Assembly (NCBI GenBank): GCA_964544475.1
Contig: CAZJBS010000007.1
Coordinates: forward strand, 43,741 to 107,740
Direction of reading: 5' to 3'
DNA: 64,000 bases
Source: an uncultured Bacteroidota bacterium
GTDB taxonomy: Bacteria > CLD3 > SB21
The translations under genes were made by a program, and so were the position numbers. Positions within the stretch are counted from its first letter, which is position 1. The number at the start of each line of letters is the position of its first letter. This document shows, piece after piece, positions 1 through 64,000 of this stretch. The notes below the pieces were generated by a model that ran no database searches, was not told where the DNA came from, and saw only the letters and a list, made by a program, of their open reading frames with translations.

Positions 1-2357
1 GTCAGATCCGTATCCAGCAAAAGGTCGGTCATCCCGACGACGCCGTTCATCGGCGTTCGGATTTCGTGGCTCATCGTGGCGAGGAATTCCGCTTTGGCAA
101 CCGACGCTTCTTCCGCCGCTTCGCGGGCCGCTATGAGCGCCTGTTCCGCCGCCTTTCGCTTGGTGATATCTTCCTTGACGGCAATATAACTCGTGAGCGT
201 CCCGTCGGACTCCCTCAACGGAGAAATCGTCGCGGACTCCCAGTACATCTCACCATTCTTCTTACGGTTGCAAAATTCACCCCTCCACGTTCCGCCGGCG
301 GTTATCGTACTCCAAAGCTCCTCGTAGACATGCGCGGGCGTCCGGCCCGACTGAAGCACGGACGGGTTCTTGCCCACCACCTCTTCCGGTGTATACCCGG
401 TCAATTCGCAAAACCATGGATTGACGTAGGAGATGAGTCCTCCGGTATCCGTGATGACGACGGACACGGGAGACTGTTCGACCGCCCGGGAGAGCTGATT
501 AATCTTGATTTCGGCCGATTTTTGATCGGTGATATCCGTGGCATTGACGACGACATAGGGATCGGCTCCGGCAACACACATGCCTTTGACCAACAGGTTG
601 CGCCACGTTTCGTTCGAATGACGCACTCGTATTTCAACAATGTGCGTGCTGCCAGGTTCGGCAATGGCCGCCATAAGGGTCGCACGGGCCATGGCCTGAT
701 CGTCCGGATGAATCAGTTCAAAGGCGCTTCGCCCGGTCATTTCTTTCGGCGTCAATGCCAGCGTGCGATCCATCGACGGGCTGTTGTAGGAGATCGTGGC
801 GTCCATATTCAGCACGACGACGATATCCAGCGAGTTGTCAATCAGGCTGTGGTAGTACTTTTCCCTCGCCGCCAAAGCGGACTCGGCGTTCTTTCGTTCG
901 GTCGTATCGTGCAGGATGCCGTCGATGCGCACAGCCTTCCCGTCGCCGTCCTGCATCAGTTGCATGAAGGCGGTCACCCATCGGATCTCACCGTCCGGCT
1001 TCGTGACACGGAATTCCATATGGCTGATGCCCGATTCAAAAAGAGCCGTTTCTCCGGACCTTACGATGCCCGCATCGTCCGGATGAACGAATTCGCGCAA
1101 GTGGAATGGCTTTTCGGCCAATGCCTCGATCGGACGGCCAAGAAGTCCGGCCGCGGAAGGACTGAGATACAACAGCCTGTCGTCCCCGGGTGACACCGAC
1201 CAGATCACATCTTTGATCGTATTGAGGATGCTGTGGAATTTATTCTCACTTTCGCGCAATTTCTCCTCCATGAGCACACGAACCGTAATGTCGCGGGCGG
1301 CACACTGCAGATGCGTGATCCGGCCGTCGTTCAGAAACAACTGGGCGTTTTGACCGATCCAGATTTCATCCCCATCGGCGCCGAGGATGGGGAATTCCAG
1401 ATACGTTTTCGCGATGCGGCGGCGGAACTGGTCGGTGTAGAATTCCGCCACGGCATTTCTATAGGATGGCGCCACATGATCCAGGTAGCTCGTACCGATC
1501 AGTTTTTCTCTGGTTAAGCCGGTCATTTGAAGTGCCACGGCGTTGACGTAGGTGAAACGACCCCGGTCGTCAGTACGAAAAATGAGGTCATCCGCCGATT
1601 CGACGAACTGCCGGTACTTTTCTTCGCTGGCTTTCAAGGCCGACTCCGCATTCTTTCTATTCGTGATGTCCCTGTAAATGCCATAAATGCCGACCACTTC
1701 ACCGTCAAATAGTATCGGCGTCCCGAGGATGGATACGTCGACCAGAGAACCGTCCTTGCGCCGTCGTGTCGCCTCCAGGGTCACCTCCCGTCCGTTCATG
1801 ATGTTCTGATTGATCTCTATCGATGTGTCTTCCATACCTATCGGAACGACCAATTCCGAAATGTGACGGCCAATCGCCTCGTCGATCGTGTAACCGTACA
1901 GATTCGTGAATTCCCCGTTGATCCGGACCACATGAAAACTCTCGTCGAGAATAACGATCGCCTCCGGGGCATGATCGATCAGTTGTTCAAGGTAGGCCGT
2001 TTTGACTTCGAGGGATCTCAGCGCTTCGTGCGATTTCTCCGTTTCATGCCGGAGGGCGGCTTTGTGGTCCAGAAAACTCAGAATGCAGCGGCTGATGTCT
2101 CCGAATTCATTGTCCGTTTTAGAAAGCGCCGTCAAAACATCGGGATTGTCGTTTTTAAGACTATTCGAAATACGGCTCAACGGCTCATTGATCCACCGGT
2201 TCGTCAGAAGAACGACTACAAACATGACGGCGACGGAAACGGCCGCAACCGGAATGACCTCCTGACCGGTTGGACTGACGATATGTGTAATCAGGCCGGC
2301 CAGAAACATGACGCCCATCAGCAGAAGGAGAATGAGTATTCTGAATTGTATTTTCAT
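1..2357 (-). CDS. Multi-PAS/PAC membrane sensor histidine kinase, N-terminal ~785 codons only (catalytic C-terminus lies beyond window start)
   Basis: Own reverse-complement translation from ATG at 2357..2355 is stop-free down to position 1. It begins [21 protein letters not shown] with two N-terminal TM helices, followed by repeated PAS/PAC-like blocks each ending in motifs like [10 protein letters not shown] / [13 protein letters not shown] HisKA H-box ([24 protein letters not shown]) sits at the window edge. It is absent from the ORF track because the ORF is open at the edge; track ORF 66..1193(+) is its antisense shadow. Confidence 0.8.
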
Positions 2358-2695
2358 GCGCACTCCATTTGGACTTCCTCCGGTATACATCAAAAAGCAT
2401 GCTCAAAGAAGCCCCACGAGAAATAGCTAATAATTAATGAGTTACATTCCATGAATACGCGCTGAAAATGGGTAAAGATTTGCCCAGGTATGGCATTTGG
2501 CCATAACAAAAAAAGTACTTTCAATCGCGGTTCTTTCATGGTACATTGACCGCGTCGTCGTTTCGTTTGTTCTCACGAGCATAGGCCGGGGGTGGTTCTA
2601 ATGCTATCAGTCACGGGTTCTTTCTGCAAAATCCTCTTCTTGTCTGGGAAGTGTTCCCCGTCCAGTTCGTGTATCCGAAATAAACTCCTTCATCC

Positions 2696-5600
2696 ATGCG
2701 AAGGAGCCGGCCTGTGAAGCCACGCCCGCACGAATCGCCACCATCCGTCTGGATGCTGGTTACTATCTTTCTTTGTCTGGCTACGGGCTTTTCGGCCATT
2801 GGCTATGTGTATTATCGTACCGAACGCCAAAAAGCCCTCACGGCAAAACAGGACGAATTGGCGGCGATTGCCGATCTGAAGGTACGGAGCCTCCATCAGT
2901 GGAGACGCGAGCAATGGGGTGACGCCAACCGCGTGACGTACCATCCGAGGCTGGCCAGGCAGGTGGCGCGGGCGCGGGCGGCGAGCCATACATCATCCGA
3001 CGTTCATGAAGTCACACAATGGTTGAAATCCATGCGTGACTACGAAGAATTCGCCACGATCATGGTGTTGGATGCCGCAGGGAAATCGCGCCTCTGGATT
3101 CCGGGCGAAGATTCGATCCCGGGTCCTCTGGTACTCCGGCACTTGAGCCGGGTCATCCAATCAAGGCAACCGGAACTCATTGACATTCATGTGGGACCGA
3201 CCTCCGACGTTCACCTTGACCTCCTAGCGCCTTTGATGGATGACGAGGGGCAAGATACCATCGTCACGGGCGTTCTTCTTTTCAGAATCGACCCGCATGA
3301 TTTCCTGTTTCCTATGATTCAGACCTGGCCGACAAAAAGCCCGACGGCCGAGACTTTGATTCTGCGAAAGGAGGGAGACAGCATTGTCTTCATCAATGAA
3401 TTGCGCCACACCAATGCGCCGGCTCTGAGCCTGCGCTTTCCCATGACGGACCTGGCAAGGCCGGCGGTTCAGGCCGCGCTGGGCCGCGAAGGTGTTTTTG
3501 AAGGTACCGATTATCGGGGGCACGCCGTTTTATCCGTTTTGAGAAGCGTCCCGGACAGTCCATGGTTTCTGATCGCCAAAGTGGACATGGAAGAAATCGA
3601 TGCCTCTACCCGTCAGATCGGAATCACGGTGTGGCTCACGGTGACCCTTCTTATTTTGATCGCCGGCCTGATGATCGGCGTGCTTTGGAGAAACGCCAGC
3701 GCCCATTTTTACCGTCAACTTTACGAATCCGAAGCGGGCAGACAGGCCCTGGCGAGCCACTATGAATATCTGGTCAAGTTCGCCAACGACATCATCCTCC
3801 TGACCGACATGGACGGCCATATCCGTGAAGCCAATGACCAGGCCTGCGCGTGCTATGGATACGTTCGTGAAGAACTCCTGCGGCTGAACCTGAACGACCT
3901 CCGGGCGGAACGAGATCGGAAGGAACTAACGACAATGATGCGGGAATTGGAGGCGAGTGGAGGAAAGCGTTATGTGGTGTGGCATATGAGGCGGGACGGC
4001 ACGGAATTTCCCATCGAGGCCAGTTCCAGGACCATCCGGGTGGACGGGCACGTTTTCTTCCAGAGTATTATCAGGGACATCTCTGAAAAACAAGTCGCCG
4101 ACGAAGCGCTCCAGACAAGCGAAGCGCGTTATCGCGGTCTCTTCGAGAACATGTCGGAAGGGTTTGCCTACTGCCGGATGCTTTTCGAAAACGGCATCCC
4201 AACCGACTGGATATATCTGGCGGTCAATGACGCCTTCGAGTCCCTGACCGGATTGAAAAACGTGACCGGCAAACCGGTGTCTGAGGTTATTCCCGGCATC
4301 CGGCAATCCGATCCTGGTCTGTTTGAGATGTACGCCGACACGGCCCGGAACGGCGTCGCAAAAAAATTTGAAGTATTCGTAGAAGCCCTCCAGATGTGGT
4401 TTTCCATATCCGTTTATTCGCCGGAACCGGACCATTTTGTCGCGGTCTTCGACGTTATCACCGAACGTAAACGCGCCGAGGAGACGCTGCGCCGCAGTGA
4501 ACATAAATTCTCGATTATGTTCGAAAAGGCCGCCTTCGCCGCCTCGCTTTCACGACTGTCCGATGGTCGTCTCGTCGACGTCAACGAGGCCTTCGAACGC
4601 GATTTCGGATATTCCAAAGCGGACGTGGTCGGCAAAACGTCTTTGGAACTCGGGATCAATCCCAATGCGGCGGAACGCCAACGGGTCCTGGACATGCTGA
4701 AGGCACGCGGCAAAGTGCGTGACGTGGAAATGTCGTTGCACACGATATCCGGCAGCATCCGCTCCTTTGTCGTCAATATGGACATCGTTGACATCGGAGA
4801 AGAGAAATTCATACTGCAAACCGCCAATGACATCACGGACCGGAAAAACGCCGAACGGGAGGTGAAGGTCAGGGATGAACTGCTTCGTATGACGAGCCAA
4901 ATGGCCAAAGTCGGCGGATGGGAATTTGACACAGCGACGATGCACGGCACATGGACGGATGAAGTGGCGTTGATCCACGACTTGGATCCGCATCAGCCGA
5001 CCTCCGTCGAGTTGGGCGTCAGTTTTTATACACCGGATTCCAGGACCAAAATTGAAAAAGCCATTCAGGAAGCCATCGCGGAGGCCCGCCCGTACGATCT
5101 TGAGTTGGAGATGATCACGGCCAAAGGCATCCACAAATGGGTGCGGTCGAGCGCTTTGCCGGTCGTGGAAAACGGCGTCGTCGTTAAAGTGAAGGGCATC
5201 TTCCAGGACATTACGGAACGCAAGCTCGCCGAAGAGGAGATTCACAGTCTAAATGTCCATCTTGAACAGCGCGTCCGCGAAAGGACAGCGCAGCTGGAAG
5301 CAGCCAACAAGGAACTGGAAGCGTTTTCCTATTCGGTTTCCCATGACCTGCGGGCGCCCCTTCGCAGCATCGACGGATTCAGCCAGGCCCTGCTCGAGGA
5401 TTACGGTGAAAAACTGGATGATCATGGCAAAGACTATCTGAGCCGCGTCCGACGGTCCACCCAGCATATGGGCGTATTGATCGACGACATGATCAATCTT
5501 TCGCGGGTTACACGGCAAGCCATGAATCTTACCGAAACCAATCTGAGCCGGCTCGCCGATGGCATTGCCGCCGATTTGCAAAAATCCGACGGCCGCCGAA

Positions 5601-5980
5601 GGGTGACGTTTGCGATTTCTCCCGGGCTGATCGCGCGGTGCGATGAACGGCTGATGGGGATCGTGTTGAACAACCTCATCGGCAATGCCTGGAAATTTAC
5701 GGCCAGGGAAGCCGATGGCCGGATTGAATTTGGAAAACATACCAAAGACGGTGTGCCGGCGTTCTTCGTCAGGGATAACGGCGCCGGATTTGACATGAAC
5801 TACGTGGACAAACTTTTTGGCGCTTTCCAGCGTCTGCATCCGACGGCGGAATTTCCGGGCACCGGCATCGGGCTGGCGACTGTGCAACGCATCATACGCC
5901 GGCACGGGGGCCGGGTCTGGGCCGAGGGGAAAGTCAACGGGGGCGCCACTTTTTCATTTACACTGGGACAAGATGATTAG
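2696..5980 (+). CDS. PAS/PAC multi-domain sensor histidine kinase (HisKA + HATPase_c)
   Basis: Track ORF of 1094 aa with an N-terminal TM segment (VWMLVTIFLCLATGFSAIGYVYY) and several PAS/PAC blocks. HisKA H-box FSYSVSHDLRAPLRSIDGF is present. HATPase N, G1 and G2 boxes are present (NNLIGNAWKFT, DNGAGFD, GTGIGLATV). An alternative start GTG at 2714 is preceded by AAGGAG at 2700-2705. Confidence 0.85.
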   Translation: MRRSRPVKPRPHESPPSVWMLVTIFLCLATGFSAIGYVYYRTERQKALTAKQDELAAIADLKVRSLHQWRREQWGDANRVTYHPRLARQVARARAASHTSSDVHEVTQWLKSMRDYEEFATIMVLDAAGKSRLWIPGEDSIPGPLVLRHLSRVIQSRQPELIDIHVGPTSDVHLDLLAPLMDDEGQDTIVTGVLLFRIDPHDFLFPMIQTWPTKSPTAETLILRKEGDSIVFINELRHTNAPALSLRFPMTDLARPAVQAALGREGVFEGTDYRGHAVLSVLRSVPDSPWFLIAKVDMEEIDASTRQIGITVWLTVTLLILIAGLMIGVLWRNASAHFYRQLYESEAGRQALASHYEYLVKFANDIILLTDMDGHIREANDQACACYGYVREELLRLNLNDLRAERDRKELTTMMRELEASGGKRYVVWHMRRDGTEFPIEASSRTIRVDGHVFFQSIIRDISEKQVADEALQTSEARYRGLFENMSEGFAYCRMLFENGIPTDWIYLAVNDAFESLTGLKNVTGKPVSEVIPGIRQSDPGLFEMYADTARNGVAKKFEVFVEALQMWFSISVYSPEPDHFVAVFDVITERKRAEETLRRSEHKFSIMFEKAAFAASLSRLSDGRLVDVNEAFERDFGYSKADVVGKTSLELGINPNAAERQRVLDMLKARGKVRDVEMSLHTISGSIRSFVVNMDIVDIGEEKFILQTANDITDRKNAEREVKVRDELLRMTSQMAKVGGWEFDTATMHGTWTDEVALIHDLDPHQPTSVELGVSFYTPDSRTKIEKAIQEAIAEARPYDLELEMITAKGIHKWVRSSALPVVENGVVVKVKGIFQDITERKLAEEEIHSLNVHLEQRVRERTAQLEAANKELEAFSYSVSHDLRAPLRSIDGFSQALLEDYGEKLDDHGKDYLSRVRRSTQHMGVLIDDMINLSRVTRQAMNLTETNLSRLADGIAADLQKSDGRRRVTFAISPGLIARCDERLMGIVLNNLIGNAWKFTAREADGRIEFGKHTKDGVPAFFVRDNGAGFDMNYVDKLFGAFQRLHPTAEFPGTGIGLATVQRIIRRHGGRVWAEGKVNGGATFSFTLGQDD

Positions 5981-6042
5981 GAACTCAATTCCGTGGGCTG
6001 TGACACCCGCGACCTGCCCAGAGCTGCCTGCCGTAAGCTTGT

Positions 6043-6100
6043 CGAACCCCACCCTTGCCCTCCCCTCGAAGGGGAGGGTCGCGGTGGGGTTGACCGGCGC
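6043..6100. repeat. Copy 1 of a ~55-60 nt G/C-rich palindromic intergenic repeat (cgaa-CCCCACCCTTGCCCTCCCCTCGAAGGGGAGGGTCGCGGTGGGG-TTGACCGGC)
   Basis: Read directly from the sequence. The inner part is a 9-bp stem / 3-nt loop hairpin (ccctcccct cga aggggaggg). It is nested in an outer stem ccccaccc / ggtgggg. It is about 96 percent identical to the copy at 6362-6418. Confidence 0.6.
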
Positions 6101-6282
6101 GCGGACATCTACCGCTCCCCGAGTGGGCTGCCGAAGGCAGACCGTATCGAGGGGAGCGATGGCTTGGCGAGCACGCTCTGTTGTCACACCCGCGGGTGTC
6201 TCATTCGTTGCGGAACTGTATTCAGGTTCCTGCCAAAAGACATTCGACGGCATGAAGTTCCACGTTGAGGTGAAGTGCCATT

Positions 6283-6314
6283 GCACTTTCTCTTGTTGCG
6301 CCAAGAGAAAGTGC
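6283..6314. other. Perfect 13-bp stem hairpin (gcactttctcttg ttgcgc caagagaaagtgc) inside the HK-RR intergenic region
   Basis: Seen in sequence. No T-run follows, so it is not a classical intrinsic terminator. A perfect 16-bp palindrome gacacccgcgggtgtc also lies at about 6184-6199 in the same region. Confidence 0.4.
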
Positions 6315-6361
6315 CAAAGCGTGTCAGCCTGTGGGCTGGAGAAGGCGCTAATACACGCGCC

Positions 6362-6418
6362 GAAACCCCACCCTTGCCCTCCCCTCGAAGGGGAGGGTCG
6401 GGGTGGGGTTGACCGGCT
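6362..6418. repeat. Copy 2 of the same palindromic intergenic repeat
   Basis: ccgaaaCCCCACCCTTGCCCTCCCCTCGAAGGGGAGGGTCGGGGTGGGGTTGACCGGC. It lies about 318 nt downstream of copy 1 in direct orientation, and both copies share the flanks cgaa... and ...ttgaccggc. Confidence 0.6.
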
Positions 6419-6489
6419 CAGCGCAAGCTGCGGGACCAACAAAAAAGCGCGACAATTCTTGTCACTATTTAACGAAATGAGGAGATCCT

Positions 6490-6930
6490 ATGGCGGACAA
6501 AATCATACTCCTGGTCGAAGACAACCCGGACGATGCGGAGTTGACCATACGGGCGCTCAAAAAGAGCAACGTGGCCAATCGTATTGTGCTGACTCAGGAC
6601 GGCGCGGAAGCCCTGGACTACCTGTTTGCGACGGGTTCGTATGCCGGCCGGGACGTGCGCGATCAGCCGGCGGTGGTCCTGCTGGACCTGAAACTGCCCA
6701 AACTGGACGGCCATGAAGTCCTGAAACGCATTCGCTCGGATGATCGCAGTAAGTTCATTCCCGTGGTCATCCTGACGTCGTCCACCGAAGAACAGGATCT
6801 CGTCCGCGGATATAGTCAGGGCGCCAATAGTTTCATACGCAAACCGGTCGACTTCGTACAGTTTGCCGAATCGGCCCGGCAACTGGGCCTTTATTGGCTC
6901 GTTCTGAACGAAACCGTTTCATCCAAGTAA
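6490..6930 (+). CDS. Single-domain response regulator (CheY-like receiver, Rcp1-like)
   Basis: 146 aa beginning MADKIILLVEDNPDDAELTIRALKK, with phospho-acceptor context VVLLDLKLPKLDG and a conserved K in IRKPVDF. GGAG lies 7 nt upstream of the ATG. Confidence 0.85.
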   Translation: MADKIILLVEDNPDDAELTIRALKKSNVANRIVLTQDGAEALDYLFATGSYAGRDVRDQPAVVLLDLKLPKLDGHEVLKRIRSDDRSKFIPVVILTSSTEEQDLVRGYSQGANSFIRKPVDFVQFAESARQLGLYWLVLNETVSSK

Positions 6931-6947
6931 TACGAAATGAGGGTATC

Positions 6948-9900
6948 ATGAACTCCAGAAAGCAACTCTCAGTTTTGATGGTCGAGGACTCGCCGGATGA
7001 TGAAGCGCTTCTCCTTCGCTTTCTCGCGAAGAACGGCTATGATGTCCATGTTAAACGTGTGGACAGTGAACCGTTATTCCGGACCGCCCTGGCCGAACCT
7101 CAATGGCAGATCATCCTGTGCGATTTTGCCATGCCGGCTTTCAGCGGCCTGAGGGCCCTTGAGATGGTCCAGGAAATGAAAATCGATCTGCCGTTCATAT
7201 TCGTTTCCGGTACCATGGGGGAAGGGACGGCCGTCGATGCCATGCGGGCCGGCGCCCACGACTATGTGGTCAAGGGCAATCTGCAGCGCCTGGCGCCGGT
7301 CATCGAGCGCGAACTCCGCGAAGTCGAAGTCCGGCGCAAACAACGCCAGGCCGAAGAGGATCTTGTCCTGCGCAACGCCGCTTTGGAAGCCGCGGCCAAT
7401 GCGATTGTGATCACCGACGCCGATGGCACTATCCAATGGGTCAACCGTGCTTTTGCTTCACTGACGGGTTATGACTCGCGGGAAGCCATCGGCCACAACC
7501 CGCGTGAACTTCTGAAATCCGGGGCGCACGAACGGACCTTCTATGAAGAAATGTGGAACACGATTCTGGCCGGCCACGTCTGGCGGGGCGAGATGATCAA
7601 CCGCCGCAAGGACGGGACGTCCTACTACGAAGAAATGACGATCACACCGCTTTCCGACGATCACCAGCGAATCACTCATTTTATTGCGGTGAAGCAGGAC
7701 ATCACCGAACGTCATCGAGCGCAGGAGGAACTGAATAAGGGAGCTTCTTTACTACGGGCCACACTCGAATCAACGGCCGACGGCATACTGGTCGTGGATC
7801 GTGAGGGCCGTATCACGGGTTACAACGAGCGATTCCTGGAACAATGGGGCATTCCGAATTCTGTTATTTCGTCCGGTGACGACAACGAGGCGCTGTCCTT
7901 TGTCATGGATCAACTGAAAGATCCGGAATCCTTCATTGAAAAAGTGAGGGCATTGTACGCCCATCCCCGGCAGGAAAGCTTTGATCTGATTGAATTCAAG
8001 GACGGAAGAATCTTCGAGAGGTATTCGCGCCCGCAGCAACTGGGCGATCAACTGGCCGGACGGGTCTGGAGCTTTCGTGACATTACCGAACGAAAACGCT
8101 CCGAAGAGGCCCTGCTCCTCAGCGAGCATCGCTTTTCTACCGTATTTCGCAACAGCCCCATGGCTATTGCGATCACGCGATTGTCCGACAATCAATTGAT
8201 CGATGTCAACGACGCCTGGTCCGACATCACCGGATTTACGAGAGAAGACGCCGTAGGACAGTCGGCAACAGATCTCAAAATATGGGTCGATCCCACCGTC
8301 AGGGAGCAGGTTCTGTCAAGACTTGCGAAAGAGAATATTGTTCGTGGATTGGAAATCAAGGTCACCAACCGCAAGAAGGGAACGATTCACGACCTGCTTT
8401 GGTCCGCTGAAATGATTGATATCGGCGGAGAGGCTTGTATGGTGTCGATGGCGCTGGATATTACCGCAAAGAAGCAGGCTGAAACAGCGCTTAAGGAAAG
8501 CGAAGAACGCTACAGGAACCTCATCGAAAGCGCGCAGGACGTCATCGTTACGGTTGATGCCCGGGGAGTTATTACTTCCCTCAATCCGGTTTTTGAATCG
8601 ATCACAGGATGGTCCTGCACAGAGTGGATTGGCGAGCCTTTTCAAGAATTGGTGCATCCCGATGACTTACATCCCGCCACCGACAATCTTTTCTCTGTCA
8701 TGAACGGGCATACGATATCCAATCTCGAACTTCGCGTACTTTGCAAGGACGGCTCATATCGCATCAGCGATCTCCGGTTGTCGCCCATCAAAAAGGGGCA
8801 CGATATTTTGGGCGTATTCGGGATAGCCCGGGACATCACGGAGCGAAAGAAGGCCGAGACAGACCTCAAGGCGAGTGAAGAAAAATACCGGAGTTTCTTC
8901 GAAAACGATCTCTCCGGCGATTTTGTATCCACGCCCGACGGAAAACTGCTCGACTGTAACATCCAGTTTGCGCGTATCTTCGGATATGAGACGGTCGAGG
9001 AAGCCCTGGCTATGGATGTCGTCTCCCTGTATCCCCATCCCGAAGACCGGCAGAAACTACTGGACCGGCTTGCCACTGAAAAACGGCTTGACAGGATTAC
9101 GTCGGAACTTCGCCGCCGTGACGGATCGCCGGTGTACGTCGTGGAGAACCTCGTCGGCTTTTTTGATGAAAGCGGCCGTCTCACGCAACTGATGGGTTAT
9201 CTGATCGACGAAACTCACCGGAAATCGCTCGAAAAACAGCTCGTTCAGGCCCAGAAAATGGAAAGCATCGGCACTCTCGCCGGCGGTATTGCCCATGATT
9301 TCAATAACATCCTGGGCATCATCCTCGGTCATGTTTCTCTGATCAAGCGCAAGTATGCCAGCGATGAGTATATCACGTCCAATGCCGAGACGATCATTAC
9401 GACAACTCAGCGCGGCGCGGCCCTCGTCAGGCAATTGCTGACGTTTGCGCGAAAGGGCGAAGCGAAACCGGGTTCCATCCTGATTCATGAGATCATGCAG
9501 GAAACCAAGAAACTGCTGGACGAGACCTTCCCAAAGATCATCGCCATCGACGTGCATTTTGAGAAAGACCTGCCACCCATCATGGCCGATCCAACCCAGA
9601 TGCACCAGGTTTTCATCAATCTTTGTGTCAACGCGCGCGACGCCATGCCGTCGGGCGGCCGCCTGACCCTGTCCGCGGATCTGGTATCCGGACGTACGGT
9701 GAGGGATCGCTTTCCCGCCGCTCTCTCCTCCGAATATGTGCGGATTTGTTTTTCCGATACCGGCGTCGGTATGGACGAGACGACAAGAAACCGTGTTTTC
9801 GAACCCTTTTTCACCACCAAAGAGCGTGACAAAGGCACCGGGCTTGGACTGTCCGTTGTTTTTGGCATTGTCGACGCGCACCAGGGTCACATCGACGTCC

Positions 9901-10376
9901 GAAGCGAACCCGGGCAGGGCACGACGTTCGATGTTTTCCTGCCGGTCCATCAGCATTTTGTTGAAGCGCGTGAAAAACAGGAACAAACCGGGGAAGCGGC
10001 AGGCGGCCACGAAACGATTCTCGTCGTCGATGACGAGGAATTCATGATCCGCTTTTTGAAAATGATCCTGACGGAAAAGGGGTATCGTGTTCTGACGGCG
10101 CCGGACGGCAAAACGGCGTTGGCGCTGTATCAGGAGCGTCGTTCCGATATCGCCCTTGTGCTGACGGACATGGGACTCCCTCAAATGACCGGCGATGTGT
10201 TGTTCCGTGAAATCCGCTCCATCAACCCCGCGGCCAGGGTCATCATTGCCAGCGGTTTTTTTGAACCGCATCAGCGCTCGGAATTGCTCAAGGAAGGCGT
10301 GGATGAACTCGTGCAGAAGCCCTTCGTGCCGGACGTCATTCTGGGCAAGGTGCGCGAAGTGATCGACCGGAAATGA
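6948..10376 (+). CDS. Hybrid sensor histidine kinase: N-terminal REC, multiple PAS/PAC, HisKA, HATPase_c, C-terminal REC
   Basis: The track ORF starts at TTG 6894 and overlaps the upstream gene. An internal ATG at 6948 (MNSRKQLSVLMVEDSPDDE) has GAGGG 8 nt upstream and starts a receiver domain. H-box AGGIAHDFNNILGIILGHVSL is present. ATP-lid motifs are DTGVGMD and GTGLGLSVV. The C-terminal receiver reads ETILVVDDEEFMIRF...VLTDMGLPQMTG...KPF. Confidence 0.85.
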   Translation: MNSRKQLSVLMVEDSPDDEALLLRFLAKNGYDVHVKRVDSEPLFRTALAEPQWQIILCDFAMPAFSGLRALEMVQEMKIDLPFIFVSGTMGEGTAVDAMRAGAHDYVVKGNLQRLAPVIERELREVEVRRKQRQAEEDLVLRNAALEAAANAIVITDADGTIQWVNRAFASLTGYDSREAIGHNPRELLKSGAHERTFYEEMWNTILAGHVWRGEMINRRKDGTSYYEEMTITPLSDDHQRITHFIAVKQDITERHRAQEELNKGASLLRATLESTADGILVVDREGRITGYNERFLEQWGIPNSVISSGDDNEALSFVMDQLKDPESFIEKVRALYAHPRQESFDLIEFKDGRIFERYSRPQQLGDQLAGRVWSFRDITERKRSEEALLLSEHRFSTVFRNSPMAIAITRLSDNQLIDVNDAWSDITGFTREDAVGQSATDLKIWVDPTVREQVLSRLAKENIVRGLEIKVTNRKKGTIHDLLWSAEMIDIGGEACMVSMALDITAKKQAETALKESEERYRNLIESAQDVIVTVDARGVITSLNPVFESITGWSCTEWIGEPFQELVHPDDLHPATDNLFSVMNGHTISNLELRVLCKDGSYRISDLRLSPIKKGHDILGVFGIARDITERKKAETDLKASEEKYRSFFENDLSGDFVSTPDGKLLDCNIQFARIFGYETVEEALAMDVVSLYPHPEDRQKLLDRLATEKRLDRITSELRRRDGSPVYVVENLVGFFDESGRLTQLMGYLIDETHRKSLEKQLVQAQKMESIGTLAGGIAHDFNNILGIILGHVSLIKRKYASDEYITSNAETIITTTQRGAALVRQLLTFARKGEAKPGSILIHEIMQETKKLLDETFPKIIAIDVHFEKDLPPIMADPTQMHQVFINLCVNARDAMPSGGRLTLSADLVSGRTVRDRFPAALSSEYVRICFSDTGVGMDETTRNRVFEPFFTTKERDKGTGLGLSVVFGIVDAHQGHIDVRSEPGQGTTFDVFLPVHQHFVEAREKQEQTGEAAGGHETILVVDDEEFMIRFLKMILTEKGYRVLTAPDGKTALALYQERRSDIALVLTDMGLPQMTGDVLFREIRSINPAARVIIASGFFEPHQRSELLKEGVDELVQKPFVPDVILGKVREVIDRK

Positions 10377-10379
10377 CCG

Positions 10380-11654
10380 TTACGACGCCAGCTTGAGCTG
10401 GAGATGAACCGTGGTGCCTTTTTGCGGTTCGCTTTCAAGGCGAATCGACCCGCCGTGTTTTTCCATGATCTCCTTGCAGATAAACAAACCCAATCCGGTG
10501 CCTTTGCCGGCGCTTTTCGTCGTGAAGAACATTTTGAAAATTTTCTGAAGATGTTCCGGGCTGATGCCCGCGCCCGAATCCCGAATCACCAGACGGACAT
10601 CGCCCGGGCCGTCTCGTTCTTCGGCAATTTCGACGGTGCCCTTTCCTTCAATCGCCTCCAGCGCATTTTGCAGTACGTTGACCAGTACGTGCTCCAGCTG
10701 GCCACGATCGCCCTGCACAAACAGCGCCGGATTCTGAATGCGGTTGACGATGGATATCGACTTCTTTTTGTTAAGGGTTTCCACGAGGCTCACCGCATGC
10801 CGCACAATATCCGCAAGATTGATCCTGGCAAATTGTATGCTTTCGGTGCGCGCATAAAGCCGCACCTGGCTTACCAGTTCGAGCGTCTGGTTAAGATATT
10901 GCCTCATCATCGCCAGTTCCTTCTGGGTCATGTCGTCCGAATGCCGTTTTTGAAGAACGTCCATGATGCCGGAGATGACGCCCAGAGGATTGGCGATACC
11001 ATGAATCAGCATGCTCGACAGAAGTCCGAGCGTCGAGACTTTGTTGGAGACAACCACCTGATTCAGGTAGTTCTGCAGTTTGTCGTTGACGGCCTGCAAT
11101 TCACGGTTGGCGCGCATGAACATCTGGTTCTTCTTGGAAAGGGCGTCTGCAAAGCGGTACAGTTGCTCCGTTCGTTTCTGAACCAGTTTCTCCAGGCCGT
11201 CGCGGTATTCCTTGTTTTCCTTTTTCAGAAGATAAATATCATTGGCCCGATGGATGGCCATCTCCAGAATATCCGGATCGACGGGTTTGGTGATGTAATC
11301 CGCCGCGCCGGCCTTCATGGCTTCGATGACGGTCGCCATGTCCATCACGCCCGTCACCATGATCACCAGCGTCAAAGGATGCCGTTCTTTGATGCGACGG
11401 AGCGCATCCACACCGTTCATCTCGGGCATGCGAATGTCGCACAAGACGAGTTCGAATGGCCAGTCGTCCAGCCGGGCTTCAAATTGTCCGGCATCCTCGA
11501 GCGTCGTGGCGTGGTAGCCCATGTCGGTCGCAAGACTTGCGAGCATGGATCGTACGGACGATTCGTCGTCGATGATCAGGATATGTCGTATACCGGTTTC
11601 GGCGGGATTCGTGACGGGTTTGAATTGATCCGGAAAAAGCACATCGGTCATCAT
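10380..11654 (-). CDS. Hybrid histidine kinase: REC - HisKA - HATPase_c (no obvious sensing domain)
   Basis: The track ORF extends to 11747, probably from a non-ATG start. A likely start is ATG-ATG at 11654 (MMTDVLFP...), preceded by GGAG that overlaps the TAA stop of the upstream gene (GGAGTAAGGCCATGATG). Receiver signature ILIIDDESSVR...LVLCDIRMPEMNG is present. H-box reads ISGIMDVLQKRH (weak) and the ATPase motif is GKGTGLGLFICKEI. Its stop is 3 nt from the stop of the convergent gene ending at 10376. Confidence 0.8.
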   Translation of the reverse strand: MMTDVLFPDQFKPVTNPAETGIRHILIIDDESSVRSMLASLATDMGYHATTLEDAGQFEARLDDWPFELVLCDIRMPEMNGVDALRRIKERHPLTLVIMVTGVMDMATVIEAMKAGAADYITKPVDPDILEMAIHRANDIYLLKKENKEYRDGLEKLVQKRTEQLYRFADALSKKNQMFMRANRELQAVNDKLQNYLNQVVVSNKVSTLGLLSSMLIHGIANPLGVISGIMDVLQKRHSDDMTQKELAMMRQYLNQTLELVSQVRLYARTESIQFARINLADIVRHAVSLVETLNKKKSISIVNRIQNPALFVQGDRGQLEHVLVNVLQNALEAIEGKGTVEIAEERDGPGDVRLVIRDSGAGISPEHLQKIFKMFFTTKSAGKGTGLGLFICKEIMEKHGGSIRLESEPQKGTTVHLQLKLAS

Positions 11655-11658
11655 GGCC

Positions 11659-13107
11659 TTACTCCAATCCGAATTCTTTGATTTTTCCAAGGAGGCTTTT
11701 GTAATCCACATCCAACAGGCGGGAGACTTCGCTTTTGTTCCCGTCACACAACTCCAGCGCCCGGCGGATGGCTTCTTTTTCAGCTTCCTTGCGTATGTCT
11801 TTCAACGTCTGCAGGCCTGAGGCGGGCGCCGCGGACGTCACACCGGCCTTGAAGACCGATTGGGAATCAAAAATCAGATGTTCCTCGTTGATCTCGGCAT
11901 CCGCCATGAGCACGGCCCGGCGTATGACGTTTTTTAATTCACGTACGTTGCCCGGCCACTGGTAATGAATGAGTTGTTCGAGCGCACGCTTGTGGATATG
12001 GCCCACTTCTTTTTCGAGTTCCGCGTTGGCTTCCCGGATGAACCGGTTGGTGAGAAAAATGATATCTTCACGCCGGTTGCGAAGCGCGGGGAGATAGACG
12101 GTGAATTCATTGAGCCGGTAAAACAGGTCGAGCCGGAATTTCCCGCTCTTGATGGCGTCCTCAAGGGGAAGATTGGTCGCACACAGGACCCGGATATTGA
12201 TATCGATCGGGGTCGTGCCGCCGATGCGCATGATTTTGCGTTCCTGAAGCGCGCGCAGCAGCTTACCCTGGATTTCGATGGGAATGTTCGCGATTTCGTC
12301 GAGGAAGAGCGTACCGTCGTGGGCGGTTTCGAACAGACCGTCTTTTCGCCGGTCGGCGCCGGTGAATGCGCCCCGTTCGTATCCGAACAATTCGCTTTCG
12401 ATCAACGTGGAGGGAATCGCGCCGCAATCCACGGCCACAAAGGGTTTCGTCTTTCGCGGGCTCATTTCGTGAATGGCGCGCGCAATCACTTCCTTGCCGG
12501 TTCCGCTTTCACCCTGGATCAGCACGCTGAGGTTGGTGGCGGCCACTTTTTCGGCATTGGCCTGAACCTGCCGGATTTCTTCGCTCATCCCCATGATCTG
12601 GGCAAGATGGCTCCGGCTCTGGAGTTTGGAGCGCAGCGCCTGCACTTCCGAAACGAGGTTCTGATGTTGAATGGCCCTCTCGACCGTGATCTGCAATTCC
12701 TCTGCCGAACACGGTTTAAGAAGGTAATTGAACGCGCCGGATCGGACGGCTTCAACCACGTTGCGCGTGTCGCCGTGCGCCGTCAGCATGATGACCTCCA
12801 CCGCCGGCAGGTGTTTCTTGATTCGCTTCAGAATGGTCAGGCCGTCCATCTTGTCGGGAATGTTGAGATCCAGAAGTACGAGTTCCGGAAAATTTTCGGC
12901 CAATTCGTTGAAATCATCAAAAAAATCCTCTCCACAGGCGTACTCTTTGATGTCGTAGAGGTCGGCATCCAGGTATTGGCGGATGATGTAACGCATACCG
13001 CCTTCGTCGTCGATCACGGCGATCCGGCTTTTTTCCACTTCGCTGGCCATAGCGTTTGGCAGGTTGGGTATGGAAGGATGGAATTTGTAGGTAATATAGT
13101 CGGCCAT
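11659..13107 (-). CDS. Sigma54-dependent response regulator (NtrC/PilR-type enhancer-binding protein: REC + AAA+ sigma54-interaction + Fis-type HTH)
   Basis: Receiver domain (IAVIDDEGGMRY...VLLDLNIPDKMDG). Walker A GESGTGKE and the GAFTGA motif (ERGAFTGA) are present. A C-terminal HTH (EVSRLLDVDYKSLLGKIKEF) is present. Its position in a type IV pilus operon suggests a PilR-like role. An alternative start is ATG 13050 (MASEVEK...). Confidence 0.85.
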   Translation of the reverse strand: MADYITYKFHPSIPNLPNAMASEVEKSRIAVIDDEGGMRYIIRQYLDADLYDIKEYACGEDFFDDFNELAENFPELVLLDLNIPDKMDGLTILKRIKKHLPAVEVIMLTAHGDTRNVVEAVRSGAFNYLLKPCSAEELQITVERAIQHQNLVSEVQALRSKLQSRSHLAQIMGMSEEIRQVQANAEKVAATNLSVLIQGESGTGKEVIARAIHEMSPRKTKPFVAVDCGAIPSTLIESELFGYERGAFTGADRRKDGLFETAHDGTLFLDEIANIPIEIQGKLLRALQERKIMRIGGTTPIDINIRVLCATNLPLEDAIKSGKFRLDLFYRLNEFTVYLPALRNRREDIIFLTNRFIREANAELEKEVGHIHKRALEQLIHYQWPGNVRELKNVIRRAVLMADAEINEEHLIFDSQSVFKAGVTSAAPASGLQTLKDIRKEAEKEAIRRALELCDGNKSEVSRLLDVDYKSLLGKIKEFGLE

Positions 13108-13131
13108 GGCCCAAAATGCAAAGTTTAGAAG

Positions 13132-14178
13132 TCAGGTGGTGAACATCGTGGGATCGTGCGATTCACGCCGGGCGTCCGCCGTGGTGATCCAGCCTTTGCG
13201 GCAGGCCTCGATCAGGGATTGATCGAGCGTCTGCATATGATATTGCCCGCCGGTCTGAATGGCCGAATAGACCTGGTGGGTCTTGTTCTCCCGGATCAGG
13301 TGTCGTACGGCCGGCGTCGCGATGAGGATTTCATCGACGGCCACGCGCCCGTGACCGTCCGCCCGCTTCAACAGGCGCTGGGCGACGACGCCTTCGAGGG
13401 TATTGGCCAGCATGGTACGAATCTGCTGCTGTTGGTCCCCGGGAAACACGTCGATGATACGGTCGACGGTCTCGGCCGCACTTTTCGTATGCAGCGTGGC
13501 GAAGACCAGGTGACCGGTCTCCGCCGCCGTGATGGCCAGCGCAATCGTTTCCAAATCCCGCATTTCGCCCACGAGAATGACGTCCGGATCTTCGCGCAAG
13601 GCGCTTCGCAACGCATTGGCAAAGGATCGCGTATGGGCCTGCAATTCCCGTTGATTGATGAGACAGTTCTTCGGCGTGTGCGTGTACTCGATGGGGTCTT
13701 CAATTGTCAGAATATGATCGTGGCGCTCGGTATTGATCAGATCGACCATGCCGGCCAGCGTCGTGGATTTTCCGGAACCGGTCGGCCCCGTAACCACAAC
13801 GAGGCCTTTTTTCAGCCGGGCCAATTCATACAACCCCCCGGGCATATTCAACTCATCCAGCGAAAAAATCTTCATTGGAATCGTTCGAAACGCGGCGCCA
13901 ATGCCGCGCATTTGCTGAAACAGATTCACGCGAAATCGTGACAAACCCGGCATTTCATAGGCAAAATCCAGTTCGAGGGTCTTTTCAAACTGGTCCGTTT
14001 GTTCTTCGGTGAGCATCGCCAACAGCGCCTTGGACAACTGATGCGGATCGAGAGCGGCGGTTTCCAGCGCTTCGAGGTCGCCGTGCCGGCGCATGAGAGG
14101 CGTGTGGCCAGCCGTCAGGTGTACATCGGACGCGCCTTGCCGAATCGCCAGCGCCAAATATTCATCAATGGTTTTCAT
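13132..14178 (-). CDS. pilT: Type IV pilus retraction ATPase PilT
   Basis: 348 aa with Walker A GPTGSGKSTT. PilT/GspE-family Asp/His boxes and the motif ATLHT are present. The ATG overlaps the pilQ stop (ATGA). Confidence 0.9.
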   Translation of the reverse strand: MKTIDEYLALAIRQGASDVHLTAGHTPLMRRHGDLEALETAALDPHQLSKALLAMLTEEQTDQFEKTLELDFAYEMPGLSRFRVNLFQQMRGIGAAFRTIPMKIFSLDELNMPGGLYELARLKKGLVVVTGPTGSGKSTTLAGMVDLINTERHDHILTIEDPIEYTHTPKNCLINQRELQAHTRSFANALRSALREDPDVILVGEMRDLETIALAITAAETGHLVFATLHTKSAAETVDRIIDVFPGDQQQQIRTMLANTLEGVVAQRLLKRADGHGRVAVDEILIATPAVRHLIRENKTHQVYSAIQTGGQYHMQTLDQSLIEACRKGWITTADARRESHDPTMFTT

Positions 14179-15503
14179 AACGCGCCGGAACCTGTCCCTA
14201 TCAAACGCGGTGTGATAAAGATCAACAAATCGGTTTTCTTCTTTTCCTTGCCCGAGTTCGTGAACAATCTCCCCAGCAACGGGATATCGCCAAGCAACCA
14301 GACTTTTTCCTTGGTATCCACTTCGACCTCCTTCAAAAGTCCGCCGATAACGATCGACTCATCATGCCGCACGACGACCTGCGTCTTGGCGTATCGCTTG
14401 GAGATGATCGGCTGGCGGTTGTCGCCGGAACCGGTGTAGCCGATGATGTCCTCGATCGTCGGCTCGATCATCAGGCTGATCATCGAATCCGGATTGACGC
14501 GAGGCGTGACTCGGAGACTCACGTTCACATTTTTGTCCGTATAAGTGATGATATCGCCGGCCACGCTTCGGCTGATCGTCTGGATGGGGATGGTCGTGCC
14601 GACCGACAGTTCCGCTCTCTGGTTGTCCAGGGTCAGGATCTTCGGATTTGACAGCAATTTCGAATTCGTCTTGGTTTTCAGAAAATTCAGTGAAAACGTC
14701 AGACGATCGACCGAGAGCTTGCCCATGATGATATTCTGGAGTTTGTCTTCCAGCGGCGCCAGAGCCGTGAAATCCGTCTGGCTGTTGGGGTCGTCCGGAT
14801 TGCGGGCATCGAAGGTTTTGCCGGTGACCGCCGTCGGCAGGCCGACGCCGACTTTCTGATTGTTATCCAGCGTGGTCTCATACATGCGGACTTCGATCAT
14901 CAATTGATCCAACGGGCGATCCAGCATCTGCATAACCGAATCGATGACCGCCATCCGGAATGACGCGTCCGAAACCACCAGGAGGTTGGAACGTTTTTCT
15001 TCCGACGTCCCGTTGCGGGAGCGGCACATGGCTCCCATTTTGCCCCTCTTGGATAGGAAAGGCGACAGCGTTTCCTTGATATCCAGAGCGTCGGCGTACT
15101 TCAATTCGTAAACCCGTGTCGCCACCGTTGCGTTGCGTTCGGTTTCAATGGGTTTGACAAAAATGATGTCTCTTTCGATATAGTAGTCGTAGCCATTCGC
15201 TTTGAGGATGGTTTCCAGCGCCTCGTCAAGCGTGACGTCGTCAAAATGCACCGTGACCTTGCCCTTGACGTCGTGGCTGGCAACCAGATTGAGGTGATTT
15301 TGTTTGGACAAGAGGCGCAGTACGCCGAGGATATCGGCATCCCGGAAACTCATGGATAGTTTCGGCCGTGTGCTGTCCGCTTCCGCCACCTGGGCATGGC
15401 CGCCTTGAAACAAAGGCACAAGCAGGAGACCCATCCACACAACGACGGCCCATTCCATGGCCCGGACCGAACCGGCGGTTTCGCGGCATTTTCGCTTGTT
15501 CAT
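14175..15503 (-). CDS. pilQ: Type IV pilus secretin PilQ
   Basis: Signal peptide MEWAVVVWMGLLLVPLF. Secretin C-domain motifs VIGGLLKE...LLGDIPLLGRLF...LLIFITPRLI are present. The ATG overlaps the pilP stop (ATGA). Confidence 0.85.
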   Translation of the reverse strand: MNKRKCRETAGSVRAMEWAVVVWMGLLLVPLFQGGHAQVAEADSTRPKLSMSFRDADILGVLRLLSKQNHLNLVASHDVKGKVTVHFDDVTLDEALETILKANGYDYYIERDIIFVKPIETERNATVATRVYELKYADALDIKETLSPFLSKRGKMGAMCRSRNGTSEEKRSNLLVVSDASFRMAVIDSVMQMLDRPLDQLMIEVRMYETTLDNNQKVGVGLPTAVTGKTFDARNPDDPNSQTDFTALAPLEDKLQNIIMGKLSVDRLTFSLNFLKTKTNSKLLSNPKILTLDNQRAELSVGTTIPIQTISRSVAGDIITYTDKNVNVSLRVTPRVNPDSMISLMIEPTIEDIIGYTGSGDNRQPIISKRYAKTQVVVRHDESIVIGGLLKEVEVDTKEKVWLLGDIPLLGRLFTNSGKEKKKTDLLIFITPRLIGTGSGAL

Positions 15504-15991
15504 AAAGTCTCCTCGTCGGGCAATGACAATGTAAAAGTGAAATCATCTTTCTTGAGAACAACTTCGGTGGAACGGATCGCGACGACGCGGTAGCCGTGAA
15601 TCGACTCGCCGGTTGCCACAATCTGATCATTGATGAGGGCGTAGGCCTGACGGCCGTCGTGCGATACCGCCGTCAGTTCCAGATCGACGAGTCTGGGCAG
15701 CAGGATTTTTTGCAAAGCCTTGCCAATAAAATTTGCCGACGCGGCTTCGGGGTACTTTCGGAATGGATCCCGGCGCCAGCCTGCCACGGCTATGGTGGGC
15801 GGCGCGCCCGCCGTTTGGATTCCCGATTCCCGGACCGGAGCGGTCATTTCAGTGGTCACAGCAGCCGCCGATTCTTTCGCCGGAGCCACCGGCCTTGGCT
15901 TGGCGGTCACGCGATCATATACCGCATAGGCAGCGATGATGGCCAGGATGATCAGGAGCCGTTTTTGCGATTTGGACATCGGTTTTGACAT
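15500..15991 (-). CDS. pilP: PilP-like pilus assembly protein
   Basis: 163 aa with an N-terminal hydrophobic anchor (RLLIILAIIAAYAVY), a Pro/Ala-rich linker and a C-terminal beta domain. It lies between the PilO-like gene and pilQ. Confidence 0.6.
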   Translation of the reverse strand: MSKPMSKSQKRLLIILAIIAAYAVYDRVTAKPRPVAPAKESAAAVTTEMTAPVRESGIQTAGAPPTIAVAGWRRDPFRKYPEAASANFIGKALQKILLPRLVDLELTAVSHDGRQAYALINDQIVATGESIHGYRVVAIRSTEVVLKKDDFTFTLSLPDEETL

Positions 15992-16001
15992 GGCGTACCT
16001 G

Positions 16002-16556
16002 CTATCGTTTTGACGCCGGTTGCATTCGCACCCGGGCCAGGGTTTCTATGATCAGTTCTTCATCGGATGCTTCACGAACCATATTAAAATCCGTGAAACG
16101 GATGGTAAACGGCAGTTCGTCCAGATGTTCCAGCATCATGCCGAAATCCAGATAGCGTCCGCTGAAAGTCAATGAGAGCGGCAATTCAAAACTGGACGAG
16201 GACGTTCGCAGGCCGGCTATGAGAGAATCCGTCGAAAACGCCAGCTGCCCGATGCGCACGTGGTATTGAGCGGCCAGCTGGCTCAACGTTTTCATGGCCC
16301 GGGACAGGCTGTCCGGCTCAAGGATCCGTTTTCGCAATTCAACGACTCTCGTCTCCGCGTCACGGCATCGCATCAGGAGAGACGGGATATCGCGAACCCG
16401 GCTGATGGTTTCATTAATACGCGCATCGGTCTCAACCATCGAGGCCTGCAACTCGTTGACGTCGCGAAGGGCCGGCAACCATCCAAAAATCGTGTAGGCA
16501 GTTGCCGTCGATATCCCCATCGCAACCAGTATCCAGAATGTCAGGACGTTTTTCAT
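16002..16556 (-). CDS. pilO: PilO-like pilus assembly protein
   Basis: 184 aa with an N-terminal TM (LTFWILVAMGISTATAYTIFGWL) followed by coiled-coil. Its start overlaps the pilMN stop (ATGA). Confidence 0.65.
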   Translation of the reverse strand: MKNVLTFWILVAMGISTATAYTIFGWLPALRDVNELQASMVETDARINETISRVRDIPSLLMRCRDAETRVVELRKRILEPDSLSRAMKTLSQLAAQYHVRIGQLAFSTDSLIAGLRTSSSSFELPLSLTFSGRYLDFGMMLEHLDELPFTIRFTDFNMVREASDEELIIETLARVRMQPASKR

Positions 16557-18514
16557 GGCGTGTTCTTTTTTGGCGCAACAAGTTCAAAATAGGTCACATC
16601 GGCTTCCGGATCATGGCGTTTCTCCCGGAGCCGGATTTCCCCGAAAAAGGACGCTTTTTCGAGGGCATTGATGAAATTCAGTAAATGGACGTCGGCGAAA
16701 AACACGTCCAGATAAACGGCCCCTCGTACACGGAAGGCCATGGAGTCGCCGCTCGTGGCCGTCACCATGCCGTTGTTCTTCATGCGGGCCTGGCTTTCCA
16801 GACGCCGCCGTTCGATCTCGTTGAAGGACTGCCCCCAACTCACCCGGTCGATCACAATTTCTTTTGGCGTGACGGCGCTCAATATTCGCATGACGGACGC
16901 CATGGTCGAATCCGGCTGTGTTTCTTTCCTGAGGACACTCTCAGCGGCCTGCCATCGCCTGTATTGACGGTTGAGATCCTCATAAACCTGGCGGCGTTCG
17001 TTCATCGCATCCAACGAGGCGCTCATCCGGTCGCGAATTCCCTCCACGTCCAGTTTTCGGCGTTGCAGCAAAAAAGCCGTCGTGCCGATGGTGATGAGAA
17101 GCACCAGAAGGCCGGTGACCGCCCTGGATACCGTGCGTCGATATCGCCATTCCGTCTTCAGGTTTTCAGGGAGAAAACTGAAATCTGAAGAGCGGGATAG
17201 CGCCGAGCCGATGGTGTCCGCCATGGATGTATCCATCGCACGTCCTGACTTGTCGTCCGGACCGGCCATCGTGAGGAATTCCATCTTATGACCGATTTCC
17301 GTTTCCAAATACTGGCGGAGGCCCTTCAAACGACGGCCATTTCCGGTCAACCAGATCCGGTCGAATTGGTCTGCCTTGAATTGCTCCCTGTAGTAATCCA
17401 TCGACAGCCGGATTTCCGACAATAGCTTTTCGGCCACCGGACGCATCATTACACCGACTTCCGCATAAGGTATGTCGTGCGGCGTTTTCTCTTCGGATGA
17501 TTCGGGGGCCAGACCGACTTCCCTTTTGACAGACTCGGCCTCGCTTTCGCTCAGTGTGTGGGAGGACTGACCCACAAAAATCGTCTGCGTCAGCGCCTTC
17601 GTGAAGTGACGCCCGCCGGTCGGAATTTCGCGGGCGAACTGCAGAGACCCGTTGCCGTAGAACGTCACATGCGTACTATCCAGTCCGATATCCACCACAC
17701 ACCGGACACCTCCGGTTTCAGGCAGCAGCCGCACGAGATTCCATTGCGCCACCGGTCGGATGATCAACTTTGCGGCCAGGATCCCGGCCCGGTCAAGTAT
17801 GGCGAGATGACGTTTGATCGACTCTTCCTTGACGGCGACGACCATGACATGGAATTCATTGTCGGCTTTATCTTCATCCAGGATGACATAGTGTAACACC
17901 GTAGGAGCGTCGTTGAAAAAATGAAGTTCCTTTTTGTTTTTCCACAGAAGGGCGTCGTGAATCTCTTTTTTTGACACTTTCGGTATCCGCAGGAGACGGA
18001 TATTCATGTCGTGACCGGGCAAAATCGACGACACCGGCGCCGGGCCCGCTTTCAGGCGGCGCATAATCTGCTTCAGCCGTTGCGACACCATCAGGACATC
18101 CTCGGCCGCTCCCGGCTCCAACGGTTCTTCAATGGTGGCCATCACGTCCTGTCGCCGGCCCCACCGCCGGACTTTGGCGGCACGTATCGCGCTATTGGTG
18201 ATTTCCAATCCCACCGTCGTGCGGGCAGCCATCCGCTGCCACCACGCCAATCCACCCGCGGGCGCGAGATCCGTTTCCGGACAGTCGGCATCCAATGGAT
18301 TGGAAATCATCGGTCTCTCTTCAACCGGAGCCCGTTTCAGTTCCTGCTCATGAGCGGCAAGAAATTCTTCCACGGTTCGGTCGGATCCGTTGGATCGGTC
18401 CTGCGATTCCTTTTCCGTTTCCTCGGAGATCCCGCCCGACACGATGGCCTTCATCAATAACATGCTGGCCGGGTTGGCGGCCTCCGCGGTTTGGTTTCGT
18501 CGATCGTCAAACAT
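16553..18514 (-). CDS. pilMN: Fused PilM-PilN (actin-like ATPase fused to TM/coiled-coil PilN), with a possible ~95-aa N-terminal extension
   Basis: The PilM-like core begins MAARTTVGLEITNSAIRAAKV and contains VVDIGLDSTHVTFY. The PilN-like part (TEWRYRRTVSRAVTGLLVLLITIGTTAFLLQRRKL + coiled coil) is in the same ORF with no intervening stop. The ATG at 18514 overlaps the last codons of the ExeA-like gene (ATGTTTGA). An alternative internal start is 18232. Confidence 0.75.
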   Translation of the reverse strand: MFDDRRNQTAEAANPASMLLMKAIVSGGISEETEKESQDRSNGSDRTVEEFLAAHEQELKRAPVEERPMISNPLDADCPETDLAPAGGLAWWQRMAARTTVGLEITNSAIRAAKVRRWGRRQDVMATIEEPLEPGAAEDVLMVSQRLKQIMRRLKAGPAPVSSILPGHDMNIRLLRIPKVSKKEIHDALLWKNKKELHFFNDAPTVLHYVILDEDKADNEFHVMVVAVKEESIKRHLAILDRAGILAAKLIIRPVAQWNLVRLLPETGGVRCVVDIGLDSTHVTFYGNGSLQFAREIPTGGRHFTKALTQTIFVGQSSHTLSESEAESVKREVGLAPESSEEKTPHDIPYAEVGVMMRPVAEKLLSEIRLSMDYYREQFKADQFDRIWLTGNGRRLKGLRQYLETEIGHKMEFLTMAGPDDKSGRAMDTSMADTIGSALSRSSDFSFLPENLKTEWRYRRTVSRAVTGLLVLLITIGTTAFLLQRRKLDVEGIRDRMSASLDAMNERRQVYEDLNRQYRRWQAAESVLRKETQPDSTMASVMRILSAVTPKEIVIDRVSWGQSFNEIERRRLESQARMKNNGMVTATSGDSMAFRVRGAVYLDVFFADVHLLNFINALEKASFFGEIRLREKRHDPEADVTYFELVAPKKNTP

Positions 18515-19340
18515 AAGCCACCTCGCGCTGGCGGATGCTCCGCGTGACGACGTCTTCGTCGATCATATCGAGATGCTCGCCCAGACGGGTCATAAACGCC
18601 TCGTGGCAAAGGTGGATCGCCTTTCTCGGGAATCCATGACTGTATTCATACACCTGGTCGAGGGCTCTTTTTGTGAAAACACGGTGCAGCGGTTTGTCGC
18701 CCGTCCGTCGGAGACGGTGATCGATCAACCGTTCCAATTCGTCACGCGTGAAAGGTTCGAGCACAAGCGCCGACGCGATGCGATCCATGAAATTGGGCAT
18801 GGAACGGATGCGTTCGGTGAATTCGAGTTGGGCCAGTATGACGACCTGGATGAGTTTGGATGTGTTCGTCTCGAAATTCAGGAGGCCCCGAATGGCCTCC
18901 ATCATCGGCGGTGTCAGCTTCTGCCCTTCATCGATGATAAGGACCGGGACTTTTTTTTCATTAACGCCTTTGTAATACAGGTAACTCTGCAGGCTTTCTT
19001 TGATCTCCAATACGGAGGATGCGTTGTGTTTGATTTCAAAAAGCCTGGCCAGGTGACTCAGGAATTCCAGCTCGTTTTCAAACTGCGGGTCGAGAATCAG
19101 TCTGAACAGGTAATCGGGCTTATCGTGAAACAGCCTCATCAGGATGCGCCCGATGGTTGTCTTGCCCGTGCCCACGTCGCCCAGCACAAGGCTCAGACCC
19201 GACCTCAACCGGATCGCGCTTTCCAGAGACTGCAGGCAGGAGACGTGTTGTCGTGAGAAGTAAAACAATTTTGGATCCGGGGAAATCGAGAATGGATTTC
19301 GCTTCCGGCACATCGCAGCGGATTCGGGAAAACCGGTCAT
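18507..19340 (-). CDS. ExeA/GspA/MshM-like P-loop ATPase
   Basis: 277 aa with Walker A LVLGDVGTGKTT and Walker B VLIIDEGQ. The overall layout resembles secretion-associated ExeA/MshM ATPases. Its start overlaps the GGDEF gene stop. Confidence 0.75.
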   Translation of the reverse strand: MTGFPESAAMCRKRNPFSISPDPKLFYFSRQHVSCLQSLESAIRLRSGLSLVLGDVGTGKTTIGRILMRLFHDKPDYLFRLILDPQFENELEFLSHLARLFEIKHNASSVLEIKESLQSYLYYKGVNEKKVPVLIIDEGQKLTPPMMEAIRGLLNFETNTSKLIQVVILAQLEFTERIRSMPNFMDRIASALVLEPFTRDELERLIDHRLRRTGDKPLHRVFTKRALDQVYEYSHGFPRKAIHLCHEAFMTRLGEHLDMIDEDVVTRSIRQREVAYV

Positions 19341-20785
19341 GGCGTCACCCCGTGCTTTTCGGATTCGGCGCCCACGACGCGGTTACGGCCTTCGGCCTTT
19401 GCCCGATACAGTCCCGCGTCCGCTTTATGGATGAGTTCGTCGCTCCGCGTCGAATCGTCCGGAAAGGTCGCGACGCCGATGCTGATGGTGAGATGGCCGA
19501 GCGGCTGGGCTTCCTGGTTGAAGAAATGCGTTTCCTCGATTTTTTGGCGCAGTTTTTCGGCAATCATCATGGCCTGGGCCTTTTTCGTTTCCGGCAGTAT
19601 CAGCGCAAATTCTTCACCGCCGTACCGGCATTCCATATCGCAGACCCGTGTGGTCTCGCGCAAAAGGGCTCCGACGGTTTTCAAGACCTCATCACCGGCC
19701 TGGTGGCCATTGGTGTCATTGTACGTCTTGAAGTGATCCACGTCGATCAGGACCAGAGACATGCTCAGGAAATGACGCAAAGAGCGCTGCATTTCCCGGT
19801 CAAGCTCTTCATTGAAGAAACGCCGGTTGTACAATCCGGTCAGGCCGTCCGTGATCGCCTGATGCTTGAAGTTGCGGTAGCTTTCATGCAGATAATTATA
19901 GACGTCGATGTGACCCAGTGTGAGACCCGCGGCATAGGCATACCGTTGGAGCAGGTCCTTGTGCTCCATGACGCGCTTACGGTCGCTCCGCCCAACCATC
20001 AGGATAGCGTTGGTCGTGGTGTGGCCTTTGTAGTTTTCGATCATCTCCTCGACATCGTCGATGCTGACGATGGGTATCAGGAAGATGACTTCCGAATTCA
20101 GGACCTGACGAAGCTGGTGCATGTGCGCGAGGTTTCGGCTGTCCGTCCGAAGGCCGTCGTCATCGTCCACCAGAAAATAACTTTTGCGATGGTCGACCAG
20201 ATCGCAATACGGCCGGTGGTCGATCCGAACGTCCAGTTCGGCGATCGAATCCAGCGAGACATTGGACCATGACATCGGCACGAGTTTGTTCTCCTGGCGG
20301 TCCACCACCCACAGAATGGCGCTGGAGAAATCGAGTTCCTCGCAGAGAGCCGACGTCACTTTTTTCAGAAGTACTTTACGATCGGTGGTGGCAAAGAGAC
20401 TCTGCGTGGCGTTGTTGAGGACGATCAGTCTCTGGGCATAATTGCGTTCCTGCAGCACAACCTGCTTAAGCCATTGGGCCTCCCTCTCCAAAACCATGTT
20501 TTCTTCGACGAACTTCCGGACCGTGTTCTGGGTTTTTTCATACGCGGCATCGCGATCGCGGGAAGTCAGGTAGGTCAGCCATCTCACGAGGAGACGACGC
20601 AGGCGGAGCGAAATCTTCTCCCGCCAGCCGGCGACGATACGCCACAACCCGGACACCGTCATCCCGACCGACAATCGGCGACCGGAATCAGCGGTCTCGG
20701 CGGCCACACATCCATCGTTCAGACTCCATTCGGGACGCATCGACGACGAAATCCAGATGAGGGACGATTCACGCAGCGGGTTCAT
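19337..20785 (-). CDS. Diguanylate cyclase (GAF-like N-terminal region + GGDEF domain)
   Basis: GGDEF active site RYGGEEFALILPE with upstream DGLTGLYNRRFF. The first ~95 aa are Arg/Trp-rich, so the true start may be internal (for example ATG 20497, MVLEREAQW). Confidence 0.8.
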   Translation of the reverse strand: MNPLRESSLIWISSSMRPEWSLNDGCVAAETADSGRRLSVGMTVSGLWRIVAGWREKISLRLRRLLVRWLTYLTSRDRDAAYEKTQNTVRKFVEENMVLEREAQWLKQVVLQERNYAQRLIVLNNATQSLFATTDRKVLLKKVTSALCEELDFSSAILWVVDRQENKLVPMSWSNVSLDSIAELDVRIDHRPYCDLVDHRKSYFLVDDDDGLRTDSRNLAHMHQLRQVLNSEVIFLIPIVSIDDVEEMIENYKGHTTTNAILMVGRSDRKRVMEHKDLLQRYAYAAGLTLGHIDVYNYLHESYRNFKHQAITDGLTGLYNRRFFNEELDREMQRSLRHFLSMSLVLIDVDHFKTYNDTNGHQAGDEVLKTVGALLRETTRVCDMECRYGGEEFALILPETKKAQAMMIAEKLRQKIEETHFFNQEAQPLGHLTISIGVATFPDDSTRSDELIHKADAGLYRAKAEGRNRVVGAESEKHGVTP

Positions 20786-21146
20786 GGCTGTATGGGAAAT
20801 GGTTGTCGGGTGAATACGAAAACCGGGCTTCGGCCGATTCGAGGAGTGCCGCCATTTTTCGACTTGCGCTGAGCCAGAAACGGTTTTTCAGCGGAACGGA
20901 ATTCGCGGTCAGATCTTTGACGGCCAGTTCTTCCAGCGACGCCAGAGACTCGGCGGCGTCTTCCGTCCGTTCGGACCTTCGCAGCATGGTCTTTTCCCAA
21001 TGCGCCAAAGCTGGCGAGGGAGCCTGGATATCCTGGATGAGCACGGATTCGAGTTCTTCCAAATCATACAGGACCGACCCCGGAGCCCCATGGCTCTCTT
21101 TGGGAAGGTCGTACATGATAATAAAGGGTGACTTTGAGGTTTTCAT
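20769..21146 (-). CDS. Small acidic hypothetical protein embedded in the pilus operon
   Basis: The track ORF starts at TTG 21221. An internal ATG at 21146 gives MKTSKSPFIIMYDLPKESHG...; no recognisable domain. Confidence 0.4.
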   Translation of the reverse strand: MKTSKSPFIIMYDLPKESHGAPGSVLYDLEELESVLIQDIQAPSPALAHWEKTMLRRSERTEDAAESLASLEELAVKDLTANSVPLKNRFWLSASRKMAALLESAEARFSYSPDNHFPYSHEPAA

Positions 21147-21156
21147 GGTGAGGCCT

Positions 21157-22152
21157 TTACAGTTGCTTCCAATGACGCCATATGGTGATGTATGGCATTC
21201 CGCTGAGTGCGTACGAACCAAAGAACTTCCTGATGTATGACGCGCGATAGTAGACGTTTATCTTGTTCTCGTTGCCAAGACCCTCCACATTGGCGCCGCC
21301 GAAAATGCCGCCGTATACGGTTTCCTTGTTGTGCAGATCCACGTCCTGCTGCACCACTGAAACCGGACTGGGAAGGTAAAGCACGCCTTCGAGTTTCTGG
21401 CTGTTTTTGAGTGTGACATCGCCCTGAACCACGACGATCCCAAAAATCTGACCGCTGTTCTTGACTTCGAGATTGCCCTCGATGTATACCACATTCGGCG
21501 TATCGCTCGGCGTGCCATTGGGACGCGGATGATAAAAATTGGCATCATTGCCCGTCGGGTACGAGGCCCCGTTGGACACGGAAAGACTGCCTGAAAAATA
21601 ATGACCCTGGGCAATAGCCATCTGTTTGAGACGCTCTGTATCCATTTCAGGAAGTTCCGTGGCGTATTCGCGGGCCAGCATGGGATTTGGATTTCCGGCC
21701 GAGTCACGGACCGTGACATCGTTCAGACTTCCGCTGATGTATATGGCAAAACCCGAGATATCCGTCAGCCGCATTCGAAAGGTTTGCCCGGATGTTGCGC
21801 CGCCGTACGTCCCGATCACTCTCACTTGAAGCGTGTCATGCAGCGCCGGGTATAACGTGCTGTCTTCCGCAATCACCGTGACGCTGCCCGATCCGATGGC
21901 CTGCTGGCTCGCATTCCAATGCCAATTGCCCGACGTCAGGGATTTCCGGATGCCATACTCGAGGCCCGACTGAGCGGCATAAAAGGCCCGGGCACTGGCA
22001 ACGTCCACCGCCAGCGACCGCGCGTTATTGTCCGTGAGCGACACCAATACAAAACCGGCCAATGTAAGGATGGTCACCAGTGATATGGCGGCCACCAGCG
22101 TCGACCCTTTTTCCTGGTGCACAAAGTCAGTATGTCGGTTGTTGTTTTGCAT
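21157..22152 (-). CDS. PilX-like pilus-associated protein (PilX_N-type N-terminal hydrophobic segment)
   Basis: 331 aa with N-terminus MQNNNRHTDFVHQEKGSTLVAAISLVTILTLAGFVLVS, resembling the PilX N-terminal motif (no G/F prepilin cleavage site). The remainder is Gly/Ser/Thr-rich and beta-strand-like. Confidence 0.55.
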   Translation of the reverse strand: MQNNNRHTDFVHQEKGSTLVAAISLVTILTLAGFVLVSLTDNNARSLAVDVASARAFYAAQSGLEYGIRKSLTSGNWHWNASQQAIGSGSVTVIAEDSTLYPALHDTLQVRVIGTYGGATSGQTFRMRLTDISGFAIYISGSLNDVTVRDSAGNPNPMLAREYATELPEMDTERLKQMAIAQGHYFSGSLSVSNGASYPTGNDANFYHPRPNGTPSDTPNVVYIEGNLEVKNSGQIFGIVVVQGDVTLKNSQKLEGVLYLPSPVSVVQQDVDLHNKETVYGGIFGGANVEGLGNENKINVYYRASYIRKFFGSYALSGMPYITIWRHWKQL

Positions 22153-22384
22153 GGTCGTTGTTCCGCGACCAATAGGAGCAATACCCGTACCGAATAGATG
22201 TGTCTGAAAATCAATCAGTTACGAATAGAAGGAGTCCATCTGCTTATGGCGGAAAAGGACTAAATAAGTGAATATTGCCATACAGAGGGAATTTCACGAA
22301 ACGAAGGTCTGGAAAGGGAGTGACAGAGGGCAGAAACGATGAACACGGTCGGTCCGTCGTGATGCTTGCAATCAAAAAGAATGG

Positions 22385-22897
22385 CTATCTCATGTTCCGC
22401 AGTAGCACCGTTCGATCCACCGAATACGCATAGCCCCGGTAGCTCACAGAAAATACATAGCGCACCCTGGCGATCTGGCTCGTCGGCGAGGCACTGGTCC
22501 ATGCCGTGCCATCCCACTTGTAATAGGAGAATACAAAACCCGAGACTCCCGACGCCAGTACATCGTTGTTACGCAAGATTCGTTGGGCGCTGTACTGGAG
22601 ATCGATGGCGGCATCGGCGTTGTTCGTCAGCTTGAATCGAGTGGACGTGGCGATGAGAATGCTGGTTCTGTTCTTCACGCTTTTGGCTTCGCGCTCGAGC
22701 ACATCCGCCGCCCGTTGCGCGTCCTGGACGGCGACGGATGAACGCAAAACATCCGCGTAGATGTCCGTGGAGGTATTGAAAGACAAATACACACCTGTCA
22801 TGATGACCCCGGACAATGTCGCATAGAGCATGAGCTCTATGAGCGTGAATCCCCGTTCATCATCCATGGCATCTTTTTTAGAAAAGTGGCGTTTCAT
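22385..22897 (-). CDS. Type IV minor pilin (prepilin-type N-terminus)
   Basis: N-terminus ...DERG|FTLIELMLYATLSGVIMTGV with Glu at +5 after the putative cleavage Gly. The leader is atypical: either 24 aa, or acidic (MDDERG) if it starts at ATG 22867. Confidence 0.7.
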   Translation of the reverse strand: MKRHFSKKDAMDDERGFTLIELMLYATLSGVIMTGVYLSFNTSTDIYADVLRSSVAVQDAQRAADVLEREAKSVKNRTSILIATSTRFKLTNNADAAIDLQYSAQRILRNNDVLASGVSGFVFSYYKWDGTAWTSASPTSQIARVRYVFSVSYRGYAYSVDRTVLLRNMR

Positions 22898-22901
22898 GGG
22901 A

Positions 22902-23285
22902 TCAACTCTGCGTCAGCCATGTGACGATCTGTACCGCCGAAATCAAATCATGGGACACTCGGACCGTCACCTCGGCATAGGCCACTCCGGAAAATGTCTT
23001 TCCGGCGGTCACAATGGTAGTGGTTCGCGTGTATCCGCCGGCCAGATTCTCCGCGGCATAACGCCCGGGCGTTGTAACCCACGAGTAGCCCCGGCTCGGG
23101 GACATCTTGTCGGCGGTAATGTCCTCCAATTTCTGTTCACATAGCGCCAGAGCCCTGGATTCGATTTCATACGTTGCGCTGTGCAGAAAGGTATAGCTGT
23201 ACAAATCCACCAGGGCGGGCACGGTAATGCCGACAAACAACAGCGTCGTGATGATCTCCAGCGTGGAATAACCTTTTTCATTCAT
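22902..23285 (-). CDS. Type IV minor pilin (PilV-like)
   Basis: An internal ATG at 23285 gives MNEKG|YSTLEIITTLLFVGITV (Gly-1, Glu+5). The track ORF extends to 23360 and overlaps pilC. Confidence 0.65.
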   Translation of the reverse strand: MNEKGYSTLEIITTLLFVGITVPALVDLYSYTFLHSATYEIESRALALCEQKLEDITADKMSPSRGYSWVTTPGRYAAENLAGGYTRTTTIVTAGKTFSGVAYAEVTVRVSHDLISAVQIVTWLTQS

Positions 23286-23301
23286 GATCGTCGCCCCGCT
23301 T

Positions 23302-24513
23302 TTAGTGTTTACCCATGTGGCCCAACATGTCCCACATCGGCATGAATATCGCCAACGCAATGAAGAGTATCGCGCCGCCCAGCAAAACGGTAATCATCGG
23401 CTCGATCAAGGTGGTCAGATTCTTGACCGTGTGATCGACCTCTTCGTCGTAGTATTCGGCAATATTGGTCATCATCGTGTCGAGCGAGCCGGATTTTTCG
23501 CCGATCGCAATCATTTGCACGACGATGGCCGGAAAGATCCGGCTCTTGCGCAATGGCTGGGCCAGACCCTGGCCGTCCTTCACACCATTGAGCGCCCGGT
23601 AAACTTCATCCGTCACGACGCTGTTCCCGATGGTTTGCGCGATGATGGTCAGGGTCTGGATGATCGGCAACCCGCTGCGATTGAGAGTCTCAAACGTTTT
23701 CGAAAACCGCGACAGATACGTCTTGACATTCAACTCACCGAAAACCGGAAGGTGCAGTTTGCGTTCGTCCCACCATCGGCGTCCTCTCGGCGTCCTCATG
23801 AAATAGCGCAGGCCGATCAGCAAGGCCACCGCCGCCGGTATGACGATCATCCAGTACTGCGTGATCGCCGTATTGATCCCGATCAGAATCTGGGTCGGCA
23901 GGGGCAGGTCAACTTTCATTCGTTTGAAAATGTCAACGAATTTGGGCACGACCATGACAATCAGAACGACAAACGCAATCAGGATGCCGAAAAGGACCAT
24001 GATGGGATAACGCGTGGCTTTTTTGATGTTTTGGCGGATTTCCATATCGTGGGACAGAAAAGAAACCAGCCGCAAGAGCACTTCATCCAGTACGCCGCCG
24101 GTTTCACCCACCTTGATCATGCTGACATACAGATCCGAAAAGGCCTCCTTATGGGGTTTCAAGGCGTCGCACAGGGGTTTGCCGCTTTGAATGTCGCCGC
24201 TGACCTTCTTCAGGATGACCCGCATCGATTCCGAGGCCGCCTGCTCCTCCAGCGCCTGGAGACAGCCCAATAAGGGTACGCCCGCCTTGAACAGCGTCGC
24301 AAACTGTTTCGTGAATACGATGACTTCCTTGGGATCGATTTTCTTCTTGGAAAAGGCGCCGGCGAAGAGGCCGGGCCGGACTTCGGAGATTTGAAGTGGA
24401 AGGTAATTCAGACGATCCAGATACTCGGTGACAAATCCGATGTTCGGCGCTTCGATTTTGTCGACGACGACCTGCCCGGTGTGGTTGATGGCGCGGAACT
24501 GAAAATGGGACAT
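23302..24513 (-). CDS. pilC: Type IV pilus inner-membrane platform protein PilC (GspF family)
   Basis: ATG at 24513 is preceded by AAGGAG (ggattaaaggagacgccATG). It contains two GspF-type repeats and three TM segments; its sequence is typical of PilC. Confidence 0.9.
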   Translation of the reverse strand: MSHFQFRAINHTGQVVVDKIEAPNIGFVTEYLDRLNYLPLQISEVRPGLFAGAFSKKKIDPKEVIVFTKQFATLFKAGVPLLGCLQALEEQAASESMRVILKKVSGDIQSGKPLCDALKPHKEAFSDLYVSMIKVGETGGVLDEVLLRLVSFLSHDMEIRQNIKKATRYPIMVLFGILIAFVVLIVMVVPKFVDIFKRMKVDLPLPTQILIGINTAITQYWMIVIPAAVALLIGLRYFMRTPRGRRWWDERKLHLPVFGELNVKTYLSRFSKTFETLNRSGLPIIQTLTIIAQTIGNSVVTDEVYRALNGVKDGQGLAQPLRKSRIFPAIVVQMIAIGEKSGSLDTMMTNIAEYYDEEVDHTVKNLTTLIEPMITVLLGGAILFIALAIFMPMWDMLGHMGKH

Positions 24514-24523
24514 GGCGTCTCCT

Positions 24524-26227
24524 TTAATCCTGGGTGACCCGGACGACTTCTTCAATGGACGTCAGTCCCTGAAGAACCTTCGCCACGCCGTCCTGGCGGA
24601 GGGTGCGCATGCCGTTTTCGATGGCCGCGTCTTTGAGACGGCTGGAAGAAGCGCGGGTCATCGTCAGTTCTTTGATCTCCTCATTGACAATGAGCAGTTC
24701 GTAGATGGCCAGCCGGCCGCGGTAGCCCTTGTCGTGGCAAGCCGGACAGCCCGCCGGTTTATGAAAAGTATACGAACGGCCGTTCTGCAAATTGAGCGAC
24801 TTGACCATCGCGTCATTTGGCGCATAGGGTTGCCGGCATTTTGGGCACAACCTCCTCACCAGTCTCTGAGCCAGTACACCGGAAAGGGCCGAGGCCGTCA
24901 GAAACGGCTCGATGCCCATGTCGGTCAGCCGGTTGATGGCGCTCGGGGCATCGTTGGTGTGGAGCGTTGAAAAAACCAAATGGCCGGTTAAAGCCGACTC
25001 CACGGCGATGTGCGCCGTTTCCTGGTCCCGGATTTCACCCACCATGATCACATCGGGATCCTGCCGCAGGATGGACCTCAGACCTGTCGCAAATGACAGC
25101 CCGATTTTGGCATTGATCTGGCATTGGCGGATCGTGTCCAGCCGGTATTCAATGGGATCTTCAACGGTGATAATGTTCTTGTCGATGGAGTTGATCGAAC
25201 TCAACGCCGAGTAGAGCGTCGTGGTTTTTCCGCTGCCGGTCGGGCCCGTGACCAGAATGATGCCGTTGGGACGGCGGATCAGTTGTTCAAAAAACACAAA
25301 CGTGTTCCTGTCAAATCCGAGTTCCTGAAGACTGACGGTCACAGAGCCTTTATCCAGAATCCTCAGCACAATATTCTCCCCATTGATCGTCGGAAACGAA
25401 GAAATACGGAAATCGATCGTTCGCGAACCGATGCGGGTTTGAAACCGGCCATCCTGGGGCAGCCGTTTTTCGGCAATGTCCAGTCCGGACATGATCTTGA
25501 ACCTTGAAATCAGCGCCGACTGCAGATGCTTGTCCAGAACGAATGATTCCTTCATGAGGCCGTCCACACGGAACCTCACCAGCAGGTTCCTTTCTTCCGG
25601 CTCAATATGAATATCACTGGCCCCTTCGCGGACTGCCGCTGCCACGATCACGTTGGACAACCGGATGATCGGGGTGTCCTTCGCCGCTTCTTCCAACTGT
25701 TCCCGGCTTTCCGTCACTTCCTCGACCGTGATCATTTCGACGTCCGCCTGGTAATCCAACACCGCGTCGCGAACTTCGTCCTGATAGGCTTGTGAGGAAT
25801 TCTTGAAAATCCGGCTCAGCGTGTCCTGCAAATCCTGTTCGGAACACAGCATGGGTGAAATGGTCAAACCGGTCAATGACTGAAGTTCGTCAATCACCGC
25901 CAGGTTGCGCGGATCGACCATCGCCACGGTCAATTCGTCTCCAATTTTGAATAACGGAAGCAACTGTTTGGATCGCAGGACGTTTTCGGGCACGAGTTGG
26001 ACCACATCCATGTCGATTTCGAAGGTCGTCAAATCGACCGTCGGCAAATCCAGATGATCCGACAGAATCTGGAGCAGGTCTTCATCTTTTACGAGGCGCT
26101 TTTCCGAAATGATCTTCCCGAGTTTCTTGCCGTTCTTCAGCTGGTGGCTTAGAATTTCCGACAGTTGGCTTTCCGTCACCAGGTTGTTGCTGACCAGCAA
26201 TTGGCCCAATTTGGGATGGACGGGCAC
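24524..26227 (-). CDS. pilB: Type IV pilus assembly ATPase PilB (GspE family)
   Basis: 567 aa with a GspII_E N-terminal domain, Walker A GPTGSGKTTT, and a tetracysteine motif CPKC...CPAC. Confidence 0.9.
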   Translation of the reverse strand: MPVHPKLGQLLVSNNLVTESQLSEILSHQLKNGKKLGKIISEKRLVKDEDLLQILSDHLDLPTVDLTTFEIDMDVVQLVPENVLRSKQLLPLFKIGDELTVAMVDPRNLAVIDELQSLTGLTISPMLCSEQDLQDTLSRIFKNSSQAYQDEVRDAVLDYQADVEMITVEEVTESREQLEEAAKDTPIIRLSNVIVAAAVREGASDIHIEPEERNLLVRFRVDGLMKESFVLDKHLQSALISRFKIMSGLDIAEKRLPQDGRFQTRIGSRTIDFRISSFPTINGENIVLRILDKGSVTVSLQELGFDRNTFVFFEQLIRRPNGIILVTGPTGSGKTTTLYSALSSINSIDKNIITVEDPIEYRLDTIRQCQINAKIGLSFATGLRSILRQDPDVIMVGEIRDQETAHIAVESALTGHLVFSTLHTNDAPSAINRLTDMGIEPFLTASALSGVLAQRLVRRLCPKCRQPYAPNDAMVKSLNLQNGRSYTFHKPAGCPACHDKGYRGRLAIYELLIVNEEIKELTMTRASSSRLKDAAIENGMRTLRQDGVAKVLQGLTSIEEVVRVTQD

Positions 26228-26238
26228 GGGCGGTCGTC

Positions 26239-26667
26239 CTAAACGACCTGCGCCATCGGCGGATACATGCTGGCGACAGGCCGGCCCGCAGGGCGTTTCC
26301 CGGCGATCAGGCTGCCGATCTTGTCCAGGAGTTCCGGCGGATCGTAGGGTTTGTGCATATACGCATCGGCCCCCATTTCCATTCCGGTATGCCGGTCGAT
26401 GTCACGGGCCCGCGAGGTAAGCATGATGATGGGAATGTGGCGGCGCTTTTCGTCCGACTTCAGGAGCCGGCATATTTTGAAACCGTCCATTTTGGGCAAC
26501 AAGACGTCCAGCAGAATGAGGTCCGGACTTTCTGTGCGCGCCTTGAAAAGCCCGTCCAGGCCGTCCGCGCTGGACAGAACCTCATAACCCTCGGACTGCA
26601 AACGCATGGTCAGTACGCGCACGAGATTGGGATAATCATCCACAATCAGTATTCTGGGAATCGGCAT
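26239..26667 (-). CDS. Single-domain response regulator (CheY-like)
   Basis: Begins MPIPRILIVDDYPNLVRVL. Contains LILLDVLLPKMDG and HKPY. It overlaps the upstream kinase by 32 nt. Confidence 0.8.
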   Translation of the reverse strand: MPIPRILIVDDYPNLVRVLTMRLQSEGYEVLSSADGLDGLFKARTESPDLILLDVLLPKMDGFKICRLLKSDEKRRHIPIIMLTSRARDIDRHTGMEMGADAYMHKPYDPPELLDKIGSLIAGKRPAGRPVASMYPPMAQVV

Positions 26668-27868
26668 GATGACGCACCTTTCGTCGTTTTGGAAGAAAAA
26701 TTGTAAATGTACTGCCCCGGCCGTACTCGGATCTCACTTTGATCCGTCCATGATGAAGTCGCACCATTTCCTTCACGATGCTCAAACCCAGGCCGCTGCC
26801 TTTGTCCCGATTGTGGACATGTTCGGCATGATCCAGTTGGGAAAAACGCTTGAACAACTTCCGGATGTCCGATTTCAACATGCCAAAGCCCTCGTCCCGG
26901 ACGGACAATTCGAGGCCGCCGTGTTGCGGCGTGGCCGTGATTTCGATCGTCGTGGATGGCGGCGAATATTTGATGGCATTGTCAAGCAGATTGAACAGCA
27001 TTTGTTTTACGCGATCGGCATCGGCATACAGGTTGTCAATCGCCATCGGAATATTTTCACACAGCGTTATGCGCTTGTTTTTCGCTTTTCTCTCAACCGA
27101 CGTCATTGCCGACCGCACAAGCAGGTGGACGTCGATCCGGGTACGATGCAGACGCGTCTGGCCGGCATCCAGCCGGTTGATTTCCAGCAGATCGCCCACC
27201 AGGCGCGACAGACGATTCGTTTCGTCAAAGGCCACCTGGAGACATTGGCGTTGGGTCGGATTGATGGCGCCGATTCTCTCTTCCAGCATCAGGGACAGGC
27301 TCTCTTTGACCGGCGCCAGCGGATTGAATAATTCATGCGTGACCACGGACAGGAACTCGGATCGTTCACGGGCTTCCGTCCACGACGCGCTGACGTCGCG
27401 AATCAGGAACACGTGACCGATCCGCGTACCGTCCGGATGGCGGATGGCTTTGACGGTGATGTCATAGACAAAGAACGGCCGGCCGGAAACAACCTGATCA
27501 CGAAGTACCGACGGGTGGCGTTGCCGGGCTTTGAGAAGAAGTGGTTCCAGATTGAGCCGGGCGCCGGAAGCGAGTTGCCGCACGGTCGTGATTTCCGGAC
27601 GCGCGTCATCTTCGATCCGAAGCAGTCTGACGGCCCTGGGATTGATGATTCGAACCCGGTCAAGAAGATCGACCAGGACAATACCGGTATCCAGGTGATC
27701 GATGACGGCTGTCGTTTCGGTATGGCATTGACGAATGAGCAGATCATCCATCCGGCTTTCGATCGGAAACCTCCCGTCGGCCGAGGCGTTCGCGGTCAGG
27801 GACTCCGTGCCATGGTTATTCTTGACCGTGACGGGGTTGGGAATCAGTCGTAGTGCGCCGGTCATCAT
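26636..27868 (-). CDS. PAS sensor histidine kinase (HisKA + HATPase_c)
   Basis: H-box FLSVVTHELFNPL. HATPase N-box reads NLLDNAIKYS. G-box motifs are DEGFGM and GSGLGLSIV. Its start lies 10 nt downstream of the pilD stop. Confidence 0.8.
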   Translation of the reverse strand: MMTGALRLIPNPVTVKNNHGTESLTANASADGRFPIESRMDDLLIRQCHTETTAVIDHLDTGIVLVDLLDRVRIINPRAVRLLRIEDDARPEITTVRQLASGARLNLEPLLLKARQRHPSVLRDQVVSGRPFFVYDITVKAIRHPDGTRIGHVFLIRDVSASWTEARERSEFLSVVTHELFNPLAPVKESLSLMLEERIGAINPTQRQCLQVAFDETNRLSRLVGDLLEINRLDAGQTRLHRTRIDVHLLVRSAMTSVERKAKNKRITLCENIPMAIDNLYADADRVKQMLFNLLDNAIKYSPPSTTIEITATPQHGGLELSVRDEGFGMLKSDIRKLFKRFSQLDHAEHVHNRDKGSGLGLSIVKEMVRLHHGRIKVRSEYGRGSTFTIFLPKRRKVRHHADSQNTDCG

Positions 27869-27878
27869 GATCTCCCGG

Positions 27879-28655
27879 TTATCTGTTTACCACGTTGTCC
27901 AAATACCATTGGATAAGGTCCGCTCCAAAGAGAAGACTTCCCATCATGGCCATCGCAAAAAAAGGCGCCATTGGAATTTCCGCCCGGCGATCCAATTTCC
28001 TGAACAGAACGCCGATCCATCCCGCCACCGAAATGAAGAGAAACGTCAGAAACAGGACCATCGCCAGAAGTTTCCAGCCCAGGAAGAGGCCCAGTAAGGC
28101 TGTGAGTTTGATGTCGCCGCCGCCCATGGCGTCTCTCTTATACACGCGACGGCCGACCAATGCGATCCCGGTCATGATGGCGCCCCCCATGACCATACCG
28201 GCCATACCGGCCACCAGAGATGAAACGCCTTCGAGTATCAGGAATCCCACGCCGATCGGCAGGCTGATCAAAAGAAGCCGGTTCGGGATGATATGGCTCC
28301 TGTAATCGATTTCTGACAGGACGATCATCAATAAGGTCAGATAAGCCGATTTGAAAAACAGGATCGTCCACCCAAACTGGCTGTGCAGGAAAACCAGGCA
28401 TAGCGCCGTTGCCAACTCGACCGCCGGATAACGGATAGAAATTTTCTGGCGGCAGGACCCGCAGCGGCCGCCCAGGATCGCGTATCCCCACAATGGGATA
28501 TTGTGGTACCACCGGATCGGTGAACCACAATGCGGGCAATGGGAAGCCGGAAACCACAGCGATTGTCTGAGCGGAATGCGATGAATCACGACGTTCAGAA
28601 AACTGCCCAATAGCAGTCCGGCCGCGGCAATGAGCAAGTCAGGCGACAGACTCAT
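27879..28655 (-). CDS. pilD: Prepilin peptidase PilD (A24 family)
   Basis: Polytopic protein with the zinc-binding CPHCGSPI...CGSCRQ pair. Catalytic Asp contexts are present, including GGGDIKL. Confidence 0.9.
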   Translation of the reverse strand: MSLSPDLLIAAAGLLLGSFLNVVIHRIPLRQSLWFPASHCPHCGSPIRWYHNIPLWGYAILGGRCGSCRQKISIRYPAVELATALCLVFLHSQFGWTILFFKSAYLTLLMIVLSEIDYRSHIIPNRLLLISLPIGVGFLILEGVSSLVAGMAGMVMGGAIMTGIALVGRRVYKRDAMGGGDIKLTALLGLFLGWKLLAMVLFLTFLFISVAGWIGVLFRKLDRRAEIPMAPFFAMAMMGSLLFGADLIQWYLDNVVNR

Positions 28656-29520
28656 AATGGGCGTCCTGGGTTAGCGTGACAAATTGAGATGAGTTTTCCC
28701 TGTAAATACGTTCGATACCAAACGTCGCCTGGAACATGGCCACGTCGAGATTGACGTTTTTCACGCTGAGCAGAGTCAGGATCAATGTGTTTTGAGCCAC
28801 GACCATTTTGTGCGACACCGCCTGCAACGGAAGATCGAAATAAACGGATCCGTTCGCCGATCCGCTCTTGGCATAACGTTCAAGATGCCGGTAGAAGAAT
28901 TTTGCAAACTCCGAATGTTCGCCGCCCCCGGATTGTTCCAGATCCGACAGCGCGGCCACCGGAAGACCGTCCCCCGTGGTAACCACCGCGGCAAACAATC
29001 CGAACTTACGAATGATATTCTGAAGATAGTGTTCAAGCGCCTTGTCCTGCTCCTCCGTCCGACGGCTGCGTCGGTCGAACAGGGAGATCATGCTGCGAAT
29101 CTGTTCGCGCAACTTCTGGCTGGCGCACATCGGATTGGAATGGACACAATAGTTGGCCCGGCAGGCCGTCACCGGCTCACTGCACATCTGGCGCCGATGG
29201 TAATTGGCCGTGGGTTCCATGCGGCTCGTAATAAATTCACGAGCCAACTTACGGTGAAGTGTGTTTTCGGCAAAATCTATGGCCTCGTGCCAAAGGAAAA
29301 TCTGGAGTTCCATCAATTGTTCGACCGTCATCCCCGTCATGATGGAGTCAATGAAATGAGGGTCGGAAATATTCTTTCGGATCTTTTTCAAAAGGTCCCG
29401 GCTGAGCGTGCCCTGCACGAATGATGTCTTGAATTCGGTCAAGGACGCTTCCTTACCGGCCATAGATTCCATATTCAGACTTTGATTAGTCTGGCGGTCG
29501 GTATCTCTCAAGTCGAACAT
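28639..29520 (-). CDS. Hypothetical protein; C-terminal ~110 aa possibly Roadblock/LC7 (MglB-like) fold
   Basis: 293 aa. It contains a Cys cluster CSEPVTACRANYCVHSNPMC. The C-terminal region LFAAVVTTGDGLPVAALSD ... VYFDLPLQAVSHKMVVAQNTLILTLLSV ... has a beta-alpha-beta-beta-alpha pattern reminiscent of Roadblock domains; this was judged by eye only. It overlaps the pilD start by 17 nt. Confidence 0.45.
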   Translation of the reverse strand: MFDLRDTDRQTNQSLNMESMAGKEASLTEFKTSFVQGTLSRDLLKKIRKNISDPHFIDSIMTGMTVEQLMELQIFLWHEAIDFAENTLHRKLAREFITSRMEPTANYHRRQMCSEPVTACRANYCVHSNPMCASQKLREQIRSMISLFDRRSRRTEEQDKALEHYLQNIIRKFGLFAAVVTTGDGLPVAALSDLEQSGGGEHSEFAKFFYRHLERYAKSGSANGSVYFDLPLQAVSHKMVVAQNTLILTLLSVKNVNLDVAMFQATFGIERIYRENSSQFVTLTQDAHYESVA

Positions 29521-29543
29521 GGGAACTCCTCGTTAAGGGTGAC

Positions 29544-29575
29544 CAGGCTCCCATACCATACCGGATGGGAGCCTG
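29544..29575 (-). terminator. Strong hairpin (11-bp stem) 15 nt downstream of pilA stop, no T-run
   Basis: On the minus strand the sequence reads caggctcccat-ccggtatggt-atgggagcctg. It is a candidate attenuator or partial terminator between pilA and downstream genes. Confidence 0.4.
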
Positions 29576-29589
29576 AGTCTTGATGGAAA

Positions 29590-29931
29590 TTAGTGGCCAG
29601 AGACAGAACACGAGACCGTGCCCGTCGTCGAAGAATACGTGTACGTGCCACCGGACGGACACGTGGGATGCGCACCGCTCGCAAAGAGCGTGTCCATGGC
29701 GCTCAGACTTGCCGGAAACGTGGCCGGGCCGCCGGCCAAAGCCGACTGGGCGTAAAATACGCTGGCCGCTGCGCCAATCGCACCCTGATTGGACTTGCAG
29801 GCGCCGGCTTCCGCCTGATCCGTCAAATCGAAATACTTCGGCACCGCGACGGCGGCGAGAATACCCAGGATCACGATGACCGTGACCAACTCCATCAGGG
29901 TGAAGCCTTTTTCATTTTTCATGGATTTCAT
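29590..29931 (-). CDS. pilA: Type IVa major pilin PilA
   Basis: ATG at 29931 is preceded by GGAGGAAG. It gives MKSMKNEKG|FTLMELVTVIVILGILAAVAVPKYFDLT (class III signal peptide, Phe+1, Glu+5). A C-terminal Cys pair is present. The track ORF is extended upstream to 29988. Confidence 0.85.
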   Translation of the reverse strand: MKSMKNEKGFTLMELVTVIVILGILAAVAVPKYFDLTDQAEAGACKSNQGAIGAAASVFYAQSALAGGPATFPASLSAMDTLFASGAHPTCPSGGTYTYSSTTGTVSCSVSGH

Positions 29932-29980
29932 TTTTCTTCCTCCAAAGAGATTAAGAGTTTGATTCGTTGGCCTACTCTCC

Positions 29981-29996
29981 ATCAACATCCGTGCCG
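29981..29996 (-). promoter_or_regulatory. Candidate sigma54 (-24/-12) promoter element upstream of pilA (imperfect)
   Basis: On the minus strand the sequence reads cGGCACGgatgTTGAt, against the consensus TGGCACG-N4-TTGCW. The -24 GG is present, but the -12 GC is replaced by GA. It lies ~55 nt upstream of the pilA ATG, and a PilR-like sigma54 activator is encoded in the same cluster. Confidence 0.3.
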
Positions 29997-30095
29997 TCGT
30001 TTGATATTTTGTTTAATAACGACTTGAACGACACATCCGGTGGCAGGGGTTGTGGGAAAAAATGCCCAACAGAGGAAATTCGACCCCATTTTTTG

Positions 30096-30132
30096 GCAAT
30101 AAAAAAGGCCGGAACACCTTCGCATTCCGGCC
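30096..30132 (-). terminator. Rho-independent terminator downstream of ssb
   Basis: On the minus strand, a hairpin ggccggaa-tgcgaaggtg-ttccggcc (8-bp stem) is followed by TTTTTTATT. Because it has A-run/T-run flanks it may be bidirectional. Confidence 0.6.
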
Positions 30133-30168
30133 TCTGGTTGGTCCTTCCTTCAGGACCGTGGGTGAAGA

Positions 30169-30513
30169 TCAGTCTTTTTTCCGTTCAAGAATCTGCATCT
30201 TGTCGGCCACGACTTCCGTCACAAACCGTTTCACGCCATCGCCGTCTGTGTAAGACCGCGTCTTCAACTGGCCTTCCACCGACACGAGCGAACCTTTCTT
30301 CAGGTATTGACCGCAGATTTCGGCAAGCTTGCGCCAGGCCACCACACGGTGCCAGTCGGTTTGTTCGACCTTGTCGCCTTCCTTGTTCTTGAAAACCTGA
30401 TTCGTCGCGAGCGAGAACAGGCTTATCGGAATACCATTCGGCGTGTACCGCATCTGCGGTTCTTTTCCAACACGTCCGATAATGACGGCTTTGTTGAGGG
30501 TTCCTTTGGACAT
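30169..30513 (-). CDS. ssb: Single-stranded DNA-binding protein, short tail-less form (OB fold only)
   Basis: 114 aa beginning MSKGTLNKAVIIGRVGKEPQMRYTPNGIPISLFSLATN. It ends ...VVADKMQILERKKD right after the OB fold, with no Gly/Pro-rich linker and no acidic DDDIPF-type tip. Confidence 0.85.
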   Translation of the reverse strand: MSKGTLNKAVIIGRVGKEPQMRYTPNGIPISLFSLATNQVFKNKEGDKVEQTDWHRVVAWRKLAEICGQYLKKGSLVSVEGQLKTRSYTDGDGVKRFVTEVVADKMQILERKKD

Positions 30514-30769
30514 GGTTGTCTCCTTTGAATAATGATGTTAGTACTATTAATAAATGATATGGTTTGTTCGCGTTTTCGTTTGTCCTGACCCTATTAATCT
30601 AACCATGCCAAAGCCTCATTTTTTCTCAAAAATTGAGAATAATTGGCGCCGCAAATCGAAGGCCTTCCGTCAAGGCCCTCTTGCTTCCCTCAAATAAAAT
30701 CTTCACATTGGCCCACCCGCAGAACGCGGTCTTGCAGAATGATCCACAACCTAAGCACCTGGGAGAACT

Positions 30770-32794
30770 GTGATGCTTTACCGGAGTTTGATACTGGCGG
30801 CGCTCGTTTTGGCGGGATGCCAGCCATCGGCAAAAAACGGCCCCGATCCGCTGGCCGACAATAGAGACACGACCGTCAGCCCACGCAAGGATTTCTTTCT
30901 CCACGCCAATGGCGGTTGGTTCAAGAAGCACCCCATTCCGGAATCCGAATACATGAACGGCCTTTGGCTCACCATACTGGAGGACACACGTAAGTCCGTT
31001 CGCGAAATCTGCGAAACTTCCGCGGCAGACACGACAGCCAAACCCGGTTCCAACCGCCAAAAAATCGGTGATTTTTTTGCCAGCGGCATGGACAGCGCCG
31101 GCGCCGAATCCGCCGGCCTGACGCCGATTCAGGAACTACTTGACGAGATCGATGCGATGAAATCAAAAGAAGACCTGGCCCGTGTGGCCGGCCGTTTGCA
31201 CCGCGGCATGGCCGGATCTCTTTTCTCCATGCACGTGGGCAAGGATGACAAGAAGCCGGGCGCCTACGCGATCCTCCTCAACCAGGGCGGCCTGGGTCTC
31301 CCCGACCGGGACTATTACTTCAAGACGGATTCCAGAAGCGTAACCATCCGGCAGGAGTACGTGAAACATCTGGAATTCACCGCCTCCGCATTCAAAAGCC
31401 AAACGCCGGTCGCAGACGCCAAAACGATCCTGTCGCTGGAAACCGCGTTGGCCAAATCCAGCCGCGTACTGGAAGCCCTGCGCGATCCGTATGCCAATTA
31501 CAACAAGCTGAGCGCGTCGGAACTGCAGAAACTCACGCCGGATTTTTCATGGCCCGTATTTTTTGAAACCGTTGGCCTGAAGAACGTCGATTCCGTCGTC
31601 GTCGGCCAGCCGGAGTTTTTCGCCGCCATGCAACGCGCCCTGACCTCCACGCCGATGGCCTCATGGAAAGCCTATTTCAAATGGTGCCTGCTGGCGGAGT
31701 ACTCGGCGTATCTGACCGAAAATCTCGCCGTGGCCGATTTCAATTTCTTCGCGAAGACGATCCGCGGTATCGAACAGCGCAAACCACGATGGAAACGCGT
31801 CGTCGAAAAGACCAACCGTTCTTTGGGAGAATTGGTCGGACAGGAGTATGTCGCCCACCATGTGCCCAAAGGCGCCAAGGAAAAACTGCTCGAAATCGGC
31901 AACACCATCCGTGACGTCTGCCAGGAACGCATCCACGCGATTTCGTGGATGGGCGACTCCACACGGGCCAAGGCGTTGAAGAAACTGGAAACGATGGTCA
32001 TGAAGGTCGGATACCCCGACCGGTGGAAGGACTATTCGGACCTGACCATCGATCGCGGGCCGTACGCCGCCAACGTCCTTCGCGCGCACCAATGGGCCTT
32101 TGCCGACATGATCCGCAAATGGGGCAAACCGGTCGACCGATTGGAATGGGCCATGACGCCCCAGACCTACAACGCGTATTACGATCCGAATAACAACGAG
32201 ATCGTTGTGCCGGCCGCCAATATCATCGTGCCGGGTTTTGAAAAGGAACTGCCGGATGATGCGATTTTGTACGGCATCATCGGAGGCGGCACGTTTGGGC
32301 ACGAAATCATCCACGGTTTCGACGACATGGGCAGTCAGTACGACGAGACCGGCCGACTCGCCATGTGGTGGACCACGGAGGATCGCGAGCGCTTCACCGC
32401 CAAAACAAAATTGCTGGTCGATCAATGCGACAACTATGTCGTCCTCGATAGTCTCCACCTGCGGGGACAGGCCACCCTCGGCGAGAATATCGCCGACCTG
32501 GGCGGCGTGCAACTCGGCTACGACGCCTTCAAACGCACGGCTCAATTCAAATCCGGAAAAAGGATAGCCGGTCTGACCCCCAACGAACGCTTCTTCCTGG
32601 CCTACGCCTACGGGTGGATGATCCAGATGCGGCCGGAATCCCTCGCAGACCAGATCATGACCGATTTCCACGCGCCCGCCCAGTTCCGCGTCAATGGCCC
32701 GTTTTCCAATGTCCCGGAATTCTATGAGACCTTTCATGTCGTGCCGGGAGACGCCATGTACCGTCCGGACAGCCTGCGCGTCAGCATCTGGTAG
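30770..32794 (+). CDS. M13-family zinc metalloendopeptidase (PepO/neprilysin-like), lipoprotein
   Basis: Lipobox LVLAGC. The zinc-binding motif is HEIIHGFD (HExxH). The GENIADLGG (ENxADxGG) motif is present. GGAG lies upstream of the ATG. Confidence 0.9.
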   Translation: MMLYRSLILAALVLAGCQPSAKNGPDPLADNRDTTVSPRKDFFLHANGGWFKKHPIPESEYMNGLWLTILEDTRKSVREICETSAADTTAKPGSNRQKIGDFFASGMDSAGAESAGLTPIQELLDEIDAMKSKEDLARVAGRLHRGMAGSLFSMHVGKDDKKPGAYAILLNQGGLGLPDRDYYFKTDSRSVTIRQEYVKHLEFTASAFKSQTPVADAKTILSLETALAKSSRVLEALRDPYANYNKLSASELQKLTPDFSWPVFFETVGLKNVDSVVVGQPEFFAAMQRALTSTPMASWKAYFKWCLLAEYSAYLTENLAVADFNFFAKTIRGIEQRKPRWKRVVEKTNRSLGELVGQEYVAHHVPKGAKEKLLEIGNTIRDVCQERIHAISWMGDSTRAKALKKLETMVMKVGYPDRWKDYSDLTIDRGPYAANVLRAHQWAFADMIRKWGKPVDRLEWAMTPQTYNAYYDPNNNEIVVPAANIIVPGFEKELPDDAILYGIIGGGTFGHEIIHGFDDMGSQYDETGRLAMWWTTEDRERFTAKTKLLVDQCDNYVVLDSLHLRGQATLGENIADLGGVQLGYDAFKRTAQFKSGKRIAGLTPNERFFLAYAYGWMIQMRPESLADQIMTDFHAPAQFRVNGPFSNVPEFYETFHVVPGDAMYRPDSLRVSIW

Positions 32795-32818
32795 ACTATA
32801 TTTGACAGGGTCCGAAGC

Positions 32819-33673
32819 ATGGCCACACGCATAGACGAACTCCACCGCCAGATCGAAATGGCGGCTTTGATCGCGGAATTCCCGGAAAAGTATTCGGAGG
32901 ACGATCTCGCGGCCCATTTTTTCACGAGTGTGAGTTCGATCCGCCGCGACGTCAAAGCCCTGCGCGAAATGGGCGTCGAAGTGCGTTCGCGAAAACTGTC
33001 CTACCGCATCGACCTTTCCGTCGACGATCTCAATCGGCTGGTCACCACCTATTGGGCCTTCGGCAACCACGAGCGCATCAAAAACCTGCCGCTCATCCGG
33101 AACAAGCTGAAAAACCGGACGTTGATGTTCTTTGTGCAAACGATGAAAGCCATGCAGGAAAGAAAAGTCATGGAGATCGATTACCGTTCCGGCAAAAAGG
33201 AAACATCGCGGTGGCGGACCCTAACGCCCGTCGCTTTCTACAATGGCGGTAAAACCCATTACCTTATCGCGATGCACGACACGGTGCCGAAAATGTTCAC
33301 GATCGAACGCATCCTCGACTTCCGATTCCCCAACCAACCTTCACCGCTGAAGGAAATTCCATCGCTGTCCGACCTGTTCCGGCACGCGTGGGGCTCCTAC
33401 ACCGGCGGCGCGTTGGCCACCGTGCGTTTGAGATTCCGCGATGATCTCGAACAGTACATGTCCGAAAAATTCTGGGTCGAAAACCAGGAAATGAAACACA
33501 CGGAGGATGGGTTTGAAGTGACCCTGAAAATACGGCTATCCAATGAATTCGTCGCCTGGGTGATGGGCTGGGGCGATGCGGTGACGATTCTGGATCCGAA
33601 GGAATTGCGGGACGCGGTCGTAAGGAAGGCTTCCGACATCGTCGCCCGGTACAGGAAGGGAAAAAAATCCTGA
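32819..33673 (+). CDS. WYL-domain transcriptional regulator (HTH + WYL)
   Basis: 284 aa with an N-terminal HTH-like region followed by a WYL-type segment (PVAFYNGGKTHYLIAMHD). Confidence 0.7.
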   Translation: MATRIDELHRQIEMAALIAEFPEKYSEDDLAAHFFTSVSSIRRDVKALREMGVEVRSRKLSYRIDLSVDDLNRLVTTYWAFGNHERIKNLPLIRNKLKNRTLMFFVQTMKAMQERKVMEIDYRSGKKETSRWRTLTPVAFYNGGKTHYLIAMHDTVPKMFTIERILDFRFPNQPSPLKEIPSLSDLFRHAWGSYTGGALATVRLRFRDDLEQYMSEKFWVENQEMKHTEDGFEVTLKIRLSNEFVAWVMGWGDAVTILDPKELRDAVVRKASDIVARYRKGKKS

Positions 33674-33735
33674 TCGGATTTTTCTTATTAAGTTGGGAGA
33701 ACTCCCTTCCGCCATGAGCGGACAGCGATCACAGC

Positions 33736-33767
33736 ATGCAGGTTGGCACAGACCTGCATTTTTTCTT
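33736..33767 (+). terminator. Rho-independent terminator after the WYL regulator gene
   Basis: Hairpin atgcaggt-tggcacag-acctgcat followed by TTTTTCTT. Confidence 0.6.
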
Positions 33768-33782
33768 GAGAAAAAAATAGTA

Positions 33783-33811
33783 TTGACAATCAATCTTTGA
33801 TACTATATATT
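33783..33811 (+). promoter_or_regulatory. Sigma70-like promoter (TTGACA-17-TATATT) with an embedded palindrome atcaatctttgat (candidate MarR operator)
   Basis: TTGACA at 33783-33788, a 17-nt spacer containing ATCAA-tct-TTGAT, and TATATT at 33806-11. It lies ~45 nt upstream of the MarR-family gene. The region is AT-rich and also contains tagtaa direct repeats. Confidence 0.45.
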
Positions 33812-33855
33812 AATGATAGTAACACTAATTAGTAATAACAATAGTTTGGAATAAC

Positions 33856-34320
33856 ATGGTTGCAACACGGGATGACGAGAGCCTTCTAAGAGCGCACGCA
33901 GCTCAACTGGCCGACCTCGTGTTTCAGTTGCTGGCCGATTGCCACGAAAAAGAAAACCGGATTGCGGCAAGGCACAACTTGAGCCCGGCGGAATTCAGAT
34001 GCTTGCGTGCCTTTCGTGGACTGGAATCTGTGAGCAACAAAGACATTGCGCAAAAGATGAATCTTACACCGGGCCGCTTATCCAGGATTCTGGACGGTCT
34101 GGCGGCCAAGAACTATGTTATTCGAAAGGAAGACAGCCACGATCGAAGAAATGTCGTTGTTTCGCTGTCCTCAAAAGGCAAGAACCTCGTGACATCCCTG
34201 GAGGAAGACTACCTCAATGCTCACGCCGACATATTGCGCCGCATGAATATGCCCCACGAGAATTTGGTGCAAGGTATGGGCGAATTCCTCACCGCCGTCC
34301 GAGATTGGCTTGAAAAATGA
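33856..34320 (+). CDS. MarR-family transcriptional regulator
   Basis: 154 aa with a winged-HTH (NKDIAQKMNLTPGRLSRILDGLAAKNYVIRKEDSHDRRNVVVSLSSKG). Confidence 0.85.
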   Translation: MVATRDDESLLRAHAAQLADLVFQLLADCHEKENRIAARHNLSPAEFRCLRAFRGLESVSNKDIAQKMNLTPGRLSRILDGLAAKNYVIRKEDSHDRRNVVVSLSSKGKNLVTSLEEDYLNAHADILRRMNMPHENLVQGMGEFLTAVRDWLEK

Positions 34321-34377
34321 AGGTTTTTTTTGACTGTAAATACGATAATTGCATCTTATTATGCTCGGAGAAATTCT

Positions 34378-35715
34378 ATGGCTAAGCACGCGCTATGTCT
34401 CGCCTTACTCATGACAGCCCTCATACTGGGTTGTTCCGAAGACAAAAAAGATGACCCCGATGGTAACCCCGACATCGCATCCTGCGAAGGCTGTCATACC
34501 GACTACGAGACACTCAAGGCAATTGCCGCCGAAGACACCATAAGCGGCGGAGGAGGATGTGGTGGAGATGCGCCCCACATCGAGCGATATGACCGCGTAT
34601 ATCTTGGAGGCGCCGGATACACGGCATTCAAGAACTCGACTCACGGTGGAATGACATGCGTTCAGTGCCACAATGGCACGGATGAGACTTCGGACAAAGC
34701 GGTGGCCCATTCGGGTGATTTCATCAGCCACCCGTCCACGTTTGCGCAGGACAAGTGCGGCAGTTGCCACAACACCATGGTGACGATGGCAAACAACAGT
34801 CTGCACCAGCAGGGATGGGGTCAGAAGAGAATGGTGTTCCTCCGGGCCGGATTGAGCTCATTCGATGCGCTGTCTGAAACGATGAAAGCGGGATACCAGA
34901 CGAACTGCGCCAAATGCCACGCCGGTTGCGGCGATTGTCACGTCATGCGGCCAAAAGCCGGTGGCGGCGGACTCTACAAAGGCCATCAATTCACGTCCCC
35001 CGACATGCGAGATCAATGCGTGGCATGCCATTCCAGCCGTGGAGGTCATGCGTATTTTGGTATTGGAACGGGAACGGTTCCGGACGTCCACTACTCAAGC
35101 CAGCATATGGAATGTCTGGACTGCCATACCGGGGCCGAAGTGCACGGCAATGGACAGGTGCAAAATACCCGGTGGCAGATGCCCGGCCTGCCTTCCTGTA
35201 CCAACTGCCACACCGATGTGGCCACGTCCAATGCGTATCATACGGAACACATCGGAACCTTCAGTTGCAACACATGCCATTCGCAGAACTACAACAACTG
35301 CGGCAGCTGCCACATCGGGGGCGAAGGCGCGCGTGTCGTCTCTCATCAGAGTTTCAAAATCGGCATGAATCCGATCAGGGACATCAAACCGCCATACAAG
35401 TTCGCGCTCCTGCGCAGATCGCTGAGTGCGCCGGACAGCTGGGAACTCTATGGAACGTCGTCGCTGGGCAATTTCGGCGTGGCGCCAACGTACAAGTATA
35501 CCACGCCGCACAACATTCTACGCTGGACCACCCGTACGCAGGTTGGAAGCGGCAAACCATGTTACGACAATTGCCACATCATTTTCGAAAACAACACGTA
35601 TCGCAACCGCAATCTGTTCTTGTTCAATTCCGATTTACTGGAGACGTGGGAACTCAGCGCCGATACCGGCATCGTCGTGGACGGCAGACTTCCGTCCGGC
35701 TGGGGTACACCGTAA
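34378..35715 (+). CDS. Multihaem c-type cytochrome lipoprotein (10 CxxCH + 1 CxxxCH)
   Basis: ATG at 34378 has GGAG upstream. Lipobox LILGCSE. Haem motifs are CEGCH, CVQCH, CGSCH, CAKCH-AG-CGDCH (back to back), CVACH, CLDCH, CTNCH, CNTCH, CGSCH, plus CYDNCH (CX3CH) at 35560-35577. Confidence 0.85.
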   Translation: MAKHALCLALLMTALILGCSEDKKDDPDGNPDIASCEGCHTDYETLKAIAAEDTISGGGGCGGDAPHIERYDRVYLGGAGYTAFKNSTHGGMTCVQCHNGTDETSDKAVAHSGDFISHPSTFAQDKCGSCHNTMVTMANNSLHQQGWGQKRMVFLRAGLSSFDALSETMKAGYQTNCAKCHAGCGDCHVMRPKAGGGGLYKGHQFTSPDMRDQCVACHSSRGGHAYFGIGTGTVPDVHYSSQHMECLDCHTGAEVHGNGQVQNTRWQMPGLPSCTNCHTDVATSNAYHTEHIGTFSCNTCHSQNYNNCGSCHIGGEGARVVSHQSFKIGMNPIRDIKPPYKFALLRRSLSAPDSWELYGTSSLGNFGVAPTYKYTTPHNILRWTTRTQVGSGKPCYDNCHIIFENNTYRNRNLFLFNSDLLETWELSADTGIVVDGRLPSGWGTP

Positions 35716-35752
35716 CTCCGACACATCCACTTAACCGTTTGAAGGAGACTGT

Positions 35753-36754
35753 ATGAAGAACTGGAAGCACATGATGGCCTTGCTGGTCATTCCATTGATG
35801 CTTGGATTTGTCGCCTGCAGCGACGACGATGACAAGGCGGCCATTAATGAAGCCGACGTGTTGTTGAAGTACCTCGAGGCCAATGGGAATTACATCAACA
35901 CGTCCGCGCCGTCGATTGCACCCGCCTCGGAGGTCCGGACCAATCAGGGTTCTGCATCCTATTATATCATCGACATCCGGAGTTCCACGGACTTCGCCAA
36001 CGGTCATATCGAAGGGGCTCACAATGTGACGATGGCCAATCTGCGCAGCCACTATGTCGCCAACAACGGGCCGTCCTTCACAAAGGTGTACGTTGTTTGT
36101 TATTCCGGCCAGTCGGCGGCCTACGGGGCGTCCCTGCTGCGTCTGCTCGGTTACAGCAACGTGTATTCGATGAAGTGGGGCATGAGTTCATGGGATTCGA
36201 CCTTCGCACAAAACTACTGGCTGACAAAACGCAGCAACGTGCGGGCAACTCAGTTCGACACGATTACCTATCCGAAGCCGGCCGCCGGAGAACTTCCCGT
36301 TCTCAACACCGGTTTGAGCGACGGTGCGTCCATCCTGTCGGATCGCGTGGATACTTTGCTTTCTTATGGGTTCACACCGGCCAATATCACCGAAGCAACG
36401 GTGTTTGCGAATCTGAGCAACTACTATGTTGTCAACTACTGGCTGACGTCGCAATACTATGATCCGGGCCACATTCCCGGCGCCGTGAATTATGTCCCCA
36501 AAGCGGACCTGAAGGACTCGACGTACATCCGGACGCTGCCGACGGATCAACCGGTTGTCGTGTATTGCTACACCGGCCAAACCAGCGCTTTTGTATCGGC
36601 ATACCTGAGACTGCTGGGCTATGACGCCCGCTCCCTGTCCTTTGGAGCCAACGCCATGATCTACGACCTCATTCTGGGTCGTGCGGGTTTCACGACCTTC
36701 GTGCCGGGAACTGACATCATGCAGTACCCCTGGGTCACGGGCGCGGCAAACTGA
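35753..36754 (+). CDS. Tandem rhodanese-domain lipoprotein (two catalytic Cys loops)
   Basis: Lipobox LGFVACSDD. The two rhodanese active-site loops are CYSGQSAAY and CYTGQTSAF. Confidence 0.8.
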   Translation: MKNWKHMMALLVIPLMLGFVACSDDDDKAAINEADVLLKYLEANGNYINTSAPSIAPASEVRTNQGSASYYIIDIRSSTDFANGHIEGAHNVTMANLRSHYVANNGPSFTKVYVVCYSGQSAAYGASLLRLLGYSNVYSMKWGMSSWDSTFAQNYWLTKRSNVRATQFDTITYPKPAAGELPVLNTGLSDGASILSDRVDTLLSYGFTPANITEATVFANLSNYYVVNYWLTSQYYDPGHIPGAVNYVPKADLKDSTYIRTLPTDQPVVVYCYTGQTSAFVSAYLRLLGYDARSLSFGANAMIYDLILGRAGFTTFVPGTDIMQYPWVTGAAN

Positions 36755-36774
36755 CCACGCTGATCACGAGTCAT

Positions 36775-36807
36775 GAAAAAACCCGCCGGAAGGCGGGTTT
36801 TTTCTTT
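36775..36807. terminator. Bidirectional rho-independent terminator
   Basis: aaaaaacccgccggaaggcgggttttttctttt has a GC-rich 7-8 bp stem flanked by an A-run and a T-run. It sits between convergent genes ending at 36754 (+) and 36849 (-). Confidence 0.8.
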
Positions 36808-36848
36808 TATGGCACATAAGCTTGTCTTGCGGCTTTGGCCGGGGCAAG

Positions 36849-37685
36849 TCAAACCCTCTCTCCGGCCAATGCCACCTCACGCAATGGCGTCCGTTTCGAA
36901 GATTTCTCACCCTGACAAGCGTTTTCCCGAAGCCACCACTCCCATCCGCACTCGTCGTTTTCCGGCAGGGCACAGGTGTTGTGACCTTTCTTGAATCCGG
37001 CCGCCATTCGGCCAAAGGAAGGCAACGGGAGAATTCGACCTGGGACGCCACAGCGTTCCATCCAGACCCGCGCCATTTCGCCCAGCGTCGTCACCTCGGG
37101 GCCGCCAATCTCCACGATTTTCCCTTGCGGACCTTCCCGGACCAACCTCGCCAACTCGCCGGAAACCGTATCGGTGCTGATGGGCTGGACTTTGAATGAT
37201 GTCGGAATGACAAGCCATCGCCCGATCCGGCCTCTGGAAAACAGTTCGTCGATGAATTCATGAAACTGTGTGGCCCGCAATATGGTGAACGGCAATCCGC
37301 TTTGACGAACGAAATTTTCCGCCACCAGTTTTTTTCTATAATAACGAAATGGAATCCGGTCGACGCCGACAATGGAGACATACAAGAGATGCCGGACCCC
37401 CGCTTCTTTGGCGGCGCGAATCAGGTTGCGCGTGCCCATCGTATCGGTGGTGTAATTGAATGAACGGGCGCCGGAGGCCAGGTGAATCACGGTGTGAACT
37501 CCGTCCAGGGCGGCCTTAAGGCCAAAGCCGTCGTACAAATCCACCGGGTACCAATCCCACGGCATGTCTTCCGCCCGACGGCGTGACGCAATCCGGACCT
37601 GGGCGCCTTCCGTCCCCAACCGGGCCGCCACTTTCCTGCCCAGTACGCCGGTTCCACCCGTGATCAATATTTTATCTGTCATCAT
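36849..37685 (-). CDS. NAD(P)-binding NmrA-like/atypical SDR oxidoreductase
   Basis: Begins MMTDKILITGGTGVLGRKVAARL (Rossmann GxxGxxG). Confidence 0.75.
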   Translation of the reverse strand: MMTDKILITGGTGVLGRKVAARLGTEGAQVRIASRRRAEDMPWDWYPVDLYDGFGLKAALDGVHTVIHLASGARSFNYTTDTMGTRNLIRAAKEAGVRHLLYVSIVGVDRIPFRYYRKKLVAENFVRQSGLPFTILRATQFHEFIDELFSRGRIGRWLVIPTSFKVQPISTDTVSGELARLVREGPQGKIVEIGGPEVTTLGEMARVWMERCGVPGRILPLPSFGRMAAGFKKGHNTCALPENDECGWEWWLRENACQGEKSSKRTPLREVALAGERV

Positions 37686-37788
37686 GTCTCCTTGTCGCGT
37701 CGGCGTTCGGAACGATGCCTGACTTCATCCGCCACGCGGGTACTTGAGTACGGAATCCAAAGCCCCATACGCAACATGTCCGAAAAAG

Positions 37789-40700
37789 TTACGCCACCAC
37801 TTTGGTTTCCAGTTTCGGGACGACCGCCGGCGCCGGCATCCTCCCGTTACGGCGTCCATACACCCTCCGAAACAACGCCGGCACTTTGACGCTCCACTCG
37901 TCGATCTTGGAATAAACGACAGGCACCAGGAGCAGCGTGAGAAACATCGAACTCGTCAGACCTCCGATCAAAGCCCACGCCAGGCCGGTTTTCCATTCCG
38001 AACCCGCCGCCGTGGACATGGCAATCGGCATCATGCCGATGATCATCGTAAGCGTGGTCATGAGAATCGGCCGCAGACGGCTTTTGCCGGCCTCCATCAA
38101 CGCCTCCCGCGTTCCCAGGCCGGATTCCGATTTGTTCTGGTTCGTGCGGTCCACCAGCAGGATGGCGTTCTTCCCGACAAGTCCAACGAGCATGATGATG
38201 CCCAGCATGGAAAAAATGCTCAGCGATTTCATCGTCAGCGCCATGGCGAGCAGCGCGCCCACCATTGCCACGGGAATGGAAAACATGACTACGAGCGGAT
38301 AAATGTACGAATCATACAACGCCACCATGATCATATATACGAAAATGATGCCGGCCAGGAGCGCCAGCCCGAGGCTTCCAAAGGAATCTTTCTGATTTTT
38401 CAAATCGCCCATATAGGCGAGCGAAACGCCCCTGGGCAGCGGATTCTCTTTGATGGTCTTTTCGAAATCCTGAGCGATGCTCCCGCTCGGGCGGCCCACG
38501 GCCTGCGACAAGACGGTGATCGACGTATTGCGGTCCCGCCGTTGAAGCTTGCTCGGTCCGGTCACTTTTTGGATCGTGGCAAATTGCTGCAACTCGATCG
38601 CCTGCCCGCGCCGGTTGAGGAAAGTGAGCCGGCCAATCTCGCCGGTTTTGGACCGGTCAAGTTCATCCATCACCACACGGATGTCGTACTCGTTTTCGCC
38701 GTCCCGGAATTTCGATTCGTTGTCGCCGGTCAAAGCGACACGCAGCGTGGCCCCGACCTCGGCCATCGTCAGTCCGAAAGCGGCCATCTTCTGCCGGTCG
38801 ATATCGACGCGCGTTTCGGGCTTCCCGTCCTCCGACGACAGACGCACGTCCCCGGTGCCCGGGATGGCATGCAGCATATCCACGATGCGATGCGCCGAGG
38901 CCAACACCAACGCCCGGTCGGAACCGCTCACCGCAATCTGGATCGGGGTCTGGTTGGCCGTGCCGAAAATGCCGATCGGATTCGCGCGCACTTTGACGCC
39001 GGGGATCTGCTGGACTTTTTGTTTGATCTCCCATTGCATGTCGTCCGTCGATTTCACGCGTTCCTCTTTTGGCACAAGCGTCACATTGATCTCGGCGACG
39101 TTGTTGGAGTTTTGACCCAGCAATCCTTCGTTGGAAGCGCCGACGTTGACAAAAGCCATATGGACTTCCGGCATCGCAAACAGCATACGCTCGACGTCCT
39201 GCGTCGTATAGTTCGTCTGCTCAATGGAGGCGCCCGGGGGCAGTTCGATGGTGACCGCAAATTCCCCGCGATCCGATTGCGCCACAAACTCCGAGCCGAT
39301 GAATCCCAGCGGCACGAGCGACAACGAAGCAAAAAACAACGCCAGGGTCATCAGGGCCACCTTGCCGCGGTTGGCCAGGCTCCAGCGCAACAAGGAAAGA
39401 TAGTGCGTCGTGAACCGGTCATACCACGATTCGAACCACAACGCAAACCGGCCCATCAGCGTGTCCTTCGTGAACAGTTCGATCTTCGCAAACCGGGACG
39501 CCAGCATCGGTGTGATGGTGAAAGACACAAACAGGCTGAGCAGGGTCGATACGACGACCACGACGGAAAACTGGCGCAGGATATTGCCGATCAGGCCGCT
39601 CGTAAGGGCCAATGGCACAAACACCACCACATCCACGAGTGTGATCGAAAGGGCCGCAAACCCGATTTCGTTACGGCCGATCAACGCAGCCTTGCGCCGC
39701 TCGACACCCTTTTCAAGATGATGGTAAATATTCTCCAGCACAACGATGGAATCATCGACGAGAATGCCGACGACCAGGGACAACCCCAGCAACGTCATCA
39801 GATTGAGTGAGAAATCGAACAGGTACATCGCAATGAATGTGGAGATCAACGAAGCCGGGATCGCGATCATCACAATGACCGAGTTGCGCAGGCTGTGCAA
39901 AAAGAGGAACATCACCACGGCCACGAGCAGGACGGCCAGGGCGAGATCATACTTGACCGCGTTCGCGGCATCGACCGTGAATTGCGAAATATCCTGGGCA
40001 AGCTCCATCTGCAGCCGGATATCCTTGTGCTCGTCCTGCAACTTCACAATCTCGGCCCGGACCAGTTTGCTGACCGCCACCGCATTGGCGTCGGACTGTT
40101 TCTGCACGTAAATACCGATCGACGTCTTGCCGTTGATGCGGCTGATATTGACGTAATCCCTCTGTCCGTCCTGCACTTCGGCCACGTCGGAAAGCCGAAT
40201 GTCCCCCCCGGTTTTGGAGCGCCCGAGCACCAGGTCGCGCAGGTCGTCGACGGAATGGAATTTTCCGGCCACGCGTACGACATACTGGCCGTCCTCGTCT
40301 TTGATGTTGCCGGTCGGAAAGTCCAGGTTCGACGCCTTGATGATCTCGGTGACCTGCAGGACGGACAACCCGTACCCGCGCAGTCTGGCCGCATCCAGGT
40401 TGACTCTGATTTCACGTTCATCGCCCCCGATCAACGTGACCTGACCGACGCCGGGCAACTTGGACAAACGTGGCTTGACATTGTCTTTCATGAACTGGTA
40501 GAACTCACGGGCCGGCATCGTCGACGTGGCGCCCAGCCGAACAACCGGAATTTCATCAAGGGCAAATTTCGAAATGGCCGGCGCCTTGACGTCGGCGGGA
40601 AATTTCCCTGTGATTTCACCGATTTTGCGCTGGGCATTCTGCAGGGCGACATCCACGTCGGCCCCCTGGTTGAATTCGATGAAGGCAAAGGAAACGCCTT

Positions 40701-40956
40701 CGGCGGACGTGGTCGCGATCGAGGAAATATCGTCGAGACTCGAAACGGCGTCCTCAATCGGCTTGGACACGGACGTCTCCACCTCATACGGCGACGCGCC
40801 CGGATAGACCGTCGCGATCGTAATCACCGGCGGGCTGATTTTCGGGAGCAATTCGTACGACAATTGCGTGTAACTGAAAAACCCGAGTACACCCAGCGCC
40901 GCGAAAATCACGACGATGAGCGACGGACGTTTTATGGCAAGTTCTGTCAGAGTCAT
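37789..40956 (-). CDS. RND efflux transporter permease (AcrB/HAE1 family)
   Basis: 1055 aa with 12-TM architecture and two large periplasmic loops. The N-terminus MTLTELAIKRPSLIVVIFAALGVLG is typical. Confidence 0.9.
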   Translation of the reverse strand: MTLTELAIKRPSLIVVIFAALGVLGFFSYTQLSYELLPKISPPVITIATVYPGASPYEVETSVSKPIEDAVSSLDDISSIATTSAEGVSFAFIEFNQGADVDVALQNAQRKIGEITGKFPADVKAPAISKFALDEIPVVRLGATSTMPAREFYQFMKDNVKPRLSKLPGVGQVTLIGGDEREIRVNLDAARLRGYGLSVLQVTEIIKASNLDFPTGNIKDEDGQYVVRVAGKFHSVDDLRDLVLGRSKTGGDIRLSDVAEVQDGQRDYVNISRINGKTSIGIYVQKQSDANAVAVSKLVRAEIVKLQDEHKDIRLQMELAQDISQFTVDAANAVKYDLALAVLLVAVVMFLFLHSLRNSVIVMIAIPASLISTFIAMYLFDFSLNLMTLLGLSLVVGILVDDSIVVLENIYHHLEKGVERRKAALIGRNEIGFAALSITLVDVVVFVPLALTSGLIGNILRQFSVVVVVSTLLSLFVSFTITPMLASRFAKIELFTKDTLMGRFALWFESWYDRFTTHYLSLLRWSLANRGKVALMTLALFFASLSLVPLGFIGSEFVAQSDRGEFAVTIELPPGASIEQTNYTTQDVERMLFAMPEVHMAFVNVGASNEGLLGQNSNNVAEINVTLVPKEERVKSTDDMQWEIKQKVQQIPGVKVRANPIGIFGTANQTPIQIAVSGSDRALVLASAHRIVDMLHAIPGTGDVRLSSEDGKPETRVDIDRQKMAAFGLTMAEVGATLRVALTGDNESKFRDGENEYDIRVVMDELDRSKTGEIGRLTFLNRRGQAIELQQFATIQKVTGPSKLQRRDRNTSITVLSQAVGRPSGSIAQDFEKTIKENPLPRGVSLAYMGDLKNQKDSFGSLGLALLAGIIFVYMIMVALYDSYIYPLVVMFSIPVAMVGALLAMALTMKSLSIFSMLGIIMLVGLVGKNAILLVDRTNQNKSESGLGTREALMEAGKSRLRPILMTTLTMIIGMMPIAMSTAAGSEWKTGLAWALIGGLTSSMFLTLLLVPVVYSKIDEWSVKVPALFRRVYGRRNGRMPAPAVVPKLETKVVA

Positions 40957-40971
40957 GGGATCATCCTTTGA

Positions 40972-42021
40972 TTACTGTATGACCGTGACGGGATAATCAT
41001 CCCGCAGGTTGTTATGGCCGCTGGTCACGACCTGTTCACCGTCCTTCAATCCGTCGATGACCTGGAGCCGCGTTCCGAATTCCGAACCCACCACAATGGG
41101 GCGCAATCTCGCGGCGCCGTTTTCGATCACGAAAACCTCCGGTTTACGGATACTCCCGATGAGAGCCTCCCGCGGTATGGTCAGATACGCCCCCGTGCCG
41201 GTTCCCGTCAGTGCCACGCGAGCGAACATGCCGGCTTTGAGCGGGTGCTTCGAATCATTGGTGAGCGCGATTTCGACGGGATACGTGTGCGCTTCGTCGG
41301 CTTTGGCGCTGATGGTATGAACCCGTCCTTCGAAGGCAACCCCGGGATAGACTTCCGTCGTGACCACGGCCTTGTCACCCGTTTTCAAGCCGAACACGTC
41401 CGCTTCGGCCACAGAGACTTTCACTTTAAGTCTTGAAATATCCACGACATTGGCCACGGCCATTTTGTCGAGGATCATTGTTCCGACGTCCACCATGCGG
41501 GCCGTGACAACGCCGGCAATCGGCGACGTGACCCTGGTGTCCCGGTATTGGCGCCGAGCCATGATGAATTGGGATTCCGCGGCCTGGAAAGCCTGTCGTA
41601 CGGATTCATACTGCGAATCGCTGATGGTCTTTTCTCTAAACAATGTCTCGTAGCGATCGAGGTCTTTCTTCGCTTTGTCATAATTGACTTCGGCGAGCGA
41701 CAGGGCGGCCTTCTTCACCTCGTCGTCCACCTGGACCAGTACAGCGCCGGCGTCCACGTGGTCGCCCACCTCGACAAACGCCGCAAGGACACGGCCCTGC
41801 GTCTCGGCCAGGACGGTGACATCATGGTGGCCGGCGATCGTGCCGACAAGGGACAGGCGTTTTTCCAGTGTTTGCGTCGATACCGTAACAACGCTCACCG
41901 GATACGACGACATTTTGTCGCTTCGAGCGCTGGCTGCGGCCCTGGATTTGTTGTTGATCAGAATGGTCACGATGCCGGCCAGGAGGGCCAGTACGACGAC
42001 GGTTATTTTGATGCGTTTCAT
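40972..42021 (-). CDS. RND efflux membrane fusion protein (periplasmic adaptor)
   Basis: 349 aa with an N-terminal TM anchor, coiled-coil and beta-barrel segments typical of HlyD/AcrA. Confidence 0.85.
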   Translation of the reverse strand: MKRIKITVVVLALLAGIVTILINNKSRAAASARSDKMSSYPVSVVTVSTQTLEKRLSLVGTIAGHHDVTVLAETQGRVLAAFVEVGDHVDAGAVLVQVDDEVKKAALSLAEVNYDKAKKDLDRYETLFREKTISDSQYESVRQAFQAAESQFIMARRQYRDTRVTSPIAGVVTARMVDVGTMILDKMAVANVVDISRLKVKVSVAEADVFGLKTGDKAVVTTEVYPGVAFEGRVHTISAKADEAHTYPVEIALTNDSKHPLKAGMFARVALTGTGTGAYLTIPREALIGSIRKPEVFVIENGAARLRPIVVGSEFGTRLQVIDGLKDGEQVVTSGHNNLRDDYPVTVIQ

Positions 42022-42048
42022 CGGTTGCGTCTCCTCGAGTGAAAGGGT

Positions 42049-43380
42049 CTATTTTTTCGTTTCAATGGTCGTGCCCAGGGCCTGTTCGAGCCGGGCTTTC
42101 GCGATTTCAAAATCCACCAGCGTGTGGGTGTAGTTGGTCCGGGCCTGCAACAACGCCACTTCCGCATCGAGCAGATCGGAACTCAACGCAAAACCGTTTT
42201 TGAATTTCTCGCTGGTGATCCGGTAGTTCTCCTGCGCGAGCCTGACGCCCTTGTCCGCCACCGAGATGCGCTCTTTCGCCTGTTGGACGTTCAGGTAACT
42301 CTGCGTGATTTCCAGGGACAGCCGGTCTTTCGTCATCTGCAGGCCATCCCGCATTTGCTCCAGCTGGGCCCTGGCCTGATGCGTCTGGTAACCGGTTGCA
42401 CCCCAATTCCAGATGTCAAAACTCACCGACAAGGCCACATCCCAGGTGTCCCGGAATTGATCGCGGGTCGGAAAAATCCGCTGATTGGGATTGCTGTAAT
42501 AATAATTGGCGCCCAAAGCCACTTGCGGATACCAGCCGCCGCCTGCGGCTTTGACATTCGCTTCGCCGGCCTTCACGCGGTATTCCATGGCCCGGATTTC
42601 ACTGTGGTTATTGGCCGAAAGTCCAACCATGTCATTCAAGGGAGGCATCGCCTCGTCCTCAAACCGGATCTCCGAGGCGGGTTCCACCGTCGTATCCAGC
42701 GGCAACCCGATGACATTGTTGAATCCGATCATGGCCAACCGCACGGCATTGCGGCTGTCGATATCCTGAAGCTCGACGCCGGCCAATTGCACTTCCACCT
42801 TCAGGACGTCGCTCTGCGTAGCCAGTCCCTGCGCCAGAAGATTTCGTGCGTCCTTCAGGTGGGCTTTCACCTGGGCCACATTTTCCGCCACCATCGCGCT
42901 GACCTGCCGCGCTTTGTAAAGGTTCCAATACGCCGCTTTCACGCGAAAGGTCAGGTCGCGTTTGTCCCTGTCAAATTCCATTTGACTGGCCTTGGCCGCA
43001 TAATCGGCGGCTTTGATGCCGTTTTCGATCCGAAAGCCGGTGAAAAGCGGTTGTTGGAGGGACACGGACGAGTTGTAGTAATTCACAATGGACGGCGCGA
43101 TGGTGATCGGATTGGGCACACCGGGTATCGAAAAGCTGGCTGCGTCGATTTCACTGACGCGCTGGTAGGCCGCATTAAGTTTGAGCTTCGGCAGGCGGGC
43201 CGTTTCCATCTCACGTTGGCGCGCATCGGCATACGCCACGCCCATCGACGACGCATGCAACGACGAACTGTGGTCGAGCGCAATGCGGATCGCGTCTTCA
43301 ACCGTCAGTTTTTGCTGCGCCCAAACCGGCCCGGTGAGCGTCACGGCCAGCGCATATCGGATAAAACGGAGGAATTTCAT
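42049..43380 (-). CDS. TolC-like outer membrane efflux protein
   Basis: ATG at 43380 has AGGAG upstream (MKFLRFIRYALAVTL signal peptide). It has the two-repeat OEP architecture. Confidence 0.8.
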   Translation of the reverse strand: MKFLRFIRYALAVTLTGPVWAQQKLTVEDAIRIALDHSSSLHASSMGVAYADARQREMETARLPKLKLNAAYQRVSEIDAASFSIPGVPNPITIAPSIVNYYNSSVSLQQPLFTGFRIENGIKAADYAAKASQMEFDRDKRDLTFRVKAAYWNLYKARQVSAMVAENVAQVKAHLKDARNLLAQGLATQSDVLKVEVQLAGVELQDIDSRNAVRLAMIGFNNVIGLPLDTTVEPASEIRFEDEAMPPLNDMVGLSANNHSEIRAMEYRVKAGEANVKAAGGGWYPQVALGANYYYSNPNQRIFPTRDQFRDTWDVALSVSFDIWNWGATGYQTHQARAQLEQMRDGLQMTKDRLSLEITQSYLNVQQAKERISVADKGVRLAQENYRITSEKFKNGFALSSDLLDAEVALLQARTNYTHTLVDFEIAKARLEQALGTTIETKK

Positions 43381-43396
43381 TGTTAGCTCCTGTGAA

Positions 43397-44041
43397 TTAG
43401 CGTTCAACAAACCACGGCTCGGTCGCCGTCACAAACGTATCGTGATATTTCGCTCTCCCCGAGTCGGTCAGCAAGCCTTCAAAAAAGACTTTTTGAATCG
43501 CGTCAAAAACCTGGGACGCGGTGTACGGCATCTGGTTAAGCGCGTCGGGCGTGACCAAACCCTGAATGGCCGTCGCCCAGATATGGACCACGAGTTTTTC
43601 GTCGAGATCCTTTCGAAATACACCGTTCTCGACGCCTTCATGTATGAGCATCGCCGTGTCCTGAAAAATGCGCTGACGCCGGAACTCCATGATCTTCGCC
43701 CAGATCTCCGGCCAATTGCGCTTCATGTCCGAGACCAGTACGGTGCTCCATTGCGAATAAATGTTCTTCGTGAGATACTCCATCATGTGCTTCAGACGCT
43801 GCACAAAATCCATGCTCTTGTCGGCCATCAATTCGCCGACATAGCAATCGCATTGATCGGTCACGGCATGAATGATTTCCTGCAAAAGCGCTTCCTTGCT
43901 CGGAAAGTATTGATAAAGCGTTTTCTTGCTCATGCCGAGTTCGTCGGCGAGTTGATCCATGGTCACGGCCGTAATACCCAAATGGTAGAATAGTTCCCTG
44001 GCTTTGCCCATGATGCGGTTTTTTGTTTTGAGTTCTGTCAT
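43397..44041 (-). CDS. TetR-family transcriptional regulator
   Basis: N-terminal HTH GKARELFYHLGITAVTMDQLADELGMSKKTLYQYF. Confidence 0.85.
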   Translation of the reverse strand: MTELKTKNRIMGKARELFYHLGITAVTMDQLADELGMSKKTLYQYFPSKEALLQEIIHAVTDQCDCYVGELMADKSMDFVQRLKHMMEYLTKNIYSQWSTVLVSDMKRNWPEIWAKIMEFRRQRIFQDTAMLIHEGVENGVFRKDLDEKLVVHIWATAIQGLVTPDALNQMPYTASQVFDAIQKVFFEGLLTDSGRAKYHDTFVTATEPWFVER

Positions 44042-44140
44042 AGCGGAATTTCCTGTCTGATTTTTCGCATTATACTGAAGAAACTCTCAGAATGTTTCAA
44101 GTTTCCATGAATCGCAAAAGAATGCCCTCAATGGGCAATT

Positions 44141-44170
44141 TGGAAACTCTTATCGTTTTTACAGTTTCCA
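44141..44170. promoter_or_regulatory. Inverted repeat TGGAAACT-N14-AGTTTCCA (candidate TetR operator); a further GTTTCCATG copy at 44101-44109
   Basis: Seen in sequence, 100-130 nt upstream of the tetR start, in an AT-rich region. Confidence 0.35.
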
Positions 44171-44257
44171 TAATATCCGAAATAGTCCAACAAATCAAGT
44201 AAAAAAATATTTTTTTGGAGAATAACTAAGAAGAACTGTGGTTCGCAGTTGCTCCGG

Positions 44258-45013
44258 CTACGGCTTACCCCCGTTGGCGACATCATCCACATACACGGCG
44301 ATGGCCGTGAGGTTGTCCATGGCGCCGCCCTCATAGACCAGCGATTTGATGCGCTCACAGATCGCCTGCGGGTCCAATCCCTCTGCCACCATGGACGTCA
44401 ATTGCTCCAGGCTCACATATTCCGCCACGCCATCCGAGCACAGCAGGTAAAAGTCTCCGGGTTTCACATCCGCATTCTTGACAAACACGTCAATGTCCGG
44501 CTTGTGGGCGATACAACTCAGCAGCACATTGCGCATGGGATGACGCTTGGCCTGGTCTTGGGAAATAATACCCCGGTCAACCATCTGTTGCACAATACTC
44601 TGATCCTTGGTCAGTTGTTCACCGACGCCGTCACGCACACGATAAATTTTGCTGTCGCCCACGTGGCCGACGAGAGCACGATCCACATAGAAGTAAAGAA
44701 CGGAAAGGGTTGAACCCATGTTCCGGTATTCCGGTTTCTGGGCTTCCTGGTATACGACGCTGTTCACGCGTTTGACGGCGCGCTCGACGATTTTCAATTC
44801 GCCGGACGCGGACAGGCCGTTTTCGCGGGTTGCGTCATCGAAAAAATCCCTGAATTTCTCAACGGTCATCTGACTGGCCACTTCGCCGGCCAGCTCTCCG
44901 CCAAGGCCATCGGCCACCATAAATAGAGGTTCCGCCACCAACAAACTGTCTTCGTTGTGAGGACGATTGGGATTTAGGCCACGATCTGTGATGCTGGCTG
45001 TGCGGAACTTCAT
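44258..45013 (-). CDS. PP2C-family Ser/Thr protein phosphatase
   Basis: Begins MKFRTASITDRGLNPNRPHNEDS. Metal-binding motifs MVADGLGG and LLCSDG are present. Confidence 0.85.
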   Translation of the reverse strand: MKFRTASITDRGLNPNRPHNEDSLLVAEPLFMVADGLGGELAGEVASQMTVEKFRDFFDDATRENGLSASGELKIVERAVKRVNSVVYQEAQKPEYRNMGSTLSVLYFYVDRALVGHVGDSKIYRVRDGVGEQLTKDQSIVQQMVDRGIISQDQAKRHPMRNVLLSCIAHKPDIDVFVKNADVKPGDFYLLCSDGVAEYVSLEQLTSMVAEGLDPQAICERIKSLVYEGGAMDNLTAIAVYVDDVANGGKP

Positions 45014-45067
45014 ACCCTTACTTATCTCGGTGGAAGTACGCCATGATAAAGACTTTAACTACCTTTA

Positions 45068-47065
45068 TCAAGTTTTTGTTTTGACGTGACCGTTCATTTT
45101 GAATTTCTTGAGCCCGTTTTCGAGGTCAATGGTCAGCTTCTGGAGTTGGTCGGCGGACACTACAACCGACTCAATCGATGAGGACACATCCTCCGTAGCC
45201 CGGTTGATCGTATGGATATTCTCGCCAATGTGCACGTTCGTGGCCGCAAACGCATGGGCCAGTTCAGCGATATGGTTGACCATGCTGTTCATCTGGTGAA
45301 ACACGTCCGTCAATTCGGAAAAACTCGTCTTGGCTTTGCCGGCCAGCGTCAGGCCCGTGGCGCCGTCATCCTGGCTCTTTTTCATCAGTTCCACGGACTC
45401 CGAAATGCCGCGCTGAATTTTTGTGACCATTTCGTGAACTTCCCCTGTTGATCGCGTCGTTTTGTGGGCCAGCTTTTTGATCTCTTCGGCCACCACGGCA
45501 AATCCTTTTCCGCGCTCGCCCGCCTTCGCCGCTTCGACCGCGGCATTGAGCGCAATGAGATTCACCTGTTTGGTGATGTCTTCGATCAGACCGATCACCC
45601 GTCCGATCCGGCTGCTGGATTCGTGCAGGGAATTAACCACTTCCGCGGACTGGTTGATCTGGTCCACCATACGCTGCACGCCGGATGCCGTCTGCTCCAC
45701 GACAGTCGTTCCCTGTTCGGCCTTGTGCTGGGCTTGAATGGCCATCTCCCGGGCGGCCACGGCATGGTGGGCAATGTCGTCCACCGACCGTGACATCTGG
45801 TCGACGGCTTCGTTGGCCGACACCGCCATGGTGGCCTGGTTTTTCGAATGGGCCGCCATTTTTTCCGCTTGTGAGTAGATCCGCCGGCCTTCGTCCGATA
45901 CGGCGTTGGAAGTCCGGATCACATCCTGAAGGGTGTCGCGAATCGAAATGACGAATCGATCAAAGGAGTTGGCCAGCCGGCCTATTTCATCCCCGCGCTT
46001 GAGATTGAGTTTGGTATTCAGATCGGCCTGATCCATGTTGTCGGCCACGACCTTGATCGGAGTTGCCAGGCGGCCGGAAATGAAAAACAGCATGACGCTC
46101 AGAACAACGATCGTGGCCAGGCCGGCCACCACGATCCAACGAACGGCTGCGTCCACGCCTGCCATGATTTCGTCTTCCGGAACCACCGTGATCAGACTCC
46201 AGTTGTTCGTGCGCACGGGTGAGAAGAAAAGACTCGCCGGACGGCCGGTTCGAGGATCCTTCGTTTCAATAAAACCCTCCTGGCTCTGCTCGACGCGCAA
46301 TGCCAGCGCCTGCCATTCCGGACTCTTGCGCGATTCGGCGACGGCGGCCAGGGATGTCGTGCCGGCAAAACTGCTGTCCCGGTGGGTGATGATCTGACCC
46401 TTCTTGGAAGTCAAAAACGCATAACCGGTTTTGAACAAATCGATGTCGTTGATGAGTTCGTTGAGATAATTGACCGAAATGTCCAGGGCGCAGGCCCCTT
46501 GGAATTCATCATCTTTTCTTATCGGCACCACATACCGCACGGTCCACTGTCCGCCGTGCAACGCCGGTTCGAGCATCGCCTCCGATGCGTCACGGCTCGC
46601 ATCATACCAGGCCTCGTCATCCGTCGCCAGCGTCGTTCCCAACTGAACCTCATCGTCCTCACGACGCCAATACGGCATGAAACGTCCGCCGGCATCCTGG
46701 CCGGGCCGGCCCCGGAAAAACGCATCCCGCCCATCAAACGCATCCGGCTCGTAGACCACACCGATGCCCACCGCGTTATAGTCGCTGGCCACAAGTTGCT
46801 TCAGGATGCGGGTCACTTCGGCACGTTCCTTCGTCTCGTAAGATTGCATCATGTGCGATAGCGTCTGCAAAATGACGAGGTGCGAATTGAATTCCACGTC
46901 AAGCTGATTGGCATACTGCCGGGCGGTTTCCAATGCCTTCTCGTACGCCAGGTCCTTGACCATGCCGCGAATCGTAATATTCACGATGACCGTTGACGCG
47001 AGCGTGATCAAGACGACCGACGGTATGATATATAAAAGCATTCTTCGCCGGATGGTGAGGCGCAT
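45068..47065 (-). CDS. Methyl-accepting chemotaxis protein (periplasmic Cache-like sensor, HAMP, MA domain)
   Basis: ATG at 47065 (MRLTIRRRMLLYIIPSVVLITL) has two TM segments. The highly conserved MCP signalling core is present (IALNAAVEAAKAGERGKGFAVVAEEIKKLA). Confidence 0.85.
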   Translation of the reverse strand: MRLTIRRRMLLYIIPSVVLITLASTVIVNITIRGMVKDLAYEKALETARQYANQLDVEFNSHLVILQTLSHMMQSYETKERAEVTRILKQLVASDYNAVGIGVVYEPDAFDGRDAFFRGRPGQDAGGRFMPYWRREDDEVQLGTTLATDDEAWYDASRDASEAMLEPALHGGQWTVRYVVPIRKDDEFQGACALDISVNYLNELINDIDLFKTGYAFLTSKKGQIITHRDSSFAGTTSLAAVAESRKSPEWQALALRVEQSQEGFIETKDPRTGRPASLFFSPVRTNNWSLITVVPEDEIMAGVDAAVRWIVVAGLATIVVLSVMLFFISGRLATPIKVVADNMDQADLNTKLNLKRGDEIGRLANSFDRFVISIRDTLQDVIRTSNAVSDEGRRIYSQAEKMAAHSKNQATMAVSANEAVDQMSRSVDDIAHHAVAAREMAIQAQHKAEQGTTVVEQTASGVQRMVDQINQSAEVVNSLHESSSRIGRVIGLIEDITKQVNLIALNAAVEAAKAGERGKGFAVVAEEIKKLAHKTTRSTGEVHEMVTKIQRGISESVELMKKSQDDGATGLTLAGKAKTSFSELTDVFHQMNSMVNHIAELAHAFAATNVHIGENIHTINRATEDVSSSIESVVVSADQLQKLTIDLENGLKKFKMNGHVKTKT

Positions 47066-47199
47066 CAGAATGGCCTTTCGTGCAGGGAATGGTTGTACTT
47101 GTGCAGGATCGATCCCGGCGGAATGGAATTGCAATTGGATGAATTTCTCATAAAATATAGGCTTTGTTGAACGACAATACAAGCAGACTTTGGAGTTCC

Positions 47200-48159
47200 A
47201 TGCCGATCAGACCTTCCACGTATCGCTGCGCCTGGTACCAGCGTAACGGACATCTTCAGTCCATTTGGCCCACGCTTTTCCGGCGTGTCCAAAGCCATCC
47301 GGCATCACGGATCCGTATAGACACGCCCGATGGCGATTTTTTGGATCTGGACCATTACAGGAATTCATCGCGAAAACTCGCCGTGCTTTCGCATGGTCTG
47401 GAAGGCAATTCCCGGCGCCACTACATCGTCGGCATGGCGGGAAGCTTCATGGCTAAAGGCTGGGATGTCATCGCCTGGAACAACCGGGGCTGCGGCGGCG
47501 AGCCGAATCGCAAACTGCAGTTCTATCACAGCGGCGCCACCTACGATCTGGATGCGGTCGTGCAATACGCGCTGAATACCGGATGGTATGACGAAGTCTG
47601 TCTGGTCGGATTCAGCCTCGGCGGCAATCAAACCCTCAAGTACCTCGGTGAACGACCAGACAGACTCGACGCCCGCATCAAACGTGCCGTTGTTTTTTCA
47701 GTCCCATGTGACCTGGCCGCCAGCGCGCGACGCATGGCCCTCTGGTACAACCGACCCTACATGAAACGTTTTCTCGACATGCTCCACGAAAAAATCCGGA
47801 TCAAAATGCAGATGTTCCCTGGCCAGATTGACGACGACCATTACGAATTGATCCGGGATTTCGAGGCGTTTGACAACCGATACACCGCCCCTTTGCACGG
47901 TTTCAGGGATGCCGTCGACTACTGGACCCGCAACAGCTCGAAACCGTTTCTGCCGCACGTCCGGGTTCCCACCCTGATGGTCAGCGCACTGGATGATCCC
48001 TTTCTGACGCGTGAGTGTTTCCCGATCGCAGAGGCTGAAGCCAACGCCTGCTTGTATCTGGAGACGCCGAAACATGGGGGCCATGTCGGATTTATCCATG
48101 GAAACCAGGGACCCTACTGGTCGGAACAGCGCGCGGTGGCTTTCGCAGAAGAATCCTGA
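47200..48159 (+). CDS. Alpha/beta-hydrolase (YheT-like)
   Basis: ATG at 47200 has GGAG upstream. The nucleophile elbow is GFSLGGN. Confidence 0.75.
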   Translation: MPIRPSTYRCAWYQRNGHLQSIWPTLFRRVQSHPASRIRIDTPDGDFLDLDHYRNSSRKLAVLSHGLEGNSRRHYIVGMAGSFMAKGWDVIAWNNRGCGGEPNRKLQFYHSGATYDLDAVVQYALNTGWYDEVCLVGFSLGGNQTLKYLGERPDRLDARIKRAVVFSVPCDLAASARRMALWYNRPYMKRFLDMLHEKIRIKMQMFPGQIDDDHYELIRDFEAFDNRYTAPLHGFRDAVDYWTRNSSKPFLPHVRVPTLMVSALDDPFLTRECFPIAEAEANACLYLETPKHGGHVGFIHGNQGPYWSEQRAVAFAEES

Positions 48160-48171
48160 CCGGAGGTGGCG

Positions 48172-48630
48172 TCAGTTGGAATGAAAGATGGGAATGGCCG
48201 AGCCCTCAACGGGTTTCGGTTTCGCGCCAAGCAGATCCTGCAGCGTGACGTTGGCGAGTGCCCGGTCCACGGCCTTTTGCACGTTTTCCCACAATCCACG
48301 AACGTTGCAGCTGGAGACCGTGTGCGAACACACCTGGTCCGGACCGGAATGTTTTTCACAAAAATCCGACGTGTACAAACGTCCCCCAAGTACGGCCAGC
48401 ACTTCACCCACCAGAATCCGTTCGGCCGGTCTCGCCAGCCGATAACCGCCGTCCTGCCCGCGCAGGCTCTCGACAAATCCGCCCAGCCGTAGGATACGCA
48501 TCAGTTTCCCGACGTTGGCTTGCGAAAGATTTTCCAACTGGCTGATCTGCGGTATGGTCAGTCCGTCCTCGTGCCTCCCGATCTGCACCAGACAACGCAA
48601 CCCGTATTCTTCCTGGGTACTGAATTTCAT
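48172..48630 (-). CDS. Rrf2-family transcriptional regulator (terminal gene of suf operon)
   Basis: ATG at 48630 gives MKFSTQEEYGLRCLVQIGRHEDG..., an Rrf2 HTH. Cys residues CEKHSGPDQVC...C are candidates for cluster ligands. Confidence 0.8.
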   Translation of the reverse strand: MKFSTQEEYGLRCLVQIGRHEDGLTIPQISQLENLSQANVGKLMRILRLGGFVESLRGQDGGYRLARPAERILVGEVLAVLGGRLYTSDFCEKHSGPDQVCSHTVSSCNVRGLWENVQKAVDRALANVTLQDLLGAKPKPVEGSAIPIFHSN

Positions 48631-48632
48631 GC

Positions 48633-48953
48633 CTACACCATCCCGAGTTCCAAACGGGCCGCTTCCGACATCATGGACGGATTCCACGGGGGTTCCCACA
48701 CGACATCCACCTTGACCGAGGTCACGCCCCGGACGGTCCGCACTTTGCGGTCCACGTCCACCGGCAACGACTCGGCGACGGGACACATCGGCGAAGTCAG
48801 CGTCATCTTGATATAGGCGTCGCCGTTGTCGGCCCTGACTTCGTAGATGAGACCCATCTCGTAAATGTTCACCGGAATTTCCGGATCATAGCACGTCCTC
48901 AGCACGTCGATGATGCGTTCCTCGATGGTCAGGTTGTTCTGGATTTCATTCAT
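48633..48953 (-). CDS. sufT: SufT/DUF59 (MIP18-family) Fe-S assembly protein
   Basis: ATG at 48953 has GGAG upstream. It gives MNEIQNNLTIEERIIDVLRTCYDPEIPVNIYEMGLIY...TSPMCP. Confidence 0.7.
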   Translation of the reverse strand: MNEIQNNLTIEERIIDVLRTCYDPEIPVNIYEMGLIYEVRADNGDAYIKMTLTSPMCPVAESLPVDVDRKVRTVRGVTSVKVDVVWEPPWNPSMMSEAARLELGMV

Positions 48954-48955
48954 GG

Positions 48956-49408
48956 TCACTCCGTGGAAACGGTTTCGTCTTTGCGGTCGATCGCCGCCCG
49001 CAACGTGTGCCAGGCCAGACTCGCGCATTTCACGCGGGCTGGAAATTCCCTCACTCCGGAAAACACCGCCAGTTTGCCCAGTTCTTCCGTGGCGACTTCC
49101 TGGTCCATCGGCGCCGTTACGAGATCATGGAATTTCTCAAACAGCCGGTCGGCCTCTTCCACGGTCTTTCCTTTCAGCAGCGTGGTCATCAGGGACGCCG
49201 ACGACTTCGAAATCGCGCAGCCGTTGCCTTCGAAACTGATGTCCGTGATGACGCCGTCTTCGAGCTTCAGATAAAGGTGAAGATGGTCGCCGCAGAGCGG
49301 ATTGAATCCTTCCTGCGAACACGTGGCGAGTTCGAGTTTCTTGAAATTCCTTGGATTCTTGTTGTGATCCAGGATGATTTCCTGATAGAGTTCACGCAGA
49401 TCGGACAT
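48956..49408 (-). CDS. sufU: SufU/IscU-like Fe-S scaffold or sulfur-transfer protein
   Basis: Contains NPLCGDHLHL, GNGCAISKSS and VKCASLAWH, which are the SufU Cys ligands. Confidence 0.8.
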   Translation of the reverse strand: MSDLRELYQEIILDHNKNPRNFKKLELATCSQEGFNPLCGDHLHLYLKLEDGVITDISFEGNGCAISKSSASLMTTLLKGKTVEEADRLFEKFHDLVTAPMDQEVATEELGKLAVFSGVREFPARVKCASLAWHTLRAAIDRKDETVSTE

Positions 49409-50676
49409 CAGCTGAATACCTTCATGACGTGGTGAATAGCTTTGGCCAATTCGTCGATTTCTTCCTTGGTATTATAGAAGGCCAGGGAAGCGCGTGAGGT
49501 CGCCGGCACTCCGAAGAACTGCATCACGGGTTGTGTGCAATGGTGCCCGGTCCGTATGGCGATCCCTTCGAGGTCGAGAAACGTACCCACATCGTGCGGA
49601 TGCACGTTGTGCAGTGTAAAGGACAGCACGCTGGCTTTATCCCGGGCGGTGCCGATGATGCTCAGGCCTTGGATGGCGGACAGCATCTCGGTACCGTACG
49701 AAAGCAGTTCCTGTTCGTACCGCGCAATCCGTGTCACACCGACGCCTTCGACGTAGTCAATGGCCGCCCCGAGAGCGATGCCGCCGGAAATGTTCGGCGT
49801 GCCGGCTTCGAATTTGTACGGCAGGTCGTTGTAAGTTGTCTTTTCAAACGTCACACTGCGGATCATGTCACCACCGCCCTGATAAGGCGGCATCCGATCG
49901 AGCCACGCCTCTTTTCCATAAAGAACACCGACACCAGTCGGTCCGAACAGTTTGTGGCCAGAAAACGCATAAAAATCGCAATCCAATTCCTGCACGTCCA
50001 CCGGCATATGCTGAACCGCCTGTGCACCGTCCAGCATCACCGGAATGCCGCGCGCGTGGCTGGCCATAATGACGGCCTTTACAGGATTGATGGTACCGAG
50101 GGAATTCGACACGTGGACGATGGATACAAATTTTGTCCGGTCGGTCAGAAGACGGTGAAATTCGTCCATGCGCAGTTCGCCGCGCTCGTTTATCGGGATC
50201 ACCTTGAGAACCGCGCCCATCTGCCCGCACAATATCTGCCACGGCACGATGTTTGAATGGTGCTCCATGGCGGAGATGAGTATCTCGTCTCCTGCCTTGA
50301 GAAAGGTCCGTCCATAACTTTGCGCCACCAGGTTGACGGCTTCGGTGGTTCCCCGCACGAAAACAATTTCCTTTTCACTGGCCGCGCGCACGAACGCTGC
50401 GATCTTCTTGCGCGTCGCTTCATAGGCGGCGGTCGCCTGCGCGCTCAGCCGGTGCACACCCCGGTGAATATTCGAGTTTTCGGCTTCATAATAGCGATTG
50501 ATCGTATCGATCACGATTTGAGGCTTCTGGCTGGTGGCGGCATTGTCGAGATAAATCAGCGGTTTCCCGTGCACGCGTTCCTGCAATATCGGAAAATCGG
50601 CCCGGATGCGGCCGACATCCAGCGCGTCGGCTTCCGATCGGACGGCCGGCGTATGTAAGGTAACGGTGCCCATCAA
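49408..50676 (-). CDS. sufS: Cysteine desulfurase SufS (class V aminotransferase)
   Basis: The PLP Lys is in [15 protein letters not shown]. The catalytic Cys is in RTGHHCTQP. Its start overlaps the sufD stop (ATGA). Confidence 0.9.
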
Positions 50677-51974
50677 TGTTCCAGTCGCTTTTTCAAACGG
50701 TCGTCCAGTTTTTCGCGCACGGCGGGAACACCGATGCGGTCGACGATTTCGCTGGCAAAGGCATACGTCAGGATGTTGCGTGCCGCCTCCCGGCTGAGTC
50801 CTCGCGAACGCAGATAGAACATGGCTTCGTCATCCAGCCGGCCGATCGTCGCACCGTGCGTGCATTTCACGTCATCGGCAAATATCTCCAACTGCGGTTT
50901 CGTATTCACGGTTGCGTGTTCCGAAAGCAGAAGACTGTGGTTGGATTGTTTGGCGTCGGTTTTCTGCGCATCCGGACGAACCAGGATCTTTCCGTTGAAA
51001 ACGCCGGTGGACCGGCCATCGAGAATGCCTTTGTAGAGTTCATGGCTGGCGCAATGCGGTTTGGCGTGATCGATGAACGTACGGTGATCCGCGTGTTGCA
51101 TGCCCGTGGTCAGATACAAACCGTTGAGCGTGGCCTCGACGCCTTCGTCCTCCAGGACGGCGTGAATCACGTTGCGGGTGAGCCGCGCACCGAGCGTCAC
51201 GGTCGTGGCCGTCAAACGGCTGTTTCGTTCAAGTTGGGCAAACACCAAAGCCAGGTGACCGGCGTCCGTGTGCTCGTCCTGGATCTTTTGATAATGGACG
51301 ACCGCCCCGGGTCCGACCATCCATTGGGTCACCGCGTTGGTCAGATGAACACCGCCGTCCATGGTCACGTATTCCTCCGTCAGATCAACGCGGGCGCCGG
51401 ATTCGACACGAAAGATGTTGCGCGGTTGAACCAGCAGAGGTCGGTGATCCGGCACGGCGAGAAACAAACAATGCACCGGCCGGTCCATCGCGACATCTGG
51501 CGCGACATTCAAAAACAGGCCGTCCGTCAGGAACGCGTTATTCATCTGGGCAAAAATATTATCATTCGAAACCGGCAGGCGTTCGGCCAGCGCACGAACG
51601 GCGTCCGGTTCCTTTCGGCCCATGTCGGCAAGGCCGGTCATCGTGACGCCAGGCGGCAGCCCGGCGAGATCGCTCAACGCGGGCGACCATTGTCCGTTGA
51701 CAAAGACCAGACGATAGGCCGCCAAATCTCTCCAGAAATGGACTTCGGGGCGCGGCGGATCGATCGGGCGATAAGATTCGAAAGGCAGCAACATGGGCTC
51801 GACGCTCGTGTATTTCCATTCCTCAAAGCGCGTCGTCGGCCACGGCATCGTGCGGAATTTTTCAAACGCTGAACGCCGCAGATGATGGAGCGGCGACCGG
51901 CTCTCTCCGTTCAGACCTTTTTCAAGCAACGCGAATTGCGAATGGTAATGATGGGTCAGATGCTGTGTGTCCAC
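50673..51974 (-). CDS. sufD: Fe-S cluster assembly protein SufD
   Basis: Likely GTG start at 51974, preceded by GGAG 7 nt upstream and directly after the sufC TAA. It has the SufBD beta-helix fold. Confidence 0.8.
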
Positions 51975-51984
51975 GATGGGCTCC

Positions 51985-52737
51985 TTAGACCGCCACGGTT
52001 TCTTTGGTCCAGTCGTAACCCTTTTCTTCGAGTTCCAAAGCCAGGTCCTTGCCGCCGGACTTGACGATTCTCCCGTCGACCAGCACGTGCACAAAATCCG
52101 GCACGATGTAATTGAGCAGTCTCTGGTAATGGGTCACGACGATGACGGCGTTGTCTTTCGAACGCAGCGTGTTGACGCCATTCGCGACGATGCGAAGGGC
52201 GTCGATATCGAGACCGGAATCCGTTTCATCGAGAATGGCCAGCTTCGGATTGAGAACGGCCATCTGGAATATTTCGTTGCGTTTTTTTTCACCGCCGGAA
52301 AAACCCTCGTTGACGGCGCGTTTGAGCAGGTCCTCGTCCATTTCAACCAACCTGACTTTTTCGCGCACGAGTTTCAGAAAATCCATGGCGTCCTGTTCTT
52401 CTTCGCCGCGGTATTTCCGGATGGCGTTGTAAGCGGTGCGGAGAAAGTACGTGTTGTTGACACCGGGAATTTCGACCGGATACTGGAACGCCAGAAACAC
52501 GCCTTCGCAGGCGCGTACATCGGCGTCCATTTCCAGGAGATCTTTGCCCCCGAATGTCACCGTACCGGCGGTCACGTCGTATTCTTCGCGGCCGGCAAGG
52601 ACATTGGCCAGCGTACTCTTGCCGGAGCCGTTGGGTCCCATGATGGCGTGAACTTCCCCGGCTTTGACCGACAGGTTGATCCCGTTAAGGATTTCGTGAC
52701 CGTCAATGGATGCGTGCAGGTTCTTGATGTCGAGCAT
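51985..52737 (-). CDS. sufC: Fe-S cluster assembly ATPase SufC
   Basis: ATG at 52737 (MLDIKNLHASIDG). Walker A GPNGSGKST is present. The ABC signature is FSGGEKKR. Walker B is LAILDETDSGLD. Confidence 0.9.
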   Translation of the reverse strand: MLDIKNLHASIDGHEILNGINLSVKAGEVHAIMGPNGSGKSTLANVLAGREEYDVTAGTVTFGGKDLLEMDADVRACEGVFLAFQYPVEIPGVNNTYFLRTAYNAIRKYRGEEEQDAMDFLKLVREKVRLVEMDEDLLKRAVNEGFSGGEKKRNEIFQMAVLNPKLAILDETDSGLDIDALRIVANGVNTLRSKDNAVIVVTHYQRLLNYIVPDFVHVLVDGRIVKSGGKDLALELEEKGYDWTKETVAV

Positions 52738-52771
52738 GAATGCCTCTGTTTGTTTTTCTTTGGTCCGTCGT

Positions 52772-54217
52772 TTATCCCACACTGCCTTCGAGACTGACGC
52801 TCAGCAGTTTTTGCGCTTCAACGGCAAATTCCATGGGCAGTTCCTTGAACACTTCCTTGCAAAAACCGTTGACGATCATATTCACCGCGTCCTCTTTGGA
52901 AATGCCACGCTGGTTGCAGTAAAAAATCTGATCCTCGCCTATTTTTGACGTCGTGGCTTCGTGTTCCACCTGCGCGCTGGGGTTTTTCACTTCGATATAC
53001 GGAAACGTGTGGGCGCCGCACCGGTCGCCGATCAGCAACGAGTCGCATTGTGAAAAATTGCGCCCGTTTTGCGCGCCTTTCATCATCTTGACCAGGCCGC
53101 GATACGTGTTCTGTCCGACGCCGGCTGAAATGCCTTTGGATACGATCGTGGATTTCGTGTTCCGGCCGATGTGAATCATCTTAGTCCCTGTATCGGCCTG
53201 CTGGTGATGCGCCGTGAGCGCCACCGAATAGAATTCACCCACCGAGTGGTCGCCCTGGAGGATACAGCTTGGATACTTCCACGTGATGGCCGAACCCGTT
53301 TCGACCTGGGTCCATGAGATTTTGCTGTGCGCACCGGCGCATTTGCCCCGTTTGGTCACAAAGTTATAGATGCCGCCTTTGCCGTCCTTGTCGCCCGGGT
53401 ACCAATTCTGGATGGTCGAGTATTTGATCTGGGCGTGGTCCATGGCCACCAATTCGACGACGGCCGCATGAAGCTGGTTTTCGTCGCGCATCGGAGCGGT
53501 GCAGCCTTCGAGATAGCTGACATAGGCTCCTTCGTCGGCCACGATCAGCGTTCGTTCAAATTGTCCCGTGTTCGCGGCATTGATTCGGAAATACGTGGAC
53601 AATTCCATCGGGCAACGTACGCCTTTCGGCACGTACACAAAGGAACCGTCGGAAAAGACGGCGGCGTTCAGCGCGGCGAAGTAGTTGTCGGTATGGGGTA
53701 CGACGGAACCCAGATATTTCTGGATCAGATCGGGGTGTTCTTTCACGGCCTCGGAGAATGAACAAAAAATAATCCCCAGTTCGTTGAGTTTGGCCTTAAA
53801 CGTCGTGGCGACCGACACGCTGTCGAAAACCGCGTCCACGGCCACACCGGCAAAGATCTCCTGCTCACGCAGCGGAATGCCGAGCTTGTCGTAGGTCTTG
53901 AGCAATTCCGGATCCACTTCGCTCAGGCTGTTGAGCTTCTTCGGTTGTTTGGGAGCGGAATAGTAGATGATGTCCTGATAGTCAATCTTCGGGAAGTGCA
54001 CATTCTGCCATTCGGGCTCGGTCATTTCCTGCCAGCGACGAAAGGCGTTCAGGCGCCACTCCAGCAGAAAGGCGGGCTCGTTCTTTTTGGCCGAAATGAA
54101 CCGGATGATGTCTTCATTCAGCCCTTTCGGCGCAGTATCGGCTTCGATGTCGGTGACGAATCCGTACTTATACTCCCTGCCGGCAAGTTTCTCAATGATC
54201 TTTACGTCCGTACTCAT
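52772..54217 (-). CDS. sufB: Fe-S cluster assembly protein SufB
   Basis: 481 aa beginning [25 protein letters not shown]. Confidence 0.9.
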
Positions 54218-54474
54218 CTAATCTCGGTCGACAAGTTAAGTTCATAATAAATAACGCGCATCATCATCCACGTGCCAAAACTACCTATTCTTAACTAAAA
54301 AGTCAAGATTAATGAAATATGTTGTAAATCAAGCTGATTCAATGGAAGATTGCCGAGTAGCAGCTCGCTTACGGACGGTCCGTTTCGGCAGAAGTACTCC
54401 GCGAACAGTCGGTTTCCGTACGCGGAAAGCCGGTTTTTATTTGTATGTGCTGGGTTTTGCGCGGAGTGAATTTC

Positions 54475-55512
54475 TCAAAAATATTTTTTCTTGAACCATA
54501 ACGCCACGTCCACGAGCAGGATCAAGACCGGAACTTCGACCAATGGCCCGATTACGGTCGCAAAAGCGACCTGCGAATTGATTCCAAAAACGGCTACGGC
54601 GACCGCGATGGCCAATTCAAAGTCATTGCTTCCGGCTGTAAAGGCCACGGTCGTGGAGTTTTCGTACGAACTGCCCATTTTCTTTGCGGCGTAAAAAGTC
54701 ACAAAGAACATCACGGCAAAATACAATGTGTAAGGGATAGCTACCCGGATCACATCCATCGGCAATTCAACGATTTTCTCGCCTTTTAGCGAGAACATGA
54801 CGAATATCGTAAAAAGTAACGCCACAGGCGTTATTGGGGAAATCTTCGGAACGAAATTTTCATGATACCATGTTTTGTCCTTAATTTGGAGCAACAAGAT
54901 TCTGGTGATCATACCCGCCGCAAAAGGGATCCCAAGATAGATCAATACCGTTAAAGCAATTTCTGAGATGGATACTTCAACTAACGCCCCGTGCAGGCCG
55001 AATAGAGGCGGCAGGAGCGTAATGAAGACGTAAGCATAAACCGAATACAGGAATACCTGGAACAGCGCATTGAAGGCCACCAATCCGGCGGCAAGTTCCG
55101 GATCGCCTTTGGCCAGGTCATTCCATACCAGCACCATCGCAATACATCGCGCAAGGCCGACCAGTATGACGCCAATCATCAGATCGGGCTTGTCCGGCAA
55201 AAGCAGGATGGCAAACAGGAACATCACCAACGGACCGAGTATCCAATTCTGCACCAACGAAAGAAAAAGTAATTTGGTGTTTCGAAATACGATAGGCAGT
55301 TCTTCGTATTTCACTTTGGCCAATGGCGGATACATCATAAGAATAAGGCCGATGGCGATAGGGATATTCGTGGTACCTGAACTCAGCGAACCCCAATAGC
55401 CGGCAAGTACGGGAAACAGCGAACCGGCCACAACGCCCATGAACATGATGAGAAATATCCAGAGCGTCAGATAGCGGTCAAAGAATGATAATTGTTTGGA
55501 TACGGATGACAT
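54475..55512 (-). CDS. acr3: ACR3-family arsenite efflux transporter
   Basis: 345 aa, polytopic, beginning [23 protein letters not shown] as is typical for ACR3. Confidence 0.9.
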
Positions 55513-55531
55513 ATGGCGCCTCGTTCTTAGT

Positions 55532-55636
55532 TGGTCACTTTGGCCATATCGAGAAGCCAGTGTTCCAAACCATTCCTTCCAGCTTAACGCAATTGGCGCA
55601 ACCGGGCCCCAATACTTTAATCTCTAACATACTCAT
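55532..55636 (-). pseudogene. Truncated remnant of a small thioredoxin-like CxxC protein (redox-active disulfide protein 2 / Thioredoxin_3-like)
   Basis: Own translation of the arsC-acr3 spacer gives [21 protein letters not shown] then nonsense and a stop after 33 codons. The first 20 residues match the N-terminus of ~77-aa CxxC proteins commonly found in ars operons, but only ~110 nt are available. The ATG overlaps the arsC stop. Coordinates are +/-2 nt. Confidence 0.45.
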
Positions 55637-56067
55637 GGCTCCTTCTCTTGCAGTTCTTTGCGATACAGGTCGAAAAAACGCTCTTTGATCTGATCGCGGA
55701 TCTTTCGGAATTCGGAAAGAATTTCTTCTTCCGTACCAGTCGCCTCCGCCGGATCTTCAAAGCCGATATGCTGACGATGTTTTACTTTGCCTGTAAAAAC
55801 AGGACAATTCTCATTCGCATGGCCGCAGACAGTGATCACATAGTCAAATGCTTGCGAAATAAATTGATCCGTACTTTTGGGATAGTTCATGCCAAGATCG
55901 ATCCCGGCTTCCCGCATCACCTGAATAGCTTTGGGATGAACTTGTCCGGAAGGTTTCGTTCCTGCAGAATGGACTTCCAGGTTCTTGTCAAACGATTTTA
56001 GAAACCCTTCCGCCATTTGACTCCGGCAGGAATTGCCGGTGCAAAGAATCAGAATCTTCTTGAACAT
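55633..56067 (-). CDS. arsC: Arsenate reductase ArsC (LMW-PTP family)
   Basis: The P-loop CTGNSCRS is present, along with Cys in VCGHANENCP. Confidence 0.9.
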   Translation of the reverse strand: MFKKILILCTGNSCRSQMAEGFLKSFDKNLEVHSAGTKPSGQVHPKAIQVMREAGIDLGMNYPKSTDQFISQAFDYVITVCGHANENCPVFTGKVKHRQHIGFEDPAEATGTEEEILSEFRKIRDQIKERFFDLYRKELQEKEP

Positions 56068-56261
56068 CCTTTCCTCCTATTTTCAATTGCCCGGTGACAT
56101 AAACATGGGGGCATCAACAAAATGGTATCTGAATGCCCTGTATCCTGACTATTTTGTCAAAAACCCCACATACTCTCCGCCGAGTCCCGGTCTTCAGGCT
56201 TTCGCTAAGTTGGACAAGTACAAGGAACTTTGCATCGGTGAGCAGAAAATGGCAACCCCAC

Positions 56262-56312
56262 CCGAGCCATCCTCGACGGGATGCTCAGGGTGGGGCCGCG
56301 ATCATCTCAAAA
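56262..56312 (-). terminator. Long imperfect G/C-rich hairpin downstream of the lipoprotein gene (candidate terminator)
   Basis: ccccacccgag-ccatcctcgacgggatg-ctcagggtgggg; followed on the minus strand by ttgccattttctg. It shares the outer arms CCCCACCC/GGGTGGGG with the repeats at 6043-6418. Confidence 0.35.
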
Positions 56313-56326
56313 TTTGTCTGTACGCC

Positions 56327-57997
56327 TTAGTCGAGCCTGACAAGAAATTGGCCACCCGTGATCGACTTCGTTTGCGACAGAAAACTATTGTAAGCTGTGA
56401 AACTAAACGTCCCCCTCGCAAGGCCCGTTTGACTGTCATAAAACGTCACTTCCAGAACGCCCGTATGCGTGGCATCCGTTGAATAGTATTCGAACACAGA
56501 AGCCGAGTCCCTGTAGTAATTGGCATACCCCGGGCTTCCTCCCCCGATCGGATACGTACCCACTCCGGTGAAATTGTCTGTGTTGATATGTATTTGTTCC
56601 CACGTATTCCCCATCTCCCTGTCGCCTCCCAACTCAAAATAACCTCCCGTTCCCCACGTATACCCATAGCCGTACATGTCGCACGCTTCGAAGGGCAGCC
56701 CGCCCACGAACGCCGTCATGTAGTCGTGACCGGCCGTGTCAATTTCGATGTCAAACGTTTCTTTGAATTGGTCGGAGGAGGCCATATCGGGAAAGATATT
56801 ATTCATGTGAGGATCCGGAAAGATAACGCTGTTCCACTTCCAGAATAGCTCGGATTCGCCGCATGCATTCGTAAACACCGACACCGTGTAGGCCGGCAGT
56901 TTCGTCTTGAAATCCTGAATTGGATTGGTGAAGAACTGCTTGAAACTGACTGTGAGATCCAGTCCGTCGTTGAAGTCCTCGAAAATCACCGAATTTTCGA
57001 GTCCGGTCTTGATGTCAATCAACGCATTTCGGATATCCTGAAGGTCGGTCTGGTCATTGAATTTGATGATGTCGTTGTCCTGGTTATCCGTCTCGCTTTG
57101 CAGGAAATCGACAGCTTCGACGAGGATATCCGATGCGTCCATGAGATCCGTCCGCGCCGATGGTAATTCCTGATGGCTGTTCAGCGTGAAAAATGAGGTG
57201 CCTGGTTGGAGCGCCGCTACGATCCCGTCCGCCGTGTAATCGTCGACATCGAAGTCGTATGCGTTGAATACTCTCAGCGTCGCCCGCAGACTCAGCAAGC
57301 CTCCGTGAAACGCCTTGACTTCGGTCATGTCGAGTTCGCGGGGATCGCGGTCATAATTGCCCTGCATTTGCGGCGTCACGGTGTAGGTGAACGTGGGCGT
57401 TTGTTCCACGACTTCCAGCCGCCCGATGGCGTACGTGACAGCCGGCATCAGTTTGTCCTGGATCAGGGCCTGGACCTCGCTCATGAGCGGCGGATTGCCA
57501 AGGGCGACCTTTGGGATGGCCCTGTATTCACGAACGACCATCAAGGGATCGACACCCCTCAGGGTGGGCGTGAACGGCGATACTCCAACGTCCAGCATTT
57601 TCCGGTCGGATTTTTTCAACGCTCCCGTCAATCGGCCTCTGCCCCAGAAATCCGCGGTGTCGAAATAGTTTTCAAAATCATCGCGCATGTTTCTGATTTC
57701 CTGGTCGACATTCAGTTTCATGATTTCCGTGATCGCGGCGCCCAAATGCGCGGACGTAATGGTCGGATCCGCCGCGATCGTCTCGCGGTAAAGGCGATTC
57801 GGCGTCGTGAAATCGATCCCATCCAGATCGGACGGTTCCGAGGCGTTCATGAATTGGTACATGGCCACGGCCATGGCCGAATCGGCTTCCCGGATACGAT
57901 TGTGATCGTTGGTTGCGGTGTCTTCGCAACTCGCCACCGCCAATGTGAGAAGCAAAATCACCAACCAACCGCCGACTTGTCTTTTTTGATTTTTCAT
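56327..57997 (-). CDS. Hypothetical lipoprotein (~556 aa)
   Basis: ATG at 57997 has AAGGAG upstream. It gives MKNQKRQVGGWLVILLLTLAVASCED (lipobox). The remainder is rich in D/N/T/Y/G and has no recognisable domain. Confidence 0.55.
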   Translation of the reverse strand: MKNQKRQVGGWLVILLLTLAVASCEDTATNDHNRIREADSAMAVAMYQFMNASEPSDLDGIDFTTPNRLYRETIAADPTITSAHLGAAITEIMKLNVDQEIRNMRDDFENYFDTADFWGRGRLTGALKKSDRKMLDVGVSPFTPTLRGVDPLMVVREYRAIPKVALGNPPLMSEVQALIQDKLMPAVTYAIGRLEVVEQTPTFTYTVTPQMQGNYDRDPRELDMTEVKAFHGGLLSLRATLRVFNAYDFDVDDYTADGIVAALQPGTSFFTLNSHQELPSARTDLMDASDILVEAVDFLQSETDNQDNDIIKFNDQTDLQDIRNALIDIKTGLENSVIFEDFNDGLDLTVSFKQFFTNPIQDFKTKLPAYTVSVFTNACGESELFWKWNSVIFPDPHMNNIFPDMASSDQFKETFDIEIDTAGHDYMTAFVGGLPFEACDMYGYGYTWGTGGYFELGGDREMGNTWEQIHINTDNFTGVGTYPIGGGSPGYANYYRDSASVFEYYSTDATHTGVLEVTFYDSQTGLARGTFSFTAYNSFLSQTKSITGGQFLVRLD

Positions 57998-58041
57998 TTT
58001 CAAAACTCCTTCGTTGGTTAACATGCAAACGAAACACGAAA

Positions 58042-59460
58042 TTAGAAGAGCCATGTAAGTGCCACCTTGCCGAGAAAACCCCCTCCCGACGCTTTGACCT
58101 TCCGAAGATTGCGGGATGACCGGTCGGCGGAAGGCAACGGAAGAAGTTGCTCGCCGCTCACGTCCACAATCCACGACGGAAACTGCAGATGGTAATCAAC
58201 GGCCACATCCAGAAGATGACGCTCCACGCGCCATGATCCGGATCCCCGATCAACGACAAAGAAGATGCCCTGCACCTTCCGAAATTCGTAATGACCGCGG
58301 CCGCGCAGGAACACCCAGCCCGTCTTGAGTTGGAGACCGTGGCGCTGTCCCGCCTGCCATTGGCCTCCGGCAAACAAGCCGTCCCACGTCAACCGTCCAT
58401 CCACACCCGCCTCGTACGACGTCCCCAACAGGTCCACCAGCGCGCCGGTGAATGGCCAGCTTTCCACGATCGCGCCGACGTGCGACGTCAGGCCAATATG
58501 GTTGAATTCTGCAAACGTTGAATACCGGGTTCCAAAACGGTAGGCCACCAGGCCATCATGGGCAACGTATTCGGGATTCGGGATGTTGATTTTGCCATAT
58601 TGTTGGTTGTCCTGTTCAAACCTCGACAATCCGTCGAAGGAAAGGACATCCACGTCGTAGCGAAGGCGCCATGGACCATACACCCCGGTCAGTGTCCCTT
58701 CGTACCGCCGGGATGCCCCGTCCGGAATTGACGAATACGAATCCTCGTACACCAGATCGGAGCCTACCCGGCCGTAGGTGGCGACCACGCCGCCCTGCAA
58801 TCCGGTTGCCGGAGTCACCGACATATAGAAGCCACGGTTGTCCACATGGTAAGCCAGCGGGGCTCCTATGCGATTGACATCATACCAGATCACCGCGGCA
58901 TCCTGAAACGTGTGTCGGGAAAAGAAAATGCCTCCTCGCAAACGGCCCCGATCGAATCCGAGTTGGGTTGAAAAACCGGTGTACCGTGTCTTCCAGCCTT
59001 TGGAGATCGAATAACCCACGCAACTCTCCATCCATTCAAATGTCCGGACGGCATACCGGCATGCCAATTCGTCATAGTCATTGTGATAGATCACCGAATT
59101 CCCGGATGTAAACCGGCCGGTCGTGTTGCCGTCGAAACCCGACCATTGCAGAGTCACATGCCCCCATCGGCCGTCCGGTGTGAGCGGTCGCGCCAATTCC
59201 AGTCCGTAATTCATCTGGGAGAATTGCATCGAATGGCGGCCATAGCGGACATGAAGCCAATTCCGATATACGCCGTGGCTACGCAGATAGCGTGTCTCGT
59301 AAGAAAACGGATTCAGGAAGCCCGGTTGAAGTTCGTCCGATGATCGCAGGCCTCTGGGGAGAAACCAGTCAAACCACTCAGTGCCGGCCGCCGCCGCGTG
59401 ACCGGCAAGAACTGTCGACGCGAGCAGAAAAACAAAGTTATGTCGGCACGAATTGAACAT
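58042..59460 (-). CDS. Hypothetical outer-membrane beta-barrel protein (~472 aa)
   Basis: ATG at 59460 gives MFNSCRHNFVFLLASTVLAGHAAAAG (signal peptide). Its composition is aromatic/Gly-rich with alternating hydrophobic residues, and it ends with a terminal Phe (LTWLF), typical of OMP barrels. Confidence 0.5.
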   Translation of the reverse strand: MFNSCRHNFVFLLASTVLAGHAAAAGTEWFDWFLPRGLRSSDELQPGFLNPFSYETRYLRSHGVYRNWLHVRYGRHSMQFSQMNYGLELARPLTPDGRWGHVTLQWSGFDGNTTGRFTSGNSVIYHNDYDELACRYAVRTFEWMESCVGYSISKGWKTRYTGFSTQLGFDRGRLRGGIFFSRHTFQDAAVIWYDVNRIGAPLAYHVDNRGFYMSVTPATGLQGGVVATYGRVGSDLVYEDSYSSIPDGASRRYEGTLTGVYGPWRLRYDVDVLSFDGLSRFEQDNQQYGKINIPNPEYVAHDGLVAYRFGTRYSTFAEFNHIGLTSHVGAIVESWPFTGALVDLLGTSYEAGVDGRLTWDGLFAGGQWQAGQRHGLQLKTGWVFLRGRGHYEFRKVQGIFFVVDRGSGSWRVERHLLDVAVDYHLQFPSWIVDVSGEQLLPLPSADRSSRNLRKVKASGGGFLGKVALTWLF

Positions 59461-59670
59461 GTCTTCCCTGCATACAACAAATAAATATATACACATATGT
59501 CCTTAAATGCTACTGGTATTGTAGTGGTAAAGGCGCGCGAAGGCCCGATTCGCCTTCCAAAACCTGTACGACCGTGCGCTTTGGTGAATTCCCGCTTTCA
59601 CTTGAATTTCTGAACCCCGCGGGCTATATTTAGCCGCCTTTTCTAAACCCGTCCGGCGGAAATTCCATAC

Positions 59671-61622
59671 ATGTATCGCATCCTCAGACAATTCAACGAC
59701 TACATCCTGTACGCCATTCTGATCTTCATTTTCATTGTGACGTTCCTCATGATTGAGGACGTGTTTTCGTCCTTTTTCCCTCGGGCCAATGATGTGCTGG
59801 TGCTTTTCTTCAAGGCGTTTGTGATTGTCACGGTGTACGAACCGCTTCGCAAGCTGATTGAATTGCTGATCAAGAAAATCATTTTCCGCTATTATCACCG
59901 GCGGCAGGAAGCGATCCGGAATCTGGATGGCACGCTCTCGGCCAATCAGCCGTACAAGGAACTCGCGGATCTGGTCACCGGCCGTTTACGCGAGATTCTG
60001 TACGTCAAACACGTCTCGTTTTACTTGAAGATTCCGGATGCGCTCTCCCTCGTCAGTAGTACCGCCAGGAACGAACTGCTCATCAAGAAGATACGCCTTG
60101 ATTCATCCTTCTACGAGCCCCTCCTCAACCGCCGTCGCGTCTTTGACGTGGACGATCTGGTCATTTTCCGAAACGGCGTGCATCCGGAATTTACACTGGA
60201 AACCCTGAAACACGAGGGCCACCGCTACGTCGTTCCGATGTGGCAGAAGGAAGGCCTTGTCGGCCTCATGGCGCTGGGTCCTGAAACGGAGTATCGTCAC
60301 GAACTGACCGGCGAGGACAAGAAGATTCTGTGGCATTCGCTTCAGCGGGTCGGTCACACGCTGGAAAACGCCCGCCTGTACGCCCAATTGCAGAAAACGG
60401 TCCTTGAAAAAGAGCTCGTGCTTGGCATCGCCAAGAAATTCAACTCCGCCCTGCATGTCGAGAAACTGCTCGACATGATCCTGGATTCGGTCAAACTCAT
60501 CGTACCCTACGACGCGGCCGGCATGTTTCTGATCAACGAGGACACGCAGGAGATCGAAAGCACCGTCATGCGGGGATACGACCCGGAAGCGATCGAAGAA
60601 GTCAACATGAAGGTGGGCACCGGTCTGATCGGCCAGTCCGCCAAGACCGGCAAAGCGATCATCGTCAAAGATGTCAGTTTCAACGAGCATTACGTTCCTG
60701 TGCGGGCCACGACGCAATCCGAAATTGCGATACCCATCTGCGACGGGGATGAAGTGATCGGCGTCATGAATCTTGAAAACGACACGCTGGGCGCCTACCA
60801 CGAGGGTTATCTCGACATCCTCAACGCGCTCGCCGGTGAAGCCGCCATCGCCATTCGCAATGCCCGTCTCAATGAAGAAGCCGTGCGGACGGAGGAACTT
60901 GAGAAAGAGCTGGAAATCGCCGGCAAGATCCAACAGGCCATTCTCAACCAGAAGCTGCCCCACGTGGAAATACTGGACATCGCCGCTCGCAGCATTCCAT
61001 GTCGCGCCGTCGGCGGGGATTTTTATGATGTGCTCCGGCTCAACGACCACCAGATCGGCGTGTGCATCGGCGATGTGTCCGGGAAGGGCATTCCCGGCGC
61101 CATCATGATGTCGGTCCTTTACACCGGCTATCGGGGCGTCGCCCGGGAATACACCACCACGTCCGAAGCCGTGTCCTACCTGAACAATTTGCTCTGTGAG
61201 AATACGGCCGTCGGTACGTTTGCCACCTTTTTCTATGCCATCGTTGATTTTGAGTCGCTCATCGTTTATTATACCAACGCCGGACACAACGCGCCGATCC
61301 TGTTCAAACGTTCGGGCACCTTTGACTCGCTCAACAAAGGCGGCATCGTGCTGGGTTTCATCCAGGATCAGGACTACCGGCAAATCACGCAAATGGTGAA
61401 CTACGGCGACATCCTGCTTTTTTACACCGACGGCGTGACGGAGGTATTCAATGAAGCGGACGAGATGTTCGGTGAAGAAAGACTGAAGGCCATCGTGACG
61501 CAGTACCAGGATGCGTCGGCCCGGGAAATCCAGGATCACATCATGGAAGCCGTCAGGGATTTTTCGCCGGAATCCGAACAACAGGACGATATGACGATGG
61601 TGGTGATCAAAGTTGAAAAGGA

Positions 61623-61626
<4 letters not shown>
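59671..61626 (+). CDS. Membrane-anchored GAF-GAF-PP2C (SpoIIE/RsbU-type) serine phosphatase
   Basis: N-terminal TM helices (YILYAILIFIFIVTFLMI). Two GAF-like regions are present. The C-terminal PPM domain contains GGDFYDV, GDVSGKGIPGAIMMS, YTDGVTE and DDMTMVVIKV. Confidence 0.8.
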
Positions 61627-62621
<995 letters not shown>

Positions 62622-62661
62622 TCGATAATCCAAGCCAACGGATTTCTACTTTTTCCGGCGT

Positions 62662-64000
62662 ATGACCATGAACGATTATTTCGGTCTGACATTAACCTTC
62701 CGCGGGCCGATCGCCCACCTGGTCTTTGATTTTCCGAACGAGCGTGTCAACAAACTTTCGACGCGGGTCATGATGTCGCTGGATCGGGCCATCGACGCGT
62801 TGTTTCAAAACGCCGCCAACGTGAAGGCCTGTCTCTTGTACAGCGCCAAAGAAGGCTCCTTTATCGTCGGCGCGGATATCGATGAAATCCGGGATATCAG
62901 CGACGCTGCCACGGGCGCCGCCGCCTCGGCCGCCGGCCAGGCGATTTTTGGAAAACTCGAAAAGCTGCCGTTCCCGGTCGTGGTCGTCATCAACGGCGCT
63001 TGCATGGGCGGAGGCACCGAAATGGCTCTGGCCTGCCACTACCGGCTGGCCACCGACCATCCGAAAACACGCATCGCCCTGCCGGAAGTGATGCTGGGCA
63101 TCATTCCTGGTTTCGGCGGCACCCAGCGCCTGCCCCGACTCATCGGACTTCAACGGGCCCTCCCGCTCATCCTGAGCGGCAAAGCTCTGGATCCCGTGCG
63201 CGCGTACAAGAACGCGATTGTCGATAAGGTCGTGCCCTGGACGTTTGCGATCCGCCATGCCGAGGCATTCGTCGAAGAGATACTGGCCGGCAAAGGCAGG
63301 ACGTACATCGATCGGCGGCGTGTGAGAGGCGTGGCCAATCGGTTTCTGGAGACAGCCGGGCGGGGTTTGATTTTCAGAAAGGCGCGCCAGAGCGTCCTTC
63401 GTGAAACCAAAGGCCATTATCCCGCTCCGCTGCGGGCGCTTCAGGCCGTGCGTGAAGGATTCGGACGTTCATTGGAGGATGGTCTCGCGATCGAGGCGCG
63501 TCACCTCGGGGACATGGTGGCTTCGCCGATTTCCAAAAACCTGATTCGCATTTTCCGTCGGACCGAGGCCATCAAAAAAAGCAATGGAACCGACGACCCG
63601 TCGGTCATGACGGCCGACATTCGTCATGCCGGCGTGGTCGGAGCCGGCGTCATGGGTGGCGGCATAGCCCAGCTGTTCGCGGCCCACGATCTGGAAGTAC
63701 GACTCAAAGACATCAACCACGCCGCCATAGGCGTGGGCCTGGACGCCGCCGCGTCGGTGTTCAAACGGCAGGTCAAGCGCCGCCGCCTGACCACGCGGGC
63801 ATTCCAGCGTCATATGGCCCGTATCACCGGCACACTGGATTATTCGGGATTCCGCCGGTGCGACGTCGTCATCGAAGCCGTCATCGAAAACATGGATGTC
63901 AAAAAAAATGTGATTCTTGAATTGGCGCCGCATCTGAAAGACACCGCCATTCTGGCTTCCAACACGTCGTCGCTGTCCATCACGGAAATGGCCACGGCCT
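62662..64000 (+). CDS. Fatty-acid oxidation multifunctional enzyme (enoyl-CoA hydratase + 3-hydroxyacyl-CoA dehydrogenase, FadB/FadJ-like), N-terminal part only
   Basis: Own translation from ATG 62662 is open to the window end. It begins MTMNDYFGLTLTFRGPIAHLVFDFPNERVNKLS. A crotonase fold is indicated by VVVVINGACMGGGTEMALACHY. The NAD-binding motif GVVGAGVMGGGIAQ is present. It is absent from the track because it is open at the edge. Confidence 0.8.
   Translation, partial: MTMNDYFGLTLTFRGPIAHLVFDFPNERVNKLSTRVMMSLDRAIDALFQNAANVKACLLYSAKEGSFIVGADIDEIRDISDAATGAAASAAGQAIFGKLEKLPFPVVVVINGACMGGGTEMALACHYRLATDHPKTRIALPEVMLGIIPGFGGTQRLPRLIGLQRALPLILSGKALDPVRAYKNAIVDKVVPWTFAIRHAEAFVEEILAGKGRTYIDRRRVRGVANRFLETAGRGLIFRKARQSVLRETKGHYPAPLRALQAVREGFGRSLEDGLAIEARHLGDMVASPISKNLIRIFRRTEAIKKSNGTDDPSVMTADIRHAGVVGAGVMGGGIAQLFAAHDLEVRLKDINHAAIGVGLDAAASVFKRQVKRRRLTTRAFQRHMARITGTLDYSGFRRCDVVIEAVIENMDVKKNVILELAPHLKDTAILASNTSSLSITEMATA

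Follow-up and report, generated by a model that had tools for sequence, protein, structure and literature searches.

Intrastrand triplex motifs are G/C-rich intergenic repeats whose architecture was named BoxC, then PIT and then TM or TMECO, of the G/C-rich class II (Holder et al. 2015, NAR 43:10126, PMC4666352); the authors also cite earlier work on the class, done in the Maher laboratory in 2000. The TMECO consensus is CCCTCNCCC-N3-6-GGGNGAGGG-N3-GGGNGAGGG, it is always intergenic, some of its occurrences are marked as "palindromic", and its third block lies antiparallel to the purine arm, giving G*G.C and T*A.T triplets (PMC4666352). Single strands of the E. coli motif form a stable triplex in vitro, none having been detected in duplex DNA or in vivo, and PIT elements in E. 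coli show no promoter or terminator activity (PMC4666352). Between strains, E. coli loci with the motif show more rearrangement than control loci, partial deletions at palindromic sites leave a hairpin, and no link between the motifs and mobile elements was found (PMC4666352).

REP, BIME and REPIN sequences (Stern et al. 1984; Bertels and Rainey 2011, PMC3116915) resemble this class as short intergenic imperfect palindromes, and both groups occur as singlets, inverted doublets and clusters and are placed inside operons. REPs have no counterpart of the mirror-repeat third block, however, and they are lineage-specific, whereas the triplex core is common to many phyla. A further comparison is offered by the small dispersed repeats of Nostoc, which are reportedly about 20 to 30 nt long, form hairpins and behave as if mobile, in work ascribed to Elhai and coauthors in 2008. 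These repeats belong to cyanobacteria, where the core studied here also occurs. Conserved intergenic G-rich motifs of E. coli that can adopt either a hairpin or a G-quadruplex (PMC5100583) can be set beside the present unit by their general description; the full self-complementarity of the two-sided form found here, in contrast, should favor the hairpin.

We analyzed a 64-kb stretch of DNA from an uncultured bacterium, below called the window, in which two copies of a palindromic unit lie between a sensor histidine kinase gene and a response regulator gene (Table 1). These elements are two-sided (palindromic) members of the G/C-rich intrastrand triplex motif class. Most likely they represent a selfish or neutral, structure-prone repeat of this class that was copied within the spacer and perhaps uncouples expression of the kinase from that of the regulator. 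The structured intergenic region is thereby placed in a described but functionally unsolved repeat class and is not a new kind of element.

Table 1. Features of the kinase-regulator-kinase cassette and its spacer, in window coordinates.
Feature	Position	Strand	Size or property	Basis
Multi-PAS sensor histidine kinase, upstream gene	2696..5980	+	1094-aa open frame	Pfam PAS, HisKA, HATPase_c
Intergenic spacer, hairpin-rich, apparently lineage-specific	5981..6489	.	509 bp	ORFs, Pfam, RNA fold
Copy 1 of unit	6043..6098	+	56 nt	repeat search, fold, triplex rule
Copy 1, C-head CCCCACCC, between CGAA and TTG	6047..6054			
Copy 1, pyrimidine arm CCCTCCCC	6058..6065			
Copy 1, loop TCGAA	6066..6070			
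Copy 1, purine arm GGGGAGGG	6071..6078			
Copy 1, third block CGGTGGGG, preceded by TCG	6082..6089			
Copy 1, tail TTGACCGGC	6090..6098			
Nested hairpin, arms CGCTCCCC / GGGGAGCG around CTGCC-GAA-GGCAG	6113..6158	+	-31.1 kcal/mol, z -2.6	
Perfect 14-bp palindrome ACACCCGCGGGTGT	6186..6199	.	weak RNA hairpin, z -1.3	
Perfect 13-bp-stem hairpin GCACTTTCTCTTG-TTGCGC-CAAGAGAAAGTGC	6283..6314	.	no T-run, either strand	
Copy 2 of unit, with tail TTGACCGGC	6361..6417	+	57 nt	
Copy 2, core	6366..6408			
Copy 2, third block GGGTGGGG	6401..6408			
Single-domain response regulator, downstream gene	6490..6930	+	146 aa	Pfam Response_reg
Hybrid PAS histidine kinase with receiver domains, third cassette gene	~6948..10376	+		Pfam

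The three genes stand in a conserved kinase-regulator-kinase order. The response regulator has its ribosome-binding site, GAGGAG, 6 nt 5' of the ATG, and a protein identical to it is encoded on metagenome contigs; the start of the hybrid kinase was taken from the gene call on these identical contigs, which gives a protein of 1142 aa beginning 18 nt past the regulator stop codon. In five independent homologous cassettes the kinase-regulator gap measures 0, 14, 16, 30 and 94 bp, compared to 509 bp here; the regulators of these cassettes are only 71 to 76% identical, so that the cassettes may be paralogous and not strict orthologues. The spacer is clearly atypically long within a normally compact cassette, and it looks like lineage-specific DNA that was inserted or expanded. 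It is also far more structured as RNA than shuffled sequences (z -8.9 for the 515-nt spacer fold). No plasmid or phage sequence matched the spacer in BLAST searches, the scan for tRNA and tmRNA genes found none, and a protein search with the C terminus of the kinase returned no near-identical protein, the best being 61 to 64% identical. An exact counterpart in the protein collection was found for the regulator only and not for the kinase; SufB, which is too conserved to place the host, had named hits at 81 to 85% identity in MAGs that are unclassified or assigned to Armatimonadota, Acidobacteriota and Bacteroidota. Open reading frames that run through the spacer had been regarded as probable artifacts in the initial annotation, and no crossing frame has a Pfam match. 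The two-copy element gives rise to spurious long open reading frames.

The repeat search aligned direct copies at 6045-6098 and 6364-6417 over 54 nt with a single mismatch; with a 1-nt indel, the repeat reaches CGAA(A) at its 5' end, at 6043-6098 (56 nt) and 6361-6417 (57 nt), still with one substitution. The two direct copies had been reported before at about 96% identity, which is to be corrected to 98% (1 mismatch in 54 nt). The complete unit reads CGAA(A)-CCCCACCC-TTG-CCCTCCCC-TCGAA-GGGGAGGG-TCG-(C/G)GGTGGGG-TTGACCGGC. The copies are 319 bp apart and share private flanks, CGAA...TTGACCGGC, but the repeat stops sharply at TTGACCGGC and the sequence outside both copies is unrelated, so the unit stands by itself and does not belong to a segmental duplication. 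The 43-nt pattern and the 21-nt inner palindrome each match the two copies and no other place in 64 kb, and they match nothing in shuffles. Each copy contains a nested hairpin, as first described, with a 9-bp inner stem and a CGA loop inside an outer stem of 8 to 10 bp. The predicted RNA folds are stable on either strand: copy 1 reaches -41.9 kcal/mol (z -4.2) on the plus strand and -40.8 on the minus strand, and copy 2 reaches -51.3 kcal/mol (z -6.9) and -47.3, respectively.

In the core of the unit, CCCTCCCC-loop-GGGGAGGG-NNN-GGGTGGGG, a pyrimidine arm and a purine arm form a hairpin, and a G/T block in mirror image comes next. The arms CCCTCCCC and GGGGAGGG form 8 of 8 Watson-Crick pairs around a 5-nt loop in both copies and on both strands. 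After the 3-nt loop, the third block GGGTGGGG makes 8 of 8 purine-motif triplets, of the kinds allowed in class II (G*G.C, T*A.T or A*A.T), in copy 2 on both strands and in copy 1 on the minus strand; the plus strand of copy 1 makes only 7 of 8 because of the G-to-C change in this block. A home-made, ITxF-like scan for triplex motifs picked out, as G/C-rich loci, only the two copies in the 64 kb and nothing in shuffles; both copies are intergenic, located between the kinase stop codon and the regulator start codon. The initial annotation had the palindrome structure right but missed both the mirroring of the purine arm by the G/T block and the spread of the core across phyla. The unit thus shares with BoxC, PIT and TMECO the succession of pyrimidine arm, loop of 3 to 6 nt, purine arm, 3-nt loop and mirror G/T block, along with a G/C-rich, strictly intergenic and locally variable setting, the lack of strand bias and the existence of palindromic forms. 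It differs in its 8-nt blocks CCCTCCCC / GGGGAGGG / GGGTGGGG with a single T.A position, compared to 9 nt in TMECO (CCCTCNCCC); the strict 9-nt-block consensus does not match here, and the shorter blocks make the unit a variant of the class and not TMECO itself. It differs further in its host, which is an uncultured bacterium and not a proteobacterium, and in being seen as two direct copies, within 64 kb only.

To follow the core beyond the window, we scanned one genome per species with a pattern chosen in this analysis, the inner hairpin plus one outer block. Among the matches listed, the exact core occurs in Alpha-, Beta-, Gamma- and Deltaproteobacteria, Cyanobacteria, Chloroflexi, Bacteroidota, Planctomycetota, Clostridia, Nitrospirae and others, and it is also found on plasmids and viral contigs. 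The 8-nt-block variant (CCCTCCCC / GGGGAGGG / GGGTGGGG) extends the class well beyond the Proteobacteria and Cyanobacteria on which the literature lays stress. Nearly all of the listed matches are one-sided, with the hairpin followed by GGGGTGGGG and no complementary block upstream: of 175 hairpins among them, 152 are one-sided (81 with the G block downstream and 71, in the other orientation, with the C block upstream), 19 have neither block, and 4 have both, 2 of these 4 being the window's own copies. The two-sided form is rarer than the one-sided form. The flanks differ between genomes, indicating a shared unit of about 35 nt, and the loops and spacers of the core form lineage-specific subtypes. 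Inverted doublets (spacers of 25 to 480 nt) and arrays are frequent among the matches listed, including nine doublets of the form (C-block, hairpin)...(hairpin, G-block) with spacers of 25 to 79 nt.

The one-sided unit is multicopy and intergenic in alphaproteobacterial replicons. It was found at 499 places in 142 plasmid records, under no annotated feature in the records listed, and the 351-kb Pannonibacter plasmid NZ_CP013069.1 carries it at no fewer than 40 places. The first 50 kb of this plasmid contains five units, all of them intergenic within codirectional operons; three occupy a REP-like position, in the gap between the genes for the substrate-binding protein and the permease of a sugar ABC transporter. 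Such annotated records are better evidence of an intergenic location than an open-frame test on a cross-phylum sample, which gave 0.56 for units versus 0.82 for random positions and is weak, as spurious long frames abound in G+C-rich genomes. Of 5,426 complete E. coli genomes, 5,409 contain the E. coli relative, at a median of 16 places, and the nested two-sided form also exists in this species, once as GCCCTCACCCCAACCCTCTCCCTGTGGGAGAGGGTTGGGGTGAGGGC in a 114-bp gap between codirectional genes and once on a plasmid, between iolG and iolD. The exact 56-nt unit, defined by its TTG and TCG spacers, TCGAA loop and TTGACCGGC tail, is not present in 241 million metagenome records, and 72,556 plasmids gave no full-length match. 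A metagenome scan for the two-sided geometry returned 35 stretches, none with the features of the unit and several being fold-back artifacts at contig ends. Occurrence at this locus only had been proposed as a sign of a local duplication; it applies to the exact 56-nt unit, found nowhere else, but not to the widespread core.

Is the element a REP? Of the three candidate explanations offered by the initial annotation, a REP/BIME-like family comes closest, in that the unit belongs to a short intergenic palindromic class and fits the description "short intergenic imperfect palindrome", but it is not a strict REP, having no GTAG or CGTC tag and no RAYT in the window. Mobilization by a RAYT encoded elsewhere in the genome, as for a REP- or REPIN-type element, would agree with the size, the palindromic nature and the intergenic habit, with the sharp unit boundaries and private flanks, and with the inverted doublets (25- to 130-nt spacers) and ordered tandem clusters that match the behavior of REPINs (PMC3116915). 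A tblastn search with E. coli RayT, on the other hand, left the window without a hit and gave just one in the 169 motif-bearing loci (1.28 Mb); the RAYT at that one locus (L080) has unrelated GTAG-type repeats of its own on its flanks and no triplex motifs there. Each lineage has its own REP sequences, which coevolve with their RAYT. The core seen here is nearly identical across phyla, and we regard a RAYT-mobilized origin as very unlikely.

A chance palindrome duplicated locally in a single event, or a lost insertion that left att-like or MITE remnants, would account for a repeat with no family and no function. The window has only two copies, both in one spacer that looks like an insertion and holds other short internal repeats, and the exact unit is absent from the metagenome and plasmid collections, all of which such an event would explain. 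It would not explain why the pyrimidine/purine/mirror-G/T rule is matched on both strands, and at no place in shuffles, nor why identical 8-nt blocks occur in many genomes, and we hold it to be highly improbable. The suggestion of a MITE footprint fails at the copies themselves, which are direct and have no terminal inverted repeats, target duplications or duplicated flank, as a MITE of 100 to 400 bp would show. An integron attC site was also considered, as the base of the stem is AAC...GTT; it was rejected since GTTGACC misfits GTTRRRY and the structure is symmetric, with no extrahelical bases.

Regulators 98 to 100% identical to that of the window are encoded on dozens of short-read metagenome contigs; runs SRR28483936, SRR24576371 and SRR12336882 are among those that contain such strains. 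Copy 2 is at the same place in all of these close strains, and each contig listed ends inside it, either at the C/G difference between the copies or at the center of the palindrome. These contig ends show fixation of the element in the species and at least two copies of it in those strains; two copies alone suffice to explain the breaks. Every short-read assembly is interrupted by the element at the locus, which splits the kinase gene from its partner regulator gene, and the comparison of strains covers copy 2 from the break point onward, toward the regulator. L159, the close strain that diverges most, has 0 of 44 differences across the visible half-element and the next 20 nt, compared to about 8 of 61 in the following 61 nt (Fisher p = 0.02). 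The element is better conserved than the adjacent spacer in this strain, which could reflect selection for some function.

This conservation bears on the possibility that the spacer is a cis-acting regulatory RNA (a leader, an attenuator or a small RNA) that controls the regulator and the hybrid kinase, with the hairpins as RNA domains. All close strains have the element, which varies less than the neighboring spacer, the plus-strand folds are very stable and favored by G-U pairs (-51.3 versus -47.3 kcal/mol), the end of copy 2 is 72 nt 5' of the regulator start codon, and the hairpin buries a Shine-Dalgarno-like GGAGG against CCUCC, all of which would suit this reading. The regulator's own ribosome-binding site, however, is outside the element, the homologous cassettes work with junctions of 0 to 94 bp, and in many phyla the same core recurs next to unrelated genes and may point either way; being palindromic, the element carries no strand information. 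Rfam 15 gave no match in the window at the gathering threshold and, at E <= 10, just miRNA-type hairpin look-alikes far under their thresholds. The sigma-70 scan found no site, the sigma-54 pattern has no site in the spacer and a count at chance level in the window, and no U-tract of an intrinsic terminator follows either element or the 13-bp hairpin, in agreement with the earlier remark that no T-run is present behind these hairpins. With no Rfam match and no promoter or terminator consensus, the structured small RNA or leader put forward in the initial annotation is left unsupported, and we consider a regulatory RNA quite unlikely.

Each copy also carries canonical four-run G-quadruplex motifs, GGGGAGGGTCGGGGTGGGG on the plus strand of copy 2 and GGGGAGGGCAAGGGTGGGG on the minus strand of both copies. 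A switch between a G-quadruplex or i-motif and a hairpin, in DNA or RNA, would modulate transcription through the spacer, and a G-quadruplex-hairpin-duplex switch is among the proposals made for conserved E. coli motifs in Kaplan et al. 2016 (PMC5100583). NMR of the E. coli relative, however, supported a triplex and not a G-quadruplex in single strands, and double-stranded DNA was a plain duplex (PMC4666352). Each G-run of the two-sided form can pair by Watson-Crick bonds within its own strand, so the hairpin should dominate, and the plus strand of copy 1 has lost the G-quadruplex pattern through the G-to-C change, yet was kept. Such a switch appears extremely improbable.

We return to the triplex-class repeat. 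How might a two-sided unit arise and come to be present twice in one spacer? In its basic form the unit runs from a pyrimidine arm through a loop to the purine arm; a 3-nt spacer and a G/T block mirroring that arm follow. The window's copies have the complementary C-block 5' as well, giving a complete motif on either DNA strand, and the third block then has a Watson-Crick partner, making the nested hairpin or cruciform the relevant structure. The two-sided form may derive from an inverted doublet of one-sided units that collapsed by slippage between near-identical hairpins, after which the 56-nt unit would have been copied once inside the spacer. The sharp boundaries and the private flanks argue for copy-and-paste or gene conversion and not for segmental duplication. 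The hairpin-rich spacer itself may have been built by local rearrangements that structure-prone DNA favored. The locus offers a clean case of a two-sided unit with private flanks that was copied within one spacer and then fixed.

Most likely, the element has no dedicated function. A role as a barrier at mRNA 3' ends, by analogy with REPs, is plausible. REP elements act as such barriers at malE-malF and hisJ-hisQ. If the kinase and the regulator are cotranscribed, the RNA hairpins (-42 and -51 kcal/mol) could block 3' exonucleases or partly block transcription, and a REP-like barrier at the RNA level might uncouple the expression of the kinase from that of the regulator, perhaps incidentally. 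Purine-motif triplexes do not form in RNA (PMC4666352). As PIT elements have neither promoter or terminator activity nor an in vivo triplex, the REP-like RNA role is an analogy only. If the hairpins do uncouple both genes, as REPs would, this locus would be a natural case in which a selfish repeat has changed the stoichiometry within a two-component operon.

A bolder version of the same account makes the 56-nt unit an autonomous, structure-driven replicator that needs no dedicated transposase and was caught after one local copying, its copies also insulating the kinase from the regulator. Copying might then proceed, for example, by hairpin- or triplex-induced template switching during replication, and the near-identical core across phyla would stem from repeated horizontal spread or convergent emergence. 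We think this version unlikely.

The spacer holds other structures between the two copies. The nested hairpin downstream of copy 1 is possibly a decayed relative of the inner hairpin; the likeness is structural only, and its alignment to both copies is unconvincing. The perfect 13-bp hairpin noted before is present and folds at -20 kcal/mol (z -5.8). The sequence once described as a perfect 16-bp palindrome is a perfect 14-bp one, ACACCCGCGGGTGT, at 6186-6199, the 16-mer matching with one mismatch, and a palindrome of 14 bp is not unusual in 64 kb. A half-site copy of it, TGTGACACCCGCG, is located at 5999-6011, and further short internal repeats are found within the spacer.

The 509-bp spacer between the PAS histidine kinase gene and the response-regulator gene contains more than its two palindromic copies of the triplex motif. 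The 8-mer GTGGGCTG occurs three times, compared to 0.03 copies expected in an interval of this length, and the rest of the 64 kb holds a single copy. Together with the recurrence of TGT(G/C)ACACCCGCG, this indicates that short internal repeats form a patchwork across the spacer; they could be protein-binding sites or traces of slippage. A terminator-like hairpin with a T-run faces the minus strand, although that strand has no gene upstream of the hairpin; the structure may be left over from inserted DNA or be a bidirectional element.

Features of the spacer and of related loci
Feature	Coordinates	Strand	Context
8-mer GTGGGCTG	window 5993-6000, 6123-6130, 6331-6338		three copies in spacer
TGT(G/C)ACACCCGCG	window 5999 and 6182		two copies in spacer
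Terminator-like hairpin and T-run, GTGACAAGAATTGTCGC GCTTTTTTGT	window 6449-6474	-	immediately upstream of regulator gene
Three triplex-motif units	L167 (Pannonibacter plasmid NZ_CP013069.1) 37830-38284		sugar ABC transporter operon
Ordered tandem arrays of triplex unit	L034 5611-6325; L053 7501-7841; L115 7350-7770		
GTAG-type REPIN-like inverted repeats, GCGCAAAATCGCCC / GGGCGATTTTGCGC	L080 (Xanthobacteraceae MAG) 2860-2953 and 3619-3713		on either side of RAYT homologue

No exact or near-identical match to the kinase (window 2696-5980, 1,094 aa) was found in a collection of 5.8 billion proteins, the nearest matches being 61 to 64% identical over the C-terminal 359 aa; the adjoining regulator, by contrast, is found on many contigs. 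Either the kinase gene is broken up in short-read assemblies or it was overlooked at the candidate step of the search.

Among the retrieved sequences, the tandem arrays repeat the triplex unit along with its flanks, with periods of ~340 and ~154 bp. One array consists of five alternating units, in some of which an additional small hairpin separates the purine arm from the G block. Four metagenome contigs (L126, L131, L136, and L148) carry apparent two-sided motifs at their ends with long, perfectly complementary flanks, probably fold-back assembly artefacts at a hairpin, and palindromic forms in metagenomes should therefore be counted with caution.

The plasmid units, which share an upstream flank of ~10 nt (cctctcagccc), fall in a 920-bp gap between the genes for a substrate-binding protein and a permease. 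The malE-malF gap of Escherichia coli, a classic site of REP elements, occupies the same binding-protein/permease position. In L080, a homologue of the REP-associated tyrosine transposase, 49% identical to E. coli RayT, lies 1.9 kb away from a triplex-motif doublet.

Among the matches listed, viral and proviral contigs of IMG/VR (L171 to L250, e.g., L173 and L194) carry the same core motif in abundance, with up to six units on one 14.8-kb contig and five on one of 6.9 kb, whereas the E. coli motif was published as having no association with phages or plasmids (PMC4666352).

Follow-up and report, generated by a model that had tools for sequence, protein, structure and literature searches.

The locus described here raises the question of whether a long single-strand array of type IV pilus genes with embedded signalling genes, found in an uncultured Bacteroidota bacterium, is transcribed as one giant operon or as a set of separate units. 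In the window, the whole stretch of 64,000 nucleotides that was analysed, a total of 20 consecutive genes were identified on the minus strand at 10380-29931, covering about 19.5 kb (ORFs fill 10380-29988). The ORF map and family searches agreed with the initial annotation in gene content and order, including the location of the sigma54 activator at the 3' end of the array and not beside pilA. Based on scores above the curated Pfam and NCBIfam cut-offs, 14 of the 20 labels were backed by a family model, i.e., pilD, the histidine kinase (HK), the response regulator (RR), pilB, pilC, GGDEF, pilO, pilQ, pilT, the sigma54 enhancer-binding response regulator (EBP), REC-HK, pilMN (its PilM half), and, through the prepilin motif, pilA and minor pilin 2. 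No specific match in Pfam and NCBIfam was obtained for five ORFs (Roadblock-like, PilX-like, small acidic, minor pilin 1 and pilP), and the first two of these labels draw their support from predicted folds only.

The genes are closely packed, 16 of the 19 junctions measuring 16 nt or less and seven of these 16 being overlaps. As originally quoted, ATGA overlaps of 4 nt occur at pilP/pilQ, pilQ/pilT, pilMN/pilO and GGDEF/exeA, and longer overlaps at exeA/pilMN (8 nt) and HK/RR (32 nt); the EBP/REC-HK junction, with a gap of 4 nt, reads GGAGTAAGGCCATG, slightly unlike the quoted version. In addition, pilD overlaps the preceding Cys4-Roadblock gene by 17 nt. Such packing, together with the single orientation of all 20 genes, favors the proposal of one polycistronic super-operon spanning the array, with a single promoter before pilA and translational coupling to hold it together. 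Such coupling is plausible inside blocks of overlapping or near-abutting genes, but its extension to one array-wide transcription unit is opposed by three longer gaps unremarked in the initial annotation: after pilA (69 nt), between minor pilin 2 and the PilX-like gene (232 nt, 22153-22384), and between pilT and EBP (81 nt, 13051-13131, with the EBP start at ATG 13050, or 24 nt with the start at 13107). Conserved elements, promoter motifs included, are found across lineages in exactly these three gaps, within intergenic DNA that has otherwise diverged (Table 1). ATG 13050, the start in relatives, is probably that of EBP as well: according to the locus, relatives align only from a residue between 5 and 25 of the long ORF onward, and the alternative start would fall within the conserved promoter.

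Table 1. Genes and transcription signals of the pilus locus and its convergent neighbour (positions in the window)
Feature	Position	Strand	Basis
Sigma54-type promoter 5' of pilA, CGGCACGGATGTTGA	29982..29996	-	motif conservation
pilA, major prepilin, 113 aa	29590..29931	-	N_methyl, TIGR02532 above cut-offs
GC-rich hairpin, 11 bp, just 3' of pilA stop	29544..29575	-	RNAfold -32 kcal/mol for intergenic region
Cys4 + Roadblock/LC7-fold protein, lineage-specific	28639..29520	-	predicted fold
pilD, prepilin peptidase	27879..28655	-	A24_N_bact 112 bits, Peptidase_A24 65 bits
Cytoplasmic HK, no TM segment	26636..27868	-	HisKA + HATPase_c
Single-domain RR, REC only, 142 aa	26239..26667	-	REC match
pilB, extension ATPase	24524..26227	-	T2SSE 471 bits, MshEN 79 bits
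pilC, platform protein	23302..24513	-	T2SSF x2, 189 bits
Minor pilin 1, 127 aa	22902..23285	-	prepilin motif G/YSTLE + TM helix read from sequence
Minor pilin 2, 170 aa, G/FTLIE	22385..22897	-	N_methyl 27.8 bits
Candidate activator-binding site, half-match to TATGG-N7-CCATA	22267..22286	-	~90 nt 5' of internal sigma54 promoter
Internal sigma54 promoter, CGGTACGGGTATTGC, GG-N10-GC	22178..22192	-	conservation; inside 232-nt gap
Large minor pilin ("PilX-like"), 331 aa	21157..22152	-	predicted fold
Small acidic ORF, 125 aa, pI 5.2	20769..21146	-	no family matches
Diguanylate cyclase, weakly GAF-like N-terminus + GGDEF	19337..20785	-	GGDEF 171 bits, TIGR00254 195 bits
ExeA/MshM-like P-loop ATPase, 277 aa	18507..19340	-	AAA_22 61.4 bits (cut-off 27)
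Fused PilM-PilN, 653 aa, GspL/MshI-like architecture	16553..18514	-	PilM_2 66.8 bits
pilO	16002..16556	-	Pfam PilO 25 bits (cut-off 22)
PilP-position protein, 163 aa	15500..15991	-	N-terminal TM helix, C-terminal beta domain
pilQ, secretin, 442 aa	14175..15503	-	Secretin 153 bits, STN 39 bits
pilT, retraction ATPase	13132..14178	-	TIGR01420 475.7 bits (cut-off 319.1)
Housekeeping-type promoter before EBP, TTTGCA-N18-TATATT	13093..13122	-	consensus scan
EBP, sigma54 enhancer-binding response regulator	11659..13050	-	REC + Sigma54_activat 232 bits + HTH_8
Soluble REC-histidine kinase hybrid	10380..11654	-	Response_reg 95 bits, HATPase_c 102 bits
Convergent REC protein (~146 aa) + PAS-rich hybrid kinase with two REC	6490..10376	+	gene calls on L001 (identical to the window), Pfam

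The sigma54-type promoter of pilA carries the -24 GG, and its -12 element is TTGA, not the TTGC that is near-invariant among sigma54 promoters. The pattern CGGCAYGrrkrTTG[A/T] was detected 50-90 nt 5' of pilA in all six loci compared, with the flanking DNA otherwise diverged; the -12 element across loci is TTGA or TTGT. The strong hairpin after pilA is likewise present in six of six loci (the window and five relatives), followed by a T-run in three relatives and by none in the window itself, and probably acts in partial termination or in stabilising the transcript. The internal sigma54 promoter is located 25 nt 5' of the PilX-like start codon, in a gap that holds neither a conserved ORF nor an Rfam match, and its GG-N10-GC is kept in the window and nine related loci (L009 and L018, both among the nine, duplicate L003) before the PilX-like gene, or, in L012, before the GGDEF gene. 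The sigma54 pattern matches nine times in the window against 3.1 expected, and the only two coding-strand intergenic matches in the array are those at the pilA and PilX-like sites. The inverted-repeat site TATGG-N7-CCATA (one mismatch at most) lies 70-120 nt upstream at nine of 14 sigma54 promoters across loci, compared with 1.3% of random 130-nt windows; the call of an activator site in the window is no more than suggestive, since its two copies, with 2 and 4 mismatches, are poor matches. A string related to the candidate site is located at 30051-30074, upstream of pilA. Before EBP, the housekeeping-type promoter TTTG(C/G)(A/T)-N18/19-TATATT is conserved in eight loci (the window and seven related).

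Synteny comparison indicated that gene order is kept in about ten related loci at 40-85% protein identity (L003/L018, L005 with L019, L006/L020, L009, L011, L021 and L022), all of them in uncultured MAGs that carry the label "bacterium", "Bacteroidota" or phylum CLD3; the genes upstream of pilA differ in each genome compared. Two MAGs, L012 and L014, have only the second half of the array, with unrelated genes next to it and the break at the sigma54-promoter gap, and both retain the internal sigma54 promoter though the upstream pilus genes are absent. In favor of a single super-operon, the window's array contains no strong intrinsic terminator, the pilA hairpin of the window has no T-run, and L022 has neither the internal gap nor a recognisable internal promoter, so that the two-unit layout is not universal. 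The conserved promoters in the long gaps, the terminator-like hairpins with T-runs in relatives, and the independent second half with its own promoter in L012 and L014 argue against it, making one super-operon unlikely. As read from the sequence, the locus seems to comprise three or four units, each with a promoter of its own, rather than one giant operon, and very long mRNAs could still arise by read-through across every gap.

The machine itself might alternatively be a type II secretion system (T2SS), or a T2SS-like pseudopilus that secretes proteins, instead of a surface pilus. The extension ATPase narrowly passes the GspE cut-off (632.8 versus 630.25 bits) and fails that of PilB (637 versus 675.65), the PilM-PilN fusion has the architecture of GspL with a weak T2SSL match, and the best equivalogs are GspF and Thermus PilC for the platform protein and GspG and Myxococcus PilA for the major pilin; all four of these matches, however, are under cut-off. 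T2SS are not known to have PilT, but a PilT/PilU-family ATPase scores over its cut-off here, and its gene overlaps pilQ in the window and follows pilQ in every relative reaching that region. Moreover, the top score of the secretin is to the PilQ model (237.6 bits, against 226 for GspD and 115 for MshL, all under cut-off), and the array includes three minor pilins, not GspH-I-J-K, the largest of which is predicted to carry an adhesin-like beta-helix. A T2SS is thus quite improbable.

Further details concern the pilin and assembly genes. PilA has the leader MKSMKNEKG/FTLME with E at +5 (N_methyl 33.8 bits), and GGAGG is located 7 nt 5' of its ATG. Minor pilin 1 is 52-64% identical across relatives, and the PilX-like protein is predicted to combine a pilin alpha1 helix that lacks E5 with a small beta-sheet and a module folded as a right-handed beta-helix. 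The fused PilM-PilN contains a single TM helix (residues 462-484) after PilM_2; it scores 108.8 bits with TIGR01175, under the cut-off of 133, gave no match to a PilN model in Pfam and NCBIfam, and has only 24 homologues among 5.8 billion proteins. The PilP-position protein, with only a weak CdsD_C/SctD match, keeps its position in all relatives. The ExeA-like ATPase carries GDVGTGKTT and IDEGQ motifs, passes only the generic AAA_22 model (specific model TIGR03015, 149.5 bits, under the cut-off of 324.5) and gave only generic AAA+ matches in a PDB sequence search. The acidic ORF has a counterpart in just one relative, the closest, L006/L007 (41% identity, E 8e-22), and is missing from the other relatives.

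The embedded signalling genes (HK-RR, GGDEF, and EBP with REC-HK) were held in the initial annotation to be part of the locus, and their conserved order in the related loci indicates that they belong to the pilus system. It could be argued that HK-RR, GGDEF and Cys4-Roadblock are mere passengers with no functional link, as none has a family-level pilus assignment. Yet they keep their places, with junctions that overlap or abut, in about ten loci of 40-85% identity whose outer flanks all differ; the active site of the cyclase is invariant; and its presumed partner ATPase, PilB, carries a c-di-GMP motif. Passengers are therefore highly improbable. In the cyclase, 11 loci share GGEEF, the RxxD I-site and the DxDxF metal site, and the string "RVCDMECRYGGEEF" is invariant or nearly so among these. 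The N-terminus of PilB passes the MshE-type c-di-GMP motif model NF053729 (47.7 bits, cut-off 38), and five relatives share the tandem motif; in each 24-residue MshEN motif, however, position 10, a Gly in the published consensus, is occupied here by N, K, R or Q. Neither a c-di-GMP phosphodiesterase nor a PilZ protein was found within the cluster.

Among the regulators, EBP contains the GAFTGA motif, its best equivalogs being AtoC, the PEP-CTERM RR and NtrC, all under cut-off. The HisKA domain of REC-HK scores 24.4 bits, slightly under the cut-off of 26.9, and HK homologues in relatives show weak PAS matches. The Cys4-Roadblock protein is predicted to consist of a helical Cys4 domain (C113-x6-C120-x4-C125-x6-C132) and a C-terminal Roadblock/LC7 fold; it differs from MglB and other Roadblock/LC7 proteins (PDB 6hjm, 3t1r) in the extra N-terminal Cys4 domain and in having no sequence-level match to Pfam Robl_LC7, and no MglA-like GTPase was noticed among the genes examined. 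A convergent PAS kinase adjoins REC-HK in L005, as does an unannotated convergent gene in L006, and convergent kinase and REC matches were detected by tblastn in L008 and L009; the convergent pair is a conserved neighbour that possibly provides upstream input to the cluster.

The premise of split pilus loci applies to most Proteobacteria, but clusters exceeding 15 genes at a single locus have been described from Myxococcus, Bdellovibrionales and Desulfuromonadales (PMC6060248), and one-locus clusters are already known from both Myxococcus and Vibrio MSHA. The Myxococcus xanthus cluster, with 17 T4aP genes including PilS-PilR and PilS2-PilR2 (PMC6060248), shares with this locus the gathering of almost the full core T4aP set (pilA, B, C, D, M, N, O, P, Q, T) in one place, in-locus PilR-type sigma54 activators and, as it appears, an organization in several transcription units instead of one. 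Here, in contrast, PilM and PilN are fused, the minor pilins lie inside the locus, both kinases are soluble without a PilS-like membrane sensor, the activator is at the 3' end, a long way from pilA, the embedded genes include those for a diguanylate cyclase, an ExeA-like ATPase and the Cys4-Roadblock protein, and the pilGHI ABC-transporter genes are absent. The Vibrio cholerae MSHA locus (16.7 kb, two operons, mshI-F and mshB-Q; PMC4624765) is comparable in size and two-module layout, and likewise includes an ExeA-like ATPase (MshM) and a GspL-like fused inner-membrane protein (MshI). In Vibrio, cyclases and PilT are encoded elsewhere, whereas both are in-locus here; the modules differ in order and content, with pilin, peptidase, ATPase and platform leading here and the alignment complex and secretin following, the secretin fits PilQ and GspD far better than MshL, the MshN TPR protein is absent, and sigma54 control would be exerted through the in-locus EBP.

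Control of pilA by PilS-PilR is the paradigm in Pseudomonas and Myxococcus. This locus resembles it in a REC-AAA+-HTH sigma54 activator and a sigma54-type promoter right before the major pilin gene, and differs in that the partner kinase is a soluble REC-HK hybrid and not a six-TM PilS, that a second sigma54 promoter would control the assembly, secretin and retraction genes, and that a conserved housekeeping-type promoter serves the regulator pair separately. Binding of c-di-GMP to MshE promotes MSHA pili (PMC4624765), and the pairing of an MshEN effector with a cyclase that acts locally has a precedent in E. coli NfrB-DgcJ (PMC8669469), where, as here, a dedicated cyclase is genetically coupled to an MshEN c-di-GMP-sensing effector; the effector there is a glycosyltransferase and here a pilus ATPase, and direct protein-protein contact has been demonstrated for NfrB-DgcJ (PMC8669469).

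Taken together, the array is best regarded, with reasonable confidence, as a conserved supercluster encoding a retractile pilus of a type IVa-like kind, composed of two separable modules and a regulatory pair, wired by sigma54 and probably by c-di-GMP. In the first unit, the sigma54-type promoter would drive pilA, with the hairpin passing a fraction of transcripts into Cys4-Roadblock, pilD, HK, RR, pilB, pilC and the two minor pilins; HK-RR and Cys4-Roadblock may have roles in the same system. In the second, the canonical sigma54 promoter would drive the genes from the beta-helix minor pilin through the acidic ORF, cyclase, ExeA-like ATPase, pilMN, pilO, pilP and pilQ to pilT. The third, expressing EBP and its REC-kinase partner, would be independent, and phosphorylated EBP would switch on both sigma54 units, perhaps via the upstream TATGG-N7-CCATA site. 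The c-di-GMP made by the in-cluster cyclase would bind to the tandem MshE-type motif of PilB and favor extension, as in Vibrio MshE; PilT would retract the pilus, and the beta-helix minor pilin may serve as its tip adhesin.

A total of 20 consecutive ORFs were identified on the minus strand between positions 10380 and 29988 of the window. All were translated, their candidate starts and upstream sequences were listed, and the products were scanned against Pfam and NCBIfam, only the matches above curated cut-offs being accepted as assignments. The pil (except pilP and the PilN half of pilMN), minor pilin 2, HK, RR, GGDEF, EBP (sigma54 enhancer-binding activator) and REC-HK (receiver-kinase hybrid) labels of the initial annotation were backed by such matches in Pfam and NCBIfam, and its ExeA/MshM-like label stood as far as the AAA_22 domain, the specific model TIGR03015 remaining below its cut-off. 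ExeA/GspA/MshM ATPases are marked by a P-loop GxxGxGKTT, a DEAQ-like box and homology to ExeA; GDVGTGKTT and IDEGQ are present in this candidate member, and in a search of PDB sequences it matched nothing more specific than AAA+ proteins, ORC1 and Hsp104 among them. Specific matches in Pfam and NCBIfam were absent for five ORFs, i.e., those labelled Roadblock-like, PilX-like, acidic, minor pilin 1 and pilP. PilB narrowly missed the PilB equivalog model (637 against the cut-off of 675.65). The PilM-domain protein is predicted to be a PilM-PilN or GspL-like fusion, of which the PilN half, without a match to the PilN model, was assigned by its TM helix and its place in the fusion protein. A scan of the whole window against Rfam at gathering thresholds gave no matches, and hence no c-di-GMP riboswitch in the 232-nt gap within the array or upstream of pilA, and a tRNA scan found none.

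Features of the pilus array and its surroundings, in window coordinates; bit scores are compared with curated cut-offs.
Feature	Position	Strand	Assignment
PAS kinase	2696-5980		
REC-only gene and PAS-rich hybrid kinase gene	6490-10376	+	About 146 aa; 1142 aa with two REC domains
REC-HK		-	Hybrid REC-histidine kinase; REC and HATPase_c above cut-offs
EBP	Start ATG 13050	-	REC-sigma54-HTH activator, above cut-offs; GAFTGA
EBP, rejected start	13107	-	
pilT		-	PilT/PilU family retraction ATPase; TIGR01420 475.7 bits (cut-off 319.1)
pilQ		-	Secretin above Pfam cut-off; PilQ subfamily model 237.6 bits (cut-off 284.35)
pilP		-	By position only; no PilP model match
pilO		-	PilO above Pfam cut-off
pilMN		-	653 aa; PilM_2 above Pfam cut-off; single TM helix, residues 462-484
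ExeA-like ATPase		-	Only AAA_22 above cut-off; TIGR03015 149.5 bits (cut-off 324.5)
GGDEF protein		-	GGDEF domain, 171 bits
Internal sigma54 promoter	22192-22178	-	GG-N10-GC, CGGTACGGGTATTGC
Minor pilin 2		-	Prepilin motif G/FTLIE; model match above cut-off
Minor pilin 1		-	Motif G/YSTLE; no specific family match
Sigma54-pattern match in pilC	23975-23989		Set aside
pilC		-	T2SSF x2, above Pfam cut-off
pilB		-	T2SSE + MshEN, above Pfam cut-offs
RR		-	REC-only regulator, above cut-off
HK		-	HisKA/HATPase kinase, above cut-offs
pilD		-	A24_N_bact + Peptidase_A24, above Pfam cut-offs
Cys4-Roadblock protein	28639-29520	-	
pilA		-	Prepilin motif KG/FTLME; N_methyl + TIGR02532 above cut-offs
Intrinsic terminator	30104-30135	-	14-bp stem + T-run
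ssb	30169-30513	-	
Multihaem cytochrome c7/c3-like protein	34330-35715	+	
Sigma54-type pattern	42062-42076	-	Upstream of membrane-fusion gene
dCache-HAMP methyl-accepting chemotaxis protein	45068-47182	-	
Sigma54-type pattern	58256-58270	-	Upstream of DUF6252 protein gene

The array carries PilB, PilC and PilD, as expected of a type IVa system, together with a retraction ATPase. PilA has the class III signal of a major pilin (G-1, F+1, E+5), and it is accompanied by two small minor pilins and a large pilin-like protein without E5. The AF2 model of the PilX-like protein (pLDDT 81) combines a long pilin alpha1 helix with a small sheet and a right-handed beta-helix; the protein is best regarded as a modular minor pilin, and it is a likely tip adhesin. 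A type II secretion system (T2SS) is marked by the GspC-M set, the lack of a retraction ATPase and the GspH-I-J-K minor pseudopilins. The ATPase, the platform protein and the pilin of the array scored about equally with the models of T2SS and type IV pili, and the PilM-PilN fusion has the architecture of GspL and MshI; the matches to GspF, GspG and GspD stayed below the cut-offs, only GspE being marginally above, PilT is present, and the minor pilins are three versus four. Since pilT is conserved within the operon, following pilQ in every relative of which the sequence extends that far, the secretin leans to PilQ, and one minor pilin is adhesin-like, these features argue for a retractile T4a-like pilus as the predicted product of the array rather than a T2SS. 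The MSHA pilus, encoded by a 16.7-kb two-operon locus (PMC4624765), has the MshM-like, MshI-like and MshEN traits in common with the array, but differs in that it includes MshL, the TPR protein MshN and the gene order mshI-F/mshB-Q; here the MshL model gave 115 bits against the cut-off of 250.2, under the scores of PilQ and GspD, the TPR gene is absent, and the genes are arranged in a different order.

The initial annotation had taken the whole 19.5-kb array as a single super-operon. When the most plausible start was taken for each gene, neighbouring genes were no more than 16 nt apart at 16 of the 19 junctions, seven of these overlapping, and the junction sequences quoted for that reading were correct. 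Only three gaps are longer: 69 nt follow pilA, 232 nt separate minor pilin 2 from the PilX-like gene, and 81 nt precede the activator gene. Each of them contains a conserved signal, which speaks against a single operon. Upstream of pilA, the sequence CGGCAYGrrkrTTG[A/T] is kept in all six lineages available, while the remaining intergenic DNA has diverged. By sequence this is a -24/-12 element of sigma54 type, in which GG and TTG are kept and the A or T at the -12 C position is unusual. After the pilA stop codon, a strong GC-rich hairpin was found in the same number of lineages (6/6), followed by a T-run in three. Such a hairpin is typical of highly expressed pilin genes with partial termination. 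Directly upstream of the pilA promoter region lie the ssb gene and a clean intrinsic terminator; an ssb gene is located near pilA also in L020, one of the related loci from uncultured genomes and metagenomes.

A canonical GG-N10-GC sigma54 promoter is located in the gap before the PilX-like gene, where the small-ORF listing gave no conserved ORF. This internal promoter was counted in the window and nine related loci, being kept at this position in L003, L005, L006, L009, L011, L014, L018 and L021 (L009 and L018 have the same sequence as L003) and preceding the GGDEF gene instead in L012. It is accompanied by an activator with the GAFTGA loop, as expected for sigma54 control. The combined sigma54 pattern gave nine matches in the window against 3.1 expected, and the only intergenic matches on the coding strand within the array were the two before pilA and before the PilX-like gene. 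The match inside pilC was set aside because it falls within conserved coding sequence, with the next start codon about 690 nt away. Outside the array, one match precedes the membrane-fusion gene of a TolC-MFP-AcrB efflux operon by 41 nt, and another precedes the gene for a 615-aa DUF6252 protein by about 82 nt; the remaining window contains unrelated housekeeping genes (RND efflux, MCP, Suf, SpoIIE phosphatase and multihaem cytochrome), and the ORFs inspected included no che genes. The gap between pilT and the activator gene contains TTTG(C/G)(A/T)-N18/19-TATATT, common to the window and seven related loci, and with this conserved promoter in place the activator most likely starts at the downstream ATG; the earlier start was rejected since that stretch is the conserved promoter and the relatives begin later.

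In L014 and L012 the second module stands alone with its promoter and adjoins unrelated genes (Cas6, PAS kinase and OmdA in one; GlnE, NAD synthase and an ECF sigma factor in the other), and thus the promoter gap is where the array divides. L022 is without this gap, and hence the units are found fused as well. An inverted repeat, TATGG-N7-CCATA with one mismatch at most, was detected 70-120 nt upstream of nine of the 14 sigma54 promoters, versus 1.3% of random windows, and is a plausible candidate for the activator-binding site, although it is weak in the window itself. For annotation, tight packing on the same strand does not by itself make one operon; the conserved promoters in the few longer gaps delimit the units.

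The best models for EBP were AtoC, the PEP-CTERM response regulator and NtrC, all below the cut-offs in a model set without a PilR-specific entry. A PilS-PilR system includes a membrane PilS beside PilR and pilA; here EBP is separated from pilA by about 17 kb, and a plausible TM sensor region is absent from both kinases, HK having no TM-like segment and REC-HK a single hydrophobic stretch (residues 94-113) within its REC domain. Both kinases being soluble, the array has no PilS-type pilin sensor. The REC-only gene and the PAS-rich hybrid kinase gene converge on REC-HK with 3 nt between the stop codons, and may provide the input; the pair recurs beside REC-HK in several relatives, a convergent kinase gene being present there in L005, L006, L008 and L009, and a further PAS kinase is encoded in the window.

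The N-terminus of PilB (residues 6-57) matched NF053729, the MshE-related c-di-GMP motif, with 47.7 bits against the cut-off of 38. This region includes two 24-residue repeats of KLGxx[LI][LIV]...L..[IL]LS..[QL] with LKNGK in between, conserved in five relatives, Gly at position 10 not being kept; the MshEN consensus compared here is reportedly that of Wang et al. in 2016. The MshEN receptor domain is defined by tandem 24-residue N-terminal motifs (PMC8669469), and PilB with its tandem motifs is predicted to bind c-di-GMP. The GGDEF protein contains DVDHFK...RVCDMECRYGGEEF in the window and 10 related loci, with GGEEF, the metal-binding DxD and the RxxD I-site kept in 11 loci. As judged from these motifs (GG(D/E)EF, the metal Asp and RxxD five residues upstream), it should be an active diguanylate cyclase. 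Binding of c-di-GMP to MshE promotes the production of MSHA pili in Vibrio cholerae (PMC4624765), and the MshEN protein NfrB of E. coli is served locally by a dedicated cyclase (PMC8669469). Most simply, the cyclase of the array would control the extension driven by PilB.

The Cys4-Roadblock protein, encoded next to pilA, was modelled by AF2 with pLDDT 67 from a 21-sequence alignment; the Roadblock/LC7 family being defined by the alpha-beta-beta-alpha-beta-beta-alpha fold or a Pfam Robl_LC7 match, its Roadblock domain is a candidate by predicted fold. The N-terminal half of the protein carries an invariant C-x6-C-x4-C-x6-C within a helical domain of about 110 aa (residues about 40-150). A profile search of 1.84 billion representatives gave 77 matches, of which only about five were full-length. 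Besides its fusion to the predicted Roadblock fold in the array, the Cys4 domain (seen also in P0073-P0143) forms stand-alone proteins of 110-150 aa or closes proteins of 390-770 aa, where it comes immediately C-terminal to a REC domain. Pfam and NCBIfam detected only the REC domain on these proteins, the Cys4 domain being without a model, and a Cys4-Roadblock profile search of metagenome contigs matched 57 stretches, none of which was confirmed. Because it recurs C-terminal to receiver domains, the Cys4 domain is a candidate for an undescribed output domain of two-component response regulators, and it may bind metal. It is the most novel by-product of this analysis.

Among 5.8 billion proteins, only 24 homologues of the fused PilMN were found, and the Cys4-Roadblock and PilX-like proteins have 22 and 21 homologues, respectively; their sources are all metagenomes or MAGs with the label "bacterium" or "Bacteroidota bacterium", with one ENA contig named p_CLD3. 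CLD3 is a GTDB placeholder phylum with about 10 genomes, recovered from samples of wastewater and bioreactors (PMC11382960). Logan assemblies carry exact copies of window proteins, and the identical Cys4-Roadblock protein is listed also with an NCBI source. For synteny, genes were called on related contigs, and the 20 window proteins were compared by tblastn with 14 loci. The order from pilA to REC-HK is identical in L003/L018, L005 plus L019, L006/L020, L009, L011, L021 and L022, with 40-85% identity, indicating that HK-RR, the cyclase, the ExeA-like ATPase and the Cys4-Roadblock gene are integral and not passengers; the small acidic ORF is shared with the nearest relative only. The genes upstream of pilA vary by genome (ssb and M13 peptidase, a restriction-modification system, an ABC transporter, G6PD or a Por-tail protein), and thus pilA forms the 5' edge of the conserved block. 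PilMN, PilO and PilP are much less conserved (29-53% identity) than PilB, PilC, PilQ, PilT and EBP (68-85%) in all the related loci. A 794-aa PilQ-PilT "fusion" called in L005 (10091-12475; GCA_037445875.1) extends across a stretch of N in the scaffold and was rejected as an assembly artefact.

In Myxococcus and some other former Deltaproteobacteria, clusters are documented in which more than 15 T4aP genes, together with embedded two-component systems, lie at a single locus (PMC6060248). The array differs from such known clusters in its combination of minor pilins, PilT, the ExeA-like ATPase, a dedicated cyclase, the Cys4-Roadblock protein and a 3'-terminal activator predicted to drive two sigma54 promoters, a combination found in a barely studied lineage. 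A narrow search of the open-access literature gave no account of a diguanylate cyclase embedded in a type IV pilus operon. It is a speculative and rather doubtful proposal that the locus forms a self-contained circuit for the decision of pilus deployment, not described before as a unit. In such a circuit, one activator would drive the two sigma54 promoters and set the amounts of pilin and machine, the dedicated in-operon diguanylate cyclase would signal locally to the MshEN-type PilB, and the putative metal- or redox-binding Cys4 domain on the predicted Roadblock fold, which elsewhere would be an output domain of response regulators, would couple a redox or metal cue to pilin processing and extension. 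If the wiring predicted for the array is true, structure, assembly, retraction, and transcriptional and second-messenger control would all be brought together on 19.5 kb as an unusually complete type IV pilus system in a small uncultured lineage of wastewater and bioreactors, and the compact locus would be a candidate to reconstitute in a heterologous host, where local signalling by c-di-GMP from the cyclase to PilB could be tested.

What the first reader, a model, noticed from the sequence alone, without database searches (positions are those of the whole stretch)
18507..20785. GGDEF diguanylate cyclase and ExeA/MshM-like ATPase translationally coupled inside the pilMNOPQ unit
A GGDEF protein with an intact RYGGEEF site and an ExeA/GspA/MshM-type P-loop ATPase (GDVGTGKTT / LIIDEGQ) are inserted, with overlapping stop/start codons, directly upstream of pilMN. 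ExeA/MshM-type proteins are known from T2SS and MSHA pili, not from classical T4aP clusters. A co-encoded cyclase suggests local c-di-GMP control of pilus assembly, perhaps a hybrid T4aP/MSHA-like regulatory arrangement.
Basis: partly seen in the sequence, partly recalled or inferred. Interest (0 to 1): 0.5.

Follow-up and report, generated by a model that had tools for sequence, protein, structure and literature searches.

The report
Pilus operon with own c-di-GMP cyclase
An uncultured bacterium's type IV pilus gene cluster carries its own c-di-GMP-making enzyme and an MshM-type assembly ATPase just ahead of the pilus base genes; the ATPase is a standard part of this kind of cluster, while the enzyme occurs only in this small group of relatives.

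Summary
On the minus strand, 19337-20785 encodes a cytoplasmic coiled-coil/GAF/GGDEF protein with intact RYGGEEF and an RxxD I-site. 18507-19340 encodes a 277-aa AAA+ ATPase. The two genes overlap by ATGA, and the ATPase gene overlaps a PilM-PilN fusion gene by ATGTTTGA.

The ATPase is MshM-like: short, soluble, no peptidoglycan-binding domain, and 28% identical end to end to Aeromonas MshM. It was not inserted. Relatives in other uncultured bacteria, some labelled Marinimicrobia, KSB1 or Omnitrophica, almost always have it just upstream of PilM(N)-O-P-secretin or of a short membrane protein plus secretin.

The downstream protein always starts with a conserved N-terminal peptide, and natural ATPase::PilMN fusions exist. 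I infer that the ATPase docks there as an assembly factor. An ExeA-like gene next to pilMNOPQ is already published for Pseudomonas aeruginosa.

The GGDEF gene is the clade-specific element. It occupies the slot that a small MerR-like gene holds in 53 of 68 relatives. PilB in this cluster passes the MshE-type c-di-GMP-binding model, so a self-contained cyclase-to-PilB circuit is plausible but unproven.

This is a new variant of known systems, of moderate interest.

The parts
19337..20785 (-). Cytoplasmic diguanylate cyclase: variable or disordered N-terminus, long helix, GAF-like domain, GGDEF domain
   Evidence: PF00990 at E 2.1e-50; TIGR00254 at 194.9 bits against a cutoff of 37.4; weak GAF_2 hit. 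The AlphaFold model has a helix at 46-132, an alpha/beta domain at 136-290 and GGDEF at 317-472. The nearest solved structures are phytochrome-GGDEF and GAF-GGDEF cyclases. No TM-like segment. 32 listed clusters at 47-99% identity form a discrete ortholog group.
19607..19627 (-). RYGGEEF active-site motif of the cyclase
   Evidence: Translation checked. R387-E392 are invariant and F393 is nearly invariant (one L) across 13 orthologs.
19637..19648 (-). I-site RVCD (RxxD), five residues upstream of GGEEF
   Evidence: Translation checked. R380 and D383 are invariant in 13 orthologs.
18507..19340 (-). MshM-type (ExeA-family) AAA+ ATPase, soluble, 277 aa
   Evidence: AAA_22 at E 1.4e-16; TIGR03015 at E 1.2e-43 but below its cutoff. 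28% identity with E 3e-26, end to end, to Aeromonas caviae MshM. The model has pLDDT 91.8, shows an AAA+ base plus lid, and is closest to ORC1/Cdc6 and TnsC. No TM and no PG-binding domain.
19155..19181 (-). Walker A GDVGTGKTT
   Evidence: G54, G57, G59, K60 and T61 are invariant in 61 homologs.
18921..18941 (-). Walker B LIIDEGQ
   Evidence: D137, E138 and Q140 are invariant in 61 homologs.
16553..18514 (-). PilM-PilN-like fusion protein (653 aa): cytoplasmic PilM domain, one TM near residues 462-485, periplasmic C-terminal part
   Evidence: PilM_2 at E 2.2e-18; TIGR01175 at 108.8 bits, below its cutoff of 133; Amuc_1101 family at E 1.4e-23. TM scan. An 8-nt overlap with the ATPase gene is also present in L005, L006, L007, L096 and L098.
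18434..18475 (-). Conserved N-terminal peptide of PilM-N (NPASMLLMKAIVSG), proposed docking site for the ATPase
   Evidence: A strict regex finds the motif [RKL]L[LM]xx[ILV][RKTV]x near the N-terminus of the gene downstream of the ATPase in 15 of 18 PilM(N)-type and 26 of 33 short-type loci. The background rate is 1 in 309 windows. The same peptide follows the ATPase domain in the natural fusions P0432, P0378 and P0484.
16002..16556 (-). PilO-like protein
   Evidence: PF04350 at E 2.3e-5, above its cutoff.
15500..15991 (-). PilP/GspC-like small periplasmic protein
   Evidence: Only weak hits: CdsD_C, SctD C-terminus and GspC_delta. The assignment rests on its position between PilO and the secretin, which is conserved in relatives.
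14175..15503 (-). Short secretin (442 aa; N0/STN domain, one N domain, secretin domain)
   Evidence: PF00263 at E 5.4e-45 and STN at E 7e-10. PilQ TIGR02515 scores 237.6 (cutoff 284), GspD 226 (cutoff 351) and MshL 115 (cutoff 250).
13132..14178 (-). PilT retraction ATPase
   Evidence: TIGR01420 at 475.7 bits against a cutoff of 319.1.
24524..26227 (-). PilB/GspE-type extension ATPase with an N-terminal MshEN module
   Evidence: T2SSE at E 2.3e-141 and PF05157 MshEN at E 2.5e-22. TIGR02533 scores 632.8 (cutoff 630.25); TIGR02538 scores 637 (cutoff 675.65).
26054..26212 (-). 53-residue MshE-type c-di-GMP-binding motif of PilB (residues 6-58)
   Evidence: NF053729 at 47.7 bits against a cutoff of 38. 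Aligned to Aeromonas MshE. Against the relaxed motif of PMC5013675, repeat 1 has 1 deviation and repeat 2 has 3.
21157..22152 (-). Conserved 331-aa membrane-anchored protein of unknown family, probably the first gene of the sub-operon
   Evidence: No Pfam or NCBIfam hit. An N-terminal TM is present. It is conserved directly upstream of the GGDEF gene in L005, L006, L096, L097 and L098.
20769..21146 (-). 125-aa ORF overlapping the GGDEF start by 17 nt; orphan
   Evidence: Called in Logan contigs of the same organism. No family hit. No tblastn match in any related locus.
23302..24555 (-). PilC platform protein
   Evidence: T2SSF at E 2.5e-56, two repeats.
22385..23360 (-). Two minor (pseudo)pilin genes (22902-23360 and 22385-22897)
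   Evidence: N_methyl motif in the 170-aa protein. The position is conserved in relatives.
26239..29988 (-). Upstream part of the cluster: pilin (29590-29988), 293-aa unknown protein, PilD prepilin peptidase (27879-28655), histidine kinase, REC-only response regulator
   Evidence: N_methyl at E 2.1e-8, and HisKA/HATPase_c and Response_reg hits. PilD is assigned from the L005 ortholog, which carries A24_N_bact and Peptidase_A24.
10380..13107 (-). Sigma-54-dependent response regulator (11659-13107) and REC-histidine kinase (10380-11747) downstream of pilT
   Evidence: Sigma54_activat at E 4.5e-69, with REC and HTH_8. The same genes follow pilT in L006 and L098.

Best explanation
The two genes belong to one co-oriented, tightly packed gene cluster for a type IVa-like pilus that resembles the MSHA system. 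The host is an uncultured bacterium.

(1) The 277-aa protein is an MshM-type AAA+ ATPase. It is soluble and has only the AAA+ base and lid.
- In this whole protein family, the gene sits directly upstream of the inner-membrane protein that connects to the secretin, and usually overlaps it.
- I infer that the ATPase binds the conserved N-terminal cytoplasmic peptide of that partner, here residues 14-27 of the PilM-PilN fusion.
- I infer that it acts as an ATP-dependent switch or assembly factor for the alignment complex and secretin, as ExeA does with ExeB and ExeD.

(2) The 482-aa protein is a catalytically competent, product-inhibited diguanylate cyclase. A GAF-like sensor domain controls it through a long dimerising helix. 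I infer that its c-di-GMP acts on the MshEN module of the PilB encoded in the same cluster and favours pilus extension, as shown for V. cholerae MshE. PilT opposes this.

(3) In evolutionary terms, the cyclase gene sits where most relatives have a small MerR-like gene. The cyclase is therefore the derived, clade-specific addition.

Shown here: the domain identities, motifs, gene overlaps, conservation of gene order, the partner peptide and the natural fusions.
Inferred: physical docking, the assembly role, c-di-GMP binding by this PilB, and the direction of signalling.
For: Identity and motifs.

MshM relationship:
- The ATPase aligns end to end with Aeromonas MshM at E 3e-26.
- That MshM lies in a verified msh locus, with MshL above its cutoff, MshE carrying the c-di-GMP motif, and a CsrD-like MshH.

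Family-wide linkage to the secretin:
- 43 of 45 metagenomic loci with enough downstream sequence have a secretin on the same strand.
- In 9 it follows PilM(N), with PilO- and PilP-like genes detected in some.
- In 34 it follows one ~200-aa bitopic protein.
- The same holds in L007, L008, L009 and L010.

Coupling to the partner:
- The 8-nt overlap between the ATPase gene and PilM(N) recurs in L005, L006, L007, L096 and L098.
- The partner's N-terminal peptide is conserved, against a background of 1 in 309 windows.
- Aeromonas MshN has the same layout, with a coupled start, an N-terminal peptide and then a TM.
- Natural fusions of ATPase, peptide, PilM, TM and PilN-like region exist in three representatives of separate 50%-identity clusters.
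- Long relatives carry a TM plus LysM or SPOR peptidoglycan-binding domains, following the ExeA logic (PMC4098917).

Fold: a confident AAA+ model, closest to ORC/Cdc6 and TnsC switch-type ATPases.

Cyclase:
- GG[DE]EF and RxxD are invariant in 13 orthologs.
- The architecture is GAF-GGDEF.
- The order GGDEF, ATPase, PilMN is conserved in relatives whose ATPase is 58-71% identical.
- In L098 the sub-operon stays together although pilB and pilC are not adjacent.
- The order is also conserved in L097.
- Ten GGDEF and ATPase homolog pairs, beyond the window's own cluster, share identical longest-contig lengths.

Receptor:
- PilB passes NF053729.
- The motif is conserved in the clade.
- The mechanism has precedent in MshE, M. 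xanthus PilB and C. perfringens PilB2 (PMC5013675, PMC11656802, PMC4624765).
Against: There is no experimental evidence, and the organism is uncultured.

On the c-di-GMP circuit:
- The second repeat of the PilB motif deviates from even the relaxed published motif at three positions: S for a hydrophobic residue, R for G/A/S, and H for Q. The first residue of both repeats is K, not R. Binding is therefore not assured.
- In V. cholerae, none of the cyclases that feed MshE interacted with it, which points to a global rather than a local c-di-GMP pool (PMC11656802).
- The GGDEF/ATPase overlap itself is not conserved. Spacing in relatives ranges from a 32-nt overlap to a 37-nt gap.

On the ATPase:
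- In P. aeruginosa, loss of the ExeA-like PA5037 did not affect PilQ multimerisation. A secretin-assembly role therefore cannot simply be carried over.
- The nearest solved folds are DNA-handling ATPases, and the usual upstream partner in relatives is a MerR-type HTH protein. Both fit a regulatory or DNA-related role at least as well as an assembly role.
- Pairwise similarity to E. coli GspA is not significant.
Confidence: 0.55

Rival explanations
1. The cyclase is an output of the pilus machine, not an input. Its activity would be set by contact with the alignment complex (PilM-N/PilO) or with the MshM-like ATPase. It would then report pilus activity or surface contact to the cell-wide c-di-GMP pool, as proposed for SadC and PilO in P. 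aeruginosa.
For: - The GGDEF gene travels with the ATPase-pilMNOPQ-pilT sub-operon rather than with pilB and pilC; in L098 pilB and pilC are not adjacent.
- Its N-terminal ~85 residues are variable or disordered, as is typical of a docking tail.
- There is a published precedent for an interaction between the T4P alignment complex and a cyclase (bioRxiv 10.1101/2020.10.17.343988 and PMC8795499).
- The GGDEF domain of SadC is among the structural neighbours (4wxo).
Against: - SadC is a membrane protein. This cyclase has no TM segment and carries a conserved GAF-like sensor, which points to a soluble ligand as its input.
- The cluster also encodes a likely c-di-GMP receptor in PilB, so the input model explains more of the parts.
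- The two models do not exclude each other.
Confidence: 0.2
2. The MshM-like ATPase is a regulatory or nucleic-acid-handling switch, not an assembly factor. It would work with its upstream-encoded partner, a MerR-type HTH protein in most lineages and the cyclase here, for example to control expression of the pilus genes or to handle DNA taken up through the pilus.
For: - 53 of 68 relatives have a ~77-aa MerR_1 gene ending at the ATPase start.
- The nearest solved folds are ORC1/Cdc6 and TnsC, which are DNA-bound AAA+ switches.
- Some database entries label members of this family 'transposase'.
- PA5037 loss did not alter PilQ multimers.
Against: - Linkage to a secretin is nearly universal.
- Natural fusions to PilM-PilN exist.
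- Long forms have a TM plus periplasmic LysM or SPOR domains. This places the protein at the envelope machine and not on DNA.
- Homology to MshM and the ExeA family is shown.
- AAA_22 fold similarity to ORC and TnsC is generic for this clade.
Confidence: 0.12
3. The cluster is a type II secretion system, or a secretion-dedicated pseudopilus, rather than a surface pilus. The ATPase would then be a GspA/ExeA equivalent in the strict sense.
For: - The extension ATPase passes the GspE equivalog cutoff (632.8 against 630.25) but not the PilB one.
- The secretin has an N0/STN N-terminus and lacks AMIN domains.
- The PilP-like protein hits GspC_delta weakly.
- JGI names family members 'general secretion pathway protein A'.
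Against: - A PilT retraction ATPase, well above its cutoff, lies in the same operon.
- PilM- and PilO-type proteins are present rather than GspL and GspM.
- No GspC with a PDZ domain was detected. The 331-aa protein that could fill a GspK/PilX-type slot matches no family.
- The ATPase lacks the TM, C39-like and PG_binding_1 parts seen in E. coli GspA.
Confidence: 0.08

Closest known systems
MSHA pilus system of Vibrio and Aeromonas (mshH-I-J-K-L-M-N-E-G-F), including MshM and c-di-GMP-dependent MshE
   Same: - A short soluble MshM-type ATPase, 28% identical end to end to Aeromonas MshM.
- An extension ATPase with an N-terminal MshEN c-di-GMP motif.
- A single-locus organisation.
- A GGDEF-family gene at the head of the assembly genes. 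In Aeromonas this is MshH, which is CsrD-like.
- The gene after the ATPase is translationally coupled and starts with a short cytoplasmic peptide followed by a TM (MshN).
- Retraction by PilT (PMC9815625).
   Different: - The gene order differs. Here the ATPase precedes PilM-N. In msh it lies between the secretin MshL and the TPR protein MshN.
- No MshN/TPR partner is present here.
- The secretin fails the MshL equivalog (115 against 250) and scores higher on PilQ.
- This cluster contains pilD and pilT, which msh loci lack (PMC6668835).
- The GGDEF protein here is an intact GAF-GGDEF cyclase. MshH is a degenerate GGDEF-EAL protein of the CsrD type.
ExeA/GspA-ExeB/GspB secretin-assembly complex of type II secretion (Aeromonas hydrophila; E. 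coli GspAB)
   Same: - An AAA_22-type ATPase encoded next to a bitopic inner-membrane partner and linked to a secretin.
- Long relatives of the window protein have a TM plus a periplasmic peptidoglycan-binding domain, as ExeA does (PMC4098917).
   Different: - The window protein has no TM, no C39-like domain and no PG_binding_1 domain. E. coli GspA has the latter two.
- Its partner is a PilM-PilN fusion and not GspB.
- Pairwise similarity to E. coli GspA is not significant.
PA5037 (PA14_66580) of Pseudomonas aeruginosa, an ExeA-like protein encoded beside pilMNOPQ
   Same: An ExeA-family ATPase genetically linked to the T4aP alignment and secretin genes. Its loss lowers twitching and piliation (PMC6321873).
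   Different: - It is not known to be translationally coupled to pilM.
- PilQ multimers were unaffected.
c-di-GMP control of T4P motors and alignment complexes: MshE, M. xanthus PilB, C. perfringens PilB2, FimX-PilB, SadC-PilO
   Same: - A cyclase, a c-di-GMP-binding extension ATPase and an antagonistic PilT are all present.
- The logic matches published models (PMC5013675, PMC11656802, bioRxiv 10.1101/2020.10.17.343988).
   Different: - Here the cyclase is encoded inside the pilus operon, directly before the ATPase and pilMN genes.
- In the studied systems the relevant cyclases are encoded elsewhere. For MshE they appear to act through the global pool.
TIGR03015 XrtA/PEP-CTERM system-associated ATPase
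   Same: It is the best-scoring curated HMM, at E 1.2e-43 over the full length. Aeromonas MshM also hits it best, at 232.6 bits.
   Different: The score of 149.5 is far below the cutoff of 324.5. No PEP-CTERM or exosortase context is present.

Membership tests
GGDEF diguanylate cyclase (PF00990 / TIGR00254) | Domain HMM above the curated cutoff | tested here: met
   PF00990 at 171.1 bits (cutoff 23.8); TIGR00254 at 194.9 bits (cutoff 37.4).
GGDEF diguanylate cyclase (PF00990 / TIGR00254) | Intact GG[DE]EF active site | tested here: met
   RYGGEEF at residues 387-393. R387-E392 are invariant and F393 is nearly invariant (one L) in 13 orthologs.
GGDEF diguanylate cyclase (PF00990 / TIGR00254) | Allosteric I-site RxxD five residues upstream of GG[DE]EF (optional feature of the family) | tested here: met
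   R380-V-C-D383; R and D are invariant in 13 orthologs.
GGDEF diguanylate cyclase (PF00990 / TIGR00254) | c-di-GMP synthesis from GTP | not testable with these tools
   Needs an enzyme assay or an in vivo reporter.
MshM (MSHA pilus biogenesis ATPase) | Short soluble AAA+ protein homologous over its whole length to a bona fide MshM | tested here: met
   28% identity at E 3e-26 over residues 13-275 against Aeromonas caviae MshM (L015:8977-9864), which lies in a locus whose MshL passes TIGR02519. No TM.
MshM (MSHA pilus biogenesis ATPase) | Encoded within an msh locus, between mshL and the TPR gene mshN, in a locus that lacks a prepilin peptidase | tested here: not met
   Here the order is GGDEF, ATPase, PilM-N, PilO, PilP, secretin, PilT, and pilD is in the cluster. 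The secretin scores 115 bits on MshL against a cutoff of 250. MSH criteria are taken from PMC6668835.
ExeA/GspA (type II secretion assembly ATPase) | N-terminal AAA_22-type ATPase domain with Walker A and B | tested here: met
   AAA_22 at E 1.4e-16; GDVGTGKTT and LIIDEGQ.
ExeA/GspA (type II secretion assembly ATPase) | Transmembrane segment plus a periplasmic peptidoglycan-binding region (PG_binding_1 / C39-like) | tested here: not met
   Only AAA families hit. The 277 aa are fully accounted for by the AAA+ base and lid. No TM. E. coli GspA shows both extra domains in the same scan.
ExeA/GspA (type II secretion assembly ATPase) | Significant sequence similarity to a characterised GspA | tested here: inconclusive
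   E. coli K-12 GspA matches only at the P-loop, E 0.028, but that GspA is itself divergent (AAA_22 at E 1.5e-7). Aeromonas ExeA was not available. A Rhodovulum plasmid gene annotated exeA matches at 28.5% identity, E 6e-23.
TIGR03015 XrtA/PEP-CTERM system-associated ATPase | Score above the curated cutoff, with a PEP-CTERM/exosortase context | tested here: not met
   149.5 bits against a cutoff of 324.5. The context is a pilus cluster.
   No DnaA or IstB model appears at E <= 0.01 in Pfam or NCBIfam. The ORC/Cdc6 and TnsC resemblance is at fold level only, at 14-20% identity.
MshEN c-di-GMP receptor domain (in PilB) | Domain models above the curated cutoff | tested here: met
   NF053729 at 47.7 bits (cutoff 38) over residues 6-57; PF05157 at 79.1 bits (cutoff 23.1).
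MshEN c-di-GMP receptor domain (in PilB) | [quoted passage not shown] | tested here: inconclusive
   The spacing and all the Leu and Gly positions of the RLG/LxxxL core are kept. Repeat 1 has K for R and N for G. Repeat 2 has K for R, S at a hydrophobic position, R for G, and H for Q. Aeromonas MshE also has K in repeat 2 and Q for G in repeat 1.
MshEN c-di-GMP receptor domain (in PilB) | Binding of c-di-GMP | not testable with these tools
   Needs ITC or DRaCALA with PilB(1-145).
Type IVa pilus machinery | PilT-type retraction ATPase | tested here: met
   TIGR01420 at 475.7 bits against a cutoff of 319.1.
Type IVa pilus machinery | PilB, PilM and PilQ above their NCBIfam cutoffs | tested here: not met
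   PilB 637 against 675.65; PilM 108.8 against 133; PilQ 237.6 against 284.35. GspE passes at 632.8 against 630.25. The system is T4aP-like but divergent.

The most novel reading that the evidence does not exclude
The MshM/ExeA-family ATPase is a general, previously unrecognised component of pilus and secretin machines in many uncultured bacteria. It would dock onto a conserved N-terminal peptide of PilM(N) or of a short bitopic partner and gate assembly of the alignment complex and secretin. In this clade its usual MerR-like companion has been replaced by a dedicated GAF-regulated cyclase. The pilus operon would then carry a complete private c-di-GMP circuit of sensor, cyclase, PilB receptor and PilT antagonist, physically organised around the ATPase-PilM hub.
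Probability: 0.2. Interest if true: 0.6.

Novelty: new variant of a known kind. Interest (0 to 1): 0.4.

Why it matters
If the proposed mechanism is right, three things follow.
- The cluster would be a compact natural example of c-di-GMP signalling dedicated to one machine. Cyclase, receptor ATPase and antagonist would be encoded in one transcription unit. That bears on the long-running question of local versus global c-di-GMP pools.
- The function of MshM, which remains poorly defined, would get a testable hypothesis: docking on the N-terminal peptide of the next-encoded membrane protein. Natural fusions and peptidoglycan-binding long forms support this idea.
- A recurrent MerR-like/ATPase/secretin module would be flagged in poorly studied bacteria.

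None of this changes the basic picture of type IV pili. It extends known parts into a new arrangement.

Tried and rejected
- **Species-representative genomes.** A genome-contig scan with the single ATPase protein found only distant planctomycete, Clostridia and Nonomuraea hits. It missed the 58-71% relatives, so the organism could not be placed.
- **Taxonomy from SufB.** A SufB homolog search gave 81-83% identity across Acidobacteria, Armatimonadota and Bacteroidota. NCBI labels the close relatives only as 'bacterium', so this was uninformative.
- **RNA genes.** An Rfam scan of the window found no RNA genes to help with taxonomy or regulation.
- **Comparison with E. coli K-12 GspA.** Pairwise similarity was not significant, so it could not serve as a membership test.
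- **PDB sequence search with the ATPase.** Only marginal ORC1 and ClpB hits appeared. No ExeA or MshM ATPase domain has a solved structure.
- **Sigma-54 promoter consensus.** 5 matches were found against 4.9 expected by chance, and none lay in a relevant gap.
- **Sigma-70 promoter and terminator scans.**
  - Promoter-like sites were near chance.
  - Terminator-like sites were more frequent than in shuffles, but none on the minus strand within the cluster is strong.
  - No transcription-unit boundary could be called.
- **MerR-like gene in the GGDEF clade.** A search of the window, L005, L006 and L096 found nothing.
- **AFDB fold search.** The library was not available.
- **Degenerate-receptor reading of the GGDEF protein.** Rejected because all catalytic motifs are invariant across the orthologs.
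- **IstB, DnaA or TniB-type transposition or replication helper.** Rejected because of the HMM results and the universal secretin linkage.

Full report
**1. What is at the coordinates**

All genes in this part of the window are on the minus strand. In the direction of transcription the order is:
- pilin (29590-29988)
- a 293-aa unknown protein
- PilD
- a histidine kinase
- a REC-only response regulator
- PilB (24524-26227)
- PilC
- two minor pilins
- a 232-nt gap
- a 331-aa membrane-anchored unknown protein (21157-22152)
- a 125-aa orphan ORF
- the GGDEF protein (19337-20785)
- the AAA+ ATPase (18507-19340)
- a 653-aa PilM-PilN fusion (16553-18514)
- PilO
- a PilP-like protein
- a 442-aa secretin
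- PilT (13132-14178)
- a sigma-54 response regulator
- a REC-histidine kinase

These assignments rest. The stop/start overlaps are real: ATGA between the GGDEF and ATPase genes, and ATGTTTGA between the ATPase and PilM-N genes.

**2. The GGDEF protein**

It matches PF00990 at E 2.1e-50 and TIGR00254 at 194.9 bits, far above the cutoffs. RYGGEEF occupies residues 387-393. An RxxD I-site (R380-V-C-D383) lies five residues upstream.

In an alignment of 13 orthologs at 47-66% identity, these residues and the other listed catalytic positions are invariant. The one exception is F393, which is L in a single ortholog. The protein has no TM-like segment.

The AlphaFold model (mean pLDDT 75.5) shows four parts:
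- a disordered N-terminus, residues 1-48
- one long helix, 46-132
- an alpha/beta domain, 136-290, that Pfam weakly calls GAF_2
- the GGDEF domain, 317-472

The nearest solved structures are phytochrome-linked and GAF-linked cyclases, followed by WspR and PleD. The protein is therefore a soluble, sensor-regulated, product-inhibited cyclase. Its first ~85 residues are not conserved, so the true start codon is uncertain.

**3. The ATPase**

Pfam gives AAA_22 at E 1.4e-16. The best curated model is TIGR03015 at E 1.2e-43, covering residues 14-266, but the score of 149.5 bits is below the cutoff of 324.5.

A tblastn search of plasmid records happened to hit an Aeromonas caviae chromosome that was filed as a plasmid. 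I checked that the hit lies in a genuine msh locus:
- MshL scores 279 bits on TIGR02519 against a cutoff of 250.
- MshE carries the c-di-GMP motif.
- MshH is CsrD-like.
- MshN is a TPR protein.

The window protein aligns with that MshM from end to end, at 28% identity and E 3e-26. It has no TM and no peptidoglycan-binding domain. E. coli GspA shows C39-like and PG_binding_1 domains in the same kind of scan. Pairwise similarity to that divergent GspA is not significant.

A confident model (pLDDT 91.8) is a plain AAA+ base plus lid. Its closest solved folds are ORC1/Cdc6 and TnsC, which are switch or loader ATPases rather than unfoldases. The protein is therefore MshM-type within the ExeA family. 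It is not ExeA/GspA in architecture.

**4. Conservation of the arrangement**

The same protein occurs in many public assemblies.

Relatives whose ATPase is 71%, 62% and 58% identical keep the order 33x-aa gene, GGDEF, ATPase, PilM-N (L005, L006, L096). L097 and L098 do so as well.

In L098, pilB and pilC are not adjacent. The block from the 321-aa gene through GGDEF, ATPase, PilM-N, PilO, PilP, secretin and PilT to the sigma-54 regulator still stays together. The cyclase gene therefore belongs to the alignment-complex sub-operon.

GGDEF orthologs form a discrete group of 32 listed clusters, after which scores drop sharply. Beyond the window's own cluster, ten of them share identical longest-contig lengths with ATPase orthologs, which implies they sit on the same contigs.

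**5. The wider family, and which part is clade-specific**

At 41-49% identity the ATPase is common in other uncultured bacteria. Some sources label the hits Marinimicrobia, KSB1 or Omnitrophica. The representative library holds 503 clusters at E <= 1e-30.

I fetched 80 metagenomic loci and located neighbouring genes with tblastn. The counts were:
- 43 of 45 loci with enough downstream sequence carry a secretin on the same strand.
  - In 9 it follows PilM(N), with PilO- and PilP-like genes detected in some.
  - In 34 it follows a single ~200-aa bitopic protein.
- None of the 80 has an adjacent GGDEF gene.
- 53 of 68 have a ~77-aa MerR_1-type gene ending at the ATPase start. This is also seen in L007, L008 and L010.

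No such MerR-like gene exists in the window or in L005, L006 or L096.

The ATPase is thus a standard part of this type of machine. The cyclase is the clade-specific element and sits in the slot that the MerR-like gene usually occupies.

**6. How the ATPase may connect to the machine (inferred)**

The protein encoded right after the ATPase always starts with a short conserved peptide. This holds whether it is a PilM, a PilM-N fusion or the short bitopic protein. Examples are:
- ATNRLLEVIRG in the more distant PilM(N) proteins
- SPEEKLLRLIRG in the short type
- NPASMLLMKAIVSG in the window

A strict regex finds the peptide in 41 of 51 N-termini, against 1 of 309 background windows. The misses are near-variants or mis-called starts.

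Further observations point the same way:
- Aeromonas MshN has the same layout. Its start overlaps the MshM stop, and it begins MSVINQMLKDLDRR followed by a TM.
- Three representatives of separate 50%-identity clusters (P0432, P0378, P0484; 943-1010 aa) are natural fusions of ATPase, IAVNKLLDVLRK-type peptide, PilM, TM and a PilN-like region. The C-terminal part of P0432 aligns to window PilM-N residues 356-629 at E 1e-13.
- Other close relatives are long forms with a TM and periplasmic LysM or SPOR domains. This mirrors the way ExeA binds peptidoglycan and works with ExeB to assemble the ExeD secretin (PMC4098917).
- The 8-nt overlap between the ATPase and PilM-N genes recurs in five relatives.

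I infer that the ATPase docks on this peptide and acts in assembly or gating of the alignment complex and secretin.

One published result counsels caution. In P. aeruginosa, loss of the ExeA-like PA5037 beside pilMNOPQ reduced twitching and piliation but not PilQ multimers (PMC6321873). The same paper shows that ExeA-type genes beside classical T4aP genes are already known.

**7. The c-di-GMP circuit (inferred)**

PilB carries PF05157. More specifically, it passes the MshE-related c-di-GMP motif model NF053729 at 47.7 bits against a cutoff of 38, over residues 6-57. The 24+5+24 layout and the Leu and Gly core are kept, and the motif is conserved in the clade.

Compared with the published motifs (PMC5013675), repeat 1 has one deviation from the relaxed pattern. 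Repeat 2 has three (S, R and H). Binding is therefore likely but not assured.

MshE needs c-di-GMP to extend MSHA pili. M. xanthus PilB and C. perfringens PilB2 also bind it (PMC4624765, PMC11656802).

The simplest reading is that a signal sensed by the GAF domain drives the cyclase, the c-di-GMP produced acts on PilB, and this favours pilus extension against PilT.

An alternative is the reverse flow, as proposed for SadC and PilO. In that case the machine sets the cyclase's activity. The two readings do not exclude each other.

**8. What kind of system this is**

PilT is clearly present. PilB, PilM and PilQ fall just below their NCBIfam cutoffs, while GspE just passes. The secretin scores higher on PilQ than on MshL.

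Against the MSH definition of Denise et al. (PMC6668835), the cluster shares:
- an MshM-like gene
- the single-locus layout

It differs in:
- containing pilD and pilT
- gene order
- lacking an MshN-like partner

It is best called a divergent T4aP-like system with MSHA-like features.

The host lineage could not be named.

**9. Verdict**

- The domain calls, the I-site, the MshEN receptor and the conserved order all hold.
- The 'inserted ATPase' idea and the 'not in T4aP' claim do not hold.

The new elements are an operon-encoded cyclase in place of a MerR-like gene, and a family-wide signature linking the ATPase to a partner peptide. This is a new variant of known systems and of moderate interest (0.4).

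Noticed in passing
L008:9781-10014; L010:6728-6958; most of L016-L095, directly upstream of the ATPase gene: A ~77-aa MerR_1-type HTH gene ends at, and often overlaps, the start of the MshM-like ATPase gene in 53 of 68 metagenomic loci. It is absent from the window's clade. Its role beside a secretin-linked ATPase is unexplained.
   Followed up: partly
window 18434-18475 (-); N-termini of the genes downstream of the ATPase in L005-L010 and L016-L098: A conserved N-terminal peptide ([ST]x[RKL]L[LM]xx[ILV][RKTV][GSD]) is present in whatever protein is encoded after the ATPase: PilM, a PilM-N fusion, or a ~200-aa bitopic protein. Aeromonas MshN has a comparable peptide-then-TM layout.
   Followed up: yes
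P0432, P0378, P0484 (fusions); P0364, P0365, P0390, P0413, P0498, P0507 (long forms): Natural fusions of the ATPase to PilM-PilN exist. Long forms also exist with a TM plus a periplasmic extension: Pfam calls LysM in P0364 and P0365 and SPOR in P0390, while the extensions of P0413, P0498 and P0507 resemble these only by eye. P0454 joins a secretin C-terminus to the ATPase in a single ORF, which may be a gene-calling artefact.
   Followed up: partly
window 20769-21146 (-): A 125-aa ORF lies between the 331-aa gene and the GGDEF gene and overlaps the GGDEF start by 17 nt. It has no family hit and no counterpart in related loci, where the GGDEF gene directly follows the 32x-aa gene. It may be a species-specific gene or a non-coding spacer.
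   Followed up: partly
window 22153-22384: A 232-nt non-coding gap lies inside an otherwise tightly packed cluster. Similar gaps of 133-187 nt occur in L005, L006, L096 and L097, and the L098 block starts at the gene just after this point. It is probably an internal promoter or sub-operon boundary, but no sigma-54 or sigma-70 consensus stood out.
   Followed up: partly
window 28639-29520 (-): A 293-aa protein with no family assignment lies between the pilin gene and pilD. It is conserved in the same position in L005 (285 aa).
   Followed up: no
window 21157-22152 (-): A 331-aa protein with an N-terminal TM and no Pfam or NCBIfam hit always lies directly upstream of the GGDEF gene in the clade. 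It may be a PilX/GspK-like minor pilin or a tip protein.
   Followed up: no
window 54001-56000: GC content drops to 0.47 against 0.53-0.59 elsewhere in the window. The region includes a 345-aa ORF at 54475-55512 (-) and may be foreign DNA.
   Followed up: no
L015 (NZ_AP026896.1): A 4.94-Mb Aeromonas caviae record is filed in the plasmid collection as 'plasmid pKAM479_3'. It is evidently a chromosome and carries a complete msh locus.
   Followed up: partly
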